A stretch of 64,000 nt of DNA from an uncultured virus (IMG/VR IMGVR_UViG_3300023174_000069) (Duplodnaviria; Heunggongvirae; Uroviricota; Caudoviricetes): IMG/VR virus record IMGVR_UViG_3300023174_000069, one strand, 5' to 3'. Within the stretch, counting starts at the first letter, position 1. Each line of letters starts with the position of its first letter. Shown in pieces: positions 1 through 64,000 of the stretch. Made by a program: the position numbers and the translations under genes. The notes under the pieces were generated by a model, which saw only the letters and a list, made by a program, of their open reading frames with translations, made no database searches and was not told the origin of the DNA.

Positions 1-40
1 TTTATATTTGTATTTTTATTATTTTTATAGAGATTCACGA

Positions 41-1123
41 ATGGCCACATTTACACCTATGAATTTCCCTAAAATTAAGGGATTCCCAAAATCTGGTGAA
101 AGAACACAATATGCTCCACTATCCAAGACTGATGTACGATATAAGCAAGGGTTTCCCACAGCTAAAAGCACAGCATTAATATCTAATAAAGGTGTATTAA
201 TTAAAACTCTAGAGAAAGGTGCTAAAGTGCATTTTACCTTTCCTCCTACGCTAGTTACAGGTTCGCAAATTGGTATTAAACAAGGACAATCCTCTAAACA
301 AACCTTTGCTGCCGTAAGTTTGAAAGGCGTATCCAGCAAAGTAGATGGGTATATATTACTATCTCATGTGGAAAAGCCTTCCGGGGGTGCCCAAGCTCGT
401 GTAGGCGCTGGTGCTCAATCACAAAAGCTAGTAAATGAGCAAGTCCAGAAAATAGCATCCAATCATGGAAAGTCCTATCAGTTTGTTTCCTCGGCTCAAC
501 CAGGTAGTACAAAACCCGATCTAGTGGTAAAGTACGATGATGTAGAAGTACAGTTTGAGATTAAAGGTTCAAGTGGTGGAACATCCTCATTAATTACCTT
601 ATTTGACGTATCCATAGGCAGAAATCACAGTCATCCCTTCGCAGACCTATTGGTGCCTCTATTTTTAAAGCATGGTACTATAGATCTATACAGAGATCCC
701 AAGTCTGGTAAAAGGTACGCTACTACTAAAACAGTAAAGCTATCTACTGTTGCTAAAGGAATATCCTCTATGACCGATTTGGTCGATTACTACCAACACT
801 ATGGAAACCCCGAGACGGGCTTCCCAGGCGACCGAGGTGTTATTAAAAGTGGTAAATTACCTAAAGAGTTTGAAGTTACTAATGAAGACTTTTTAGCATC
901 TGCTTTGGAACTTATAAAACATCACTTTGCCGAAAATAGCGATAATTACTTTGCCGTGCATTTTAGAGGTCTAAATCAAATAAAGATGTATTATACAGGA
1001 CACGGTAAAAATCTATTGAAATTACCAGAGTTGCCTAAACTTAAATTTTTTGGCTTCATGACGTATGGTGGTGTAAGTGGAGGTAAAATGAGATCGGGAA
1101 TAAAAGTGAAATTTGACTTTTAA
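41..1123 (+). CDS. Putative PD-(D/E)XK restriction-endonuclease-like nuclease with an N-terminal accessory (SH3-like?) domain
   Basis: Motif KPDLVVKYDDVEVQFEIKG matches PD-x(n)-E-x-K. ATG at 41 is preferred over the track's non-ATG start at 8. Confidence 0.5.
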   Translation: MATFTPMNFPKIKGFPKSGERTQYAPLSKTDVRYKQGFPTAKSTALISNKGVLIKTLEKGAKVHFTFPPTLVTGSQIGIKQGQSSKQTFAAVSLKGVSSKVDGYILLSHVEKPSGGAQARVGAGAQSQKLVNEQVQKIASNHGKSYQFVSSAQPGSTKPDLVVKYDDVEVQFEIKGSSGGTSSLITLFDVSIGRNHSHPFADLLVPLFLKHGTIDLYRDPKSGKRYATTKTVKLSTVAKGISSMTDLVDYYQHYGNPETGFPGDRGVIKSGKLPKEFEVTNEDFLASALELIKHHFAENSDNYFAVHFRGLNQIKMYYTGHGKNLLKLPELPKLKFFGFMTYGGVSGGKMRSGIKVKFDF

Positions 1124-1216
1124 ACCAGAAAATAAAAAGAACAAAGATACCAATAAGTGACTCCAACCTCAGAATCCAAAATTTCGTCCAAAAAAAATAT
1201 TGCTATATAAAATTTT

Positions 1217-1224
1217 GATAAATA
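1217..1224 (+). promoter_or_regulatory. T4-type late promoter (GATAAATA)
   Basis: One mismatch to TATAAATA, immediately upstream of the ORF at 1231. Confidence 0.5.
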
Positions 1225-1230
1225 ATGCGT

Positions 1231-1797
1231 ATGAAAAATTTTAAAACATTTTGTGCAGAGTCTTCCATTTACTCCGACGAATTTACTTCTAAAAAGTACG
1301 TTCGCTCAGTATCAGCACAGCAATCTGCTAATGAAATGATAGCGCAAGTTAAATCTTTTTTTAAAGTGTACGATATTGACGCAAAAGTTTTAAATTACAA
1401 AGTAACAGAAGGTCCAAGAACTGAGTATAAGTCCAAGGGATTCGATTACAAGGCCGAAATCACCATCTCCGCCAATAAATCCAAATATATTCTAGAAATT
1501 ATCAAAGATGCGTGGATTAAAGATCGTTCCGTAGCCGGCTCCACTTCACCGCAACCTATACGAGTACACTATTGGTCTATTACACTTCACGACTCTAGCG
1601 GAAAACTTTTAAACTTGGAGCACAGTCAAAACGGTGCGTACGGTGGTCCAAAGTATATGCGGAATTTTGGTGATGATTTTCCTCCCAACTATCGTGAGTT
1701 GAAGCAGCGTTTACACGCAGTTCTTAGAGACATTTATGAAATACCTCGTGGAACTTATTGGAAATCCTCAGAATTAAACAAAGCTCTGTCAAAGTAA
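1231..1797 (+). CDS. Hypothetical protein, candidate capsid-internal (ejected) protein
   Basis: N-terminus MKNFKTFCAE resembles the T4 internal-protein capsid-targeting sequence MKTYQEFIAE, and a late promoter lies upstream. Alternative start at 1225. Confidence 0.55.
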   Translation: MKNFKTFCAESSIYSDEFTSKKYVRSVSAQQSANEMIAQVKSFFKVYDIDAKVLNYKVTEGPRTEYKSKGFDYKAEITISANKSKYILEIIKDAWIKDRSVAGSTSPQPIRVHYWSITLHDSSGKLLNLEHSQNGAYGGPKYMRNFGDDFPPNYRELKQRLHAVLRDIYEIPRGTYWKSSELNKALSK

Positions 1798-1843
1798 GTT
1801 AAATTTTTGTCCAAATCCAAATTGCTGTATAAGCATTTTCTGT

Positions 1844-1872
1844 TTGACAAGATTTAATAGAGCCTATAATAT
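1844..1872 (+). promoter_or_regulatory. Sigma70-type early promoter
   Basis: TTGACA at 1844-1849, with TATAAT at 1865-1870 (15-bp spacer) or TAATAT at 1867-1872 (17-bp spacer). Heads a run of small ORFs; GGAGG at 1891. Confidence 0.6.
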
Positions 1873-1908
1873 AAGAATATACACAAAAACGGAGGCCTTG
1901 GAATTTCT

Positions 1909-2151
1909 ATGGACCAAAAATCTCAGAATAAGCTGGAACTATTTCAGAAAGTAGCCCTGATCCAGCTACAAACTCGTACCGGAGGCGTACTCAAAGGTTC
2001 AGTAGATGGTGTAGTAGTGTGCCCGGCATTTATTAGTGACTGCGTGACTATTACTGAAGCACTACTGAATAGTTCAGAAGCCTTTGCACTAGGTAAATTA
2101 ACTACTGATAAGGAGTCTAAAAATGAGCAAGCCACGCCGGAACCCAAGTAA
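1909..2151 (+). CDS. Hypothetical protein
   Basis: 80-aa ORF with GGAGG upstream, first gene after the early promoter. Confidence 0.65.
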   Translation: MDQKSQNKLELFQKVALIQLQTRTGGVLKGSVDGVVVCPAFISDCVTITEALLNSSEAFALGKLTTDKESKNEQATPEPK

Positions 2152-2389
2152 GCCTCAAGTGGAATTGAGCGAAAAAGCTCAAGAAGCCAGCACCGTCATT
2201 AAGCAATACTACCAAAAGTGTGTACAACGTCGTGGTATGAATCGTCACGAACAAATGATAACTTCACAAGCATTCGTAAATGGTTTATGCGCTATGATAC
2301 AACTTAACCAACTACGATTAAGCAAGCGTGATGCAGCAGCGGTGTTTACTCAATTAAAACCAATCTTTGATAAACTGTCGTATGAGTAG
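2123..2389 (+). CDS. Hypothetical protein
   Basis: 88-aa ORF with AAGGAG SD, tightly packed with neighbours. Confidence 0.7.
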   Translation: MSKPRRNPSKPQVELSEKAQEASTVIKQYYQKCVQRRGMNRHEQMITSQAFVNGLCAMIQLNQLRLSKRDAAAVFTQLKPIFDKLSYE

Positions 2390-2630
2390 TGTAGATCCTG
2401 TAATACTGTTTTGTGCATTTAGATATGCACTAGGTCGTCGTACCTATGTGGTAAGTGCCGTGTGTCAGCAAATACACCAATGTTGGGAAACATTGTGTGA
2501 TAGTGATCGTGAATTGTTTGTTAAGGAAATCCTTGAGTACCACAGCCGTTTTGGTAATCTTGGCCACGAGTGTGACGGTCGTGATTGGTTAAGTATTGTT
2601 GATAGATATAATAGCGAGCGTGAGCGATAA
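2382..2630 (+). CDS. Conserved phage hypothetical protein (FRYALGRRTY motif)
   Basis: AFRYALGRRTY motif recurs in small phage proteins. ATG at 2382 overlaps the end of the previous gene. Confidence 0.7.
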   Translation: MSSVDPVILFCAFRYALGRRTYVVSAVCQQIHQCWETLCDSDRELFVKEILEYHSRFGNLGHECDGRDWLSIVDRYNSERER

Positions 2631-2632
2631 TT

Positions 2633-2842
2633 ATGCGTTGGTTGAGCTATAGCGGTGGTGAAATTGCTGTGATACTGAACCCTTGTCATTGGGTTTTGGT
2701 GCCTGTGTGTAAGATTAGAAAGCCTTATCTTGATGAGTATTACTTGAGCCAGCGATATCGTGAAGTGTTTATTAAGTTCTTGTGTGTACGAGTGAGAGTT
2801 TGGATTGATGAAGGTACTGAAGACGACTATCTTTTTGGATAA
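2633..2842 (+). CDS. Hypothetical protein
   Basis: 69-aa ORF starting 2 nt after the previous stop. Confidence 0.55.
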   Translation: MRWLSYSGGEIAVILNPCHWVLVPVCKIRKPYLDEYYLSQRYREVFIKFLCVRVRVWIDEGTEDDYLFG

Positions 2843-2886
2843 AGATATTTGGATACTAAAGCGTTTGGACTAAGCGGAGGTGAAAG

Positions 2887-3429
2887 ATGGTATTTGAGCG
2901 AGTTTGTAGTCGAGTGATAGATTGGATCGCTTTCCGTACTACCCAGCGATATAATATTGTTAAAATAAAGACACTTGCAGCTACTTATTGGGATAAAGAT
3001 ACCATAATGCTTCATGCTGTTATGCAGCTAGTTACTGACTATGTGGAAATTGAACAAGCTAGTTTATATTGGACAAATCACGACAAAACGCCCTCACTAC
3101 TAGAGCGTGTACTACGACAAGTGCCTAGGGTGTTTCGTAGCAGCGAATGGTTTCGTTCTCGTGAGCGAGGTGTTGCTAACTTACTACTAGAAGCCACATT
3201 CGATGATAATAGTTTGCCTGCAGATCAAAGAAGTCCTGAACAAGCTCATGCAGCACGAGAAATATTGGAAATATACTTGTGGTGGAAGGACGTTAGACCA
3301 CACAGAACAAACTTGGATACGTTAGAAATTGGGTTTGAAGAATATTTAAAATTAACAAGACAATATAGTACAGAAGATGCTAATATGTTGAAGCGAATTA
3401 TTGATGTTAGAGAGCATTTATGGACCTAG
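2887..3429 (+). CDS. Conserved phage hypothetical protein
   Basis: GGAGGTG SD. Motifs WDKDTIMLHA...AREILEIYLWWK...MLKRIIDVREHLWT are typical of a recurring phage family. Confidence 0.75.
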   Translation: MVFERVCSRVIDWIAFRTTQRYNIVKIKTLAATYWDKDTIMLHAVMQLVTDYVEIEQASLYWTNHDKTPSLLERVLRQVPRVFRSSEWFRSRERGVANLLLEATFDDNSLPADQRSPEQAHAAREILEIYLWWKDVRPHRTNLDTLEIGFEEYLKLTRQYSTEDANMLKRIIDVREHLWT

Positions 3430-3683
3430 ATGTAAAAACGCCACTTAGCGACTTTGAATTAGTAGAAAAATATAAAGCAATACTACATACACTACATCGT
3501 GTTAGTGATGATTTGGCGGAAAAACATCCGTACGAAGACCTAGAGGTTACAATATTGGGCTATGCTTGCACACTTACTACACACGAGGTTAGTGGAGTAA
3601 TTGGAGCCCAAATAAGAATGTTTAAACGATTGTTGACACAAACTCAAGATCGTATTCACCGCAGCGAAGGAAAAGTAGCATAG
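3420..3683 (+). CDS. Hypothetical protein
   Basis: 87-aa ORF overlapping the end of the previous gene. Confidence 0.6.
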   Translation: MDLDVKTPLSDFELVEKYKAILHTLHRVSDDLAEKHPYEDLEVTILGYACTLTTHEVSGVIGAQIRMFKRLLTQTQDRIHRSEGKVA

Positions 3684-3693
3684 ATACTATATT

Positions 3694-4050
3694 ATGACTG
3701 AATATACAAAAAAAGATTTAGAACTACTACTGTCGTGGATTCAAACCAAAATTAATTCTATGCCCGACACCACCACACCCGATCAGTACAGTGAGGCTAA
3801 TCTTTCTAGAGCTGTACTTAAATTTGTGCAATATCTAGTAGAAAAAGAAACCTTTTGGGCCAGACTTAACGATCGATCGTATTATACACCAGATCCTTAT
3901 ATTGGGTCGTATAATTTGGCTCCGCAACAACCAGCATACAGCATATCTGTTTCAAACAACACGTCACCAACTATTTGTGATGCGTGTAAGCAAAAAAGTC
4001 CCACAGCTACGCACTGTGTACACAAAGTTGTGATGCCACTAAAATATTAG
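3694..4050 (+). CDS. Hypothetical protein (C-terminal CxxC...HC, possible Zn site)
   Basis: 118-aa ORF containing CDAC...HCVH. Confidence 0.6.
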   Translation: MTEYTKKDLELLLSWIQTKINSMPDTTTPDQYSEANLSRAVLKFVQYLVEKETFWARLNDRSYYTPDPYIGSYNLAPQQPAYSISVSNNTSPTICDACKQKSPTATHCVHKVVMPLKY

Positions 4051-4127
4051 GATAATTAAAATGTTTTTTTTGTATATTGTAGGAAGTTTTATGCTTATTT
4101 GTTTAACTTCTTTAGGTGCGAGGTAAT

Positions 4128-4514
4128 ATGCGGGTAAAACCAAAGGATAATTTAATTGCAGATATTAGAATGTCTATAGTGGATTCTAAAAAATCTTTAG
4201 ATTCTAATAAAACAGAAAGAAAGCGATTGATGAAAAAAATTGCTGACGTAAAACTATCCATGCGAGTAGGAGAACACTACGCATCTAAGATGCACGAAGC
4301 TGAAATTGATAATTATTATGTTCTTAATGTGGTACAAAAGCACAGCGCCGATCTTATGGAACTTCGACACGAGTTGCTAACATTGGAAGCTATCAGAGAA
4401 GTTGAGTTAGCTAGATTTAGAGCTATGCACCGACAGCTAGATAAGTTTAATGTTCCGTTTGATGCTGAACGTAAAGCACAAGCTAATGCCAAAAGAAAGG
4501 AGTCCAATGAGTAG
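4128..4514 (+). CDS. Hypothetical helical/coiled-coil protein
   Basis: ATG at 4128 after GAGG; charged helical sequence. Confidence 0.65.
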   Translation: MRVKPKDNLIADIRMSIVDSKKSLDSNKTERKRLMKKIADVKLSMRVGEHYASKMHEAEIDNYYVLNVVQKHSADLMELRHELLTLEAIREVELARFRAMHRQLDKFNVPFDAERKAQANAKRKESNE

Positions 4515-4683
4515 AATTATTTTGTCTTTATATGGTTTTATTACTATTAGTTTAGGTTCTTTACCCGATAGTTTTCCTCTGGATCCTGGTGGTCTAGTAG
4601 TAATAGGATTCTATGATCAAAAACCTGATATAAAGAATCGTATCAATGATAATGGCATTTTGTTGACTATCTTTGAGTATTAA
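4507..4683 (+). CDS. Small hypothetical protein
   Basis: ATG at 4507 with AAGGAG SD, overlapping the previous stop. Confidence 0.5.
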   Translation: MSRIILSLYGFITISLGSLPDSFPLDPGGLVVIGFYDQKPDIKNRINDNGILLTIFEY

Positions 4684-4685
4684 TT

Positions 4686-4961
4686 ATGACAGATATTAAA
4701 ACCATAATGAGTGACTATCTTGATGCGGAAGATGATTTCGGATTTTCTGCGGTCAGTGAAGAAGAGTATAATAAAGTTGTTGCAGAAACCGAACAAACGG
4801 TGGAAGTATATAAACAAAAATTGCTGGAGGTAGAAAAGCTAATTGTTCCCTTCTTGGTAAAATTGCTAAAGACTGCTGATAAGGAGTACATATATTGGCC
4901 AAACAGAAAACCCATGATAGAAAAGCAAATAGAAAAAATTATCGGGTTAACTAGAAGTTGA
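4686..4961 (+). CDS. Conserved T4-like phage hypothetical protein
   Basis: DDFGFSAV...KEYIYWPNR motif, recognisable from environmental T4-like phages. Confidence 0.75.
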   Translation: MTDIKTIMSDYLDAEDDFGFSAVSEEEYNKVVAETEQTVEVYKQKLLEVEKLIVPFLVKLLKTADKEYIYWPNRKPMIEKQIEKIIGLTRS

Positions 4962-5062
4962 TGTATATTATGCATATATTAATTTTTTTATTGTTGTTTG
5001 TTGTGACTCTTATTATTGGTGGTCTGTGCTATGCACTAGACAGCGAAGATGGTGAGGATTAA
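4961..5062 (+). CDS. Small membrane peptide (33 aa), not in the ORF track
   Basis: TGATG overlap with the previous gene. MYIMHILIFLLLFVVTLIIGGLCYALDSEDGED has one hydrophobic helix and fills the gap exactly. Confidence 0.5.
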   Translation: MYIMHILIFLLLFVVTLIIGGLCYALDSEDGED

Positions 5063-5065
5063 ATT

Positions 5066-5263
5066 ATGAGTAAAAAAAGTGAAAAAGATGTTCAAGAATT
5101 AATTGCTGAGATTAATGAATTGGTGAAAATGCGTCATGCACTTTCTTTTGGTTCAAACACCGGCAAGAGACAAGCTGCGGAAAGTATTATGAGCCGCAGA
5201 ATCAATCGACGAGTGATGGAATTATCTGATGAAATAGTAAAACTTTTTGGTGGAGATGAATAG
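5066..5263 (+). CDS. Hypothetical protein
   Basis: 65-aa ORF with GAGG upstream. Confidence 0.6.
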   Translation: MSKKSEKDVQELIAEINELVKMRHALSFGSNTGKRQAAESIMSRRINRRVMELSDEIVKLFGGDE

Positions 5264-5264
5264 T

Positions 5265-5504
5265 ATGTCAGAACGCCCAGAACTTTTAATTTATCGAGAT
5301 TTGTTGATTTCTCTTACTGATGAAGAGTTGAATCGAGAGATATGGATGCTAGATGATCATATAGAATATTTGTGTGCACAGGTAGAGCTTGCCCAAAATT
5401 CTCAAGAAACTTCTATGGAAAGAGACATCAAAGAAATGACAGAAATGTTAAAGTTGGCAAAGCTAGAAAAAGATCGCCGAATGTTTGAACGAGGATATAT
5501 GTAA
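5265..5504 (+). CDS. Hypothetical acidic helical protein
   Basis: ATG at 5265 with GGAG SD. Alternative start at 5256. Confidence 0.6.
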   Translation: MSERPELLIYRDLLISLTDEELNREIWMLDDHIEYLCAQVELAQNSQETSMERDIKEMTEMLKLAKLEKDRRMFERGYM

Positions 5505-5738
5505 ATGCAAAACCGATTTGGGTTGGATTTATCATCATTAGCCAGATTTTTCTTTAGTGGCGTAGCAACAAAAATTGGAAAAATTAGATTTTTGGTTGGG
5601 ATGTGGATATTACCCAAAGACGTATCAAATTTTACCACGTTGATATTATCCAAAATAGTCGATGATATCCAAAAATTGGATAAAGATAAAAGAGACAAGA
5701 TCACGTCATTAAAGATTGACTTTGAATTTAGAGATTGA
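5505..5738 (+). CDS. Hypothetical protein
   Basis: 77-aa ORF abutting the previous stop. Confidence 0.45.
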   Translation: MQNRFGLDLSSLARFFFSGVATKIGKIRFLVGMWILPKDVSNFTTLILSKIVDDIQKLDKDKRDKITSLKIDFEFRD

Positions 5739-5744
5739 TATAAT
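5716..5744 (+). promoter_or_regulatory. Sigma70-type early promoter with extended -10
   Basis: TTGACT-N17-TATAAT, with TG at the extended -10 position. Confidence 0.7.
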
Positions 5745-5780
5745 AAAAGTATAAACACAATTTACTTTTTTGGTAATAAA

Positions 5781-6437
5781 ATGGGTTGTGATATACACGC
5801 ATACATCGAACACTACTCCAAAAAAGATTTGGCCATAGGGAAATGTTACGTTGATACTTATGGTGGTCAAATCAATTTTGGTCGAGATTATTTGATGTTT
5901 GGTCTAATTGCTGGTGTTAGATCTTTGGAAGCTCCTGTGATTGCTACTAGAGGTTTACCAACTAATCCTCCAATGTCGTGGGAGTGTTCAAATGAATACT
6001 ATTTGCGAATTGTTAGCGACGAAGAGTATACAGCACACAGAAGAGATTTACTGGGACAAAAACTAATTTCAAAAACCGAATTTGATAGAATCAATACCAT
6101 TTACCACAATAATAAAATGACCGTCGATAGTCAAAATATGATTGCGTGTCCTGACTATCATAGCGTTACTTGGTTGACTGTAGATGAGCTAATCTTGATT
6201 AGAAAACGCTATTTGTTGCAGTATATAGAATTTTACGACGAGCTTTCAGGAATTTCTAATAAAAAAAAGAAAGAACTTATTAATTTTATTAAAGATAAAG
6301 ATGAAAAGACTTTAATGAAATATACTTTTCATCCATATGAATCTTTACCGCTGTACACAACCATTTGCTCTATGATGGCTATGGAAAGAATTGGTGATGA
6401 TACCGCAACTAGATTTATTTGTTGGTTTGATTCTTAA
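5781..6437 (+). CDS. Conserved phage protein (MGCDIH family)
   Basis: MGCDIH...RDYxxFGxIAGVR...RGLP...DYHSxTWLT...RFICWFDS signature. Confidence 0.8.
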   Translation: MGCDIHAYIEHYSKKDLAIGKCYVDTYGGQINFGRDYLMFGLIAGVRSLEAPVIATRGLPTNPPMSWECSNEYYLRIVSDEEYTAHRRDLLGQKLISKTEFDRINTIYHNNKMTVDSQNMIACPDYHSVTWLTVDELILIRKRYLLQYIEFYDELSGISNKKKKELINFIKDKDEKTLMKYTFHPYESLPLYTTICSMMAMERIGDDTATRFICWFDS

Positions 6438-6452
6438 TAATTGGAGAATAAT

Positions 6453-6755
6453 ATGTATAAGATGAATAAAGCGATGACAAAAGAAGCCGAGCAACTTTTT
6501 TCGGATAACTCAGAAATTTTGTTGGCTTTGCGAAATGGTGATAGTAAGGCGTTGGATATGGTATTTAATAAAATATCTTTTACTATTGACGAAGATGATA
6601 TTATTCGAGCCTTTAGAAATAAGAAGGAACAAAATCTTCTTGATTGCGCCAAGCGAGCGAAGGCTATCAGAGACTTCTATCAAAAGCTATTTTTGCTTAT
6701 AGAAAAAAGAAATGATGTAGTTGCAGAAAGAAACAATTACTTGGATTGTATTTAA
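6453..6755 (+). CDS. Hypothetical protein
   Basis: ATG at 6453 with GGAG SD. Confidence 0.65.
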   Translation: MYKMNKAMTKEAEQLFSDNSEILLALRNGDSKALDMVFNKISFTIDEDDIIRAFRNKKEQNLLDCAKRAKAIRDFYQKLFLLIEKRNDVVAERNNYLDCI

Positions 6756-7213
6756 TGAAACTTATGAATGTAGATTTGTGTAAAAAGCTGTATGAGGCGG
6801 CTCCGACTCTATTTGGTACCAACACATTTTTTATTGTTGAGGAAATAGGACCTGGAATTACTTCATATAGATGGTTTCCTGTTCAGTGTGATGACGGCTG
6901 GTTTGATCTTTTATTTAGGTTGTGTACCAAATTAAATGATCATATCAAGACTTTTCCTGAAAATATAAGAAAAGAAATTGTAATTACTCAAATTAAAGAA
7001 AAATATGGAACTCTTAGATTCCATCTTTCGCACTATGACCCAGTAGTGGATAAAATAATAGAAGATGCTGAGATCGAGTCGGCTAGTATATGCGAGGTTT
7101 GTGGCAAAGCAGGACGTCTTAGAGGAAAATCTTGGGTTTATACAGCCTGCGATGCACATACAAAATCATACGATCTTATTGAGAAAACTGATGTCGAAAC
7201 TTCTGTTTCCTAA
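6755..7213 (+). CDS. Conserved phage protein (GW...QIKEKYGTLRF...CEVCG family)
   Basis: Characteristic motifs plus a C-terminal CxxC...CxxH Zn ribbon; TAATG coupling to the previous gene. Confidence 0.8.
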   Translation: MKLMNVDLCKKLYEAAPTLFGTNTFFIVEEIGPGITSYRWFPVQCDDGWFDLLFRLCTKLNDHIKTFPENIRKEIVITQIKEKYGTLRFHLSHYDPVVDKIIEDAEIESASICEVCGKAGRLRGKSWVYTACDAHTKSYDLIEKTDVETSVS

Positions 7214-7217
7214 GTGT

Positions 7218-7248
7218 AATAAATAGTATTGTTGCTTGAATACTATTT
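7218..7248 (+). promoter_or_regulatory. Late promoter AATAAATA overlapped by a 10-bp perfect inverted repeat
   Basis: AATAAATA at 7218-7225; arms AAATAGTATT (7221-7230) and AATACTATTT (7239-7248). Confidence 0.65.
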
Positions 7249-7254
7249 GTACAT

Positions 7255-9177
7255 ATGGACACATCATTCTTTGGTAAAGACGGCTTTATTTGGTGGAAAG
7301 GAGTAATTGAAGATCGAAAAGATCCTATTTTCCTTGGTCGCCTTCGTGTCCGTATATTTGGTTGGCACACAGAAGATAGAATGGAGCTGCCCACAGAAGA
7401 TCTTCCTTGGGCCGTACCCTCACTACCACTAGATCATGGAAGAAATTCAGTTGGGCCTAGAGAAGGTGACTGGTGTTGGGGGTTTTTCCTAGACGGAAAA
7501 GAAGCACAAAAGCCTATTGTTGTAGGTTATATTCCCGGAATTGATGAAGAACCCTCCAAAACAGAAAGTGGATATGGTGACCCCACACCCGACGATCAAT
7601 TAACTCCTGATAATGTTCCTCGACCACCTGATATGGCACCCCTAGAAGAAGGTGAAGCGAGTGCCGATCAGGAACAACAGTCTAACACAAAATCTGGTAA
7701 ATATGGTGATGGACAACGACTGCCTGGAGCAAATACTGCGTTTGGACAACTAACTACAGATTATAGTGCAGACAGATATAAGTTTGATGTAAACAAAGAT
7801 GGTAAATACGATCAATCCGATGCTGACAAGATGTTGGACTTAGATAATGATGGTGTGCCTAACAACGAGAAAGAATTTTTTAGTGGACAAATTAGCACTT
7901 CTGTTGCTTCTGCTCCTATGTCACGATATCCTCTAGAAAATCGATTGATGGAACCATCCACATCTCGTCTTAGTAGAAATGAAAAAATTGAAGAAACCAT
8001 CGTAGCTCTAAAACGAGGAGAAATGGACTCTGGTGAAGGTGGAGGTTACGAAGCCGCCGGTGTTGGAGGAGACTCCGGAAGTGAACCACTAGCTTTTTCA
8101 GAGCCTGATACACCATATAATGCCAAGTATCCATATAACCATGTGTACGAAAGCGAGTCAGGTCATGTCATAGAAGTTGATGATTCGCCAGGTGCTCAAA
8201 GATTGCATTGGTATCACAGATCAGGAACTTTCACAGAAATCCATCCTAACGGACTCGAAGTTAATAAGATTAAAAAGTCTCAATATAACTTCATATACGA
8301 AGATTATTACAATGCCACAAAAAAGAGCATGAATTTAGATGCTGGAGATGCATATCGACTGAAAGCCGGAACTGTAATAAACTTAAATTCTGGTTCAGAT
8401 CATAATAGACAAGTTGGAGCAAATCTTAATGGAAATATAGGCGAGTCCATAAACACTAGAGTTGGCAAAAGCGTATTCACCGGAATAGGAGAAGAAACTA
8501 GAACCATCGCTGGCGAAGGAGTTTATGTGTGTTCTAAAGGAAGTGTAGTACATATAAAGGCTACAGGGGAAATCAATCTTCAATCAGCAAGCATGATTGT
8601 TCTTCAGGCACCACAAATACATTTGGCTGGACAAGTTTTTGCTCCAAATCCTCCTTATTCTAGTCCTATAGCTACCCCTAATGATGCTGATAATGAGGAC
8701 AAGATAGAAGAAAAGCCAGTTGAAGCGTCTCCTAAATATGGATACTTACTTCCAAAAGGAACTGTAGGAGATGTGTATAAACCTATATCTGACAGTGACA
8801 AAAAGTTAGTTACTCTTTCGGCTGCGGGCCCAAATCACGAGCTACGAGAAGCTCTGCCTACAGGACAGCTTGAGGCTGTTGTAATAAAATTTCAACATCC
8901 AGATGGGCAAATAACTAAGTGGGAAATTGTTAGACCAGTTCACATACCAGGAGATTTAATAGACAGCCCAGCTAGACAAGAAATGTTTGAGGACGGCGTT
9001 AGACATATGTGCCGCTGGAGCAAAGCTGGAGCCAAATATCCAAAGCAAATGTTTTGGGTTGTTCCTGGAGGTGCTGAGAATTTAATTTTGGATTCAGCAG
9101 AGAGACATCAGTGTTTGACAGGTCCATTTAATGATCGAATCAATTTTGATCTTAGAACCAGAAAATCTGTCAAATAG
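7255..9177 (+). CDS. gp5: Baseplate hub/central spike protein (gp5-like), no lysozyme domain
   Basis: N-terminal OB fold (WWKGVIEDRKDPIFLGRLRVRIFGWHT...LPWA), YPYNHVYESESGHVIEVDDSPG motif and beta-helix repeats. Confidence 0.93.
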   Translation: MDTSFFGKDGFIWWKGVIEDRKDPIFLGRLRVRIFGWHTEDRMELPTEDLPWAVPSLPLDHGRNSVGPREGDWCWGFFLDGKEAQKPIVVGYIPGIDEEPSKTESGYGDPTPDDQLTPDNVPRPPDMAPLEEGEASADQEQQSNTKSGKYGDGQRLPGANTAFGQLTTDYSADRYKFDVNKDGKYDQSDADKMLDLDNDGVPNNEKEFFSGQISTSVASAPMSRYPLENRLMEPSTSRLSRNEKIEETIVALKRGEMDSGEGGGYEAAGVGGDSGSEPLAFSEPDTPYNAKYPYNHVYESESGHVIEVDDSPGAQRLHWYHRSGTFTEIHPNGLEVNKIKKSQYNFIYEDYYNATKKSMNLDAGDAYRLKAGTVINLNSGSDHNRQVGANLNGNIGESINTRVGKSVFTGIGEETRTIAGEGVYVCSKGSVVHIKATGEINLQSASMIVLQAPQIHLAGQVFAPNPPYSSPIATPNDADNEDKIEEKPVEASPKYGYLLPKGTVGDVYKPISDSDKKLVTLSAAGPNHELREALPTGQLEAVVIKFQHPDGQITKWEIVRPVHIPGDLIDSPARQEMFEDGVRHMCRWSKAGAKYPKQMFWVVPGGAENLILDSAERHQCLTGPFNDRINFDLRTRKSVK

Positions 9178-9215
9178 TACACTGTGGAAATTACCCATAG
9201 CTATTCAACAACTAG

Positions 9216-9223
9216 CATAAATA
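9216..9223 (+). promoter_or_regulatory. T4-type late promoter (CATAAATA)
   Basis: Intergenic, upstream of gp25. Confidence 0.55.
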
Positions 9224-9253
9224 AATTGTATATTTTTATAGTGTTATTTCCTC

Positions 9254-9697
9254 ATGACAAACGACTATCGAAAAATGTTTACCGATTCTGCGGGCGAGAT
9301 ACGTCTCGAAAAGACGGTAAGGAAATTTTCAGATTTGGATTTTGATTTCATCCCACATCCAGTTTCGGGAGACATAAACACACTAACAGACGCCAATTCA
9401 GTCAAACGTTCTATACGAAATTTGATGCTAACTGGAACTTACGAGCGACCATTTAGACCCAATTTAGGTGGTAATTTAAAACAACTGTTGTTTGAGCCTG
9501 TAAGTCCTCTCACTCAAATAAGTATTCAAGTTTTAATAAGTGATATAATTAGAATATATGAACCTAGAGTTGAGATTTTAGATCTTCAAGTATCGGTAAA
9601 TCCAGATGAAACTGGATATAATGTTCATTTAGTGTTCGCTGTGAATGAAACTTCAGATGTTTCTTCTGTAGACATATTTTTAGAAAGATTGCGTTAA
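9254..9697 (+). CDS. gp25: Baseplate wedge subunit (gp25-like)
   Basis: SVKRSIRNLMLTGTYERPFRPNLG...YEPRV, GPW/gp25 family signature. Confidence 0.95.
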   Translation: MTNDYRKMFTDSAGEIRLEKTVRKFSDLDFDFIPHPVSGDINTLTDANSVKRSIRNLMLTGTYERPFRPNLGGNLKQLLFEPVSPLTQISIQVLISDIIRIYEPRVEILDLQVSVNPDETGYNVHLVFAVNETSDVSSVDIFLERLR

Positions 9698-9701
9698 ACA
9701 T

Positions 9702-11519
9702 ATGAGCGATATAAAATACACAGAATTGGATTTTGAACAGATTAAAAATAATCTAAAAAATTTCCTAAAACAACAGGATCAATTTAAAGACTATAATTTT
9801 GATGGTTCGTCCATGTCAGTGTTGCTAGATGTTTTAGCATACAACACAGCATACAACGGATTTTATTTGAATATGTTGGCCAGCGAAATGTTTTTAGATT
9901 CTGCTTCTATGCGAGAAAGCGTAGTTTCCAGATCAAAACATTTGGGATATACACCCAGATCAGCAAGATGTTTGGCTGCTAAGATTGATGTTGTATTGGA
10001 GTTTCCTGAAAGTGCAACTCCACCATTAAATATGATAATCGACACAAACAAAGAATTTTATACTAGCGTAAACGATATACGATATAGTTTTTACCCGAAA
10101 AATTCTGTATATTTTAAACAAATAGGTGTTAGAAAATATATTGCATCTGGTGTTGATCTGCTGGAAGGGAAAAAATTTACTTATAATTGGACTGTGGACA
10201 AAACAGCAGTAATTAAACAGCGATATATTATTCCTAATAAAAATGTAGATACTTCTACATTAAAGGTTACGGTTCAAAATTCTTCTACTAATTCCAGCGT
10301 TACGGTATTTAATTTGTTTGATGACATCAATTTATTAGATTCAAACGACGCAGTATATTTCTTGCAAGAAACATCAGATAACAAATATGAATTAATATTT
10401 GGTGATGGTATATTAGGAAAATCTTTAGTAAATGGAAATATTATAAACATTGAATATATTGTTCCTACAGGAAATCAAGCACTAGGAGCAAAAGCATTTA
10501 GAATTAATTCCCCCGGAGGAGCATATTTGGGTGGAATAATGACCATAAATGTTGTTAAGCCAGCCGGCGGTGAGGCTGCTTATGCACCACAGGAGTCAAT
10601 AGAGTCGATTAAATTGTTAGCACCCAGAGCGTATGAGGCTCAAAATAGAGCCGTCACAAAATCAGATTATGAAACACTGTTAAAGAAAGATATTCCTGCA
10701 ATCGAGCACGTTAGAGTTTGGGGTGGAGAAGATAATGATCCTCCTATCTATGGCAAAGTATTCTGTGCTATCAAGCCCGTAACAGGATATGGATTAAATG
10801 AAGATGATAGAAAAAATATTGTTGATAATTATATCAAACCTCGAAATCTAATATCTGTAGAGGTCATTCTGCTTGAGCCAGAATATATCAGAATGACTGT
10901 GAACTCCCGAGTAAATTATTTCCCACATAAAACTTCTAAGAGCATTAATGATCTAAGAAATTCCATATATGATTCTATAAAAAATTATAAAAACACATCT
11001 TTGGTCGGATTTGATTCTGACTTTAGATATTCTAAGCTATTAAATGTTATCGACTCGACCGACTCTTCGATAGAAAGTAATTTAACAGAGATTAAAATAA
11101 AGTATCGATTGAGTCCAGCGTTTGATGTTCAAAACTCCTTTAAGATCGTTTTAAATAATGCGATTGATAGAGGAGATTTTAAAAATTCTATTGCAGCAAT
11201 AAACAGCACAGAGTTTTTCTATGTCAATAAAAAGGTAATGTTGGCTGACGACGGTGCTGGAACATTATTTTTGTATTACTTATTTAATGACAAAAAAATT
11301 GTGATAAATCCTAATGTAGGTTCGGTTGATTACGACACAGGAGAGATACTAATTAAAGATTTGTTAGTAACTAATATACCTAATCAGCAAAAATATATTG
11401 ATTTGCATATCACTCCTAAACAAAATGACATAATTGTATTGCGAAATCAGGTTCTTTTATTGGATGATGAAGATATTTCTGTTGATGTTATCGATTTGAG
11501 TAGAGTTAAGTTGTCATGA
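9702..11519 (+). CDS. gp6: Baseplate wedge subunit (gp6-like)
   Basis: LDFEQIKNNLKNFLKQQDQFKDYNFDGS...LAYNT; QNRAVTKSDY. Confidence 0.96.
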   Translation: MSDIKYTELDFEQIKNNLKNFLKQQDQFKDYNFDGSSMSVLLDVLAYNTAYNGFYLNMLASEMFLDSASMRESVVSRSKHLGYTPRSARCLAAKIDVVLEFPESATPPLNMIIDTNKEFYTSVNDIRYSFYPKNSVYFKQIGVRKYIASGVDLLEGKKFTYNWTVDKTAVIKQRYIIPNKNVDTSTLKVTVQNSSTNSSVTVFNLFDDINLLDSNDAVYFLQETSDNKYELIFGDGILGKSLVNGNIINIEYIVPTGNQALGAKAFRINSPGGAYLGGIMTINVVKPAGGEAAYAPQESIESIKLLAPRAYEAQNRAVTKSDYETLLKKDIPAIEHVRVWGGEDNDPPIYGKVFCAIKPVTGYGLNEDDRKNIVDNYIKPRNLISVEVILLEPEYIRMTVNSRVNYFPHKTSKSINDLRNSIYDSIKNYKNTSLVGFDSDFRYSKLLNVIDSTDSSIESNLTEIKIKYRLSPAFDVQNSFKIVLNNAIDRGDFKNSIAAINSTEFFYVNKKVMLADDGAGTLFLYYLFNDKKIVINPNVGSVDYDTGEILIKDLLVTNIPNQQKYIDLHITPKQNDIIVLRNQVLLLDDEDISVDVIDLSRVKLS

Positions 11520-13150
11520 GTGTAATAAGTTTAGATTCTCTCATAACATCTAATCTTAATATATTATACCCGTCGGTATTCAATGCGGAAGAATTTCCTG
11601 GTATAGATAATTTTGTTCAAGCTCATTTTCCAGAATTTGTTACTGAAGATCACCCTCGATTTCTTGCATTCATGAAATCCTATTATCAATGGATGGAAAG
11701 CAAGAGAAACGTTCTGTACGATTCTAGAAGAATTTCTAATTATCAAGATATCGACACCAGCATAGACGTGTTTGTTGAACAATTTTTTAAAGAATTTTTA
11801 ACAAATATTCCTCGATCTGTTTTGACTGATAAGGCTTTGTTGCTAAAAAATATAAAACAGTTTTATAGAGCACGAGGAACAGAAAAATCTTATAAACTAT
11901 TTTTTAGAATGTTGTACGACACTGACGTTGAATTTTATTATCCACGAGTAGATGTATTAAAACCGTCGGATGGAAAATGGGTTCAAGATAAAACACTTAG
12001 AGTGTTTATTCTATCTGGTAATGGAGCAAAACTAAAATCTCTTAAAATACGAGGTATGACAAAAAACTCTACTGCATTTGTGGAAAGAGTTTTTTCTATT
12101 CGAGAAGGTTCTACCGTTGGGTATGAGTTGGTTTTAAATCGATCTAGCATAACAGGTCCATTTTTACCAGAAGAAATAATAGAAGCCGAATATGTAGAAA
12201 ATGGAACAAAAACGATTATCACCGCAAGAGTTAGTCCTGTTCCAATAAAGGGTGTTGTTTCTGTTCCTGGTAAAGGGTATTCGGTGGGCCAAACATTCAA
12301 TATTGGTATTGAAAATGCAGGATCTGGTGCTCAAATAAAAATCGAAGAAGTAGATGACGAAGGTGGAATCAAAAAAATATCTATCAAAAAATATGGTTTA
12401 GGATATAAACTTAGTAAACCTTTAACAAACATAACACTAGAAAGCAACACAGCAGACGAATTTGCAATAATAAATTTTGAACTTGGTGCGCTCATTAATT
12501 ATCCAGGCTATTACATGAATGAAGATGGACACTTGTCCACCACAAAATACATTCATGATGGTGAATATTATCAACAATTTTCTTATGTAGTTTATGTCAA
12601 TGAGACTATTTCTAGATATCGAAATGCTTTAAAATCTTTAATACATCCTATAGGATACAAGCTATTTGGTGGATTTAGATCTGAAGAGGTACTAAAGGCA
12701 AAATTAGGTGTATCAGAATATCCAAATCGCAGCCGAGAGCTTTTGAGAACGATTCACTCTCAGGTAGTAAACGCCAAGGCCAAGATGCACTTATCAGTAA
12801 ATCTCAAACATGATATAAACAGAAATCCAAAAACATACGCACTTGGACCTTCTGTTAATTCCATATATCGAGATAGATTCAGATACAAACCGTTTTCTAG
12901 ACCTATTAGATATGAGCCTGTACCTGCGGAGTCTAGACACATTAATAGTGAGCTTCCAGGAACACCAAATTATTTTGGTCCATCAAATGATTTAGGAAAC
13001 CAAAAAGCCATAACACCAATATCAGTGTTTGCTGAGGATAAGAAACTGACTCCTCACAAAATTGACACTGAATTATTCCAAAAAACAAATTTGTTACCTG
13101 ATGCTGTAGTTATTTCTCGTCCCATAACTGAAGATGAAGATAGCGAGTGA
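11516..13150 (+). CDS. gp7: Baseplate wedge initiator (gp7-like)
   Basis: LKNIKQFYRARGTEKSYKLFFRMLY; IHDGEYYQQFSYV...IHPIG; lies between gp6 and gp8. Confidence 0.85.
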   Translation: MSVISLDSLITSNLNILYPSVFNAEEFPGIDNFVQAHFPEFVTEDHPRFLAFMKSYYQWMESKRNVLYDSRRISNYQDIDTSIDVFVEQFFKEFLTNIPRSVLTDKALLLKNIKQFYRARGTEKSYKLFFRMLYDTDVEFYYPRVDVLKPSDGKWVQDKTLRVFILSGNGAKLKSLKIRGMTKNSTAFVERVFSIREGSTVGYELVLNRSSITGPFLPEEIIEAEYVENGTKTIITARVSPVPIKGVVSVPGKGYSVGQTFNIGIENAGSGAQIKIEEVDDEGGIKKISIKKYGLGYKLSKPLTNITLESNTADEFAIINFELGALINYPGYYMNEDGHLSTTKYIHDGEYYQQFSYVVYVNETISRYRNALKSLIHPIGYKLFGGFRSEEVLKAKLGVSEYPNRSRELLRTIHSQVVNAKAKMHLSVNLKHDINRNPKTYALGPSVNSIYRDRFRYKPFSRPIRYEPVPAESRHINSELPGTPNYFGPSNDLGNQKAITPISVFAEDKKLTPHKIDTELFQKTNLLPDAVVISRPITEDEDSE

Positions 13151-13213
13151 GTACATAATTTTGGTAGGATGTCTTATAAAGATGTAGCTAAATAACAATA
13201 TAGGAAATAAATT

Positions 13214-15118
13214 ATGACTGCGATTATTAAAAACAACTTTCGATTGCAAAATGCGAGAGATTTTTTGGAGAACTTCACTGGGCATCCTCGCACTCTGCCA
13301 TTGAATAATAATATTACTATTAATGATGATGGTAGTTTCTCTGACGATGAACAAGGTCGGGCCACATTAAATTTAACTTGGTCTTTTGATAGAACATCTG
13401 ATAGTCAAGATAACACACTGATTAAAAACGATTCTGTTGTTGGTCTTAAAGACGCTATCGGTGGACATACACAAGATCGAAATCACTATCTATTTGTAGG
13501 AAAGCCCACTGTTTGGGGTGATGGTTCGCAAAATGATGAATTATATCCTGTAGCTCCTCAAGATACTATGGAGGAAGAAGCTAGAATTTGGGATGAAATG
13601 TTGGGATTAAAAAAGATTACAGAAACTACTGCATCGTTGGTCGTTCCCAGATTTGATTGGGATTCTTCAGGAAAGACCGTGTATGCCGTCTTTGATGATA
13701 AAGATCCTAATTTGCATCGACAACCTACTCCCGAAAGAGCCGGTGAAGAATCGATCAGAAGTTTATATGCCGGAAGTTTTTATGCATTAACTGATGAATT
13801 TGATGTATTTGTGTGTTTAGAAAATGGTAACAATTCTCCTAGCACCGAAAAGCCAGTGAGAAAAACTCCTGTTACGGATTTAGTAGATTATTCCGATATT
13901 GACGGGTATGTTTGGAAATACATAACTCGAATTAAGCAATCAGATATAGTTAGATTTTTAACTGACAGTTGGATTCCTGTAAAAACTTTAATTAAAAATG
14001 ACAACTCAGGATCATATCAATGGGAGGTTCAAGAAGATGCTACTCCCGGCGCTGTATTATCATTTGTTGTTGAAGCTCAGGGGTCAGGATTCGTTCGCAC
14101 TCATTCGGGTAAATTAACCGGTCCTACAAATATTAGCGAAGGTGGTGTTGTCAAAGGACAAGCTAATCTTTCTGCATTAACTGGAGGTGTTGAACCTAGT
14201 GGATCTGTAGGGCACTACAGTGGATGCGAAATACATATTGTTTCTGGTGATGGTCAAGGATCGGTATATAAAATTGAATCTTATGATGGTGCAAAGATTA
14301 CTTTAACCTCATCGTGGAAGACCGATAGTAATGGTGTTTTGAAAGTTTCATCAAATTCAGAATATCAAATATTACCTGAATTGCGATTAGAGTCCAATGG
14401 TACTTCTCCCGTAAAGGCGAAACCAATTTTAACTGGAGATAAAGTAAGTAGAGTTTTAGTATTATCAAGTGGTGCTGGTGCTACTTATGTTAAAGCTACT
14501 TTAGTAAATTCTGCGGGAGGAACTGGGGCTAGAGTAAGAGCCGTTTTATCTCCTGTGAAAGGATTAGGAAAGGATCCTGAGAAAGATTTAGGAGCATTTT
14601 TTGTTATGCTAAATGCCAAACTTCAGTATTCTGAAGGTGCAGGAGATTTTCCTATCAACAACGATTATCGACAAATTGGTATAATTAGAAACGTTAAAAA
14701 TAATGAAGATGGCAAATTAGCAACAAAAGCAACACTAATCGCCACAAAAAAACTGTTACTAACAGGAATTTCATCCGGAACCAACGGGCTGTTTCGTTCT
14801 GATGAGCTAATTTCCATGGAAGATGCATCAGGAAATATAATCAAGGCAAAAGTGTTAGATTATATTCCATCTACTACAGTTTTGAGCGAAGGTGCTTTGA
14901 CCTATATTCAAACACCAGAAACTGGTTATGGAATAATCACAAGTGGGCTATTGATCACTGGTGAAACATCTGGATGTGAAGCCACTATTAAACCATCTGG
15001 TGTAGTTTCTGAAGAAATTAAAAAGTTTGAAGGAGAAATTTTATACTTGGAAAATCGTAGACCTGTTTTAAGATCCTCGGATCAGGTGGAAGACATCAAG
15101 GCAATCATAGAATTTTAG
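13214..15118 (+). CDS. gp8: Baseplate wedge subunit (gp8-like)
   Basis: MTAIIKNNFRLQNA; FVCLENGNN...DGYVWKY; GEILYLENRRPVLRSSDQVEDIKAIIEF. Confidence 0.92.
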   Translation: MTAIIKNNFRLQNARDFLENFTGHPRTLPLNNNITINDDGSFSDDEQGRATLNLTWSFDRTSDSQDNTLIKNDSVVGLKDAIGGHTQDRNHYLFVGKPTVWGDGSQNDELYPVAPQDTMEEEARIWDEMLGLKKITETTASLVVPRFDWDSSGKTVYAVFDDKDPNLHRQPTPERAGEESIRSLYAGSFYALTDEFDVFVCLENGNNSPSTEKPVRKTPVTDLVDYSDIDGYVWKYITRIKQSDIVRFLTDSWIPVKTLIKNDNSGSYQWEVQEDATPGAVLSFVVEAQGSGFVRTHSGKLTGPTNISEGGVVKGQANLSALTGGVEPSGSVGHYSGCEIHIVSGDGQGSVYKIESYDGAKITLTSSWKTDSNGVLKVSSNSEYQILPELRLESNGTSPVKAKPILTGDKVSRVLVLSSGAGATYVKATLVNSAGGTGARVRAVLSPVKGLGKDPEKDLGAFFVMLNAKLQYSEGAGDFPINNDYRQIGIIRNVKNNEDGKLATKATLIATKKLLLTGISSGTNGLFRSDELISMEDASGNIIKAKVLDYIPSTTVLSEGALTYIQTPETGYGIITSGLLITGETSGCEATIKPSGVVSEEIKKFEGEILYLENRRPVLRSSDQVEDIKAIIEF

Positions 15119-15119
15119 T

Positions 15120-15127
15120 GATAAATA
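15120..15127 (+). promoter_or_regulatory. T4-type late promoter (GATAAATA)
   Basis: Intergenic, upstream of the large baseplate gene. Confidence 0.55.
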
Positions 15128-15137
15128 ATTATATACC

Positions 15138-18100
15138 ATGACAAAAGTAAATCTGAATCAATATCCATACTATGATGATTATGACGAGAATAAAAAATTC
15201 TATCGAATTTTATTTCGTCCTGGTCGTGCGATTCAAACTAGAGAATTAAATCAGCTCCAATCTTTACTTCAAAAGCAAATTGAAAGAGTTGGTGCCCATC
15301 TGTTCGAGCAAGGTGCACAGGTAATTCCTGGCGACAAAGAAGGTGTAAAATACATCAATAATTATGGCTTTATTAAAATAGCCGGGACTGATGGAAATTT
15401 AGCTACTACATTAACGCAATTAAATCAATACTGGTTGGGAAAAACAATAAAAAGTTTAAGTGAACCTCTGGACATAAGAGCCGAGGTTGTTGGTGTTTTG
15501 CCACCAGATTCTAGTGGTGAAGCAAGACTATTCATCAATTATTTAAAGGCAGATAATAGTGGTGATAACACCAAATTTTTAAAGAATCAATTAATAACAA
15601 CTATTGATGAAACGCCCATAAGCGCCAATATAGTAAATAAGGACGCAGCTATAGGCACCGCACACTGTGTTATAGTTGCTGAAGGTGTATATTTCTTCAA
15701 TGGTAATTTTGTATTTGTTGAGCAACAAAAACTTTTCATTCAACCTAGAGATATTGACGACGACTCCGCCTGGTTGGAACCACCCACGGCTTTAGTAGGA
15801 CTAAAAGTGTCGGAATCTGTAGTCACTGCTGATGAGGATGATACACTATATGATAATGCTCTTGGAACTCCAAACTTTTCTGCGCCTGGTGCAGATCGAT
15901 TAAAAATTTCTGCGGACATATATCAAGCTCCAGATATAAACTATTCTGCAGGAGATTTTGTACCTCTACTTGCTCTTGTAGATGGTACTTTGCGTCAACG
16001 AGTTGTTAATACAGACTACTCAATATTGGAGCACACGTTAGCTCGAAGAACCTTCGATGAATCTGGTGATTATGTTGTTAATCCATTTATCGTCTCTGTA
16101 GAAAATTTCTTGAGAGAAGGTAATTTAGGTGGTGCTCATCCTATAGAAGAGTTTCAGTGTTCTAGTAAAGATGAAGCCATTAAATTGGCAAATAAATTTT
16201 TTGAATTACCAATTTATGATGCTGATGTTGAGGCTGAGGGACCCTTTGCTGGTGGAGTGCAATATGAAGATGCATGGTATCCAACCAAAAAGGATGGGAC
16301 TTTTCAGGACTTTCTTACTTTATGTAGAGATAGAGTTTCATTAAAAATTGAGCCGGGCAAAGCCTACGTTAAAGGATATGAAATTGAAAAAATATTTACA
16401 ACCATTGTAGATATTCCTAGAGCCAGAACATTAAAGTATCAAAACAATTCTGCTCTTTATACACCTCTTGGAACATACTTAATAGTAACTGATGTTGAAG
16501 GTGTTCCTGAGCTTCAAAATTATGATTTAATCGAGCTTCATAACACACCTAAGGCTCAACAAAATAATCCAGGAGAAAGCAGTTCTACATCAAGAATAGG
16601 AACAGCAAGAGTTTTGGCAATAGAGTTGTTGACCACCGCTTCGGCGACTTCCGGAGCAACATACAAACTATTTTTGTTTGATATTAAGCCCGATACCAAT
16701 CAATCATTATCTCAGTTAAAGAGCGTTTACTCAGGAAATCCAACGTTTAAGTGTAATTGTTTTCCTGATTATTATAGATTGTTTGGTTCAGTTTCGATTA
16801 AAAACCAAGACGGCATCACAGACGTTGCTGGTGCACTAAACACAACATCAACATATATGCTAGTCGGCACAGGAACATCGTGGAAAAACGATCAAACCAA
16901 TATTCTTATCACCAACGATGTTGTTAGAGTAGGATTAGGAGTAAATGCAGCTTACTTTAGGGTCACGAATAACCCAGATAATGATAATCAATTACTGGTT
17001 AAATACTTATCTGGAGCAAGCAGCATACTTGCAGGATCTGTCATAGAAGCCTCTTATGTTCAATTTCAGGGCTTGCAGGAAGGTTCATCTTTAGTTTACA
17101 AACTTCCTCATGATGCTATAAAAACTGTTAGAGGTGGTGCTCAAGGATCACCAAACCCATCGGAGATAGACACAGTATTAACTGTTCGCAGAGTTGTGGC
17201 TAGTGATTTGGTAACCACAGGAGCAACATCAGTTTCTCTAACTACAGATGAGTTGTTTTCACCATTTTCTATCAATGATTATATCATTATTAACAAAAAT
17301 ACTGGTCAATGGATGCAACTACAATCTTATGATGGTCCTGTAGATGCAGCTCCCGATGGATCCACTATTGCATCCAATCAAGCAATATTAAAAATTGTAG
17401 GAAACACAATCAATATTTACACAACATCTTTGCAAAGCAAAACTCTGTATGTTATAGCAACGGTTCAAAAAACCAACAGTGCAGCTTTACAAAGAACAAA
17501 AACTCTAAGAGCAGGAACGTTTGAATATTTTCCTGTGCAGCTTAAACATAGATATAGCGGACCATACGTTATTGTAGAATCAGACGCCAATATTATCTCA
17601 CTAAAAAAGGCAGACGTTCTTAGAATAAGCAGAGTTATTCAATCGCCTAGTTTTAGTGTAGAACCTAGTGACTATAGCGATGAAAATTTACCAGAAGGAC
17701 ATATAAATGTCACTGCTCTGTATATGTTAGATAGTGGACAAAGAGACTATTATTATGACATAGGACGAGCAATAAGAAAAAGTGGAGTTCCAAAAGCCAC
17801 AGGAAAAATTAGAGTTGAATTTGATTATTTTGAACATAGCTTAGGGTCTACAGGAGGATATTTTTCTGTGGATTCTTATAACACCGAAGGTACATCAGCA
17901 GAGCTTCGATATGAAGATATTCCTATGTTTATCAATTCTAGTGGAGAAACTTACGATTTGGCTTGTTGCTTAGATTTTCGTCCACGAGTAATAGATGATG
18001 ACGGCGCAACACAAATTGGTGTTACGGCCGGATTTAAAACTTACTTGGAACCACCCAAAGGTTCTGTAAGATGTGACTATCATCATTATGAAGCTCGTGC

Positions 18101-19163
18101 GGATAAGTTATATCTGGATAAATCAGGTGCGCTTGTCGTTAAGAGAGGTATTCCTGAAATAAATCCCAAGAATCCCGATGAGCCCTCAACTGGTATGACT
18201 ATAGCAAATCTTTTGCTAAGACCATATACTGCAAATCCTACAGATTGTGCTGTTAGTATGGTGGACAATCGCCGCTATACCATGAGAGACATCGGCAAAT
18301 TAGAGAAGCGCATAGAAAATTTAGAGTATTATACATCTCTATCTCTCTTGGAAAAACAAACTGCTGAGTTGGTTATTCCAGATGCGGCGGGTCAAAACAA
18401 ATTTAAAAATGGATTTATGGTTGATAATTTCGGCTCGCTTGATGCCGGAGATTATAGCTGGGATTCAGGAGCCAGAGCTTGTATAGATACTGAAAGACAA
18501 GAGCTTAGACCCCAACCACAAAGAATAAATGTAGAGCTGTTTGAAAAAGCTGAGTTGATATATGATAATCCATATGATCAAGAACAAGAAGGTCGTGTTA
18601 AAAAGTGGTATCAAAAAACGGGAGAAATATATACCTTACCGTATGAAAATGTTGTTATGCTGGATCAATCTAAAGCAAGTAAAGTTTCCAATGTTAATCC
18701 ATATGCAGTATTTACATATGTAGGAGTGCTTGATATTAGTCCTTGGTCTGATGAGTGGAAAGAAGCTGATGTTTGGGCGGAGCCACATAATGTTGTAGAT
18801 GATGGAGCTTATGACTTAATTAAGGCTAGTATGGGTAATGGAAAGGGAATAACTACTAGCTACGGAGCCACGTTTAATAACTGGACTGGAATTGACATAA
18901 CTCAAGTTCCTACAGGACGACAAAAAGTAATTATTGCAGGTCACTCAGTCGTGGAACAAAAACTTAAAGAAGTTAAGGAGAGAAAACAAGAAGATAGAAG
19001 TGATAATGCCAATGCTCTTTCGGCTCCTAAACAAGGTGATAAGGGATCAAAAGGAAAATCCACCACAAAAGGTCCAGGAAAACCAGCACAAAATGCACAC
19101 GAAAAGGCTGGTAGAAATGTGGTGGGTGGACATAAAGGTGGAAAAAAGAAAAAGAATAAGTAA
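15138..19163 (+). CDS. Large virion/baseplate protein, DUF4815 (VrlC-like), N-terminal part
   Basis: PYYDDYDENKKFYRILFRPGRAIQTRELNQLQS; LARRTFDESGDY; RYTMRDIGKLEKRIENLEYYTSLSLLE; FKNGFMVDNF. Confidence 0.88.
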   Translation: MTKVNLNQYPYYDDYDENKKFYRILFRPGRAIQTRELNQLQSLLQKQIERVGAHLFEQGAQVIPGDKEGVKYINNYGFIKIAGTDGNLATTLTQLNQYWLGKTIKSLSEPLDIRAEVVGVLPPDSSGEARLFINYLKADNSGDNTKFLKNQLITTIDETPISANIVNKDAAIGTAHCVIVAEGVYFFNGNFVFVEQQKLFIQPRDIDDDSAWLEPPTALVGLKVSESVVTADEDDTLYDNALGTPNFSAPGADRLKISADIYQAPDINYSAGDFVPLLALVDGTLRQRVVNTDYSILEHTLARRTFDESGDYVVNPFIVSVENFLREGNLGGAHPIEEFQCSSKDEAIKLANKFFELPIYDADVEAEGPFAGGVQYEDAWYPTKKDGTFQDFLTLCRDRVSLKIEPGKAYVKGYEIEKIFTTIVDIPRARTLKYQNNSALYTPLGTYLIVTDVEGVPELQNYDLIELHNTPKAQQNNPGESSSTSRIGTARVLAIELLTTASATSGATYKLFLFDIKPDTNQSLSQLKSVYSGNPTFKCNCFPDYYRLFGSVSIKNQDGITDVAGALNTTSTYMLVGTGTSWKNDQTNILITNDVVRVGLGVNAAYFRVTNNPDNDNQLLVKYLSGASSILAGSVIEASYVQFQGLQEGSSLVYKLPHDAIKTVRGGAQGSPNPSEIDTVLTVRRVVASDLVTTGATSVSLTTDELFSPFSINDYIIINKNTGQWMQLQSYDGPVDAAPDGSTIASNQAILKIVGNTINIYTTSLQSKTLYVIATVQKTNSAALQRTKTLRAGTFEYFPVQLKHRYSGPYVIVESDANIISLKKADVLRISRVIQSPSFSVEPSDYSDENLPEGHINVTALYMLDSGQRDYYYDIGRAIRKSGVPKATGKIRVEFDYFEHSLGSTGGYFSVDSYNTEGTSAELRYEDIPMFINSSGETYDLACCLDFRPRVIDDDGATQIGVTAGFKTYLEPPKGSVRCDYHHYEARADKLYLDKSGALVVKRGIPEINPKNPDEPSTGMTIANLLLRPYTANPTDCAVSMVDNRRYTMRDIGKLEKRIENLEYYTSLSLLEKQTAELVIPDAAGQNKFKNGFMVDNFGSLDAGDYSWDSGARACIDTERQELRPQPQRINVELFEKAELIYDNPYDQEQEGRVKKWYQKTGEIYTLPYENVVMLDQSKASKVSNVNPYAVFTYVGVLDISPWSDEWKEADVWAEPHNVVDDGAYDLIKASMGNGKGITTSYGATFNNWTGIDITQVPTGRQKVIIAGHSVVEQKLKEVKERKQEDRSDNANALSAPKQGDKGSKGKSTTKGPGKPAQNAHEKAGRNVVGGHKGGKKKKNK

Positions 19164-19165
19164 CT

Positions 19166-22100
19166 ATGGCTAAAAGTAATTCTCGCTCTCACAAACCACC
19201 TGCAAAAGGAAATAAAAGCACTCCTCTTGCGGTCAAAAAGTCTGACGACAAATTAAAGTGGTCGAATAGTCAGCCTATCATTAAAGTTCCTGAGGGGTAT
19301 GTAAATGCCGGTCAGCCCGTAGATGTGGGTAGAGTTTCGGTAATTTCTGACGAATTAAAAACAACCGTTGGACTTTCTGGAGAAAAAATACAAACTGGTG
19401 TGCAGAGTGAGCTAGTTGATTTAGGAATGACTACTCCTGTGGACATGGGAGATAGAGTTATTGATATGGGCTTAGCCGAATACATGAGAAGTCGAGAAAT
19501 CGAATTCTCTGGAAAAGCGTTTATGCCCGGAGCCACATTATACCCATTTTTTGATGGTGTTAATGTTGAAGACTATTGCAAACCGAAAAAAGCTGATGGT
19601 ACTTATGGTAATTATGGTGATCCTCTTGTTTGTAACTCTAAGGGAGGAATTGAAGGAATTTTTAAGATACCTAATGACACATCTGTAAAGTTTAAAACCG
19701 GAACCAAGGCGTTCAGACTTACTACTTCTACAGCCAATCAGACAAACCCACCTCCAGCGTCTTTTGCAGAAGCAAAATATCATGCTACAGGTTGGGTGAC
19801 CACAAAACAAAAAACCACATATTCAACAAGAGCGTCAACACTAAACATTACTTCTGTTTCAAGAAATTTAGGATCCATTTCTACAGAAGGATCTATGTTA
19901 GAATGGGGAAGTCCTTGTCCTAGAGATCCTATTTCTGAGAGCTTTTTCGTATATGATGACGGTGGATGTTTTATTACCGCAATCGATGTTTTCTTCTATA
20001 AAAAGCCCTCAGATCCTAATAAACCTCAATCGCCAGTAATACTTCAATTAAGAGATTTGGCACCAGGAGGTAATCCATCAACTACAGTTTTGCCCATGGG
20101 TGAAGTTGTAAAAGATGCTGATGAAATTGTTATCAATCATTTTGACGGGCAAAGATTGACTGTAACTGGGAACACCACAGGAGCGGAAGGTATCACAAAA
20201 GGGCCTTGGACAAACACAACAGAAATTAAAGCAGATTCTGGTAATACTATTCAAGATGGTGTTAGTTTCATATCTAGTAATCCTGCTTTAGATATGATTC
20301 CTACTAGATTTACATTTAAATCACCAATTTATGTTGCACAAAACACCAGCTACTGTTTTGTTTTGTTGTCTGATAGTAATGAGTATAATGTTTGGGTTGC
20401 ACAATCAGGCCCTGATGTTACGGGACGTGATGGAGTAGATACATTTAGAAATATTGGTGAAGTAAATACGGAAATTGGTACTTCAAATCCTATACAAAAA
20501 GATCCTTATATTCAAGGTGTTTATTTTAAATCGCAAAATGGTATTTCTTGGACACCAGATCAAACAATAGATATTAAGTTTAAAATTTGGAAAGCCAAGT
20601 TTAAAACCGAAAGAACCGGTGAAGTTGATTTTATAAATGGTGATTTGCCTTTAGATTCACTAACACGAGATCCATTTCATTTTACTAAAGATAGTTTGAA
20701 AGTTAGAGTTATACACCCAGGTCACGGTCACACAATAGGTAGCAAAGTTGTTTTTCAAAATGTTTCTGGAGATTTACTAGGACTTGCTTGTAGTGATACT
20801 AGATACGCCGGCACTAATACCGGCAGAAATCTAATGAATAGAGTTAGTGGACATTGGATCACAAAAGTTGAATTAGATAGCTATTTGATCGATTTAAGTT
20901 TAGACCCCGATCAATCTTATAGTAGCGGTGCTACTATCTCTTCTGCTCTGTGGACAAAACCAACATCCAATGGAAAAGTTGGAGGAGCTGAAGTTACTGC
21001 AACAGCTAATGTAAGATGTGATGAGTTGATGCTACTTACAACCGCACTTGAATTGCCTCAAACTACAGTTAAATGGAATCTTCAAACTACCAGCAGTCAG
21101 GGCGTAACTGAAGATACCAATACACCATATGAAATACTACCTAGAATTAATATTTCACCTAATAATATGGTTGTGTTCAATCGTCCTATGCACGTTAGCT
21201 CTTATATTAATGAACACACACCTATTGATACTATACCAGGCCCATCTCAGGCTGATGGTAGTTTGGGGAGTGAAAAATCAATTCAAGTTAGAGCAATACT
21301 AAGCTCAAGTAATCCTAATTTGTCTCCTGTTTTGGATGAATCACGATTTAGCGTTGTGTGTTCTGCAAATAGAATTGATAATCCTACAGGACACATACCG
21401 GTTGGATCATCTGTAAATCCTAATTGTGTAATAAATGATGATTATGATTTGTTTCAGTGTTTGCCACCTACTGTTGTTCCTTTAGTATCTAATCTTAGTA
21501 ACAAAGTATATTTTACTAGCTCTACAGGAACTTTGACAGGAACACTAGACTTATCAAATGGAACGTCTGTAACAGGAACCGGCACAAAGTTTTTAACCGA
21601 ACTTTCTCCTGGAGATGTGATAAAAGATTCTACTACAGGCGAAGAAAGATTTGTTGTTTCTATTTCTAGTAATACTGTTATGACTATTAGTGCGGCGTTT
21701 GGATCAGGATCAGATGAAGCAACGGTTTTAGCTGAACCTCCTCCAATGCGAATTAAAACCTATGATGATACTGTTGCTAGACATTTGGCTAAATTAGACA
21801 TTGGTAAATTAATAACCATCACTGGTGCCACCGGTGATAGAAACTGTGCTGATGTGTATGTATTAGAAGTTAATTACACACCTGACAATACTATTGACGA
21901 CGACGACATGGGTTCAGGAAAACCATGTTTATGCGAAATTGTAGTTGATCACAGACCAAAACAAGCTAAAGGACTTCAAAACTCGTCCTTTACCTTAGTG
22001 CAAAAAGATAGATATATTGATGAAATAGCCCCTAATAGTGGAAGTGTATCTGCAAAATATTTGTCTAAGGTATTAACATTAGCTAATGCTTCTAATGCAC

Positions 22101-22417
22101 TAAAAGTTATGTTTGATGCATATCGACACTCATCAAATACGATAGACTTGTACTATCGTGTCAAAGAAATTGATGATCCTACCGACATCACTAACACCAA
22201 CTGGACGTTGGCTGAATTTAATTTGGATAAAAATGGTGAATTAGTAACAACTGTTCCGTCACCAAACGATGATATGGAAGAGTTTTCAGCATATGAAGCC
22301 AATATTCAAGGACTTCCGTCATTTAGTGCAGTTCAAATTAAAATTGTAATGCGAGGTGGAAATCCAGCTAGAATTCCAAGAGTTAAGAAATTGGTTGTTA
22401 TCGCTCTTGAGGAGTAG
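19166..22417 (+). CDS. Large virion/baseplate protein, DUF4815-associated C-terminal part
   Basis: YMRSREIEF...LYPFFDG; DPISESFFV...GCFITAIDVFF; FKSQNGISWTPDQTIDIKF; QIKIVM...IPRVKKL. These motifs normally form the C-terminal half of the same protein. Confidence 0.85.
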   Translation: MAKSNSRSHKPPAKGNKSTPLAVKKSDDKLKWSNSQPIIKVPEGYVNAGQPVDVGRVSVISDELKTTVGLSGEKIQTGVQSELVDLGMTTPVDMGDRVIDMGLAEYMRSREIEFSGKAFMPGATLYPFFDGVNVEDYCKPKKADGTYGNYGDPLVCNSKGGIEGIFKIPNDTSVKFKTGTKAFRLTTSTANQTNPPPASFAEAKYHATGWVTTKQKTTYSTRASTLNITSVSRNLGSISTEGSMLEWGSPCPRDPISESFFVYDDGGCFITAIDVFFYKKPSDPNKPQSPVILQLRDLAPGGNPSTTVLPMGEVVKDADEIVINHFDGQRLTVTGNTTGAEGITKGPWTNTTEIKADSGNTIQDGVSFISSNPALDMIPTRFTFKSPIYVAQNTSYCFVLLSDSNEYNVWVAQSGPDVTGRDGVDTFRNIGEVNTEIGTSNPIQKDPYIQGVYFKSQNGISWTPDQTIDIKFKIWKAKFKTERTGEVDFINGDLPLDSLTRDPFHFTKDSLKVRVIHPGHGHTIGSKVVFQNVSGDLLGLACSDTRYAGTNTGRNLMNRVSGHWITKVELDSYLIDLSLDPDQSYSSGATISSALWTKPTSNGKVGGAEVTATANVRCDELMLLTTALELPQTTVKWNLQTTSSQGVTEDTNTPYEILPRINISPNNMVVFNRPMHVSSYINEHTPIDTIPGPSQADGSLGSEKSIQVRAILSSSNPNLSPVLDESRFSVVCSANRIDNPTGHIPVGSSVNPNCVINDDYDLFQCLPPTVVPLVSNLSNKVYFTSSTGTLTGTLDLSNGTSVTGTGTKFLTELSPGDVIKDSTTGEERFVVSISSNTVMTISAAFGSGSDEATVLAEPPPMRIKTYDDTVARHLAKLDIGKLITITGATGDRNCADVYVLEVNYTPDNTIDDDDMGSGKPCLCEIVVDHRPKQAKGLQNSSFTLVQKDRYIDEIAPNSGSVSAKYLSKVLTLANASNALKVMFDAYRHSSNTIDLYYRVKEIDDPTDITNTNWTLAEFNLDKNGELVTTVPSPNDDMEEFSAYEANIQGLPSFSAVQIKIVMRGGNPARIPRVKKLVVIALEE

Positions 22418-22419
22418 TT

Positions 22420-22662
22420 ATGAAGTATATACCAGTTAAAGATAACCCAGGACTATACAGAGATGCAAAATCTCATGGTATAGTCAATGTAAACGATAAC
22501 GAATACCGCTTGTTTAAGGCACGAAAAGAAGCTGAAAAGAACAAACAAGCTAAAGAACAAGATCAAGAAAATAGAATAAATACATTGGAGAATAAAATCT
22601 CTAATATGGAGAATATGCTCACAACAATTTTGGATATATTAAAAAATGACCGCAACTCCTAA
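22420..22662 (+). CDS. Conserved T4-like hypothetical protein
   Basis: VKDNPGLYRDAKSHGIVN motif plus a C-terminal coiled coil; usual neighbour of the DUF4815 gene. Confidence 0.8.
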   Translation: MKYIPVKDNPGLYRDAKSHGIVNVNDNEYRLFKARKEAEKNKQAKEQDQENRINTLENKISNMENMLTTILDILKNDRNS

Positions 22663-22897
22663 AACACTACAACAAAAGTTAGCTCAATATCAAAACGACA
22701 GCTTTGATGTGTGGTTGCAAAAGACCAATGTTGTGGCAACGGAAGAAGGAGATTTGAATGAATTGAATAATATTATTTTATCTAATATTAATGCAAGTGT
22801 TGAAACATTAAATTTAGTTAATGCAATTAATTGGGTTTATGATACTACTATGAAAGAGTTGCGAAACGTACTGATTAAGTCTATAGCGATGAGTTAA
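22646..22897 (+). CDS. Hypothetical virion protein (possible fibre-attachment fragment)
   Basis: DSFDVWLQKTN and NLVNAIN motifs, as seen at N-termini of T4-like fibre/baseplate proteins. Confidence 0.65.
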   Translation: MTATPKTLQQKLAQYQNDSFDVWLQKTNVVATEEGDLNELNNIILSNINASVETLNLVNAINWVYDTTMKELRNVLIKSIAMS

Positions 22898-22901
22898 ATA
22901 T

Positions 22902-23243
22902 ATGGCAATAGCAGGAATTTTTAAAAATGCAATAGCGGTTGGTGTGAGTAATACTCTTACGTCTGTATATACCGCACCTACTGCTAAAACTTCATATTTA
23001 ATCGAGTGTGATATTGCTTGCACAGGCGATAGTGGAGTGCAAATCTCAGTTAAGTTATCAAAAGCTGATGGATCTTCTGCGTATGTTGTAAAAAGCGCAC
23101 CTGTTCCAGTAGGTTCTTCTATACAAGTTATAGACGGACAAAAAATAGTTTTAATGCCAGGAGATTCTCTGAAAGTTAAATGTGAAACTCCAGGAAGCAC
23201 AGTAGATGTAATACTATCTTTAGTTGAAGATGTAAATATTTAA
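22902..23243 (+). CDS. Small beta-rich virion structural protein
   Basis: FKNA...VYTAP...KIVLMPGDSLKV...DVILSLVE pattern, typical of small phage structural proteins. Confidence 0.75.
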   Translation: MAIAGIFKNAIAVGVSNTLTSVYTAPTAKTSYLIECDIACTGDSGVQISVKLSKADGSSAYVVKSAPVPVGSSIQVIDGQKIVLMPGDSLKVKCETPGSTVDVILSLVEDVNI

Positions 23244-23257
23244 TTGAAGAGTTTATA

Positions 23258-25807
23258 ATGGCTTATATAGGAAACGGAAGAACATTACTAATAGTAGGAA
23301 CTAACGTTCGAGACGATCTAGTTCCTGCATACGATGATGTTACTAAATCTTGGCCAGAAGATGGAGCTTTTGATAAGACTACATTTGAACTTAGTCAAGA
23401 AGTTCCTGGTGGTTATGAAGAAAATGTTTTAGTTCTCAGACAAGAATATAAAAAAGATGTATTAGTATCAAACACCACACTTCTTTCTATTCAACTTGTT
23501 TCTGCAACTCAAATAAAATTGGTTTGTAGTAACGCTTCTTTGGCGGCCGCTCTAAGTGCGATTGAAGAGCCTACGGAAGGCTTCGATGATACACAAACAC
23601 TAACAATATCAGGTTCGTCAAACAGCAACAACAATCAAAAATTTGTACTACAAGATGTTGTGTATAACGGTTCTACCATAGAAATTTTCTTGCAAAGAAT
23701 TGGTAGTGAAACTGCCAGCGCAGGGGAATCTTTAACTGTTGTTTATGGTAGATTAGGATATTGGGAAGTATTAGAAACCGTAACAGACTACTCAATCAGT
23801 GGTGAAGGAAGCAAGTATAACCGACTTATAAATTTAACTAAAGCTCCTCAAATGGAGGATAAAGTATATGTTCTGCACAAAGGAGATGCCACATATAATT
23901 TTGTTCCTTCACCAAATTCTGTTGGACCCGACCAATTAAGTCATAATTTAAGAAACTTTTCGTGTGACAGATATATTGGTGATAATACGTCCACAACTTT
24001 TGTTTTAACATTCACCGGCGAAGACAAGGTAGTTAATTCAAAAGCTCTATTAGTAAGTGTCAATGGTGTTATTTTAGAAGGAAATGACCCTGATGGTGGA
24101 ATATTAGGAGACTGGAAATTAGACACAGAATTAGTCGATGAGAAGCAAACAATTACTTTTACTAATCCTCCTTCCACAAACTCAAAAATAAGAATACTTC
24201 ATTTAGGATTTTCCACAGTTTCACGACGACAAACTATTTCTCCTGGTCAAGTTGGTGCTATTGCTAATGGAACAATCACAGAGTCTAAAATTGCCAATGG
24301 TGCAGTAACATCATCAAAAATATTCGCTAATTCTGTTACTACTAGCAAAATTGCCAATAATCAAGTAACTGGTGAAAAAATGCTATTAGGGTCCGGTGAA
24401 TCTATTCGCTGGTCCACAACCGCAGGACTTGTAAATGTACTAACCGCCGGTGCTGAAGGAAATGTAACTCTTCAATCATCTAATGGTCTTGTAGGCATAA
24501 AAAGCGTAAACGGATCTGTAAATTTTACTGAAACTACCATATTTGATGGTAGTGGAACTAGCACAGAAGGTACAGTTAGTTTAGGTCGATCACAAAATAA
24601 ATTTAAAGATTTGTATTTGTCGGGTACTAGCAACTCTACTGGTCTTTCAGTTCAAGGAACTCCAGGTCAAACATCCACAAGTATTGTAGGAAACGTATCA
24701 ATTACTGGAAATATAAGTCTTACTGGCAGTATCGATGGTGCCGACGTTTCAGATATCAGAAATGAGCTTACTGAATTAAACTTAAAATTAAATGCACTGA
24801 TACCTATTGGAAGTATAATGTTGTCTGCTCGATCTGAGGTTGTTGATTCTCAGTGGATGACTTGCGATGGCTCTGCGGTAAATACTTATACATATCGAGA
24901 GTTACATTCTAAGATTAGTAGTCTTTATGGTGGAACTGCATACCAAGCGGGAGTAACAGATCAACCATCTGCCGCAACTACTTTTAATCTTCCTGATTTG
25001 CAAAGAAGATTTCCTATTGGAAAATCTTCGGCTGATACTATAGGAAACAACGAAGGAATTTCCAATCCTTCACTGAGAACCATTAAACATACACACACCG
25101 GAGCGGCGCATACTCACACCTTTGATCATACACATACAATTCCTGGACACTCTCATACTATTCAAGCAAACAACACACTTGCAATAGGAGCTTCAGGGTC
25201 ACATACGACAGATATTGGACATACTCACGGAGTATTTTCCACTGGAGGTCCTAGTACAAATTTATCACACACACACGAAGTCACTCATAATCATGGAACA
25301 ATAACCAGTGGTAATAATGATGTTGATCACACACACACCTTTTCAGGAACAACGGGCGGGAGCGCCGTTCCTGTAAAAAGATTAGGTGCTGCTAGTGGTG
25401 GATATGGCGTTGTTTCTTATGACACCGGCTCCGGAAATACTATCGGTTCGCACACGCACTCATTCGGTGGAACTACCGCAGGACAAAGTGCAAATCACAA
25501 ACATAGTATAACAATACCTTCTATAACCAGCACATCTGATGGTCCAAATAGTGGAGGAAATTCATTGTCTCATACACACAGCGTTACAATATCCGCATTT
25601 ACAGGAAATTCCATTAGCACAGGTTCTCACACACATTCAGCAGCCAATTTTAGTGGAAACATTGGAAATACAGCAGTAAATGGTGATAATACTATTACAT
25701 CTGGTGCAAGTTCTGTGAATACTACCAGTGCAGCTACATACTCGGAAGTTTCTGGTGACAGTGTTAGTCCTTATATTGTGCTAAATTATATGATAAAGGT
25801 GCTTTAG
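23258..25807 (+). CDS. Tail fibre protein with tail-collar domain and HxH needle
   Basis: MAYIGN start, NGAVTxxKI repeats, collar motif PIGSIM...WMTCDGS...FNLPDLQRRFPIG, 12 HxH motifs and PYIVLNYMIK end. Confidence 0.85.
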   Translation: MAYIGNGRTLLIVGTNVRDDLVPAYDDVTKSWPEDGAFDKTTFELSQEVPGGYEENVLVLRQEYKKDVLVSNTTLLSIQLVSATQIKLVCSNASLAAALSAIEEPTEGFDDTQTLTISGSSNSNNNQKFVLQDVVYNGSTIEIFLQRIGSETASAGESLTVVYGRLGYWEVLETVTDYSISGEGSKYNRLINLTKAPQMEDKVYVLHKGDATYNFVPSPNSVGPDQLSHNLRNFSCDRYIGDNTSTTFVLTFTGEDKVVNSKALLVSVNGVILEGNDPDGGILGDWKLDTELVDEKQTITFTNPPSTNSKIRILHLGFSTVSRRQTISPGQVGAIANGTITESKIANGAVTSSKIFANSVTTSKIANNQVTGEKMLLGSGESIRWSTTAGLVNVLTAGAEGNVTLQSSNGLVGIKSVNGSVNFTETTIFDGSGTSTEGTVSLGRSQNKFKDLYLSGTSNSTGLSVQGTPGQTSTSIVGNVSITGNISLTGSIDGADVSDIRNELTELNLKLNALIPIGSIMLSARSEVVDSQWMTCDGSAVNTYTYRELHSKISSLYGGTAYQAGVTDQPSAATTFNLPDLQRRFPIGKSSADTIGNNEGISNPSLRTIKHTHTGAAHTHTFDHTHTIPGHSHTIQANNTLAIGASGSHTTDIGHTHGVFSTGGPSTNLSHTHEVTHNHGTITSGNNDVDHTHTFSGTTGGSAVPVKRLGAASGGYGVVSYDTGSGNTIGSHTHSFGGTTAGQSANHKHSITIPSITSTSDGPNSGGNSLSHTHSVTISAFTGNSISTGSHTHSAANFSGNIGNTAVNGDNTITSGASSVNTTSAATYSEVSGDSVSPYIVLNYMIKVL

Positions 25808-25808
25808 T

Positions 25809-26801
25809 ATGGGAAAATATTTAGGATCAACTAGCCCAATAGGAATGCTAGAAATTCAGGATTTAACACCAGAAATTGATGGTACTAAAACCACATTTTC
25901 TCTGATATATCCAGCTCCTACTCCATCTTCAATTTTGGTCATATACTCCGGCAATATTTTGCGACCAGTAGGAACATCCAGTGTTCCTTCGGAGTATTCA
26001 TTAGATGCTGGTGGAACTAAGTTAGTATTAAAAGAAGCACCCGTTCAGGGATTCTCACTACACGTTGTTTATTTGGGTCGAGAGCTTACTATACCAGTTT
26101 CTGTCGGTCGTTCGCCACTTTTAGTTCAAGTGGATTGTGTTGATAGCATCGATGAGTTTTCGGTATCTCAAACAACTTTGATTCCTAGTGCGTTAATAGT
26201 ATTTAAAAATGGTGTTCAGCTTAGACATCACAACACACAAGATGGTGTAATAATTAATGAAGGTGACTTTTACATAACTTCTGAAAATAAAATAAAGCTG
26301 ATGTCGTCACCTAGTGTTGGTGACAAGTTGGACTTTTACATATTAGGACTTGAGAGAACAGACTTAGTGACTGTGGATGCCAATTCTATTAGTACCGGAA
26401 AAATACAAGATGGTGCGGTGACTCCTGAAAAGTTAAATATGATTTTTGCTACATATAACCCAGTTATCAGCACGTTCTCTGGAATGAATAGTGTAGTACA
26501 ACACACGTCAATAAAAGAGTATCAGTCTTTAGGAAAGCTAGTTAAACTTCGTCTTAAATTTCAAGTATCACTATCAGGAACAGAAGATAACAAGATACGA
26601 TTTACACTACCAGTAAACAATGACGGTAGCACTTGCATCTCGGGATCTGCTACTATATCTAGTAATACGTCGGTTGAGTCTGGAATAGTCAGGTGGGGTG
26701 CGGTGAATGCGCTGGACATCTATAGACAGTTTGCCGTTAATTATAGCATCAATCAGACATATACTATTGAAGTGTTCATAGAGTATAAAGCTGCTTCCTA
26801 A
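25809..26801 (+). CDS. Fibre-associated structural protein
   Basis: Two DGxxTTF...VFxNG...Y...P beta-domains, DGAVTPEKL repeat and a C-terminal beta-domain. Confidence 0.75.
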   Translation: MGKYLGSTSPIGMLEIQDLTPEIDGTKTTFSLIYPAPTPSSILVIYSGNILRPVGTSSVPSEYSLDAGGTKLVLKEAPVQGFSLHVVYLGRELTIPVSVGRSPLLVQVDCVDSIDEFSVSQTTLIPSALIVFKNGVQLRHHNTQDGVIINEGDFYITSENKIKLMSSPSVGDKLDFYILGLERTDLVTVDANSISTGKIQDGAVTPEKLNMIFATYNPVISTFSGMNSVVQHTSIKEYQSLGKLVKLRLKFQVSLSGTEDNKIRFTLPVNNDGSTCISGSATISSNTSVESGIVRWGAVNALDIYRQFAVNYSINQTYTIEVFIEYKAAS

Positions 26802-26802
26802 T

Positions 26803-26840
26803 AAATCCAAAAAAAAAGTTAATAATTTTGGATTTTTTTT
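26803..26840 (+). terminator. Possible intrinsic terminator (AT-rich stem plus T run)
   Basis: AAATCCAAAA / TTTTGGATTT inverted repeat followed by T's. Confidence 0.4.
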
Positions 26841-26860
26841 CTAGGAGAGATGTTTGCCTG

Positions 26861-26868
26861 TATAAATA
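26861..26868 (+). promoter_or_regulatory. T4-type late promoter (TATAAATA)
   Basis: Exact consensus, intergenic. Confidence 0.75.
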
Positions 26869-27038
26869 AGTGCATAACAAACTGTAATTCATAATAATTT
26901 TACATTATTCAATCTCGACCTGACAATCTTATTTAATGGTTCTTTCAACTGAACCTGTCTTTGCGATGCACCGTGAGTGTTTCGTGACTTATTATTCTAA
27001 CAATTAAAACAAACTTAATTCTTTAAGGGAATACTAAA

Positions 27039-30000
27039 ATGGCCTTAACCAAAATTCGTGGTAATACACAAATTAAAACTGGTTCCATTACCAATGTCGA
27101 GATTGCCTCGAATGCTGGTATTGAACTTTCCAAACTCGCCGAAGGCGCAGAGCTTATTAAACGTGACGGTTCTGTAGCTTTTACAGGTAACGTAGATGCT
27201 GGATCACACAAAGTTGTAAACGTATCTGCTCCAACTGCTGCTATGGATGCGGCTAACAAACAATACGTTGATGACGGGTTAGAGACACTTCGTGCTCAAG
27301 TACAGGATGATCTTGATCCAAGACTTGATGCTATCGAAGGTCGCATGACGACCGCCGAGGGCGATATTGATGCACTTCAATCCGATCTTGCTGCTGAAAT
27401 TGCTCGTGCTCAAGGTGCTGAAGCTGATTTGGCTTCTGATCTTGCTGCTGAAGTTGCTGCTCGTGAAGCTGCCGTTTCCGCAGAAGTTGCTGCTCGTATT
27501 GCTGATGTCGATGCTGAACAAGCTCGTGCTGAAGGTGCTGAAGCTGCTATCGCATCTGATCTCTCAGACGAAGTTGCTCGTGCTACTGCTGCTGAAGCTG
27601 CTATCGCATCTGATCTCTCAGACGAAGTTGCTCGTGCTACTGCTGCTGAAGGGCTTCTTGATGGTCGTGTAACTGACCTTGAGAATGGTCTTTCTGCTGA
27701 AACCCTTGCTCGCCAAAATGCTGATGCTGGACTTGCTGCTGATATTTCGGCTGAAGAGTCTCGTGCAATGGCTGCTGAGGCTGGACTTGCATCTGATCTT
27801 GCAGACGAAGTTGCTGCTCGTGAAGCTGCTGTTTCTGCTGAAGCTGCTGCTCGTGAAGCTGAAGACCTTACTTTCTTGAAGCTCGACGGTTCAAGAGCTA
27901 TGGAAGGCAATCTTTTAGTACCACATTCTTCCATCATAACTGGTAATACGGCTACTCCAGCTCCAGGTGACTACAATCAATATGTTGAAATTATTGAGGG
28001 CTCAGTTAATATTAATGGAGTTACATCATCTGGAATAACTAGCACAAATTTGATTCCTGGACTCATGTCTATGACGTCAGTAGATGGCGACGGAGCTCCA
28101 ATTGGTTTTGTGATCGTATCGGGAGAAAATGTCAAATGGTCTGACGGCGATGGACAACCAATGATGCCCTTTGATCCTGACAATTTAACCACAAAAGCAT
28201 ACGTTGATCAAGAAGTTGCTGGTGCTGTAGCTGACAGTGATGCTGTAGCTGCTGATCTTGCTGCTGAGGTTGCTCGTGCTACTGCTGCTGAGGCTGCTCT
28301 CGCTGCTGATCTTGCTGCTGAAGAAGCCGCTCGTGTTGCAGACGTTGATGCTGAGGAAGCTGCTCGTATTGCTGCTGTAAGTGCTGAAGCATCTGCTCGT
28401 ATTGCTGCTGATGCTGCTCTTCAAGCTGAGATTGATGCAGAAGAGTTGGCTCGTGCTGCTGCTGTAAGTGCAGAAGAGTCAAGAGCTATGGCTGCTGAAG
28501 CTGATCTTGCTGCTGATCTTGCTGCTGAAGAAGCTGCTCGTATCGCCGACGTTGATGCTGAGGAAGCGAGAGCTATGGCTGCTGAAGCTGATCTTGCTGC
28601 TGATCTTGCTGCTGAAGTTTCAGCTCGTATTGCAGACGTAAACGCAGAAGAGTCAAGAGCTATGGCTGCTGAAGCTGATTTGGCTGCTGATCTTGCAGTT
28701 GAAGTTGCTGCTCGTGAAGCTGCTGATATTGTCCTTCAAGGAAATATTGATGCTGAGGAAGCTGCTCGTATCGCCGGTGATGCTGCTACACTTTCGAGTG
28801 CTAATGGCTACACAGATGCCGAGATTGCTGCTCTTGTAAACAGTGCTCCTGCCGTACTTGATACTCTCAAGGAACTCAGTGATGCTCTTGCTGGAGATGC
28901 AAACTTTGCAACTACTGTTGCTGGACAAATTGGTGCTGTAGCTGCTGATCTTGATGCCGAAGAAGTTCGTGCTCTCGCTGCTGAAGCTGCTCTTCAAGCA
29001 GAAATTGATGCTGAAGAAGTTGCTCGTGCTGCTGCTGATGTTGTTCTTCAAGGAAATATTGATGCTGAAGAAGTTCGTGCATTAGCTGCCGAAGCTGTTC
29101 TTCAGTCCAATATTGATGCAGAGCAAACTCGTGCCGAAGCTGCTGAAGCTGGACTTGCATCCGATCTTGCTGCTGAAGTTTCAGCTCGTATTGCAGACGT
29201 AAACGCAGAAGAGTCTCGTGCTCTTGCTGCTGAAGCTGCTATCGCTGCTGATCTTGCTGCTGAAGAAGCTGCTCGTATTGCAGATGTAAATGCAGAAGAA
29301 GTTCGTGCTCTTGCTGCTGAAGCAGATTTGGCTGCTGATCTTGCTGCTGAAGAAGCCGCTCGTGTTGCAGACGTTGATGCGGAAGAGACTCGTGCTCTTG
29401 CTGCTGAGGCTGCTCTTGGAGTGGACATCGCTGCTGAGGAAGCTGCTCGTATTGCAGATGTTGATGCCGAGCAAGCTCGTGCAGAAGCCGCAGAAGCTGC
29501 TATCGCTGCTGATCTTGCAGTTGAAGTTGCTGCTCGTATCGCCGCAGTAAGTGCAGAAGCATCTGCTCGTATTGCTGCTGATGCTGCTCTTCAAGCTGAG
29601 ATTGATGCGGAAGAAGTTGCTCGTGCTGCTGCTGTAAGTGCTGAGGCAACTGCTCGTATAGCTGGTGATGCTGATCTTGCTGCTGATCTTGCTGCTGAGG
29701 AAGCTGCTCGTATCGCTGCTGACAGTGCGCTTGACCTTCGTGTGGGATCTCTTGAAGATCGCATGGATGAAGCTCAGATTGATATTGCTGCACTTGAGAC
29801 TTCTGTGCTCTACGTTGCAAACGTTATCACTCGTGAGTCGCCAAGTGGTTCAATCAACGGTAGTAATGCTGTGTTCTCACTTGCATACACTCCTGTGTCG
29901 AACAGTGAGCAAGTATTCTTGAACGGACTCTTGCAAGAGCCTGGAGTTGGAAACGACTACTCTATTTCTGGTGGAACAATTACCTTTGCGGTAGCCCCAG

Positions 30001-30041
30001 TAAGTGGAGATCGTATTCGTGTTAGTTATCTTAAAGCATAA
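27039..30041 (+). CDS. Long Ala/Glu/Asp-rich coiled-coil fibre protein (whisker/fibritin analogue?)
   Basis: About 700 aa of AEEAARIAD-type repeats, an APxxLDTLxELxxAL fibre motif and a C-terminal EQVFLNG beta-domain. Codon bias (gct/ctt/cgt) resembles gp23. Confidence 0.8.
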   Translation: MALTKIRGNTQIKTGSITNVEIASNAGIELSKLAEGAELIKRDGSVAFTGNVDAGSHKVVNVSAPTAAMDAANKQYVDDGLETLRAQVQDDLDPRLDAIEGRMTTAEGDIDALQSDLAAEIARAQGAEADLASDLAAEVAAREAAVSAEVAARIADVDAEQARAEGAEAAIASDLSDEVARATAAEAAIASDLSDEVARATAAEGLLDGRVTDLENGLSAETLARQNADAGLAADISAEESRAMAAEAGLASDLADEVAAREAAVSAEAAAREAEDLTFLKLDGSRAMEGNLLVPHSSIITGNTATPAPGDYNQYVEIIEGSVNINGVTSSGITSTNLIPGLMSMTSVDGDGAPIGFVIVSGENVKWSDGDGQPMMPFDPDNLTTKAYVDQEVAGAVADSDAVAADLAAEVARATAAEAALAADLAAEEAARVADVDAEEAARIAAVSAEASARIAADAALQAEIDAEELARAAAVSAEESRAMAAEADLAADLAAEEAARIADVDAEEARAMAAEADLAADLAAEVSARIADVNAEESRAMAAEADLAADLAVEVAAREAADIVLQGNIDAEEAARIAGDAATLSSANGYTDAEIAALVNSAPAVLDTLKELSDALAGDANFATTVAGQIGAVAADLDAEEVRALAAEAALQAEIDAEEVARAAADVVLQGNIDAEEVRALAAEAVLQSNIDAEQTRAEAAEAGLASDLAAEVSARIADVNAEESRALAAEAAIAADLAAEEAARIADVNAEEVRALAAEADLAADLAAEEAARVADVDAEETRALAAEAALGVDIAAEEAARIADVDAEQARAEAAEAAIAADLAVEVAARIAAVSAEASARIAADAALQAEIDAEEVARAAAVSAEATARIAGDADLAADLAAEEAARIAADSALDLRVGSLEDRMDEAQIDIAALETSVLYVANVITRESPSGSINGSNAVFSLAYTPVSNSEQVFLNGLLQEPGVGNDYSISGGTITFAVAPVSGDRIRVSYLKA
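27370..29730 (+). repeat. Degenerate coding repeats (54-nt/18-aa and 33-nt/11-aa units)
   Basis: For example gctgaagctgctatcgcatctgatctctcagacgaagttgctcgtgctactgct occurs in tandem near 27537 and 27591, and a roughly 100-nt block recurs near 28365 and 29535. Confidence 0.85.
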
Positions 30042-30066
30042 TTAACTAACTTCCCATAGTGATATA

Positions 30067-30090
30067 GTGGTGTCTCTTCGGAGACACCAC
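30067..30090 (+). terminator. Stable cUUCGg hairpin (terminator or mRNA 3' stabiliser)
   Basis: GTGGTGTCTC-TTCG-GAGACACCAC: perfect 10-bp stem but no clear U tract. Confidence 0.7.
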
Positions 30091-30173
30091 AATTCTATTC
30101 ATATAATTTGGCGAAGAATAGAATCTTATAGATTAATATCACAAAAGATTTTTAATTAACGGAATAACGAACA

Positions 30174-31850
30174 ATGTCAACTCAGATTCGTGGTAATAAA
30201 CAAATTAAAAATATCACCATTCAAAACGAACAGCTTGCGAATGGTACGATAGAACTCAACAAACTCAAAGAAGGATCAGAACTATTAAAAAGAGATGGTT
30301 CTGTAGTTGCAACCGGAAATTTTGATCTCGGTTCTCATCAAATTAAAAATGTTGCGGCACCAGTAGATGCTACCGACGCAGTTCGCAAAGCTGATCTTGA
30401 TGCAGCCACTGCCGGACATGTTGTAACTAGAGAAATTCCATCAGGGTCCATAAACGGTTCTAACACACAATTTACTTTGTCTAATACTCCAAATATTGGA
30501 AGTGAGCAAGTATTTTTGAACGGTGCTTTACTCAACACAGGAGCAAACTCCGATTATGTAATTGATGGAACAACACTTACATTTACTATTGCACCTCAAA
30601 CTGGTGACGTAATTCTTGTAAACTATATTAGTGATGCTATTATAGTTAGTTTGGATGTAACTAGCACACTCAATCAATTCAATTCTCGATTAACAACCGC
30701 CGAGAGTGAATTATTCACAGTTCAAGGCGATGTTGTTGGTGCTCAAACAAACATTAGCAATCTTCAAAGTAGAGTTACTACTGCTGAAGCTGATATAGTT
30801 GCTCTTGAAGGTAATGTATCTGCTGCTCAAGGTAATATATCCACACTTCAATCTGGTGTTTCTACACTACAATCTGGACTTTCTTCAGAAATAACTGCAC
30901 GACAAAATGCTGTTAGTTCATTAAGCTCCAATATTACCACACTTCAAAGTGCAAATACAACTCTTGGAAATAGAGTTACTGCTGTAGAAGGTGATATTAG
31001 TGCTCTTGAAAGTGCTGACGAAGCATTTGATCTTCGTATTGGTGTGATTGAAGATGGACTTCAAGCTGAAACATCTGCAAGAACAAGTGCTGATAGTGCT
31101 CTTAGTTCTCGTGTTACTACTCTTGAAAATGCTCCAGCTCCTGTAACTTCGTATAACAATCTTACTGATAAGCCTAGCTTGTTTAGTGGTTCATATACAG
31201 ATCTTTCTAACAAACCTACTTTGTTTGATGGTGCGTATGCAAGTCTTTCTGGCAAGCCTAGCTTGTTTAGTGGCTCATATGACGATCTTTCTAACAAACC
31301 AACTATAGCATTAGCTGCTCACCAATGGTCTGCTAATCACACAATAGCTGATGGAACAAGATATTTGATTGGTGACATCGTATACGACAACGGAAACATT
31401 TACGTTGCAAATTACGAAAATGAAAGTATGCCAACTTCAAGTGCATTGTATTGGACAAATCTTGGTCCTGGTAAACGAATCAACATTGATGGAAGAGATA
31501 TACAAAACATTCCATACTCAAGTTTGACTGGTAAGCCGTCTCTATTCAGTGGTTCGTATAACGATCTTACTAACAAGCCATCTTTGTTTGATGGTGCGTA
31601 TGCAAGTCTCTCTGGCAAACCAACAATATATACACCAGTCAAAGAAGTTCCTTCTGGTAGTGTTAATGGTACAAACGTAACATTTACAATATCAAATGCA
31701 CCTGCTGTAGCTGGTACTGAACAAGTGTTCTTGAACGGATTGTTGCAGTTTTCTGGTGTTAGTGATGACTATACAATTTCGGGTGGTACCATCACTTTTA
31801 ATACCGCACCTGAAACTGGTTGGAAACTTGTTGTATATTATTTCGTTTAA
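30174..31850 (+). CDS. Fibre protein with coiled coil, SGSYxDLxNKP repeats and a CBM5/12-like module
   Basis: N-terminus paralogous to the 27039 protein; two EQVFLNG domains; W...YLIGDIVYDNGNIYVA...W motif. Confidence 0.8.
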   Translation: MSTQIRGNKQIKNITIQNEQLANGTIELNKLKEGSELLKRDGSVVATGNFDLGSHQIKNVAAPVDATDAVRKADLDAATAGHVVTREIPSGSINGSNTQFTLSNTPNIGSEQVFLNGALLNTGANSDYVIDGTTLTFTIAPQTGDVILVNYISDAIIVSLDVTSTLNQFNSRLTTAESELFTVQGDVVGAQTNISNLQSRVTTAEADIVALEGNVSAAQGNISTLQSGVSTLQSGLSSEITARQNAVSSLSSNITTLQSANTTLGNRVTAVEGDISALESADEAFDLRIGVIEDGLQAETSARTSADSALSSRVTTLENAPAPVTSYNNLTDKPSLFSGSYTDLSNKPTLFDGAYASLSGKPSLFSGSYDDLSNKPTIALAAHQWSANHTIADGTRYLIGDIVYDNGNIYVANYENESMPTSSALYWTNLGPGKRINIDGRDIQNIPYSSLTGKPSLFSGSYNDLTNKPSLFDGAYASLSGKPTIYTPVKEVPSGSVNGTNVTFTISNAPAVAGTEQVFLNGLLQFSGVSDDYTISGGTITFNTAPETGWKLVVYYFV

Positions 31851-31856
31851 TAAATA
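31849..31856 (+). promoter_or_regulatory. T4-type late promoter (AATAAATA)
   Basis: At the gene junction upstream of the 31891 fibre. Confidence 0.5.
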
Positions 31857-31890
31857 GTTTAACTATAGGGCATATTAAAGGGTAACTAAA

Positions 31891-34800
31891 ATGTCAAAGA
31901 CAGAAGTTTCTGGAAAGCAAATTAAAGACGGATCTATTGAACTTGTAGATTTGTCTGCAACAGTATCAAATGATATTAACACATTAAAGAGTGATGTTTC
32001 AACTCTTCAGAGTGATGTTTCAACTATTCAAGGTGATGTTGCAACACTGCAAACAGACGTTGCGTCAAATGGATCAAGTGTTTCTGGAATTGATGGACGA
32101 CTTGGTTTACTTGAAGCAGATTCTACGACAAAAAACTACGTTGATGCACAAATTTCCAATTTAATAAATGGATCTCCGGCTGCGTTAAACACTCTTAATG
32201 AGCTTGCAACTGCATTAGGAAATGATGCTAATTTTTCTGCTACTGTTACTGGACAAATTAGTGATATTTCTGCTGATGTTGCATCGTTAGATGGTAGAGT
32301 TTCTTCAGTTGAAAGTGATGTATCAACTCTTCAATCAGATGTTGCTGGAAAAGCCAGTGCATCATCGCTTGCAACAGTTGCTACAAGCGGTGCTTATGCA
32401 GACCTTACTGGTAAACCATCATTGTTTAGTGGAGCATATACTGACCTTACTGGAAAGCCCTCGCTTGCAACAGTTGCTACTAGCGGTGCTTACTCAGACT
32501 TGAGTGGAACACCAAGTCTTGCGGCGGTTGCTACAAGTGGTTCGTACAATGATCTTTCTGATAAGCCTTCTTTCTCAAGCAATCTCGACGGTCTTACTGA
32601 TGTAACAATCACAACGCCAGCTAACGGACAAGTTCTTCAGTATAACGGAACTGCATGGATAAATGGAGCTGCTCCATCAACATTCAGTGGATCATACAAT
32701 GACCTTTCTGATAAGCCGTCGTTGTTCAGTGGATCTTATGCAGATCTTACTGGCAAGCCAACTTTGTTTGATGGTGCATATGCGAGTCTTACTGGGAAGC
32801 CTTCGTTGTTCAGTGGTTCTTATACAGATTTGACTAATAAACCATCTTTGTTCAGTGGTTCATATAACGATCTTACTAACAAACCAACAATACCAGCTTC
32901 ACTTGATGATTTGAGTGATGTTGTTATTACTTCTGCATCTAAAGGACAATTTGTTGTTCACAACGGAACATCATTTGTAAATTCAAGCACAATAGAGGCT
33001 TCTAGTGCTGCTGTTAAACCTTTGATTATAAAAGGTGCTGCATCTCAAAGTGCAAACTTGTTTGAAGCGCAAAACAGTTCGGGCACTTCTCTGCTGTCCA
33101 TCAGTAATAGTGGTACAATAACATCAGGAATGTTCTCAACATATGCTGGAGGAGGACTTGGTGTTACAGGAATTGGAAGTGGTAATTCATCGTACAGTGC
33201 ACAAGGTGTTTATTTAAATGCTTCAGTAAGCGCATACGGCGTCATGGACATGGTAGGAAACAATGGTGGATTCATTGACTTTGCCGGAACAAACGAAGAT
33301 TTTCACGGAAGACTTTTGTATGATCGTGGAAGTCACGCATATTACTTCTACACAGGAGCAAATGCAACTGCAAAAGTTTATATAGACCGAGACAACTATG
33401 GAACTCTTTGGGTTGGCCCTGGTTCTGCATCATCTAAAGGTGTTGTTGTTCAGGCGGCTGCGTCACAAACAGCAAACTTGTTTGAAGCACAAAACAGTTC
33501 CGGTACAGTATTGTTCTCTGTTGATAAAGACGGTAGCATGGCTGCTGGAACTGTGCCTGTAGCTCGTGTATCTGGTCTTGCAACTGTAGCAACAAGTGGT
33601 TCGTATGCTGATCTCAGCAACAAGCCAACAATTCCTAGTTTAACTGGTTATGCAACAGAAGTATATGTTGATAATAAAGTTTCTGCTCTTGTTGCTAGTG
33701 CTCCTGCCGCTCTTGATACACTCAATGAGCTTGCGGCTGCATTAGGAAACGATGCAAGTTTTTCAACAACAATTACCAATTCGCTTGCTGCAAAGGCAAA
33801 CACATCGTCACTTGCAACTGTAGCAACAAGTGGTTCGTATGCTGACCTCAGTAACAAACCAACATTGTCTAGCTTTACTACTTTGACTTCTCCAGCATCT
33901 GGTCAGTTTTTGAAGTATAACGGCACTGCTTGGGTAAACTCTGCTGTAGCATATAGCGATGTTACTGGAACGCCTACTCTTGCAACTGTAGCAACAAGTG
34001 GTTCGTATGCTGACCTCAGTAACAAACCAACCATACCAGGCACATCTGATGGAAATGCTTTGGGTGCAACCACGATAACAACAACCTCTGCTTCAACTAA
34101 AGCGTTGATTGTAAAAGGTGCTGCATCTCAATCAGCAAGTTTGCTTGAAGTACAAAACAGTTCTTCTCAAATATTGAGCAAAGTTGCATCTGATGGATCT
34201 GTGTCAATGTATGACACATCTGGAGCAAATGGCTTTACAATATCGAATAATAGTGGTAGTGAAAAGCACACATTACCTTCTCAGAAAGCATTTCAAATAA
34301 CACAACCTGGAGCATACGGAGTTGCCACTACGTTTAGTATTGGTGCAGATGATGCTATTGGTGAAAACGGAAAATGGCAGATTCGATACGGAACCTCCGG
34401 CTCGTCGGGAAGTGCTGTAAACTTTAGACCAGGATATATAGACTCTAATCGTTTTGGTGGAGTCGGAATCATGGTTCCTGACGATATGTATGTGAAAGCA
34501 AGATTGCACATTCACAATATACCGTTTCCAACACAAGGTAATTATGGTGATTTTACTGGACTTTTAATTCAAAATTATGACAATCAATCTGCAAACGCAT
34601 TTGAGCTTCAAGACCAAAGTAACAATAAATTGTTTGCGATCAACAAACAAGGACAAGTTCAAGCTGTAAGTGCTTCGACTAAGGCTCTTGTTGTTAAGGC
34701 CGCAGCATCACAAACAGCAAATGTAATTGAAGCTCAAGATAGTTCTGGTAATGTTATATTTGCTGTAACTCCATCGAATTTGCACACAACATTCAATGGT

Positions 34801-35166
34801 ATTACAAGCAAAGAGACAAATGCTACCGTTACAACAACTAATGCAACTGAAACAACATTGTTTAGCTTAACTCTTGCTGACAATACCACATATAACCTTG
34901 ATGTTATGGTTTGTGCTCGTTTATCAAGCACAACTGCTAAAGGAATGTATGGTAGATCAAGATTGATGGTTTACAGAAACAACGCCGGTGTTGCTACAAT
35001 CGCTGCTGATTTTGGCGGTCAATTAGAAGAGCTTGATACATACGGAACTTCTGGATACGACTATGTTGTAGACGTTTCTGGTAACGATGTGCGAGTTCGA
35101 GTTACTGGTGCTGCAAGCGAAACTGTTAAGTGGGCTGCTAATGTTAAATACGTTTCAGTAAGCTAA
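31891..35166 (+). CDS. Long tail fibre-like protein
   Basis: Two (A/S)PAAL(D/N)TLNELAxALGND motifs, many LATVATSGSYADLxNKP repeats, LDGLTDVTIT...GQVLQYNG repeats and KGAASQSANLFE repeats. Confidence 0.85.
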   Translation: MSKTEVSGKQIKDGSIELVDLSATVSNDINTLKSDVSTLQSDVSTIQGDVATLQTDVASNGSSVSGIDGRLGLLEADSTTKNYVDAQISNLINGSPAALNTLNELATALGNDANFSATVTGQISDISADVASLDGRVSSVESDVSTLQSDVAGKASASSLATVATSGAYADLTGKPSLFSGAYTDLTGKPSLATVATSGAYSDLSGTPSLAAVATSGSYNDLSDKPSFSSNLDGLTDVTITTPANGQVLQYNGTAWINGAAPSTFSGSYNDLSDKPSLFSGSYADLTGKPTLFDGAYASLTGKPSLFSGSYTDLTNKPSLFSGSYNDLTNKPTIPASLDDLSDVVITSASKGQFVVHNGTSFVNSSTIEASSAAVKPLIIKGAASQSANLFEAQNSSGTSLLSISNSGTITSGMFSTYAGGGLGVTGIGSGNSSYSAQGVYLNASVSAYGVMDMVGNNGGFIDFAGTNEDFHGRLLYDRGSHAYYFYTGANATAKVYIDRDNYGTLWVGPGSASSKGVVVQAAASQTANLFEAQNSSGTVLFSVDKDGSMAAGTVPVARVSGLATVATSGSYADLSNKPTIPSLTGYATEVYVDNKVSALVASAPAALDTLNELAAALGNDASFSTTITNSLAAKANTSSLATVATSGSYADLSNKPTLSSFTTLTSPASGQFLKYNGTAWVNSAVAYSDVTGTPTLATVATSGSYADLSNKPTIPGTSDGNALGATTITTTSASTKALIVKGAASQSASLLEVQNSSSQILSKVASDGSVSMYDTSGANGFTISNNSGSEKHTLPSQKAFQITQPGAYGVATTFSIGADDAIGENGKWQIRYGTSGSSGSAVNFRPGYIDSNRFGGVGIMVPDDMYVKARLHIHNIPFPTQGNYGDFTGLLIQNYDNQSANAFELQDQSNNKLFAINKQGQVQAVSASTKALVVKAAASQTANVIEAQDSSGNVIFAVTPSNLHTTFNGITSKETNATVTTTNATETTLFSLTLADNTTYNLDVMVCARLSSTTAKGMYGRSRLMVYRNNAGVATIAADFGGQLEELDTYGTSGYDYVVDVSGNDVRVRVTGAASETVKWAANVKYVSVS
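33577..34031 (+). repeat. Three dispersed 53-bp repeats within a fibre gene
   Basis: cttgcaactgtagcaacaagtggttcgtatgctgacctcagtaacaaaccaac is identical at 33811-33863 and 33979-34031, and near-identical from 33577. Confidence 0.85.
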
Positions 35167-35194
35167 TTAATAGTCTAGCATTTAAGGAGATACT

Positions 35195-36115
35195 ATGCCA
35201 AGACTTACTGGAATATATTCAGGAGCATCAACAAGTGATGAGTTATCATCAAATGCATACATTTCTGTCGTCAGTTCGGGATTATCCTCTGGTACCATAA
35301 TAATGTATGTTGCAGATATTTTACCTGCAGGATGGTTGTTGTGTGACGGCTCTGCTGTAAGTAGAACAACATATTCTGCACTATTTTCTGCTATTGGTAC
35401 AACATACGGTACTGGTAATGGTTCAACAACTTTCAATTTACCAAACATGACAGGTAAGATGCCAATAGGTGTCAAATCCGGTGGTAATGTTGGTTCATTA
35501 GGTGCAACTGGTGGCAGTTTTAATCATGTGCATCAAATGGGTGCTCACACACATGCTCAGTCTCACACTCATACCATAGCACATACACACACAATATCAC
35601 ATTCACACACCATTGATCACTATCATGCTGTTGGAACTCATCAGCATCCTTGCGATCATACACATTCTATTCCAGCTCACTATCATAATGTATCTGGATC
35701 TGCGGCTTTTGGAAATCATACTCACACAACTGCAATTTCATCTGGATCTTCAGGTAGTGGCAGAGTTAGAACAAATGCAACGCCCACATCCGGTTCTGCT
35801 GGTACAACCGCCGCTACCGGATGGAGCTATAGCACATCAATAGCTGTTGGACCAAATAGCGCTGGTGATAGTGCTATGAACAGTTCAGCTATGATAAATC
35901 AAGAAGCTGGTACAACTAGCGGAAGTAGTGGAAGTGCAATAGGAAATACCAGCACATATTCTGGTAGTACAGATTCGGTTAGTGCAAATACTGGATCATC
36001 AAGTGTTGCCAGCAGTAGTGCTTATGCATCAAATACTGGTGAAATGACAACAACAGAAAATGTTCTCGCCGCAAATCCTCCATTTTTAACAGTAAACTTT
36101 ATCATAAAGACATAA
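35195..36115 (+). CDS. Tail-collar domain protein with His-rich needle (paralogue 1)
   Basis: PAGWLLCDGSAVSRTTYSALFSAIGTTYG...FNLPNM; 10 HxH motifs; NPPFLTVNFIIK. Confidence 0.88.
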   Translation: MPRLTGIYSGASTSDELSSNAYISVVSSGLSSGTIIMYVADILPAGWLLCDGSAVSRTTYSALFSAIGTTYGTGNGSTTFNLPNMTGKMPIGVKSGGNVGSLGATGGSFNHVHQMGAHTHAQSHTHTIAHTHTISHSHTIDHYHAVGTHQHPCDHTHSIPAHYHNVSGSAAFGNHTHTTAISSGSSGSGRVRTNATPTSGSAGTTAATGWSYSTSIAVGPNSAGDSAMNSSAMINQEAGTTSGSSGSAIGNTSTYSGSTDSVSANTGSSSVASSSAYASNTGEMTTTENVLAANPPFLTVNFIIKT

Positions 36116-36118
36116 GCC

Positions 36119-37096
36119 ATGCCATATATTACAGGACTTAAATCTTCAGGTGCTGCGAATTCGGTTGCAACGAACGCAGAAGTTTCAGGACTTTCTGGTG
36201 GTGCATCATCATTACCCGTTGGTGCGGTAGTACCTTTTGTGGGAACATCAATGCCAACTAATATGTTGCTTTGTGATGGGTCTGCGGTGTCTCGTTCAAC
36301 TTATTCATCACTATTTACAATTATAGGAACAACATTTGGTTCTGGAAATGGATCAACAACTTTTAATGTACCAGATTTTAGAACTGGTACTAAAATTCCT
36401 GTTGGTAAAGACTCATCAGTAACAGACATCAATGCTTTAGGCAAATCTGGTGGATCCTTCAATCACACTCACACATCCACTGCTCATGCACATAGTTTTA
36501 CACACTCTCATGATATGGGAAGTCACACTCACTCATATGATCATTCTCACACCATGAGCAATCATACTCATACAACAGATCATTATCATTCATTAGGAAA
36601 TCATTATCATACATGGGCCGCTCATGGACACGCTCAAAATAATGTATCAATAACATCAAATAGCAATAGCGCACACACACATTCATATACTGCATGTAAT
36701 ACAACTGGCTCAACGGCTGGAGGATCGGCTGGTCCTAGACAATCTGCAAGTAGCGCATCAGGTTATTATAACACATCTACGGACAGTCAAACTGTTGGAG
36801 CTTCTGTTACTATAGGTGCTTCCGGAACAACAAATATGTCAGTGAACGCTCTTGCTTCTGGTTCTCCTAAATGGAATGACGGCTCTACAAATAGAGATCG
36901 TGTAACCTCTACTAGCAATACTTCTGGTACACCTTCAACAAATAGTACAGATACTGCAACGGGAAGCACGGCAGTACCATCAAATAACAACACCGACTCA
37001 TATACAGGAAATACTGACTCCGGTGGTGGATCTTTAACAACCGATTCAGCAAATCCACCATATCTAACCGTTAATTTTATAATTCAGGCGCAATAA
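36119..37096 (+). CDS. Tail-collar domain protein with His-rich needle (paralogue 2)
   Basis: PVGAVVPF...LLCDGSAVSRSTYSSLFTIIGTTFG...FNVPDFR; 10 HxH motifs; NPPYLTVNFIIQ. Confidence 0.88.
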   Translation: MPYITGLKSSGAANSVATNAEVSGLSGGASSLPVGAVVPFVGTSMPTNMLLCDGSAVSRSTYSSLFTIIGTTFGSGNGSTTFNVPDFRTGTKIPVGKDSSVTDINALGKSGGSFNHTHTSTAHAHSFTHSHDMGSHTHSYDHSHTMSNHTHTTDHYHSLGNHYHTWAAHGHAQNNVSITSNSNSAHTHSYTACNTTGSTAGGSAGPRQSASSASGYYNTSTDSQTVGASVTIGASGTTNMSVNALASGSPKWNDGSTNRDRVTSTSNTSGTPSTNSTDTATGSTAVPSNNNTDSYTGNTDSGGGSLTTDSANPPYLTVNFIIQAQ

Positions 37097-37100
37097 TTAT

Positions 37101-38048
37101 ATGGCAAAGATTAAAGGGATCAAAACAAAAACTGGTGACAATACATCTGCCGTAGCAAAAACAACTGCTGATGGTGGAGCTCCTGCACAAGTATCATCTG
37201 GTGTTATTACTATGCTTGCTCAAGCAACTGTTCCATCAGGATGGTTTTTGTGTGATGGAACAGCATATTCACAAACAACCTATGCTTCTTTATATGCTGT
37301 AATAGGCAGCGCATACAACACTCATCCAACTTTAGGTGCTCCTGCCGCAGGAAATTTTAGAGTTCCTGATCTCAGAGATGTATTTCCTTTGGCAATGAAT
37401 CCATCTGGAGCAACAGGAACAACAGCTTTAGGTACATATAGCACAACTGGATGGAATCATACACATACAGTTCCTGCACACTCGCACACATTAGCAAATC
37501 ACACACATACTTTAGGAAATCACACTCATAGTGTGCCTGCTCATAGTCACACACTAAACAGTCATACTCATTCTGTACCTTCACACGCTCATGCCATATA
37601 TGGTCATATTCATTATTTTGCAGGACATCAGCACTCAGGAACAGTCAACGTTACCGCAAGTCATTACCATCAAATGGGTGTAACAAGCGATTCAACTACT
37701 GGGTCGTCTGACAACCGAGTTTCTAACACAGCCACAGGAACTATGACATCTAATTCTACAGGCGCTTTTACTCTAGGAATAGGAGGAACCATTGGTAACG
37801 CAAATAATGCCGATAGTGGTCATAATACAGATTGGTATTCGTATGCTGAGACTCAAAATGTCACAGCTACTTCAGGAACTACTGGCACACCAAGTGCAAA
37901 CTCAGGAACTTCAGCAGTATTTAACTCAGGAACACCAAGTGCTGCTTCTGGTGTGCCATCATCCAATACAACAAGCAGTGATGGTGCTGCTGCAACAGGC
38001 TCGGCGAATCCACCATATTTTGGAGTTCATTTCATAATCAAAGCATAA
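37101..38048 (+). CDS. Tail-collar domain protein with His-rich needle (paralogue 3)
   Basis: PSGWFLCDG...YASLYAVIG...FRVPDLR; 10 HxH motifs; NPPYFGVHFIIK. Confidence 0.88.
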   Translation: MAKIKGIKTKTGDNTSAVAKTTADGGAPAQVSSGVITMLAQATVPSGWFLCDGTAYSQTTYASLYAVIGSAYNTHPTLGAPAAGNFRVPDLRDVFPLAMNPSGATGTTALGTYSTTGWNHTHTVPAHSHTLANHTHTLGNHTHSVPAHSHTLNSHTHSVPSHAHAIYGHIHYFAGHQHSGTVNVTASHYHQMGVTSDSTTGSSDNRVSNTATGTMTSNSTGAFTLGIGGTIGNANNADSGHNTDWYSYAETQNVTATSGTTGTPSANSGTSAVFNSGTPSAASGVPSSNTTSSDGAAATGSANPPYFGVHFIIKA

Positions 38049-38082
38049 TTCACCAGAATGTTCATATTAAAAGGTTATAAAC

Positions 38083-38565
38083 ATGACACATCACTTTTAC
38101 AGCATACTAAAACAGTACGCACAGTCTGTGTCAGACAGCTTTACCCTTGGTGGACTATTTAAAAGTGCTCTTTTGCTTGTAGCTGCTTTTTTAGCTCCGA
38201 TAGCAACCGTCATTTTTGCTGTGATGTTCTTGATATTTGTGGATCTTATTACAGGCATGTTGGCTTCTATTAAGGAAAAACAAACTATAACAAGCTCTGC
38301 TATGTCTCGAACAATAGCAAAAACGTTTGTATATTGCACGACAATAATTGTAACGCACGTTGTTCATAAATATCTGTTAGTGGGCTTTGATTTTCCCGTA
38401 GAAAGTGTTGTTTCTGGTTTCATAGCTCTTACCGAGATGAAATCAATTTTGGAAAACATGAACAGAATTAGCAATCAATCTGTTCTGAAAGATTTAATAT
38501 TAATATTTTCTAACGAGAGGGAGCGACGACTGCCACCAAAAAAGACCAAAAAAGATGATCAATAA
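38083..38565 (+). CDS. Holin (phage holin family 4-like)
   Basis: Hydrophobic helices with DLITGM...ITSSAM...K...EMKSILEN signature and a basic C-terminus. Confidence 0.75.
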   Translation: MTHHFYSILKQYAQSVSDSFTLGGLFKSALLLVAAFLAPIATVIFAVMFLIFVDLITGMLASIKEKQTITSSAMSRTIAKTFVYCTTIIVTHVVHKYLLVGFDFPVESVVSGFIALTEMKSILENMNRISNQSVLKDLILIFSNERERRLPPKKTKKDDQ

Positions 38566-38650
38566 CTTGCTTTTCTTATAAGGTCGTTATGTTGAGACAC
38601 TTATGGTGAATTATATAATAAGAACATAAGCACTAGCAGGTGCGAGTGTA

Positions 38651-38658
38651 AATAAATA
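38651..38658 (+). promoter_or_regulatory. T4-type late promoter (AATAAATA)
   Basis: Intergenic, upstream of the 38686 fibre. Confidence 0.55.
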
Positions 38659-38685
38659 CTTAATAGGATATTTGGATTTACACTC

Positions 38686-41600
38686 ATGACGCTAATAAAC
38701 ACCACAAAACAAAATATTGATATAGAAAGGCTCAAAGTTGAGTTGGAGTCTTTAGGCATTTTGGAAAATGGTGTAGCTACTTTTAAGATTATTGGAATAA
38801 CACCAACAGTTACTGGCACTTCGGTTGATGTTGAAAGATTAAATCAAACCCCATTAACACAAGCTGATATTGAGTTAATAGTTTCTACAGTAAATCTTCA
38901 CGTTGACGAAAAGCGACGTAGAGTTATTGTTAATGAAATTCCTAATTTTTCTAACGAGGCGTCTAATAAAAAGTTTGTTGATGAGACTATTGCGGGATTG
39001 GTCAATAGTGCGCCAGGAACACTCGATACACTAAACGAATTGGCTCAAGCATTGGGAAATAATGCTAACTTTGCCACAAATATTACTAATCAAATTAGTA
39101 ATGTACAAACCACACTCAGTAGTAGATTAGATACAGCAGAAAGTGACATATCTAATTTACAAGATTCTGATGTACTCTTAGGACAACAAATAGCCGGGCT
39201 AGACAACAGAATATCTGATATTGAAGCCGAACCTCCTTATAGAAATATAAGTGAGCACGATGATGTTACTATAACCACACCTACTTCTGGGCAAGTATTA
39301 AAATATAATGGTTCTAAATGGGTTAATTTACAGGACAATACATTTACTGGAAGTTATAACGATCTTACTAATTCACCATTTATACCAACTACATTAAACG
39401 ATTTAACTGATGTTGCTTTACAAAGCAGCACTATAGGTCAAGTATTAACATATGATGGAACAAATTGGCAAAATCAAAATTTGCCAACTATTGGTATAGT
39501 ATCTTTAAATTCTTCTCAATCATCAACACAATCACTGGTAGTAGGTAACACAGGAAATGATTTCAATATTTCTACGGCCGATGGGGGTGTTCACACCTTT
39601 AATATTCCTGACGCCGCTTATACTAAAAGAGGATTAGTAACAACATCTAATCAAACATTTACAGGAACTAAAACATTTCAATCAAGTCTAGCAAGTAGCG
39701 TAGGACTTATTGTTCGTGGCGCTGCGGCACAAACAGCAAATCTTTTAGAAGTGCAAACCAACTCTTTTACTCCAGTATTAATTATTAATTCCCAAGGAAG
39801 TATTTCTGTAGGATCATGGAACGCCGATACAATACAAATTTCTGTAGGTGGCACTGGCGCTAGTTCTGCTCAAAGTGCAATAAATAATTTAACACAAGTT
39901 AGTTCCGCTAGTGATGAATATGTTTTAACCAAAGATACTACTACTGGAAATGCCATATGGAAAGCCACAGCCAGTAGAGTTACTGCAATTAACTCTCTGA
40001 CTTCTGGTGCTCAAACTATTGCTACAGGAACTACAGGATCCGACTTCAACGTTTCTAGTTCTGGCTCCACACACACATTAAATTTACCAGACGCTAGTGC
40101 TACTGCAAGAGGTGTTATAACCATTGGTGCACAGACCATAACCGGAACAAAGACGATACAAACTTCCTCTGCAACTAATAAAGCATTAATATTAAAAGAA
40201 ACGACATCTCAATCAGCTAATATGTTTGAGATTCAAGACAGTTCTGGAACACCATTAACTGTTATAAACTCTTCTGGGTATATAGGTATTCCAAGCGGAG
40301 GTGGTGCTGCATCTCCGGGGTTATATTTTACCGCAAACACAAACATGGGGTTGTATAGAAAGGCCTTCAACGTAATGGGGTTTGTCTCAAACGGGCAGCC
40401 AGCATTAATGATAGATGGACAATCTGGTGTTGGACGGCTAGGAGTTGGTGATACCGGAACTGTTGTATCAAGACTACAATTAATTGATGATAATCTTGTA
40501 GCAACAGCAGGTATGACGTTTGGTACTAACTCAAGCACATACGTTCAACTATATCGTTCTGCAAACAACATTTTAACATTAAATGGTGGATTTAATATTG
40601 TTAATGCTGGTGCTGGAAACAAAGCTCTTGTTGTTAAGAGTGCAGTGGGACAATCAGCTAATATGTTTGAGATTCAAGACAGTTCTGGAACACCAGTGCT
40701 GTCGATTGATAGTGTCGGTAGTTTATCAGTCGGTACAGTGCCGGCGGCTCGTGTTACTGGTCTTGCAACAGTAGCAACAAGTGGTGTTTATTCAGACTTG
40801 ACTGGTAAACCATCTCTTGCAACAGTTGCTACAAGTGGTTCATATAATGATCTTACAAACAAACCAGCAATACCTAGTTTAACTGGCTATGCAACAGAAG
40901 CATATGTTGATAGCAAAGTTTCTGTTGCGCCTTCTGGAAGTGTTATGGCATTTGCAGGTAGTTCTGCGCCGGGAGGATGGTTGTTGTGTAATGGAGCATC
41001 TGTAAATACCTACACATATAGTCAACTTCATGCAGTTATAAGCAATACTTATGGAGGTTCTGCATATCAAGCAGGAACGACCGATCAAATAGGCGCCGCT
41101 ACTACGTTTACACTACCAGATTTAAGAAGCCGTGCTGTTGTAGGCATGGGCAGCACAATAAATAATACTTTGGGTGGTAATGATGGTGTAGCAGAAGGTT
41201 CAAGAAGTCTCACACACTCGCACAACACAACAATACCAGCTCATTATCACTCGATGGGAACTGGTGCTACACTGAATATTACTAGCTCTGGATCTGGCAC
41301 AACAGGAATTGAATCAGGTGGTCATACACACTCAGTATCAGGAACTACAGGCAACGATTCGCCAGATCACAATCACTCGGGATCTACGGGTTGGCAGTCC
41401 GCAGACCACGGTCACTATGTAAGTGGTACAACATATACTGATGGATTGCACAATCATTTAATGCCAACATCCCGAGGTTCTGCCACAGGCGGAACTGGAA
41501 AGGTTGACAAAAACAACGGAACCACAGACAGCAACACAGGAACTGTTGATACAGGATCATCTTCCAGTGAGCATAGTCACGGCTTTGCGGTGTGGAGTGG

Positions 41601-41862
41601 TGGTGTTAGTGCAAATCACTATCATGATTTTACTACGGGAGGAAGACTTGGATATCATCAACACTCATTTTCTGCGACTTCAGGTGGCGTTAGTGCTAAT
41701 CATACACACACAACTCCTAGTCATACCCACGGATCCGCCAATTTTTCTGGAGCCATAGGACAAGTAACCGGAGGTGTTGATGGTAATACTGCACAAACTG
41801 TTAGCAGCACCAGCACACAAAATCACAACTATTTAATTTTAAATTACATTATTAAAACCTAG
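38686..41862 (+). CDS. Long tail fibre with C-terminal collar domain and HxH needle
   Basis: APGTLDTLNELAQALGN motif; QSANMFEIQDSSGTP repeats; collar PSGSVMAFAG...GWLLCNG...LPDLR; 11 HxH motifs; YLILNYIIKT end. Confidence 0.85.
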   Translation: MTLINTTKQNIDIERLKVELESLGILENGVATFKIIGITPTVTGTSVDVERLNQTPLTQADIELIVSTVNLHVDEKRRRVIVNEIPNFSNEASNKKFVDETIAGLVNSAPGTLDTLNELAQALGNNANFATNITNQISNVQTTLSSRLDTAESDISNLQDSDVLLGQQIAGLDNRISDIEAEPPYRNISEHDDVTITTPTSGQVLKYNGSKWVNLQDNTFTGSYNDLTNSPFIPTTLNDLTDVALQSSTIGQVLTYDGTNWQNQNLPTIGIVSLNSSQSSTQSLVVGNTGNDFNISTADGGVHTFNIPDAAYTKRGLVTTSNQTFTGTKTFQSSLASSVGLIVRGAAAQTANLLEVQTNSFTPVLIINSQGSISVGSWNADTIQISVGGTGASSAQSAINNLTQVSSASDEYVLTKDTTTGNAIWKATASRVTAINSLTSGAQTIATGTTGSDFNVSSSGSTHTLNLPDASATARGVITIGAQTITGTKTIQTSSATNKALILKETTSQSANMFEIQDSSGTPLTVINSSGYIGIPSGGGAASPGLYFTANTNMGLYRKAFNVMGFVSNGQPALMIDGQSGVGRLGVGDTGTVVSRLQLIDDNLVATAGMTFGTNSSTYVQLYRSANNILTLNGGFNIVNAGAGNKALVVKSAVGQSANMFEIQDSSGTPVLSIDSVGSLSVGTVPAARVTGLATVATSGVYSDLTGKPSLATVATSGSYNDLTNKPAIPSLTGYATEAYVDSKVSVAPSGSVMAFAGSSAPGGWLLCNGASVNTYTYSQLHAVISNTYGGSAYQAGTTDQIGAATTFTLPDLRSRAVVGMGSTINNTLGGNDGVAEGSRSLTHSHNTTIPAHYHSMGTGATLNITSSGSGTTGIESGGHTHSVSGTTGNDSPDHNHSGSTGWQSADHGHYVSGTTYTDGLHNHLMPTSRGSATGGTGKVDKNNGTTDSNTGTVDTGSSSSEHSHGFAVWSGGVSANHYHDFTTGGRLGYHQHSFSATSGGVSANHTHTTPSHTHGSANFSGAIGQVTGGVDGNTAQTVSSTSTQNHNYLILNYIIKT
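40210..40695 (+). repeat. 45-bp exact direct repeat in a fibre gene
   Basis: caatcagctaatatgtttgagattcaagacagttctggaacacca at 40210-40254 and 40651-40695. Confidence 0.85.
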
Positions 41863-41871
41863 GATAGGAAT

Positions 41872-43113
41872 ATGGCAACAAACACACAATCTTTTGTATG
41901 TCGAGAAAAACCCAACAAAGTTGACTTACGAACGTATGTGTTGGCTAATAGTCCTAGTCCAAACACTGAGCAAGTGTTTTTAAATGGAGTTTTGCAGAAT
42001 TTTGGGGTAGATAATGATTATACCATAGCAGACAAAACCATAGTATTTAATGCTTCAACACAAATGGAAGAAGCAGATGTTATTTTAGTAAATTATATTA
42101 TCGATTCTTATACACCACCAGCTCCTGATATTGTTCCTAGTGGAGCATCTTTGGAAGGTAGAAAAAATTTAATTCATTGGTGTTTGCGAAGACTTGGTGC
42201 ACCCGTAATTGATATTAATTTGGATGAAGATCAAATTGAAGATCGTATTGATGAAGCACTTATGTATTTTAGAGACTATCACTTTGATGGTGTTGAAAGA
42301 GCATATTTACATTATCAAATTACTGCATCATCTATAGAATTAGAAAGCCCATTTACCGACAATCTCGAAAGAGGAACTGTTTTAACTGGAGCAACGAGTG
42401 GTGCTACAGCATCAGTATTTGATAAAAGTCTTGACGGAAAAATTATCAGAATAAAACATTTAACTGATAATAGATTGCGAAAAGGAGAAACAGTAAAAAT
42501 TGGTGATACTACTAATCTCATAGAGATTTTAAACACAGACGCCGCAGTATTTTTAGGAGATTGCGATAACAAATACATTAATGTGGGTAAAAAAGCACTA
42601 GCTATCACTAATATTATTCCACAAGAATCATCTACGATTGGTGGAAACTTAGGTGGTATGTTTGACTTTCAGTATCAGTTCGCACTTAACAATATGTTTA
42701 ATTTAGCCTCGACTGATTTGGTAACCTACGATTTATATCAACGATATATAACGATGTGGGAATTTATGTTTCGTGGTGCAAAGGGCATACGCTTCAATAG
42801 AAAAACAGATCGTGTTTACTTAGACGTTGAAGATTTTTTAGTAGGAAAATGGATAATACTAGAAGCATGGGTAGCACTAGATCCTTCCATATATCTTGAG
42901 ATTTATTCTGACGAGTTTGTTAGAGAGTATGCGTACAATCTTATTAAGCTACAGTGGGGAACTAATCTTAAAAAGTTCTCGGGTGTTGCGCTACCTGGAG
43001 GTGTTACATTAAATGGACAGCAGATTTATGATGAAGCCAAAGCCGATTTAGAAATCTTGCGAGAGCGAGTGCGTAAAGAGTTTGAGTTGCCACCAGACTT
43101 TTTTGTCGGGTAG
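41872..43113 (+). CDS. gp13: Neck protein gp13 with an extra N-terminal beta-domain
   Basis: CLRRLGAPVIDINLDEDQIEDRIDEAL; KLQWGTNLKKFSGVALPGGVTLNGQQIYDEA. Confidence 0.95.
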   Translation: MATNTQSFVCREKPNKVDLRTYVLANSPSPNTEQVFLNGVLQNFGVDNDYTIADKTIVFNASTQMEEADVILVNYIIDSYTPPAPDIVPSGASLEGRKNLIHWCLRRLGAPVIDINLDEDQIEDRIDEALMYFRDYHFDGVERAYLHYQITASSIELESPFTDNLERGTVLTGATSGATASVFDKSLDGKIIRIKHLTDNRLRKGETVKIGDTTNLIEILNTDAAVFLGDCDNKYINVGKKALAITNIIPQESSTIGGNLGGMFDFQYQFALNNMFNLASTDLVTYDLYQRYITMWEFMFRGAKGIRFNRKTDRVYLDVEDFLVGKWIILEAWVALDPSIYLEIYSDEFVREYAYNLIKLQWGTNLKKFSGVALPGGVTLNGQQIYDEAKADLEILRERVRKEFELPPDFFVG

Positions 43114-43129
43114 TGTTTGGATTATACAT

Positions 43130-43137
43130 CATAAATA
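43130..43137 (+). promoter_or_regulatory. T4-type late promoter (CATAAATA)
   Basis: Between gp13 and gp14. Confidence 0.55.
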
Positions 43138-43160
43138 CTATGTATAGAGAGGTATTGTAA

Positions 43161-44009
43161 GTGGCTAACAACAAATATTTTAATTTATATCATCAGACAC
43201 AAGAGCAAAGTCTGGTAAATGATCTCGTCGAAGAGGTTATAAAAATCCACGCCATCAATGCCATTTATATTCCTAGAACCAATGAAAAAATAGATCCTCT
43301 ATTTCGAGAAGATCCTTTAGCACACTTTGACGACTATCATCACATAGAAGTGTATATAAAGAACGTAGATGGGTTTGAAGGAGATGGTGACATCTTTAAA
43401 AAATTTGGTTTAGAAATAAAAAATCAAATTACATTAACTATATCCAGATCTAGTTTTTGTAAGATATTTGGTAAAGAATTGTCACGACCTCGTGAAGGAG
43501 ATTTAATTTATTTACCACTGAGTATTGCTGATGCACTTTACGAAATACGTTTTGTTAAAGAAGATTCTGTATTTTATAACTTAGGTGAATTTTACACTTA
43601 TGATTTGCAGTGTGAGCAATTTGCTGTTCAAGATGAAGAAGTCAATACAGGTATTGATGTTATTGATGAAATTGCCGATGAAGGATCTCAAACATTTATC
43701 TTAGACATTTCAGGAGCTTCAGGTACATTTGAAGAAGATGAAATTATCTATCAAGGACCTTCTGCCGTGGGTGCTACTGCTAGAGCTACCGTGGTTACGC
43801 AACTATCATCAACGCAAGTAAAGGTGAAAAATCTGTTTCAATCTTTTAGTGTTTTTGGTGGAGAAATTAAAGGAACAGTTAGTAATATTACAGCTAGTGT
43901 AGCAGCACCAATAGATACTGGAAATATACAAGATGATTTCGGAGCCAAGAATCGAGACTTTGTTGTAATTGATTTCACTGAAAACAACCCATTTTCTGAG
44001 GAAGAATAA
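43161..44009 (+). CDS. gp14: Neck protein gp14
   Basis: EQSLVNDLVEE...YIPR...GFEGDGDIFKKFGLEI...RPREGDLIY...DFTENNPF; GTG start with GAGG SD. Confidence 0.95.
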   Translation: MANNKYFNLYHQTQEQSLVNDLVEEVIKIHAINAIYIPRTNEKIDPLFREDPLAHFDDYHHIEVYIKNVDGFEGDGDIFKKFGLEIKNQITLTISRSSFCKIFGKELSRPREGDLIYLPLSIADALYEIRFVKEDSVFYNLGEFYTYDLQCEQFAVQDEEVNTGIDVIDEIADEGSQTFILDISGASGTFEEDEIIYQGPSAVGATARATVVTQLSSTQVKVKNLFQSFSVFGGEIKGTVSNITASVAAPIDTGNIQDDFGAKNRDFVVIDFTENNPFSEEE

Positions 44010-44011
44010 TC

Positions 44012-44905
44012 GTGTTTGGACAACCGTTTTATCACAACACGCTACGAAAGATTGTTGCTAGTTTTGGTGCCATTTTTGCTAACATTTACGTTGTTAAACG
44101 TGGTGAAAATAGTACAGAGCTTGAGCGACTGAAAGTTCCTTTGGCGTATGGCCCAGCCGAAAGATACTTAGTACGAACACTAGAAGATCCTGAGCTTAAC
44201 AGAAACTTTGCTATTAAGTTACCTCGCATGAGTTTTCAGATTTCTAGCATCGAGTATGACTCACAACGAAAGCTCAACACAATAAAGAAAAATGCTGCTC
44301 CAATAAATGGTGTTCCTAATGATGTTATTAGACAGTATCAAGGTGTTCCATACAAAATAGGAATAGAATTAAACGTAATTTCAAAATATATTAATGATGC
44401 TAATCAAATTATCGAACAGATACTTCCTTGGTTTACACCAGCATTTACGATAACAATCAATAGCATTCCTGAAATGGAGTATAAAGATGATATTGCTATT
44501 GTATTAAACTCAGTAGCACTACAAGACAACTACGAAGATGATTGGACTTCTCGTAGAGATATTATTTGGACACTTACGTTTGATGTAAAAGCCATTTTCT
44601 ATGGACCTATGATCAATAAAGAGCTTATCACCACAGCAATTACTGATGTATACAGTGTGGCTGGTGCCGATTTACAAGATCCAAGACAATTACAAACTAT
44701 TGCTCGTGCAGCTAGAGGCACACTATCAGTAACTCCTGATGATGCTACATATAGAGATGAGTTTGGCTATACAGAATCATTTGAAGGATTTTTTGATGGT
44801 AAAGTTAGAGATCCTGCTACAGGTGAAGACGTAACGCCTACTAACAAAATTACACCAGAGGTAATACCTTCTAAAACCAAAGTGGAGCCACCAAAACTAT
44901 CATAA
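44012..44905 (+). CDS. gp15: Tail sheath stabiliser/terminator gp15
   Basis: FYHNTLRKIVASFG...KVPLAYGP...LPRMSF...QIIEQILPWF. Confidence 0.95.
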   Translation: MFGQPFYHNTLRKIVASFGAIFANIYVVKRGENSTELERLKVPLAYGPAERYLVRTLEDPELNRNFAIKLPRMSFQISSIEYDSQRKLNTIKKNAAPINGVPNDVIRQYQGVPYKIGIELNVISKYINDANQIIEQILPWFTPAFTITINSIPEMEYKDDIAIVLNSVALQDNYEDDWTSRRDIIWTLTFDVKAIFYGPMINKELITTAITDVYSVAGADLQDPRQLQTIARAARGTLSVTPDDATYRDEFGYTESFEGFFDGKVRDPATGEDVTPTNKITPEVIPSKTKVEPPKLS

Positions 44906-44922
44906 CCTATTAAGAGAGATGT

Positions 44923-45456
44923 ATGAGTGAAAAAGACATTATAAAAAAATATGAAACTGAGTCCAAATCTTTTGTTGCTACTGAAGATGATTTAAAAGTT
45001 ATTCAGGAATTTGCTACACAAGAATCTAAGAAAGATCCTGTTATTACCCGAGGTGAGTTTAAGACCAACGACGTTACACTCAACCCAGTTAAGTTTGAAG
45101 AAAAACCTGTAGTTACAGCACCACAAACTGGTGACGACTTAAAAACCGATTACAACTACATTAGAACCAATATTTACGCTATCACTGAGCGCAGTGTTGA
45201 AGCTCTCAACAATCTTGTACAGATTGCTGATCAGAGTCAGCATCCTAGAGCGTATGAAGTAGTTGCTTTATTAGTCAACACGATTGCTAATGCACAGAAA
45301 GATTTAATGACAATACATCAACAAAAAGCCAAAATTGAGGGTGTTATACTTAAAAATCAACCTGAAGTTGTCAACAATAACCTATTTGTAGGTAACACTG
45401 CACAACTGGACGAGATTATATCCAAAATGAGTCTTAAAAAGCCTACCGATGAGTAA
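44923..45456 (+). CDS. gp16: Terminase small subunit
   Basis: DYNYIRTN...HPRAYEV...NNNLFVGNTAQL. Confidence 0.93.
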   Translation: MSEKDIIKKYETESKSFVATEDDLKVIQEFATQESKKDPVITRGEFKTNDVTLNPVKFEEKPVVTAPQTGDDLKTDYNYIRTNIYAITERSVEALNNLVQIADQSQHPRAYEVVALLVNTIANAQKDLMTIHQQKAKIEGVILKNQPEVVNNNLFVGNTAQLDEIISKMSLKKPTDE

Positions 45457-47146
45457 TACTCCACAGTTTCAACAACTGACTCCTAACGGTGTCAAAAACT
45501 ACAAAAGCAACCCTAACTTAAAAAGTGCAGGGGTTCAGTTTATCTTTACCAAAGAACAGATAGAAGAGCGCATTAAGTGTATGCGGGATCCTATTTACTT
45601 TATTGAGCGATACATGAAGATCGTTCACGTTGATAGAGGACTTGTTCCTTTTGATTTGTATAAGTTTCAAAAAGAGTTGTTGAATTCATACATTCACAAT
45701 CGCTTTACGATAGCTAAACTGCCTCGACAGGTGGGTAAGTCTACAGTAACTATTGCATACATCTTATGGACGGCGTTGTTTGGACCTATGCAAAATATTG
45801 CCATATTAGCAAACAAAGCCAGTACGTCACGAGACATATTAGCGAAACTACAGTTAGCGTATGAGCATATACCGTTATGGATGCAACAAGGTGTAGTTTC
45901 TTGGAACAAAGGATCTATTGAGCTAGAAAACGGTAGTAAAGTTATCGCAGCCGCTACTGCATCAAGCGCAGCACGAGGTAGCACCTACAACATTATCTTT
46001 CTCGACGAGTTTGCGTTCGTTCCAAAAAACATAGCAGAAGAGTTCATTACTTCTGTGTATCCTACTATTTCTTCCGGTAAGACCACCAAGGTTATTATGG
46101 TAAGTACACCAAACGGAATGAACCTGTTCTACAAATATTGGACTGATGCAGTACACAAGAGAAACCTTTATGTGCCTATTGAAGCACACTGGAGTGTGGT
46201 GCCCGGTAGGGACGAAGCGTGGGCAGAAGATCAAATCAAACAGCTAGGGCAAGAAAAGTTCGATCAAGAGTTTGGATGTTCATTCTTGGGTTCATCGAAT
46301 ACTCTTATTAGTTCAGCGAAACTTAGTGCTATGGCTTGGGTACCTCCTATACAAAAGATGAATGAGCTTGAGATATATGAGATGCCTAAGGAAGGACACA
46401 CTTATGTTTTAAGCGTGGATACCAGCGAGGGACAAAACTTAGATTATTCAGCGTTTACAGTAATTGATTGTAGTCAGATGCCGTATAAGCTAGTTGCCAA
46501 ATACTACAACAACAAGATATCACCTATGGTGTATCCTACAGTAATTTACAACGTAGCAACAAAGTATAACAATGCACACATATTAGCCGAGACAAACTCT
46601 ATAGGAATGCAAGTTGTAGAAATTTTGCATAATGACTTAGAGTATGAAAACATTTTTTCAACCACAAACATGGGTCGAGGAGGACAAAAGATCAGTTCAG
46701 GGTTCAAAAAGAACTCTAAACTTGGAATTAAAATGACTCAACAGATAAAATCCATAGGATGTTCTAACCTAAAAAGTCTATTAGAAAGTGATAAACTAAT
46801 AATTCAAGATTTTGATACTATCTCTGAGCTTACTTCCTTTGTTGCTAATCACGCTTCATTTTCGGCAGAAGCTGGTTGTCATGACGATCTTACTATTACT
46901 TTGGTATTATTTGCTTGGTTGACTGCACAAACATCTTTCAAAGAGCTTACTGACACCGATATAAGAAAGAAAATTGCAGATGAAAAAATAGAAAGTATGC
47001 AAGAAGAGATTTTACCTTTTGGATTCATAAACGATGGATCTGAATCCAAAGAAACTTTCAAAGATAGCGATGGTAACTGGTGGGAAGAAGCACATCCAAA
47101 CAGCTATTTTGATGCTGATGGATTCTTTTGGAATAAAGATGAATAA
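45449..47146 (+). CDS. gp17: Terminase large subunit
   Basis: Walker A-like LPRQVGKST, Walker B IIFLDEFAF, VSTPNG, and nuclease domain with DTSEG...DYS...HDD. Confidence 0.98.
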   Translation: MSNTPQFQQLTPNGVKNYKSNPNLKSAGVQFIFTKEQIEERIKCMRDPIYFIERYMKIVHVDRGLVPFDLYKFQKELLNSYIHNRFTIAKLPRQVGKSTVTIAYILWTALFGPMQNIAILANKASTSRDILAKLQLAYEHIPLWMQQGVVSWNKGSIELENGSKVIAAATASSAARGSTYNIIFLDEFAFVPKNIAEEFITSVYPTISSGKTTKVIMVSTPNGMNLFYKYWTDAVHKRNLYVPIEAHWSVVPGRDEAWAEDQIKQLGQEKFDQEFGCSFLGSSNTLISSAKLSAMAWVPPIQKMNELEIYEMPKEGHTYVLSVDTSEGQNLDYSAFTVIDCSQMPYKLVAKYYNNKISPMVYPTVIYNVATKYNNAHILAETNSIGMQVVEILHNDLEYENIFSTTNMGRGGQKISSGFKKNSKLGIKMTQQIKSIGCSNLKSLLESDKLIIQDFDTISELTSFVANHASFSAEAGCHDDLTITLVLFAWLTAQTSFKELTDTDIRKKIADEKIESMQEEILPFGFINDGSESKETFKDSDGNWWEEAHPNSYFDADGFFWNKDE

Positions 47147-47182
47147 TATCCATTCGCTAACATATTATTAGAAACGCATTTT

Positions 47183-47190
47183 TATAAATA
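47183..47190 (+). promoter_or_regulatory. T4-type late promoter (TATAAATA)
   Basis: Exact consensus upstream of gp18. Confidence 0.75.
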
Positions 47191-47251
47191 CAAAGCAATA
47201 AATTATACCAAGCTCTATAGTGATTTCGCTTTTAACCACAAGGAGATAGAC

Positions 47252-49228
47252 ATGGGATTTCAAGTATCGCCTGGAGTAGTAGTAACCGAAAAGGATCTTA
47301 CCACTATAGTTCCAGCAGTATCCACAACCGATGGTGCTTATGCTGGTGTGTTTCGTTGGGGGCCTCTCAATCAAATCGTTCTAGTAGGAGATGAGAATCA
47401 GCTTGCCAAGAGATTTGGAAAGCCAGTTCATGATAAAACAAGTGCTGCTTCACTAGCAGCTTCTAATGCAGTAGCTAGTTCTTTCTTTACTTGCGCCAAT
47501 TTCCTTGCATATGGAAATAAACTTCGCATTGTTAGAGTTGCTGGAGATGATGCAAGAAACGCAACTTCAGGAGTAGGTGCTTTGGATGGTACTGGTGTTC
47601 TCATCGAAAATGATGACGATTATGATAAGAATCACTCTAACGGTATCGAGGCTAAAGGCGCATTCGCCGCTAGATATCCCGGCGAATTAGGAAATAGCAT
47701 TAAAGTTTCTGTTTGTCCTAGTGCAAAGGCATTCTCACAAACTGTTGTGGGAACAGTATCTGGTGCCAAGGGGGATAAAACTCTTACAGGAACTGGAACA
47801 GATTTTACAAAACAAATTACCAAAGGTACTATTATTAAACATTCGGCTTCTAAGCAAGAAATCAAAGTTGCTCAAGTAACCGATAACGACACACTTGTGC
47901 TTGAGGAAAATTTAAGCACCGCACTTTCTGGAGCAACTGTTATTGCAAAATGGGAATTTGCTGATGTTATAGGATTTGCACCTACTACCTCAACTCCTGT
48001 TAAAGCAGGAGGTGGAAGCGGAGATGAGCTGCACGTTGTAGTTCTTGATGCTGATGGTAAAATTACTGGTAGTGCAGGCACTGTTCTTGAAAGATACTCG
48101 CTTCTTTCTAAAGCGTCAGATGCTATGAAAGAAGATGGTTCAACAAACTACTATGTCAACGTAATCAACAGAAATTCTGATTATGTTCGTTGGATAGATC
48201 ACGTTTATACCACTGAAAATTGGGGGGCAAAGGTTGATGCTGCGGAGGCATTTTTCCCAAGTGCTTCTGATGACGAGCACGTTCCTCACACCAAGGTAAT
48301 GAAAGGTGGTGTGGATTCAAATAACTCAGATGAAGATGAAACAATTTTAGGAAATCGTGTTGAAGGATATGAGCTGTTTGCGAACGGAGAGCTTGTAGAC
48401 GTTTCTCTAGTTCTTATGGGAGAAGCACCAGCCAGTTTGTGCAACACTGTTGTTAGCAACGTGTGCGAAAGTCGAATGGATTGTGTGGCATTTATTTCAC
48501 CTCCTAAGGATGCTGTAGTAGGAAATCCTGGTGGTGAAAGAGATGATATTCTTTCGTTCAGAAACAACGATCTAAACATTTCTTCTTCTTATGCTGTTAT
48601 GGACAGTGGATGGAAGATGCAGTATGATAAGTACAATGACGTTTATCGTTGGGTTCCACTTAACGGAGACATCGCAGGACTTTGCGTTCGTACCGACGTA
48701 AATCAAGATCCTTGGTGGTCGCCTGCAGGATATAATCGTGGACAAATTAAGAACGTTGTTAAACTTGCTTGGAATCCATTCAAAGCAGAAAGAGATGATC
48801 TGTATCTAGCAGGAGTTAATCCTGTAATTGCAACACAAGGTCAAGGAACTATTTTGTTTGGTGATAAGACCATGCTTGCTAAGCCAAGTGCTTTTGATCG
48901 AATCAATGTGCGACGATTGTTTATCGTTCTTGAGAAAGCTATTGCTCGTGCTGCTAAATTCATGTTGTTTGAGTTCAACGACGAGTTCACTCGTCAGCAG
49001 TTCCGCAGTCTTGTTGAGCCATTCCTTCGTGACGTACAAGCACGACGAGGAATTTATGACTTCAAGGTTGTGTGTGACAGAACCAACAATTCAGCCGAAG
49101 TTATCGACCGTAATGAATTTGTAGGAGACATTTATATTAAACCTGCTAGAGCAATTAATTTCATTCAGTTGAACTTTATTGCTGTTAGAACTGGTGTTGA
49201 CTTCTCCGAAATTGTTGGAAAGGCATAA
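47252..49228 (+). CDS. gp18: Tail sheath protein
   Basis: SPGVVVTEKDLT; WWSPAGYNRG; FDRINVRRLF; YIKPARAINFI. Confidence 0.98.
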   Translation: MGFQVSPGVVVTEKDLTTIVPAVSTTDGAYAGVFRWGPLNQIVLVGDENQLAKRFGKPVHDKTSAASLAASNAVASSFFTCANFLAYGNKLRIVRVAGDDARNATSGVGALDGTGVLIENDDDYDKNHSNGIEAKGAFAARYPGELGNSIKVSVCPSAKAFSQTVVGTVSGAKGDKTLTGTGTDFTKQITKGTIIKHSASKQEIKVAQVTDNDTLVLEENLSTALSGATVIAKWEFADVIGFAPTTSTPVKAGGGSGDELHVVVLDADGKITGSAGTVLERYSLLSKASDAMKEDGSTNYYVNVINRNSDYVRWIDHVYTTENWGAKVDAAEAFFPSASDDEHVPHTKVMKGGVDSNNSDEDETILGNRVEGYELFANGELVDVSLVLMGEAPASLCNTVVSNVCESRMDCVAFISPPKDAVVGNPGGERDDILSFRNNDLNISSSYAVMDSGWKMQYDKYNDVYRWVPLNGDIAGLCVRTDVNQDPWWSPAGYNRGQIKNVVKLAWNPFKAERDDLYLAGVNPVIATQGQGTILFGDKTMLAKPSAFDRINVRRLFIVLEKAIARAAKFMLFEFNDEFTRQQFRSLVEPFLRDVQARRGIYDFKVVCDRTNNSAEVIDRNEFVGDIYIKPARAINFIQLNFIAVRTGVDFSEIVGKA

Positions 49229-49231
49229 ATA
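49224..49231 (+). promoter_or_regulatory. T4-type late promoter (CATAAATA)
   Basis: At the end of gp18, upstream of the first gp19. Confidence 0.5.
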
Positions 49232-49252
49232 ACACAAACGAGGAGATAAAAC

Positions 49253-49858
49253 ATGGCATTTAACATCAATCAATTTAAGAATCAGCTCACTTATGGTGGT
49301 GCACGTTCGTCGCTCTTCCAAGTGCAACTGAATCTTCCACAAAATTTGTCCGATCCTACAGATAATGGTGTTATTGATGCAGCGGGACTTCCTGCACCAG
49401 TTGTAGAGAGAAAGATTGCTTTCATGTGTAAAGCAACTTCTATTCCACCTAGCACTGTGACTGCAATCGATGTTCCTTACTTTGGTCGTAAGACTAAGGT
49501 TGCTGGAGCCAGAACATTTGAGCCTTGGTCTATTACTATCATCAACGATGAAGATTTCATGATTCGTAAGACCATGGAACATTGGATGGCTTCTATCAAC
49601 GGACATGCAACTAACATCAATAACTCTGGCGTTACTTCACGTCCTGCTGATTATCAGACCACAGCTATTGTACGACAGTTCAGTAAGGGTCCTGAGCAGT
49701 TTGCTATTCGTGCTTACAAGTTTGTTAATATTTTCCCAACAGAGCTTTCCAATATCGAGCTTGCATGGGAAAATGAAAACACTATTGAAGAGTTTACGGT
49801 AACATTTAACTACGATTACTGGGAAATTGATTCTTCAGCAGATCTTGGAGTTCTCTAA
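49253..49858 (+). CDS. gp19: Tail tube protein (major copy)
   Basis: GGARSSLF...VPYFGRKTKVAGARTFEPWSITIINDEDF...IEEFTVTFNYDYW; strong SD and high-expression codon bias. Confidence 0.95.
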   Translation: MAFNINQFKNQLTYGGARSSLFQVQLNLPQNLSDPTDNGVIDAAGLPAPVVERKIAFMCKATSIPPSTVTAIDVPYFGRKTKVAGARTFEPWSITIINDEDFMIRKTMEHWMASINGHATNINNSGVTSRPADYQTTAIVRQFSKGPEQFAIRAYKFVNIFPTELSNIELAWENENTIEEFTVTFNYDYWEIDSSADLGVL

Positions 49859-49893
49859 GATACGTTTTCTTTTACAACTAAATAATAGTAACT

Positions 49894-49918
49894 CGCCTTC
49901 CTCTAGAGAAGGCGTTTT
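49894..49918 (+). terminator. Hairpin plus short T tract between the two gp19 genes
   Basis: CGCCTTC...GAAGGCG then TTTT; ACTAAATA late-like motif at 49877-49884. Confidence 0.5.
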
Positions 49919-49929
49919 ACTATAAAGAT

Positions 49930-50502
49930 ATGGCTTTTAACATAAACAAATTCAAATCAAATGCGTTGTTAAAGGGTGGTGCCAGATCATCTCTATTTGA
50001 GGTACAAATTACTTTACCACCAAGCGTCATAACAGCCACCAGTGATATTCTGGATGCAACACCGTTAGGGCTCAGAAATTCTCAAGAAAAATTAACATTT
50101 TTATGCAAAGCAACTTCTATACCAGGAAGTTCTGTGGGTGTAATTGAAATTCCTTTTATGGGAAGAAAAGTTAGCTGTGTTGGTTCTAGAACATTTGAGC
50201 CTTGGACAATAACAGTAATCAACGACGAAGATTTCGGTGTGAGAAAGGCCTTTGAACATTGGCTATCTGCTATGAACGGTCACGCCAGTAATTTTAAAAG
50301 TGGTGTTACATCCTCTCCTGACACCTATCAACAAACTGGTGTTGTTAGACACTTTGGACAAAATGGTGATTTAATACGAGTATATGTGCTAAACAATTTA
50401 TTTCCAACAGAAATATCCAGCACCGAGCTTTCTTGGGAAAACGAAAATACTATTGAAGAGTTTTCGGTAACACTTAGATACGATTATTGGGATGCAGGAT
50501 AA
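49930..50502 (+). CDS. gp19: Second tail tube paralogue (gp19-like)
   Basis: Same motifs as the first copy (GGARSSLF, RTFEPWTITVINDEDF, WENENTIEEF). Confidence 0.9.
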   Translation: MAFNINKFKSNALLKGGARSSLFEVQITLPPSVITATSDILDATPLGLRNSQEKLTFLCKATSIPGSSVGVIEIPFMGRKVSCVGSRTFEPWTITVINDEDFGVRKAFEHWLSAMNGHASNFKSGVTSSPDTYQQTGVVRHFGQNGDLIRVYVLNNLFPTEISSTELSWENENTIEEFSVTLRYDYWDAG

Positions 50503-50517
50503 TTAAAAATATAGCAC

Positions 50518-50525
50518 TATAAATA
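50518..50525 (+). promoter_or_regulatory. T4-type late promoter (TATAAATA)
   Basis: Exact consensus upstream of the portal gene. Confidence 0.75.
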
Positions 50526-50551
50526 ATGTTGTAATTGATGCAGGGTGAAAA

Positions 50552-52165
50552 ATGGAATTTAATATATTTGGTTGGAAAATAAAGAAAACTAAAGAAGAGC
50601 AAAAGCAAGAAAATGCTCGCTCATTCGTACTTCCCGAAAATCAAGACGGTGCAGTAAACGTAGAGGGCTTGGCTGGAGCCTACGGTGCATATATTGACTT
50701 TGATGCAACTGTAAAGAATGAGTATGAGCTAGTTACTAGATATCGAGAACTTTCACTTTTACCAGACGTTGACTTTGCTGTAGATGATATTGTCAACGAA
50801 ATGTTAATAATAGATGGTCACAGTGATCCTATAAAAATCAACTTAGAAAAAGTAAAAGTTGCCAAGTCTGTAAAAACTAAAATTGAAGAAGAGTTTAGAA
50901 ATATTCTTTCTTTACTGGATTGGAACAATCAAGCCTACGAAATTGTTAAAAAGTGGTATATTGATGGTAGATTGTACTATCATGTCATATTGGATGAAAA
51001 TAACAAATCAAAAGGTATTGCTGAACTTCGATATGTTGATCCTCGACAAATACGAAAAGTGCGAGAGATTGAACGAGAGATAGACGAACAAAGTGGAGTA
51101 GAATTAGTAAAAATTATTGATGAATATTTTACCTACAATAGTCGAGGTATTCAATTTAATTCATCAAACTCCTATAGTCCTATTGCTACTATGGGTGGTA
51201 TAAAAATAACTACAGATTCTATTTGCTATGTTCATTCTGGTATTGTAGACAAGTATTCGGCATCCATTCTTTCTAATCTTCACAAAGCAATTAAACCAAT
51301 CAATCAGCTCAAGATGATGGAAGATGCTCTTGTCATCTATCGTATTGCTCGTGCTCCTGAGCGAAGAATCTTTTACGTTGATGTTGGTAATTTGCCTAAA
51401 ACCAAAGCAGATGATTATCTTCGTAGTGTAATGAATCGCTATCGTAATAAACTTCAGTATAATATTGAAACTGGAGAAATGCGGGATGATAGACGCTTCT
51501 TATCGATGCTTGAAGATTACTGGCTTCCTCGACGAGAAGGTTCACAAGGAACTTCCATTGAAACTCTTCCTGGTGGTGAGAATTTAGGTGAAATGCAAGA
51601 TGTAGAATACTTTCAAAAGAAAGTTTATCGTGCATTAAATGTTCCTCTTTCACGATTAGATTCAAATAGTGGCTTTCAGTTGGGTCGTGCCGCAGAGATC
51701 TCTCGTGATGAAGTAAAATTTGCCAAGTTTATACATCGTGTAAGACTTCGCTTTAGTCATTTGTTTGATGAGCTATTAAAGAAGCAGCTTGTACTAAAGA
51801 ATATTATAAACCCTCAAGAGTGGGCTAGTATTCGAGAAAATATAAAATTTGACTTCAATACAGACAATCATTATGCAGAATTGAAAGAAATAGAAATGAT
51901 GAAGAGTAGAATGGAAATGCTTCAGACACTGGATCCCTACTCTAACAAATATTTCTCAGTTCAGTGGATTAGACAGAATGTACTAAGACAAACTGAAGAA
52001 GAGCAAGCTGAAATTGATTCGCAGATAAAAGCCGAAAAGAAGCTATATGCAAATAGTACAGAGCAGGACTCCAATAATGATGAATCAGCACAAGAACCAA
52101 TGATAGAACCTAAAACCAATATAGACGATATTGTGGAAATTTATGATGGTGAGTTAGATACATAA
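50552..52165 (+). CDS. gp20: Portal vertex protein
   Basis: WYIDGRLYYH; LHKAIKPINQLKMMEDALVIYRIARAPERRIFYVDVGNLPK; EDYWLPRREG. Confidence 0.98.
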   Translation: MEFNIFGWKIKKTKEEQKQENARSFVLPENQDGAVNVEGLAGAYGAYIDFDATVKNEYELVTRYRELSLLPDVDFAVDDIVNEMLIIDGHSDPIKINLEKVKVAKSVKTKIEEEFRNILSLLDWNNQAYEIVKKWYIDGRLYYHVILDENNKSKGIAELRYVDPRQIRKVREIEREIDEQSGVELVKIIDEYFTYNSRGIQFNSSNSYSPIATMGGIKITTDSICYVHSGIVDKYSASILSNLHKAIKPINQLKMMEDALVIYRIARAPERRIFYVDVGNLPKTKADDYLRSVMNRYRNKLQYNIETGEMRDDRRFLSMLEDYWLPRREGSQGTSIETLPGGENLGEMQDVEYFQKKVYRALNVPLSRLDSNSGFQLGRAAEISRDEVKFAKFIHRVRLRFSHLFDELLKKQLVLKNIINPQEWASIRENIKFDFNTDNHYAELKEIEMMKSRMEMLQTLDPYSNKYFSVQWIRQNVLRQTEEEQAEIDSQIKAEKKLYANSTEQDSNNDESAQEPMIEPKTNIDDIVEIYDGELDT

Positions 52166-52195
52166 ACCAATAAATAATAAACAGGAGAAATTATT

Positions 52196-52378
52196 ATGTC
52201 AAAATCCAAAGAAACCAGTTTAGTAGCAAAGGCGCTCAATGCTATTTCCAAAGGAAATGCTGTATTGATGAAAAAGAATATCAAAGAAGCACTTCTATCC
52301 AAAGTTCGCAGAGCTATCGACAAGAAAGAAAAAGAATTGGCCAAGTCTATTATAAACGACGTTACAAAGACGAAATAA
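52196..52378 (+). CDS. Small prohead core protein (gp67-like position)
   Basis: 60-aa helical ORF between gp20 and gp21, with AGGAG SD and AATAAATA at 52169-52176. Confidence 0.65.
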   Translation: MSKSKETSLVAKALNAISKGNAVLMKKNIKEALLSKVRRAIDKKEKELAKSIINDVTKTK

Positions 52379-52382
52379 TCCA

Positions 52383-53042
52383 ATGAAACTTATTTGCGAA
52401 GTTACAGAAGAGATCAAAGTAATTAAAGAAGGTGCCGACAACGCACAAAAAAATTACTTTATCGAAGGTGTATTCATGCAAGCCGAACTAAAAAATAGGA
52501 ACGGCAGAATGTATCCACAAGAAATGCTTGAGCGAGAAATCGGTAGATATGTCAGCGAGTACGTTGACAAGAAGCGAGCGTTTGGAGAATTAGGACATCC
52601 TGATGGACCTACAATCAATCTTGATCGAGTTTCACACATGATCACAGACTTGAGAGTTGAAGGAGCCAATTTTATTGGCAAAGCAAAAATTCTTAGCACA
52701 CCAAATGGTAATATTGTAAAGGCATTAATCGATGAGGGGGCAAGATTGGGTGTATCGAGTCGTGGAATGGGCTCGATTAAAACAGAAGGACATGACGTGC
52801 AGATTGTACAAGATGATTTTTATCTTGCAACCGCAGCAGATATTGTGGCTGATCCGTCTGCTCCGGATGCTTTTGTAAACGGCATCATGGAAGGAAAAGA
52901 ATGGGTATGGCATAATGGAATATTACTCGAAAAAGATATACACGAGTATAAGAAAACCATAATAAAAGCACCAGCCAAAAAGATCAAAGAAGTTAGCGTT
53001 AAAGCATTTGAGAATTTCATCAAGAAGCTAGAGAAAAAGTAG
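52383..53042 (+). CDS. gp21: Prohead core protease
   Basis: IEGVFMQAE.KNRNGRMYP; GELGHP; LGVSSRGMGS; DIVADPSAPDAFV. Confidence 0.97.
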   Translation: MKLICEVTEEIKVIKEGADNAQKNYFIEGVFMQAELKNRNGRMYPQEMLEREIGRYVSEYVDKKRAFGELGHPDGPTINLDRVSHMITDLRVEGANFIGKAKILSTPNGNIVKALIDEGARLGVSSRGMGSIKTEGHDVQIVQDDFYLATAADIVADPSAPDAFVNGIMEGKEWVWHNGILLEKDIHEYKKTIIKAPAKKIKEVSVKAFENFIKKLEKK

Positions 53043-53049
53043 GAAAATT

Positions 53050-53490
53050 ATGGCAAATTTTGTCTATGACAAAGCTCGTGAGAAATTTCTTAATGGTGAC
53101 ATTTCTTGGACACGAGATACTTTTAAAGTGATTTTGCTAAACAGCTCATATGTTGCTAGTAAAGATCATCAAACGTTGATAGATGTTCCTACCGGCAGTA
53201 GAATTGCTCTATCAACCGCTCTAGTAAATAAAACTGTCACTAATGGTGTTGCTAGTGCAGATCCCAAAATAGTTGCTGATGTTCCATCTGGACGTGTTAT
53301 TAAATCTCTTATCATAGTAAAGCAAAACACATTAGCGACTGATGCACAATCAGAGCTAATTGCATACATCGATACAGCCTCTGGTATTTCTGGAACAAAT
53401 AATAGTGGATTAACTACCACAGGAGCTAATGTAACGATCAATTGGAGTGGTAGTGTAGGAGCAGTTCCAAATAAAATTTTCAATCTGTAA
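53050..53490 (+). CDS. Putative virion structural protein
   Basis: MANFVYDKAREKFLNGDISW...FKVIL...LIAYID...TGANVTINW...IFNL pattern, seen in phage structural modules. Confidence 0.7.
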   Translation: MANFVYDKAREKFLNGDISWTRDTFKVILLNSSYVASKDHQTLIDVPTGSRIALSTALVNKTVTNGVASADPKIVADVPSGRVIKSLIIVKQNTLATDAQSELIAYIDTASGISGTNNSGLTTTGANVTINWSGSVGAVPNKIFNL

Positions 53491-53493
53491 CTT

Positions 53494-53844
53494 ATGAATA
53501 TTGGAGTTTCTAATTTAATAACACACATCAAGCAACCTAATGAAGTGTTGCCTATAGATATTAGTTTTGGAAAACTTCATATATTACCTAGAGGCGCCAA
53601 AGAAATCATAGAAACACAAGCAACAGCAAAACGTTGGAAACGTAAGTTTCCAAATCAAGTAGAAGATGCAAATACATTTTTGGTTTCTTCTACTCCTTTA
53701 GTTTTGGCTCCACAAAAAACATCTGTGAGAGTAATTGTCGCTGGTGGTGAGGATGATTATGACTATCAAGTGACAATTTTGGTTACGTTCGACAACTTAG
53801 CCAGACTTGAGCAGGAGATTTTCGTAAGGGTAAGAGAAGATTAA
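53494..53844 (+). CDS. Putative structural/adaptor protein (KQPxE...DI.F family)
   Basis: KQPNEVLPIDISF...VIVAGGED...YQVT...EQEIFVRV. Confidence 0.7.
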   Translation: MNIGVSNLITHIKQPNEVLPIDISFGKLHILPRGAKEIIETQATAKRWKRKFPNQVEDANTFLVSSTPLVLAPQKTSVRVIVAGGEDDYDYQVTILVTFDNLARLEQEIFVRVRED

Positions 53845-53849
53845 AAATA

Positions 53850-53857
53850 TATAAATA
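53850..53857 (+). promoter_or_regulatory. T4-type late promoter (TATAAATA)
   Basis: Exact consensus upstream of gp22. Confidence 0.75.
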
Positions 53858-53900
53858 AAAATGCCTTAGAGCAAAATATAATATTTTGGGAGTTATTACA

Positions 53901-55127
53901 ATGGCAATTACATCAAAATTCTTGAGAGACATCCGTGAGAGTGCTGAAGCTGATGTACCTACACACTCTTCTGACGCCGCAGCAACTACACCAGAATCAC
54001 TAAAAGCAAAGAAGGTTACTGAAGAGGAAACCGAGGATAAGGCAGAAGTTACCGAAGAAGATGAGGCTGATATGAAAGCTGAGTCTGAGGACAAGGATGC
54101 CGACGATATGGTTTCTGAAGAGGAAGATACTGAGTTGAAAGCTGAGTCTGAGGACAAGGATGCCGACGATATGGTTTCTGAAGAGGATGAGGCTGAGCTT
54201 AAAGAAGAAGATGAAGCCGATCTTAAAGAAGAGGAAGAAGCCGATCTCAAGATGAAAGCTGAGTCGGAAGATGCTGATGAGGACGACATGGTTTCTGAAG
54301 AGGAAGATGCTGAACTCAAAGAAGAGGACGAAGTTAAGCTAGACGAAGAGGATGAGGAAAAGTTGGCTGAAGAGGAAGATGAAGCAGTTAAGGAAGCCAC
54401 TGATGCTCTTACTAAGGACGAGGAGCTTCCAGAATCATTCAAGACCAAGGTTGCTTCTATTTTTGAAGCTGCTGTTAAACGCACATCAAAGAAACGTGCT
54501 GCTGCTCATACCAAGAAATTAGTAGAAAGCTACAATCAAAAGTTGGCTAGCAATAAAAAGAAAGTTTCTGATACTCTTGTAAACAAGGTGGATGGTTATC
54601 TTGATTATGTTGTTGAAGAGTGGATGAAAGATAATAAAGTGGCTATTGAAGGTGCACTTCGTTCCGAGATTACTGAGAAGTTTATCGTTGGATTGAAGAA
54701 TCTTTTTGAAAGTCACTATATTGAAGTTCCTGCTGAGAAAGCTAATATTCTTTCAGAGCAGGAGCATAAGATAAAGAAACTTGAGAAAGAACTTAATGAT
54801 GAACTCGTAAAGAGTGTGGAACTCCGCAAGGAAAATATTCGTCTCAAGAAATCTTCAATTATCAAGAAGCTCACTGAAGGAATGACTGTAAGTGATGCAG
54901 CAAAGTTCCATGAACTTTGCGAAGGTGTATCTTTCGAGAATACACAATCATTTGGTCAGAAGCTCAAGGTGATTAAGGAAACCTATTTTCCAAAAACCTC
55001 TGCCGGCTCTCGTGACATTGATGCTTCTTTATTGACTGAAGGTGGTTTGACGCAGCAAGATCAACCAAAGATCTCAACCGAGGTTGATGTTTTTGCAGAT
55101 GTCATCTCCAGAATGGTGAAAAGATAA
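53901..55127 (+). CDS. gp22: Prohead core scaffold protein
   Basis: ELPESFKTKVASIFEAAV; KVDGYLDYVVEEWM..NKVAIE; LKNLFESHYIEVP; ATG at 53901 with GGGAG SD. Confidence 0.95.
   Translation: MAITSKFLRDIRESAEADVPTHSSDAAATTPESLKAKKVTEEETEDKAEVTEEDEADMKAESEDKDADDMVSEEEDTELKAESEDKDADDMVSEEDEAELKEEDEADLKEEEEADLKMKAESEDADEDDMVSEEEDAELKEEDEVKLDEEDEEKLAEEEDEAVKEATDALTKDEELPESFKTKVASIFEAAVKRTSKKRAAAHTKKLVESYNQKLASNKKKVSDTLVNKVDGYLDYVVEEWMKDNKVAIEGALRSEITEKFIVGLKNLFESHYIEVPAEKANILSEQEHKIKKLEKELNDELVKSVELRKENIRLKKSSIIKKLTEGMTVSDAAKFHELCEGVSFENTQSFGQKLKVIKETYFPKTSAGSRDIDASLLTEGGLTQQDQPKISTEVDVFADVISRMVKR
54073..54306 (+). repeat. Acidic coding repeats in the gp22 N-terminus
   Basis: 52-bp exact repeat at 54073-54124 and 54136-54187 (63-nt period); degenerate third copy from about 54252. 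Confidence 0.85.
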
Positions 55128-55131
55128 AAAT

Positions 55132-55139
55132 GATAAATA
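55132..55139 (+). promoter_or_regulatory. T4-type late promoter (GATAAATA)
   Basis: Upstream of gp23. Confidence 0.65.
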
Positions 55140-55185
55140 GCTTATAGAGGAACAGTTCTTAATTGTTTTAAAAGGAGAATGTAAA

Positions 55186-56496
55186 ATGTATCTCACTGAT
55201 GAACTTCAAAAGAAATGGGAAAAGGTGCTTAACCACCCTGATTTGCCAGAGGTGCGTGATGCTCACAAGAGAGCAGTTCTAACTGTCCTCTTGGAGAATC
55301 AACTCAACGAATCTCGTAAGGAGCGAATGATCACCGAAGATGCTCCTGTTAATAGCGGACTCACAACTCCTAGCACTGCTAAGAGTGATGCTGGTTCTAA
55401 GATGCAGGGTTATGATCCTGTATTGATCTCTCTACTTCGTCGTGCGCTGCCTAATTTGATGGCGTTTGATGTTTGTGGTGTTCAACCAATGAAGGCTCCG
55501 ACCGGGCTTATCTTTGCTATGAAGAGCCGCTACACATCACAAGGCGGAACTGAGGCTTTGGGTCTTGATGAAGCCAACACATCATTTACTGGTGCTGGAT
55601 CTCACGCAGGAGATGCCGATCCATTTGCTGCTGGACTTGCTGCAGGAACTGGAATGTCAACTTCTGATGGTGAAGCTAAGGGTAGTGGATTGAACAGCAA
55701 TCCTCCAGTAAACGATAATGCTTTCCCAGAGATGGCTTTCTCTATCGAGAAAGTAAGCGTTGAAGCTAAGACTCGTGCTCTCAAGGCTGAATACTCGATG
55801 GAACTTGCTCAAGACCTTCGTGCAGTACACGGGCTTGATGCTGAGACTGAGCTTGCTAATATCCTTTCGGCTGAGATCCTTGCGGAGATCAATCGTGAGG
55901 TTATTCGTACAATTTACAAGAGTGCAAAGACTGGTGCTCAACACGGTGTTGCTTCTGCTGGAACATTCAATCTCGATGTAGATTCTAACGGACGTTGGTC
56001 TGTTGAGAAGTACAAGGGTCTGATGGTTCAGATTGAGCGTGAAGCTAATGCAATCGCTAAGGAAACACGACGTGGACGTGGAAACATCCTCATCTGTGAT
56101 AGCGATACGGCAAGTGCTTTGAGTGTTGCGGGACTTCTTGATTGTAATTCTGCTCTCAAGGATTCGCTCTCAGTTGATGACACCGGAAACACTTTCGTTG
56201 GAGTTCTCAACGGACGTTTCAAGGTTTACATCGACCCATTTGCTCCACTTGGTCAGCACTTTATTGTTGCTGGATTCAAGGGCGCTAACCAGTATGATGC
56301 TGGATTGTTCTACTGTCCATACGTTCCACTCCAGATGGTTCGTGCAGTAGATCAAGGATCGTTCCAACCAAAGATTGGATTCAAGACTCGTTACGGGCTT
56401 GTAGCTAATCCTTTTGCTAACTCGACTGTATCTGGTGCTCTCAATAACGGAGCTAACAGCTACTATCGTAAGGTTAAGGTAACTAACCTTCTCTAA
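55186..56496 (+). CDS. gp23: Major capsid protein
   Basis: LLENQ; DVCGVQPMKAPTGLIFAM; RALKAEYSMELAQDLRAVHGLDAETELANILS; FYCPYVPL; FQPKIGFKTRYG. Confidence 0.99.
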   Translation: MYLTDELQKKWEKVLNHPDLPEVRDAHKRAVLTVLLENQLNESRKERMITEDAPVNSGLTTPSTAKSDAGSKMQGYDPVLISLLRRALPNLMAFDVCGVQPMKAPTGLIFAMKSRYTSQGGTEALGLDEANTSFTGAGSHAGDADPFAAGLAAGTGMSTSDGEAKGSGLNSNPPVNDNAFPEMAFSIEKVSVEAKTRALKAEYSMELAQDLRAVHGLDAETELANILSAEILAEINREVIRTIYKSAKTGAQHGVASAGTFNLDVDSNGRWSVEKYKGLMVQIEREANAIAKETRRGRGNILICDSDTASALSVAGLLDCNSALKDSLSVDDTGNTFVGVLNGRFKVYIDPFAPLGQHFIVAGFKGANQYDAGLFYCPYVPLQMVRAVDQGSFQPKIGFKTRYGLVANPFANSTVSGALNNGANSYYRKVKVTNLL

Positions 56497-56517
56497 TATC
56501 AGAAGGTTAATAGATCC

Positions 56518-56547
56518 AAAAAAGGGAGCCTTGTGCTCCCTTTTTTT
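56518..56547 (+). terminator. Rho-independent terminator after gp23
   Basis: A6-GGGAGC-cttgt-GCTCCC-T7. Confidence 0.9.
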
Positions 56548-56602
56548 ATGTCTTTGATTATATTACAAAAAATATTCCCTAAAAACACTGGTTATATTTT
56601 TC

Positions 56603-56637
56603 TTGACGCTTGTTCTATAGACGCTATATCATAAATA
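56603..56637 (+). promoter_or_regulatory. Late promoter CATAAATA overlapping a possible sigma70 promoter
   Basis: CATAAATA at 56630-56637; TTGACG (56603)-N18-TATCAT (56627). Confidence 0.5.
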
Positions 56638-56668
56638 GTATGAACAATCAACAGTCGAGATTCCAAAT

Positions 56669-57238
56669 ATGCCGATAACAGATGTTGAAAATCGCAATTT
56701 TCAATCACCTCTTAATTTTGAATTTCGTGTCGATAAACTTACCGACTTTAATTACTTTGTACAAAAAATTAATATTCCCGATTTAAATATTCCTGTTGCA
56801 GTAAACGGTAGTGCCACACCTTTTGCAAAGATACAATATACTGGTGATCATTTAGAATTCGGTGAGCTATCAGTTGATTTCAAAGTAAGCGAAGGGCTAT
56901 ACAACTGGTATGAAATCTTTTCTTGGATGCAAGGTATTGGTTTCCCAGAAAGTATCGAGCAATATGGTAAAATGAAAGATGGATTAACTCCAGACTTAAA
57001 CGGTAATATATCAAAGCGACCGCTACCACAAAGAACACATGGTGGAGTTTATGGACAAGGCACTCTTCTAATAAACACCAGTCAAAATAATCCTATATTA
57101 AAAATCACCTTTGTTGATTTGCACCCAGTTAGTCTTGGTGAAATGGTCTTTGATACAAGGGAAACAGATGTTTTGTATGTAACAGCGACGGTTAGTTTTA
57201 AGTATGATTATCTTACGGTCGAGAAACTTGTTGTATAG
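56669..57238 (+). CDS. gp3: Tail tube terminator/completion protein
   Basis: NFQSPLNFEF...NIPD...TPF...GDHLEFGEL.V.F...NWYEIFSWM...P.SLG...F. Confidence 0.88.
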   Translation: MPITDVENRNFQSPLNFEFRVDKLTDFNYFVQKINIPDLNIPVAVNGSATPFAKIQYTGDHLEFGELSVDFKVSEGLYNWYEIFSWMQGIGFPESIEQYGKMKDGLTPDLNGNISKRPLPQRTHGGVYGQGTLLINTSQNNPILKITFVDLHPVSLGEMVFDTRETDVLYVTATVSFKYDYLTVEKLVV

Positions 57239-57246
57239 GAGTTTGT

Positions 57247-57597
57247 ATGTCTAAAGCAATTAGAAGAAAGCGTCCAAAAAGAATTAAGATAGGGTATTTG
57301 GACTTCAAACTTATTCCACGATCAAAAAAGTGGAGTATTAAACACAAGGCTGTAGGTATGTGCTTACCGGAAGATGGTAGAATTGCATTTTCTACAGCAC
57401 AGAAACGATCAGAGATTGTAAACACCATTTTACACGAGATGTTGCATGGTGTTGTTTATATGTTTGATATTAATTTTAGAAATCTTCGTGAAGAGGAAAA
57501 AGTAGTCCGAAAGATGGCTAATGGACTACACACAGTATTCAAAGATAATCCAGAATTTTTAGAATGGGTAATGCAAAACTCTGGCGATGATGAATAA
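57247..57597 (+). CDS. HEXXH metallopeptidase-like protein
   Basis: TILHEMLHG followed by EEKVV...NGL; AGGAG SD. Confidence 0.7.
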   Translation: MSKAIRRKRPKRIKIGYLDFKLIPRSKKWSIKHKAVGMCLPEDGRIAFSTAQKRSEIVNTILHEMLHGVVYMFDINFRNLREEEKVVRKMANGLHTVFKDNPEFLEWVMQNSGDDE

Positions 57598-57844
57598 AGT
57601 TCCCGATTGGGTGGAAACTCTAAAGCAAGGTGACTTTATGGTTGTGGTATTTCCCTATACTGGAGATACAGTATTTGCGGAAGTAATTGAAAATAGTCCT
57701 AGCTCATATGACAGTATGTACTTTGGTACTATAACTATTAATTACAAAATTAATAACTTTGCAAGACAAGATGATCTGTTGTATGATGATTATTCTAAAG
57801 AATGTGATCATAGAGATAATTGGTATGCATATCGTGTAACATAA
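57587..57844 (+). CDS. Hypothetical protein
   Basis: 85-aa ORF overlapping both neighbours. Confidence 0.6.
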   Translation: MMNKVPDWVETLKQGDFMVVVFPYTGDTVFAEVIENSPSSYDSMYFGTITINYKINNFARQDDLLYDDYSKECDHRDNWYAYRVT

Positions 57845-58275
57845 TGAAGCTAGAAGAAATTGAATCACTTTGGGAACAAGACTCTAAAATAGACAGAACA
57901 GATCTCGATAACGAGAGTCTTAAAATTCCCATGCTGCATAGCAAATACTACAAAATATATTTGCGTGAAAAAATCCAACTGAAATCAGAAGAGCTTGAGT
58001 ACAAACAATTCTATAAACTCAAGCACGAATATTATAATGGAAAATTATCTCAGGAAGAATTAAAGGATCTTGGTTGGGAACCATTTCAGTTTGTTTTAAA
58101 AAACGATTTACAAGTTTACATAGATGCTGACAAAGATGTAATTACTAGATTACTAAAACTGCAAGTACAGCGAGAAAAAGTAGAACTATTGGAAAATATC
58201 ATTAAGACACTTAATGGTCGTGGATTTTTAATCAAAAATGCCATAGACTTTATACGATTTACTAGCGGAGCTTAA
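57844..58275 (+). CDS. uvsY: Recombination mediator protein UvsY
   Basis: WEQDSKID..DLD.ESLKIP.LHSKY; YY.G; RGFLIKNAIDF; ATG at 57844. Confidence 0.93.
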   Translation: MKLEEIESLWEQDSKIDRTDLDNESLKIPMLHSKYYKIYLREKIQLKSEELEYKQFYKLKHEYYNGKLSQEELKDLGWEPFQFVLKNDLQVYIDADKDVITRLLKLQVQREKVELLENIIKTLNGRGFLIKNAIDFIRFTSGA

Positions 58276-58389
58276 ATGAATAAAAATCCCTTTTTATTAC
58301 TGTTTATGATAGCAGTCATTTTGAGCGCAATTATGGGTTTTGTGGCTCTTTATCGAATGATACTCGTGACTATCGCTATTCTCAGCTAA
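58276..58389 (+). CDS. Small hydrophobic membrane peptide (37 aa), not in the ORF track
   Basis: MNKNPFLLLFMIAVILSAIMGFVALYRMILVTIAILS; abuts the uvsY stop with GGAG upstream. Confidence 0.5.
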   Translation: MNKNPFLLLFMIAVILSAIMGFVALYRMILVTIAILS

Positions 58390-58410
58390 GAAACTAACTT
58401 ATTTTTCTAT

Positions 58411-58418
58411 CATAAATA
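58411..58418 (+). promoter_or_regulatory. T4-type late promoter (CATAAATA)
   Basis: Upstream of uvsW, which is a late gene in T4. Confidence 0.6.
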
Positions 58419-58451
58419 TCCAACAGACAATAATATTCTGTTGTGATATTA

Positions 58452-59927
58452 ATGGAAAAACTGATAGTTAAAAAATACAACGAGGTCTATCTAAGCATAG
58501 ACACATCATCTTCGATTCATCGAGAGCTATCGGACTTTTTTAAGTTCAAAGTTCCTGGTTATCAGTTTATGCCTGCATATAAAATGAGGATGTGGGATGG
58601 CAACGTAAGACTATACAATTTAATGGATGGTTCACTTTATACAGGATTGCTTCCATATCTAAGAGAGTTTTGCAAGACACGAGAGTATGAGATTGAAATT
58701 GATCCTGATATTGTAAAAAAGGAAAATTTTTGTCTGGAAGATTGTAAGAAGTTTTTAGATACTCTTGAACTTCCATTTGAAGCACGAGACTACCAACAAT
58801 CAGCAATACAACACGCAATAAAGTCTCATAGATCATTGTTACTTTCTCCTACAGGTTCTGGTAAGAGTCTTATCATATACGCTCTCACAAGATATTACAA
58901 CAAAAAAACATTAATAATTGTACCTACAATTTCTCTGGTATCTCAGATGTATTCTGATTTCAAAGAATACGCAAAAAATCAACCTGAATATTGTGTTGAT
59001 AAAATAATTCATCCGATTTACGGAGGTCAAGATAAGATTTCAAATAAAAAGGTTGTTATCTCTACTTGGCAATCCATCTATAAACTACCTAAAACTTGGT
59101 TTGATCAATTTGACATGGTGATAGGAGACGAAGTTCATTTGTTCAAAGCAAAAAGTCTTGTCAGTATTATGACAAAACTCGAAAACTGCAAGTACAGATT
59201 TGGCACCACAGGCACATTAGACGGCACACAAACTCATAAGCTAGTATTAGAAGGACTTTTTGGTACAACATTCTCGGTAACAACCACAAAAACTCTAATG
59301 GAGAAAAAACAATTAGCTGAATTAAATATTGAGTGTGTGGTATTAAAGTATGACAATGATATCATTAAAGCTCACAAAAAGGATAACTATCAAGAAGAAA
59401 TTAAATTTCTTGTACAAAATGAAAAGCGCAACACGTTCATTAGAAATTTAGCTGTTAGTACCAAATCCAACTGCTTGGTAATATTTCAGTTAGTAGAATT
59501 ACATGGAAAAGTTTTGTATGAGATGATCAAAGAAAAGGCTCATAAAATTAATCCTGATAGAAAAGTGTTTTTTGTGTCGGGAGAAACTGATGCTGAAACA
59601 CGAGAGCAAGTAAGACAAATAACAGAGAATGAAAGAGATGCTATAATTGTGGCTTCTAGTGGAGTTTTTAGCACTGGAATCAACATTCGTAATCTTGAAA
59701 ATATTATTTTTGCATCACCAACAAAAAGTAGAATCAAAACGCTACAGTCTATAGGAAGAACGCTTCGTATTGGTGATCATTCAGATAAGGCTAAACTATA
59801 TGATATTGTTGATGATATGACTGATAAATCTCACAAGAATTTTGCTGTCAAGCACTTCTTAGAGAGAGTTAAGATATACAATGAAGAGAAGTTCAAGTAC
59901 AAGCTGCACAAAGTAAATTTGTTTTAA
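58452..59927 (+). CDS. uvsW: SF2 DNA/RNA-DNA helicase UvsW
   Basis: RDYQ; SPTGSGKS; DEVH; GTTGT; FSTGINI; LQSIGR.LR. Confidence 0.97.
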   Translation: MEKLIVKKYNEVYLSIDTSSSIHRELSDFFKFKVPGYQFMPAYKMRMWDGNVRLYNLMDGSLYTGLLPYLREFCKTREYEIEIDPDIVKKENFCLEDCKKFLDTLELPFEARDYQQSAIQHAIKSHRSLLLSPTGSGKSLIIYALTRYYNKKTLIIVPTISLVSQMYSDFKEYAKNQPEYCVDKIIHPIYGGQDKISNKKVVISTWQSIYKLPKTWFDQFDMVIGDEVHLFKAKSLVSIMTKLENCKYRFGTTGTLDGTQTHKLVLEGLFGTTFSVTTTKTLMEKKQLAELNIECVVLKYDNDIIKAHKKDNYQEEIKFLVQNEKRNTFIRNLAVSTKSNCLVIFQLVELHGKVLYEMIKEKAHKINPDRKVFFVSGETDAETREQVRQITENERDAIIVASSGVFSTGINIRNLENIIFASPTKSRIKTLQSIGRTLRIGDHSDKAKLYDIVDDMTDKSHKNFAVKHFLERVKIYNEEKFKYKLHKVNLF

Positions 59928-59938
59928 TAAATACATTG

Positions 59939-60382
59939 ATGTCATTAAAAGTTTTAAAACTAATAACAGGCGAAGAGTTAATCGGTATCGTTCAAGACGG
60001 TAGAGATGTGACTGATGCTGAAGATGGTTACACTCATGACAACTTACTCTTCATTACAGGTCCTTTAAAAATAAATTGCACTTACGATAAAGAAGCAAGA
60101 GCGCATTCCATATATCTTTCAGACTGGGTTCCAGCAATCAGTGAGGATATGCTACCTGTAGATAAAAACAAAGTTTTAACTCTGGGTAGACCCACATCAG
60201 AATTAGAAGAACACTATTATGAATTGGTTATAGCCAGTCAATTATTACAACAAGCAGAAGCAGAAACTCAATCAGAGAATCAAAGGCTCGAAGATGTTGG
60301 TTCGGATGACAACCAAGACTTACAGAAGACGCTAATTAAGATACTTAAAAGCCACAAGTTTGACGACGACGACTATCAATAA
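59939..60382 (+). CDS. Conserved T4-like hypothetical protein (Sm-like fold)
   Basis: VLKLITGEELIG motif; usual position between uvsW and gp55; AATAAATA at 59926-59933. Confidence 0.75.
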   Translation: MSLKVLKLITGEELIGIVQDGRDVTDAEDGYTHDNLLFITGPLKINCTYDKEARAHSIYLSDWVPAISEDMLPVDKNKVLTLGRPTSELEEHYYELVIASQLLQQAEAETQSENQRLEDVGSDDNQDLQKTLIKILKSHKFDDDDYQ

Positions 60383-60674
60383 ACGCTTCCTAAACAGTAG
60401 CAATTTCAATAGCCTACCAAGACAAAAATCAATAGGAATCGCTGTTCTATACACAGCTATAGGTTAAACTATTTTTGCATCCTATTAACTTTTTTTTCAT
60501 TGGTTCTGGTTTTCTTGTTTTTTTCTATTCTGGTTTTATACATAGGCTTGTAGTGCCTTCGCATAAGACTTTTTATAATCTTTATATCTTTTAAAAGCAC
60601 TATAGGCCATAATAAGACTTTTTATCTTTTATTAGACCAAGGCCTCAAAATAATTAAAAAACTTTAATATTTTC

Positions 60675-60702
60675 TTGTAAAAGAATTATTGTGTGCTATC
60701 AT
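60675..60702 (+). promoter_or_regulatory. Sigma70-type promoter for gp55
   Basis: TTGTAA-N16-TATCAT with TG extended -10. Confidence 0.55.
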
Positions 60703-60708
60703 CTTTAT

Positions 60709-61296
60709 ATGGATGAAAATCATAAAAAGCTGCACTACGTTAATAATGCAGAATTTTACAAAGAGATGAAAGAATATATTGCTGCTGTTAAAAAGGCCAA
60801 GCGATCTAAAGACCCGTTGCCACAGGTTACTAATTATATTGGTGAGTGTATACTTTCTATTGCTAATAAATTGGCTAATAAACCCAATTTTATGAATTAT
60901 CCATTTCGTGAAGAAATGATTAGTGATGGTGTTGAAAACAGTTTGCAGTATATAAACAACTTTGATCCTAATAAAAGTAAAAATCCATTCGCTTACTTTA
61001 CACAGATCATATACTTTGCATTTGTGCGAAGAATAGAACGAGAAAAGAAGCAATTATATACCAAGTATCGATTGATTGCAGAAAATCTAATACATGATGC
61101 CGATAGCGAACACTTACAAAACAGCAAATACGGTAGTGATCAAGCCGATTTAAATATGTATGAGTTTGTAGAAAAGTTTGAAAAGAGTAAGGAAAACAAG
61201 AAAAAGAAAGCCAAAGAAAATAGCAAAAAGCGCAAAAATAAAAAGCGAGACTTTGATGCTATGTTTGATCAGTACGAAGATATACCTGAACAATGA
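60709..61296 (+). CDS. gp55: Late-transcription sigma factor
   Basis: HYVNNAEF; YIGECILSIANKLANKPNFMNYPFREEMISDGVEN; NPFAYFTQIIYFAFVRRIEREKKQ. Confidence 0.96.
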   Translation: MDENHKKLHYVNNAEFYKEMKEYIAAVKKAKRSKDPLPQVTNYIGECILSIANKLANKPNFMNYPFREEMISDGVENSLQYINNFDPNKSKNPFAYFTQIIYFAFVRRIEREKKQLYTKYRLIAENLIHDADSEHLQNSKYGSDQADLNMYEFVEKFEKSKENKKKKAKENSKKRKNKKRDFDAMFDQYEDIPEQ

Positions 61297-61619
61297 GTTT
61301 TGGTTTTGTAAAACAAATATGGAATAATTCTGATCTTGATCCTGATATGAGCGAGCAAATTAAAAAACAAGCAATACTGGATAGTTTATATCATCATTGT
61401 CAAATTAGAACGCATACATCCAAAGATGTGTATGCCAAATTACTGAATGACTTAAAATTAGTTCCACCTACCAATGTTACTGATAAAGTTTTGGATGTAA
61501 TCAGAGAATATAAAAATACCGGAAAAAATCTTGAAGCCACAATCGACTCACTGTATAGTATATTGTATGTGACAAATACAACTACATCCAATAATGGATG
61601 GAGTCCAACAGATACTTGA
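61293..61619 (+). CDS. Hypothetical protein
   Basis: 108-aa ORF with ATGA overlap with gp55. Confidence 0.65.
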   Translation: MSFGFVKQIWNNSDLDPDMSEQIKKQAILDSLYHHCQIRTHTSKDVYAKLLNDLKLVPPTNVTDKVLDVIREYKNTGKNLEATIDSLYSILYVTNTTTSNNGWSPTDT

Positions 61620-61621
61620 TT

Positions 61622-61864
61622 ATGGCAAAAAACAAAAAGACTGCAAAAACTACCAAAAAGAAACTTACTCCCGAGTATATTACAGTAAATGGTAGCACAT
61701 ACGAAAAGGTTTCTGATACTTCGGTAGAAGTTTCTCTTGATTTGGAATCTGATGTGCTAGATGATTTGACTTCTTTGGTAAAAGAAGGAAAGTTTGTTTC
61801 TATAGGAGATGCTGTTCGCTATATTCTCAGACGAAAACTTGAGAGCGAAGGCTATAAGATTTAA
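61622..61864 (+). CDS. Ribbon-helix-helix (CopG/Arc-like) DNA-binding protein
   Basis: VSLDLESDVLDDLTSLVKEGKFVSIGDAVRYILRRKL fits the RHH pattern; ATG at 61622. Confidence 0.65.
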   Translation: MAKNKKTAKTTKKKLTPEYITVNGSTYEKVSDTSVEVSLDLESDVLDDLTSLVKEGKFVSIGDAVRYILRRKLESEGYKI

Positions 61865-62946
61865 TGAAAGTTGCTATTATAACCGACACCCATTGTGGTG
61901 CGGGTAACGACAATCAAAATCTCAACGAGTTCTTTTTAAAGTTCTACGAAGATGTATTTTTTCCTTACTTGAAGCAGCATAATATAAAAACTGTGTTGCA
62001 TTTAGGTGATACGTTTGACCGCCGCAAGTACATTAATTTTAGTACACTACATTCTTGGCAAAATCGTGTGTTTAAGCCACTGCACGATTGGTGTGATCGT
62101 GTTGATATACTAATTGGTAATCATGACACTTACTACAAAAATACCAATAAAGTAAATAGTGTTGAAGAGCTATTAAAAATTTACCCTAAATTTAATATCT
62201 TTGTAGAACCTACCGAAGTTGATATTGACAATAGAAAGTTTTTGTATGTTCCTTGGATCTGTGAAGATAATCAAGAGCAAGCATTCAAGATGATCGACGA
62301 ATCGCAAGCACATATTTGTGCAGGTCATCTTGAGCTAATAGGGTTTGAGATGTACGCTGGTCATATTAATACTAATCACGGCTACCGCAGTGATATGTTC
62401 GACAAGTATTATATGACTCTTACAGGTCATTTTCATCAAAAATCATCCATGAGCAACATTCATTATTTAGGTGCTCCGTATGCTATGATGTGGGGTGATT
62501 GTGGCTCAGCAAAGGGATTTCATGTATTGGACACAGAAACACTAGAGTTGACGTTTGTTGAAAACCCAATTCAAATGTTTCATAAGATTTATTATAACGA
62601 CACTGACGAAACTTATGATTCATTGATGAATAAGAATCATTCAGATATTCCTGGTAAGTTTGTAAAGGTAATTGTTCAAAAGAAAAATAATCCCTATTGG
62701 TTTGATCAATACTTTGAGAATCTGCAAAAAAATAACCCAGCAGATATTTCAGTAATCGAGTCAGCATTTGAAAATGGACTATCAGATCAAGATGACATCG
62801 ATCAAGCCAAGGACACTCTTACAATATTAAAAGAATGTGTTGATACCTTAAACGTAGATGAGCACAAAAATTCTCTAAACGATTTGCTTCGAGAACTTTA
62901 TATTGAAGCATTAAATAGTAATGAGCATATTCAAAGTAATAGCTAA
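61864..62946 (+). CDS. gp47: Recombination endonuclease subunit (Mre11/SbcD-like)
   Basis: IITDTH; LGDTFDRRK; IGNHD; GHLE; GHFH. Confidence 0.97.
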   Translation: MKVAIITDTHCGAGNDNQNLNEFFLKFYEDVFFPYLKQHNIKTVLHLGDTFDRRKYINFSTLHSWQNRVFKPLHDWCDRVDILIGNHDTYYKNTNKVNSVEELLKIYPKFNIFVEPTEVDIDNRKFLYVPWICEDNQEQAFKMIDESQAHICAGHLELIGFEMYAGHINTNHGYRSDMFDKYYMTLTGHFHQKSSMSNIHYLGAPYAMMWGDCGSAKGFHVLDTETLELTFVENPIQMFHKIYYNDTDETYDSLMNKNHSDIPGKFVKVIVQKKNNPYWFDQYFENLQKNNPADISVIESAFENGLSDQDDIDQAKDTLTILKECVDTLNVDEHKNSLNDLLRELYIEALNSNEHIQSNS

Positions 62947-63998
62947 TGATAATTTTTAAAAAGGTGCGATGGAAAAATCTTCTATCCACCGGCAACAATT
63001 TTACAGAAATTGACTTGAGTAGTAATCATACTACTATTCTATTAGGTCAAAGTGGTAGTGGAAAAAGCACACTGCTAGATGCTATAGCATTTGGATTGTT
63101 TAATCGTCCTTTTAGAAATATCAACAAGAATCAATTAGTCAACATGATCAATCAAAAAAATTGTTTGGTTGAGGTAGAGTTTACAGTAGGAACACAAAAC
63201 TATTTGATTCGCAGAGGTATAAAACCCACAGTGTTTGAGATTTACTGTGATGATGTGCTTATCAATCAAGACTCTCACTCAAAGGATTATCAGCAGTATT
63301 TGGAGCGCAGCATACTTAAATTTAATTTTAAAGCCTTCACGCAGATTATAGTTCTTGGCGCCAGCAACTTTACACCATTCATGCAACTTAAACCGGCAGA
63401 TCGAAGAATTATTATCGAAGGACTTTTGGACATAGAAATATTTTCTGTGATGAATACAATACTAAAACAGAAAATATCCAATCTCAAGAATATAACTCAA
63501 GAAAATGAATTTAATTTGTCCATAATCAAAGAAAAAATTGAATTACAGAACAAGTATATTTCAGACTTGTCACAAAGCAAGCAAGAAAAAATTCAGGAAA
63601 ATCTTGCTATTATCGAAAAAAATAAACAACAGATGTTGACTATAGAACAACAGAATCTGGAATTAAAAAACAATATTGTTGAGTTAAAGACCAAACTTAA
63701 CTTTAAAGATGATGTTGTCATACAAATTACCAAGATAAAAGATATTAAGAATAAGTTAGACTCTAACATTAAAAAATCTAAAAAGGAAATTTTGTTTTAT
63801 GAGGAAAACAATAATTGTCCTACTTGTAGGCAAAACATTCCTGTTGATTTTAAACATATGGAAATAACAAAGAAGATGGACAAAATAACAGAGTGGCAAA
63901 CAGGATTAGCTGATGTTGACTCTGCTATGAGTAAGTTGTTATTGAAGTTAGAAGAGTCTAGGCAAATAGAAGATGAAATTGATACAATACAAAGTCAA
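62946..63998 (+). CDS. gp46: Recombination endonuclease ATPase subunit (Rad50/SbcC-like), truncated by the window end
   Basis: Read from the sequence (not in the track): MIIFKKVRWKNLLSTGN, Walker A GQSGSGKSTLLDA, FTQIIVLG, and zinc hook CPTC. Confidence 0.95.
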   Translation, partial: MIIFKKVRWKNLLSTGNNFTEIDLSSNHTTILLGQSGSGKSTLLDAIAFGLFNRPFRNINKNQLVNMINQKNCLVEVEFTVGTQNYLIRRGIKPTVFEIYCDDVLINQDSHSKDYQQYLERSILKFNFKAFTQIIVLGASNFTPFMQLKPADRRIIIEGLLDIEIFSVMNTILKQKISNLKNITQENEFNLSIIKEKIELQNKYISDLSQSKQEKIQENLAIIEKNKQQMLTIEQQNLELKNNIVELKTKLNFKDDVVIQITKIKDIKNKLDSNIKKSKKEILFYEENNNCPTCRQNIPVDFKHMEITKKMDKITEWQTGLADVDSAMSKLLLKLEESRQIEDEIDTIQSQ

Positions 63999-64000
63999 AT

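Follow-up and report, generated by a model that had tools for sequence, protein, structure and literature searches.

Branching domains of the XD type are familiar from baseplate proteins and tailspikes, thus from the tail end of phages. T4 gp10 and the CBA120 tailspikes TSP4 and TSP2 have XD2/XD3 domains with a common jelly-roll fold, and XD trimers on flexible linkers are described as binding a trimeric partner (PMC8825819). In RaK2/phiK64-1, many XD domains, each taking one partner, are reported to build a fibre tree of baseplate-anchored enzymatic spikes (PMC10253068). The docking of an N-terminal peptide by a branching domain is established in Klebsiella podophages (PMC13352976), and the same source presents KP32 gp37/gp38 as a two-member chain that an anchor domain alone ties to the virion. 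T4 gp13 is described as the bearer of neck fibres (PMC12929629, PMC12929587), with 12 fibritin trimers attached through domain III (residues 190-239), one per subunit. For the bead-chain neck fibres of cyanophage A-1(L) (gp5, gp82-gp81-gp80), three neck subunits are reported to hold each fibre trimer, with five fibres on a 15-mer neck and successive members joined head to tail by N-terminal elements (PMC10966104). The domain analysed below was previously known from tail-end fibre branches.

We analysed a window of 64,000 nucleotides from the uncultured Caudoviricetes virus IMGVR_UViG_3300023174_000069, naming its proteins by their start positions; all features lie on the + strand. Four close copies of one module are present: at the C-terminus of the 27039 protein (29820..30038), twice in the 30174 protein (30417..30635 and, at its C-terminus, 31629..31847, with G-W-K replacing G-D) and at residues 6-75 of gp13 (41887..42096). 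Their pairwise identity ranges from 26/65 to 41/71 (40-58%), and 19 alignment columns are invariant across the four. When 940 six-frame segments of the window were scored with a profile built from 394 module copies, all from outside proteins, these four reached 61-105 bits and the best unrelated segment 6.7, which bears out the placing of these copies in an earlier note on this DNA. The diverged copies that it also listed fared unevenly. Sequence comparison supports two in the 25809 protein, at 25845..26084 (16.6 bits, binding-face motif lost) and 26133..26342 (16.3 bits, N-G and G-D kept), both above the best of 200 shuffles (5.2), whereas the candidate in the 23258 collar-domain fibre (23969..24202) is marginal, with 11.3 bits against 8.3 for its best shuffle. 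The repeat motif quoted in that note is likewise real, except that its PSGxxNGxN loop is gone from the gp13 copy and kept in some relatives. The 23258 and 25809 genes sit after the baseplate genes, a slot that in T4 gene order holds gp9-12.

The predicted structure of the module (pLDDT 94.9) points to a known domain of the T4 gp10-type XD2/XD3 branching fold and not to a new one. Its best PDB match is XD2 of CBA120 TSP4 (7rfv, residues 187-250; Z 8.4, rmsd 1.6, 61 aligned residues), which ranked first of 48,161 entries in the structure search and first in Foldseek too (E 0.011), this Z score being close to the level that the search tool calls common. The gp13 copy gave Z 6.7 in a fold comparison. 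The module is a beta jelly-roll of about 60-70 residues in which the first and last strands lie side by side and antiparallel, and it superposes on TSP4 XD2. Gp10-type proteins are linked to it by sequence or structure: the baseplate cup chain 9f4b_FA of KP1 (Foldseek, TM 0.73) is probably a gp10 homologue, and in one relative (P0211) two module copies are joined to Pfam Gp10_C. By sequence, the module also matches the K1 depolymerase 9k4a, itself carrying two copies (E 5e-7). It occurs in 11,287 protein clusters, and the window proteins matched no model for it in the Pfam copy searched; relatives gave weak summed matches to CBM_X2 and DUF4183. The N-terminal domain of T7 gp17 (PF03906) was discarded as a candidate family, having no Pfam match in the window proteins and a fold similarity of only Z 4.8, with weak summed matches in a few relatives; matches to protein G and cellulosome domains (E 0.04 or worse) were taken as chance. 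The earlier note's reading of the module as a docking unit is supported; it overlooked that both the fold and its branching role had been described. Here, identity to the known XD domains is about 20%, and the copies lie on fibre C-termini and on a neck dodecamer instead of baseplate or tailspike N-termini, the gp13 copy being fused to a neck adaptor.

The 41872 product (41872..43113, 413 aa) is a true gp13 head-tail adaptor (phrog_211, E 2e-36; T4 gp13, E 8e-26; structure Z 15), encoded before gp14, gp15 and the terminase. The module is followed by a poorly conserved linker (42097..42156; 15-22 residues in 87 homologues), then by a helical core and a swing domain homologous to those of T4 gp13. 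Since the core aligns from T4 residue 8 on, the extension is absent from T4 gp13, as had been claimed. T4 residues 189-231, the fibritin dock, are unmatched, with profile positions 328 and 329 aligning to T4 residues 188 and 232, so that this gp13 has no counterpart of the fibritin-binding domain III. As to a fibritin (wac) gene, the window proteins scanned gave only a weak coiled-coil match of 30174 to phrog_1056 (E 1.7e-4). The fusion is kept in 87 homologue clusters that form one clade (support 0.976) with no unfused member. It was not found among the cultured phages of the collection (best identities 33-37%; the best 30 rows start at residue 70 at the least), and 7,999 candidates included no longer gp13 fusion (weak evidence). 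An atlas search with the N-terminus of the 38686 protein gave no usable family. In the module tree (100 rows and 82 columns; nine diverged 25809-like rows and one mislabelled row left out), the gp13 copies are sister to the first 30174 socket and not to the free adaptors (99/94), and an origin by capture of a free adaptor gene was therefore rejected.

Three fibre genes of the window open with a short motif, T-x-I/V-x-G-(x)-x-Q-I, hereafter the plug, the close module copies being called sockets. The rod-like, Ala/Glu-rich 27039 fibre (27039..30041, 1000 aa) starts with plug A (residues 1-13, 27039..27077), in which I6, R7, G8, Q11 and I12 are invariant in 29 aligned relatives, and ends in a socket. 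The branching fibre 30174 (30174..31850, 558 aa) combines plug A′ (30174..30212), sharing the I-R-G-N-x-Q-I core with plug A, with two sockets, and the 31891 fibre (31891..35166, 1091 aa) has plug B (T-E-V-S-G-K-Q-I) and no socket. No depolymerase family was found in the fibres of the window, in contrast to the enzymatic spikes of RaK2/phiK64-1. In relatives, sockets and plugs are linked by gene order. A plug start was found in 38 of the 50 genes that follow a C-terminal module in the loci used first, as opposed to 19/571 other genes, and in 28/61 versus 11/371 in loci chosen by the module alone; these counts are not independent, because the loci are related and partly fragments. The five related contigs that carry the fusion and cover the slot all encode a plug A protein and have no free adaptor socket ahead of the plug. 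Conversely, the three near-complete T4-like genomes that combine an unfused gp13 with close copies (G014, G034 and G055) have a separate module-bearing gene ahead of the first plug fibre. Another genome with unfused gp13 (G032) has no match to the plug A profile, and yet a protein of its slot opens with R-I-R-G-x-x-Q-I, which resembles a plug; such plugs can therefore occur without a neck socket. A two-by-two table of socket aspartate against plug arginine was left aside, since some of its gene pairs were spurious and p was 0.056.

When three gp13 modules were modelled with three 27039 N-termini, the complex scored 0.90, against 0.00 for the best of three controls, with at least 92% of contacts agreeing between runs and a partner pLDDT of 95; the score mark is reached by 116/157 solved complexes and 2/215 mismatched pairs, counts that are only rough for the present complex. 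The modelled face comprises gp13 residues 37-43, 47-49, 60-64 and 68-70, with N38, G39, L41, Q42, N43 and D49, all of which reach 94% conservation or more in the 87 homologues, set against plug residues 1-13, so that the interface brings together the most conserved residues of the socket and plug families. Since close cousins of a true partner also pass, and since a pass can result from resemblance to XD-trimer complexes of known structure (T4 gp10 with gp11/gp12), the model is no proof that 27039 is the cognate fibre.

Taken together, these data make it probable that the gp13 socket holds the plug of 27039 and that fibres are chained outward from the neck by plugs and sockets. An ancestor of the clade would have fused one socket onto the gp13 N-terminus through a flexible linker. 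Three jelly-roll sockets would come together, their free face gripping the plug, about 13 residues long, of a trimeric fibre, and the neck, with its twelve gp13 subunits, could thereby have as many as four trimeric sockets, each holding one fibre chain. Since the fibres begin with a plug and often end in a socket, they would join in series, the likeliest order running from the gp13 socket to 27039 (a rod of roughly 100 nm), then 30174, then 31891. The socket of 27039 would receive the plug of 30174, whose end socket would take that of 31891 and whose first socket may serve as a branch point; 31891, having no socket, would end the chain. By this arrangement the fibres would be part of the virion, and they may serve to capture the host or to stow fibres. 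More tentatively, each of the four sockets might root a branched fibre tree governed by a short plug code, in which G-D versus G-W-K would help to set the order, a design that phages may have reached repeatedly.

The neck-recruitment part of the earlier proposal thus stands in modified form: the gp13 copy plausibly recruits fibres in place of fibritin, given the unmatched domain III and the modelled complex. The homotypic docking that it envisaged, gp13 module on fibre module, is unsupported, because the modelled partner is the first 13 residues of the fibre and not another module copy, and the evidence favours plug and socket over it. It had held gp13 fusions without these fibres to be incompatible with its idea, and two of the five slot-covering contigs (G004 and G009) have the fusion with no close fibre copy in the slot, both keeping a plug-bearing protein. 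Moreover, most fibre copies lie at the C-terminus (among the best 150 module representatives, 105 end in one and 9 begin with one), and in the model the conserved face is already occupied by the plug. Module-to-module docking is not without precedent, as XD2 of CBA120 TSP2 is reported to be needed for TSP4 binding and was modelled on XD2 of TSP4 (PMC8825819), and the fold matches include both adaptor domains and fibre N-terminal domains of podophages; for the present locus we consider it very unlikely. The mostly C-terminal position would also suit a foldon-like trimerisation cap, and the CBM_X2 and DUF4183 matches a weak adhesion domain, the plug being then the mere start of a fibre repeat, whose residues 10 onward do look like repeats found inside the P-SCSP1u fibre. 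Such a reading, the least probable of those considered, leaves the socket-then-plug gene order, the fusion to a 12-mer and the modelled interface unexplained, and the XD trimers of TSP4 are reported to be packed loosely and to add little stability (PMC8825819).

A different wiring of the same parts is an unlikely alternative that nevertheless deserves some weight. The 27039 fibre could sit on the baseplate through the second 25809 module, gp13 directly taking the plug of 30174 or that of a fibre whose gene lies elsewhere. The 25809 gene lies directly upstream of 27039, as the gene-order rule would have it, in the post-baseplate slot, with N-G and G-D retained in the second module of its product; the core shared by plugs A and A′ and the sister position of the gp13 copy to the first 30174 socket fit as well. 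However, the 25809 homologues of G004 and G009 have the first module, without that face, and no second one although plug A and the fusion are present, and the slot holds no 30174 homologue, while G014 has a 25809 homologue and yet a separate adaptor elsewhere for its plug fibre. All fibres could also be on the baseplate with the gp13 copy unoccupied, as a decoration or stabilising domain packed on capsid or tail. Similar folds on necks without known fibres are among the matches (DT57C/T5 neck, P74-26 collar, the collar being described as Ig domains in PMC12407722). Against this, surface conservation in the gp13 copy is highest at the modelled plug face (mean conservation 0.75 versus 0.63, p 0.034, core positions included and not separated), and an acidic residue facing plug R7 is kept in 86/87 homologues; we regard an empty socket as quite improbable.

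If the plug-and-socket reading is correct, branched-fibre machinery has moved from the tail end to the head-tail junction, and its four-fibres-on-twelve arrangement should be visible by plain electron microscopy. As in KP32, to which the locus is likened by arrangement, one fibre bears the socket and the next a short N-terminal peptide, whereas here a core neck protein bears a socket, and three or more members may make up the chain. Unlike in the T4 collar, three subunits would share one fibre. The A-1(L) neck fibres can be regarded as the closest working analogue, although their proteins are absent from the fold and sequence matches of the module. In other phages, too, the module has been fused to neck proteins, on separate occasions: it is inserted within the gp13 swing domain at one locus (L124), where a free adaptor is present too, it precedes an SU10-type adaptor domain in four copies (P0224, P0249), and it follows a head-tail joining domain (P0261). 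The plug motif would provide a rule for which protein docks on which in a family of more than 11,000 clusters without its own model in the Pfam copy searched, and this rule extends to a cultured case, Bacillus phage G, in which gp359 is followed by gp360.

The small beta-domain that the earlier note had described as repeated in several fibres and fused to the neck protein gp13 was confirmed by sequence comparison. Four close copies of this module, 40-58% identical in pairs, are present: one in protein 27039 (29820-30038; genes are named by their start coordinate), two in 30174 (30417-30635, the first socket of this fibre, and 31629-31847) and one at the N-terminus of gp13 (41887-42096). The proposed diverged copies fared unequally: a profile built from 394 copies, all in outside proteins, detected two in 25809 (scoring 16.6 and 16.3 bits where the top of 200 shuffles reached 5.2) and only a marginal one in 23258 (11.3 bits versus a shuffle best of 8.3), while the window's VrlC-like proteins and 38686 scored inside the shuffle range.

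The domain itself is not new, since its fold, sequence, described role and family size all point to known proteins. The AlphaFold2 model (pLDDT 94.9) best matches the XD2 domain of CBA120 TSP4 (Z 8.4; 61 aligned residues at rmsd 1.6), also ranked first by Foldseek but with an E of 0.011. In the Z ranking, podophage fibre and adaptor domains and several neck proteins come next (Z 5.5-7.9). A sequence search matched a K1 depolymerase in which the module occurs twice (9k4a, E 5e-7). XD2/XD3 domains are described as trimeric docking surfaces borne on flexible linkers (PMC8825819). The family comprises 11,287 clusters at E <= 0.001; 105 of the 150 best representatives end in a module copy, and tandem arrays occur in many. 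A 2393-aa flagellin-type protein (P0121) has 24 stretches matching the profile, which are candidate copies or reflect repeat bias.

The best 120 of 4,482 gp13 homologues (42-63% identity) were sorted for the fusion. The module is carried by 87 full-length proteins, the window's included, and by one truncated protein; the others are five fragments and 27 unfused proteins. The 87 form a single clade in the gp13 core tree (support 0.976), with no unfused member within it. Their linker to the gp13 core has 15-22 residues, and in the gp13 structure model the module is an independent domain N-terminal to the first helix. In a tree of 100 module copies, those of gp13 cluster with first sockets of the 30174 fibre type (support 99/94), their own monophyly being less supported (89/53). 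Among the top 30 matches listed, the closest cultured gp13 proteins share only 33-37% identity with that of the window. Residues 151-234 of gp13 (42322-42573) form a small beta-barrel matching residues 766-847 of a T4 baseplate chain (5iv5_BJ, Z 6.9); the corresponding region receives a module insertion in locus L124.

The module has joined neck proteins convergently. The L124 insertion lies within the gp13 swing domain, falls outside the N-terminal-fusion group on the module tree, and is missing from a relative, L209 (80% in the best segment). Among 140 of the 150 representatives scanned, two (P0224 and P0249) carry four copies ahead of a SU10-type adaptor domain and one (P0261) has copies C-terminal to a head-tail joining domain. 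A 324-aa cluster, 71% with Phage_connect_1 (PF05135), can be superposed on the gp13 copy of the module (TM 0.81); it falls below the bar for naming a family and is a candidate for one more fusion to a connector.

The N-termini of 27039, 30174 and 31891 carry related motifs, T-x-I/V-x-G-(x)-x-Q-I, hereafter plugs. A search with the 27039 N-terminus recovered 43 loci in phages of 42 kb to 336 kb, many with the same order: a small module-bearing gene, a plug fibre with a terminal module, and a second plug fibre. By a pattern derived from the three plugs of the window, 38 of 50 genes lying after a C-terminal module start with a plug, versus 19 of 571 other genes, these loci having been selected in part for the plug. 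When 62 metagenome loci were selected on the module only, 28 of 61 such genes had a plug start versus 11 of 371 others; these loci are not independent of one another, and the 33 misses include clearly unrelated genes as well as more plug-like starts. The order recurs in Bacillus phage G, where gp359 has the module at its end and gp360 a plug-like start. In G034, five tandem genes (L205, 5471-11667) each encode a plug and then a module, an arrangement suggesting a putative daisy chain of interchangeable tips.

Modelling points to the plug as the docking partner of the socket. Three gp13(1-80) and three 27039(1-87) chains gave a score of 0.90 (best of three controls, 0.00), a mark that 116 of 157 solved complexes and 2 of 215 mismatched pairs attained; since we supplied our own alignments and modelled six chains, these figures apply only roughly here. 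Contact agreement between runs was at least 92%, and partner pLDDT was 95. The predicted interface sets gp13 residues 37-43, 47-49, 60, 62-64 and 68-70 against plug residues 1-13, with contacts of N38 to plug I6 and Q11 and of D69 to plug R7. All 87 gp13 homologues compared keep N38, G39, L41 and D49, and all 29 aligned plugs keep I6, R7, G8, Q11 and I12. No solved chain searched with the plug had positions 1-9 as its best-matching stretch. Since XD-trimer complexes are already among the solved structures and close relatives of a true partner pass as well, the model makes the pairing of a gp13 socket trimer with a 27039 plug trimer plausible and does not prove the cognate pair. The docking function proposed in the earlier note is retained, and its homotypic pairing, for which a CBA120 TSP2-TSP4 model offers a precedent (PMC8825819), gives way to a modelled plug partner.

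Sockets would trimerise around a plug trimer, so that twelve gp13 subunits would provide no more than four sockets. The chain would most likely run from gp13 through 27039 and 30174 to 31891, with 30174 carrying a spare branch point. The roughly 700 Ala/Glu-rich residues of 27039 would span an estimated 100 nm if coiled coil (1.5 A per residue). In this clade, an arginine plug follows sockets reading G-D (7 rows) and a glutamate/serine plug those reading W-K (8 rows), a hint only because two orthologous groups are involved; gp13 has an acidic residue at this position in 86 of 87 proteins. As for the proposed replacement of fibritin by neck fibres, the gp13 profile passes directly from T4 residue 188 to 232, so T4 domain III (190-239), described as fibritin-binding (PMC12929629, PMC12929587), has no counterpart in the window's gp13, which favours that part of the proposal.

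The fusion had also been expected alongside fibre copies, and this did not hold throughout. Among five related fused contigs spanning the slot from VrlC to gp13, all three fibres are present in G005, G006 and G010; G004 and G009, both fragments, keep a protein with plug A (the plug of 27039), and their slot contains none of the close fibre copies. None of the five has a free adaptor gene ahead of plug A. Of the five T4-like genomes that have an unfused gp13 and are 90% complete or more, three (G014, G034 and G055) have a fibre cassette at another place, headed by a module-bearing gene of its own, and G015 has neither a close module copy nor a plug A profile match. G032 also lacks both, and its slot holds a plug-like start beside a 25809 homologue, which counts against a simple reading of docking at the neck only. 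So do the combination of gp13 insertion and adaptor in L124 and the putative socket protein 25809, which lies directly before 27039 and keeps N-G and G-D.

The docking principle is already known from Klebsiella podophages (PMC13352976) and RaK2 (PMC10253068), as are neck fibre chains, each held by three subunits, from A-1(L) (PMC10966104). Among the open-licence papers and bioRxiv preprints listed, we found none that describes an XD-type domain as part of gp13 or of any other neck adaptor.

The virion gene block of this uncultured T4-like phage runs gp5, gp25, gp6, gp7-like, gp8-like, a split VrlC-like pair and nine fibre-like genes, followed by gp13, gp14, gp15, terminase and sheath. A holin (Phage_holin_4_1, 38083-38565) sits among the fibre-like genes, its placement near gp13 being kept across relatives. 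The VrlC-like gene (15138-22417) is split into ORFs of 1341 and 1083 aa, the first with a Lys-rich tail, versus a single 2962-aa ORF in G006; the module is present in the VrlC-like proteins of G005 and G006 and absent from the window's pair. The N-termini of 23258 and 25809, M-x-(x)-Y-(I/L)-G, are conserved among relatives and may be plugs of a chain rooted at the baseplate. Three consecutive short collar-domain proteins (35195-38048) share starts of the form M-x-(K/R/Y)-(I/L)-x-G-(I/L), possibly a further plug class; comparable starts occur in the corresponding slot of G032. The N-terminus of 38686 (38686-38940) is likely a separate virion anchor; a search for its family found none, and by eye it resembles the start of the 227-aa adaptor of L124 and of other slot proteins. 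After the sheath gene, two adjoining genes (49253-50502), judged from their translations, are mutually similar and tail-tube-like.
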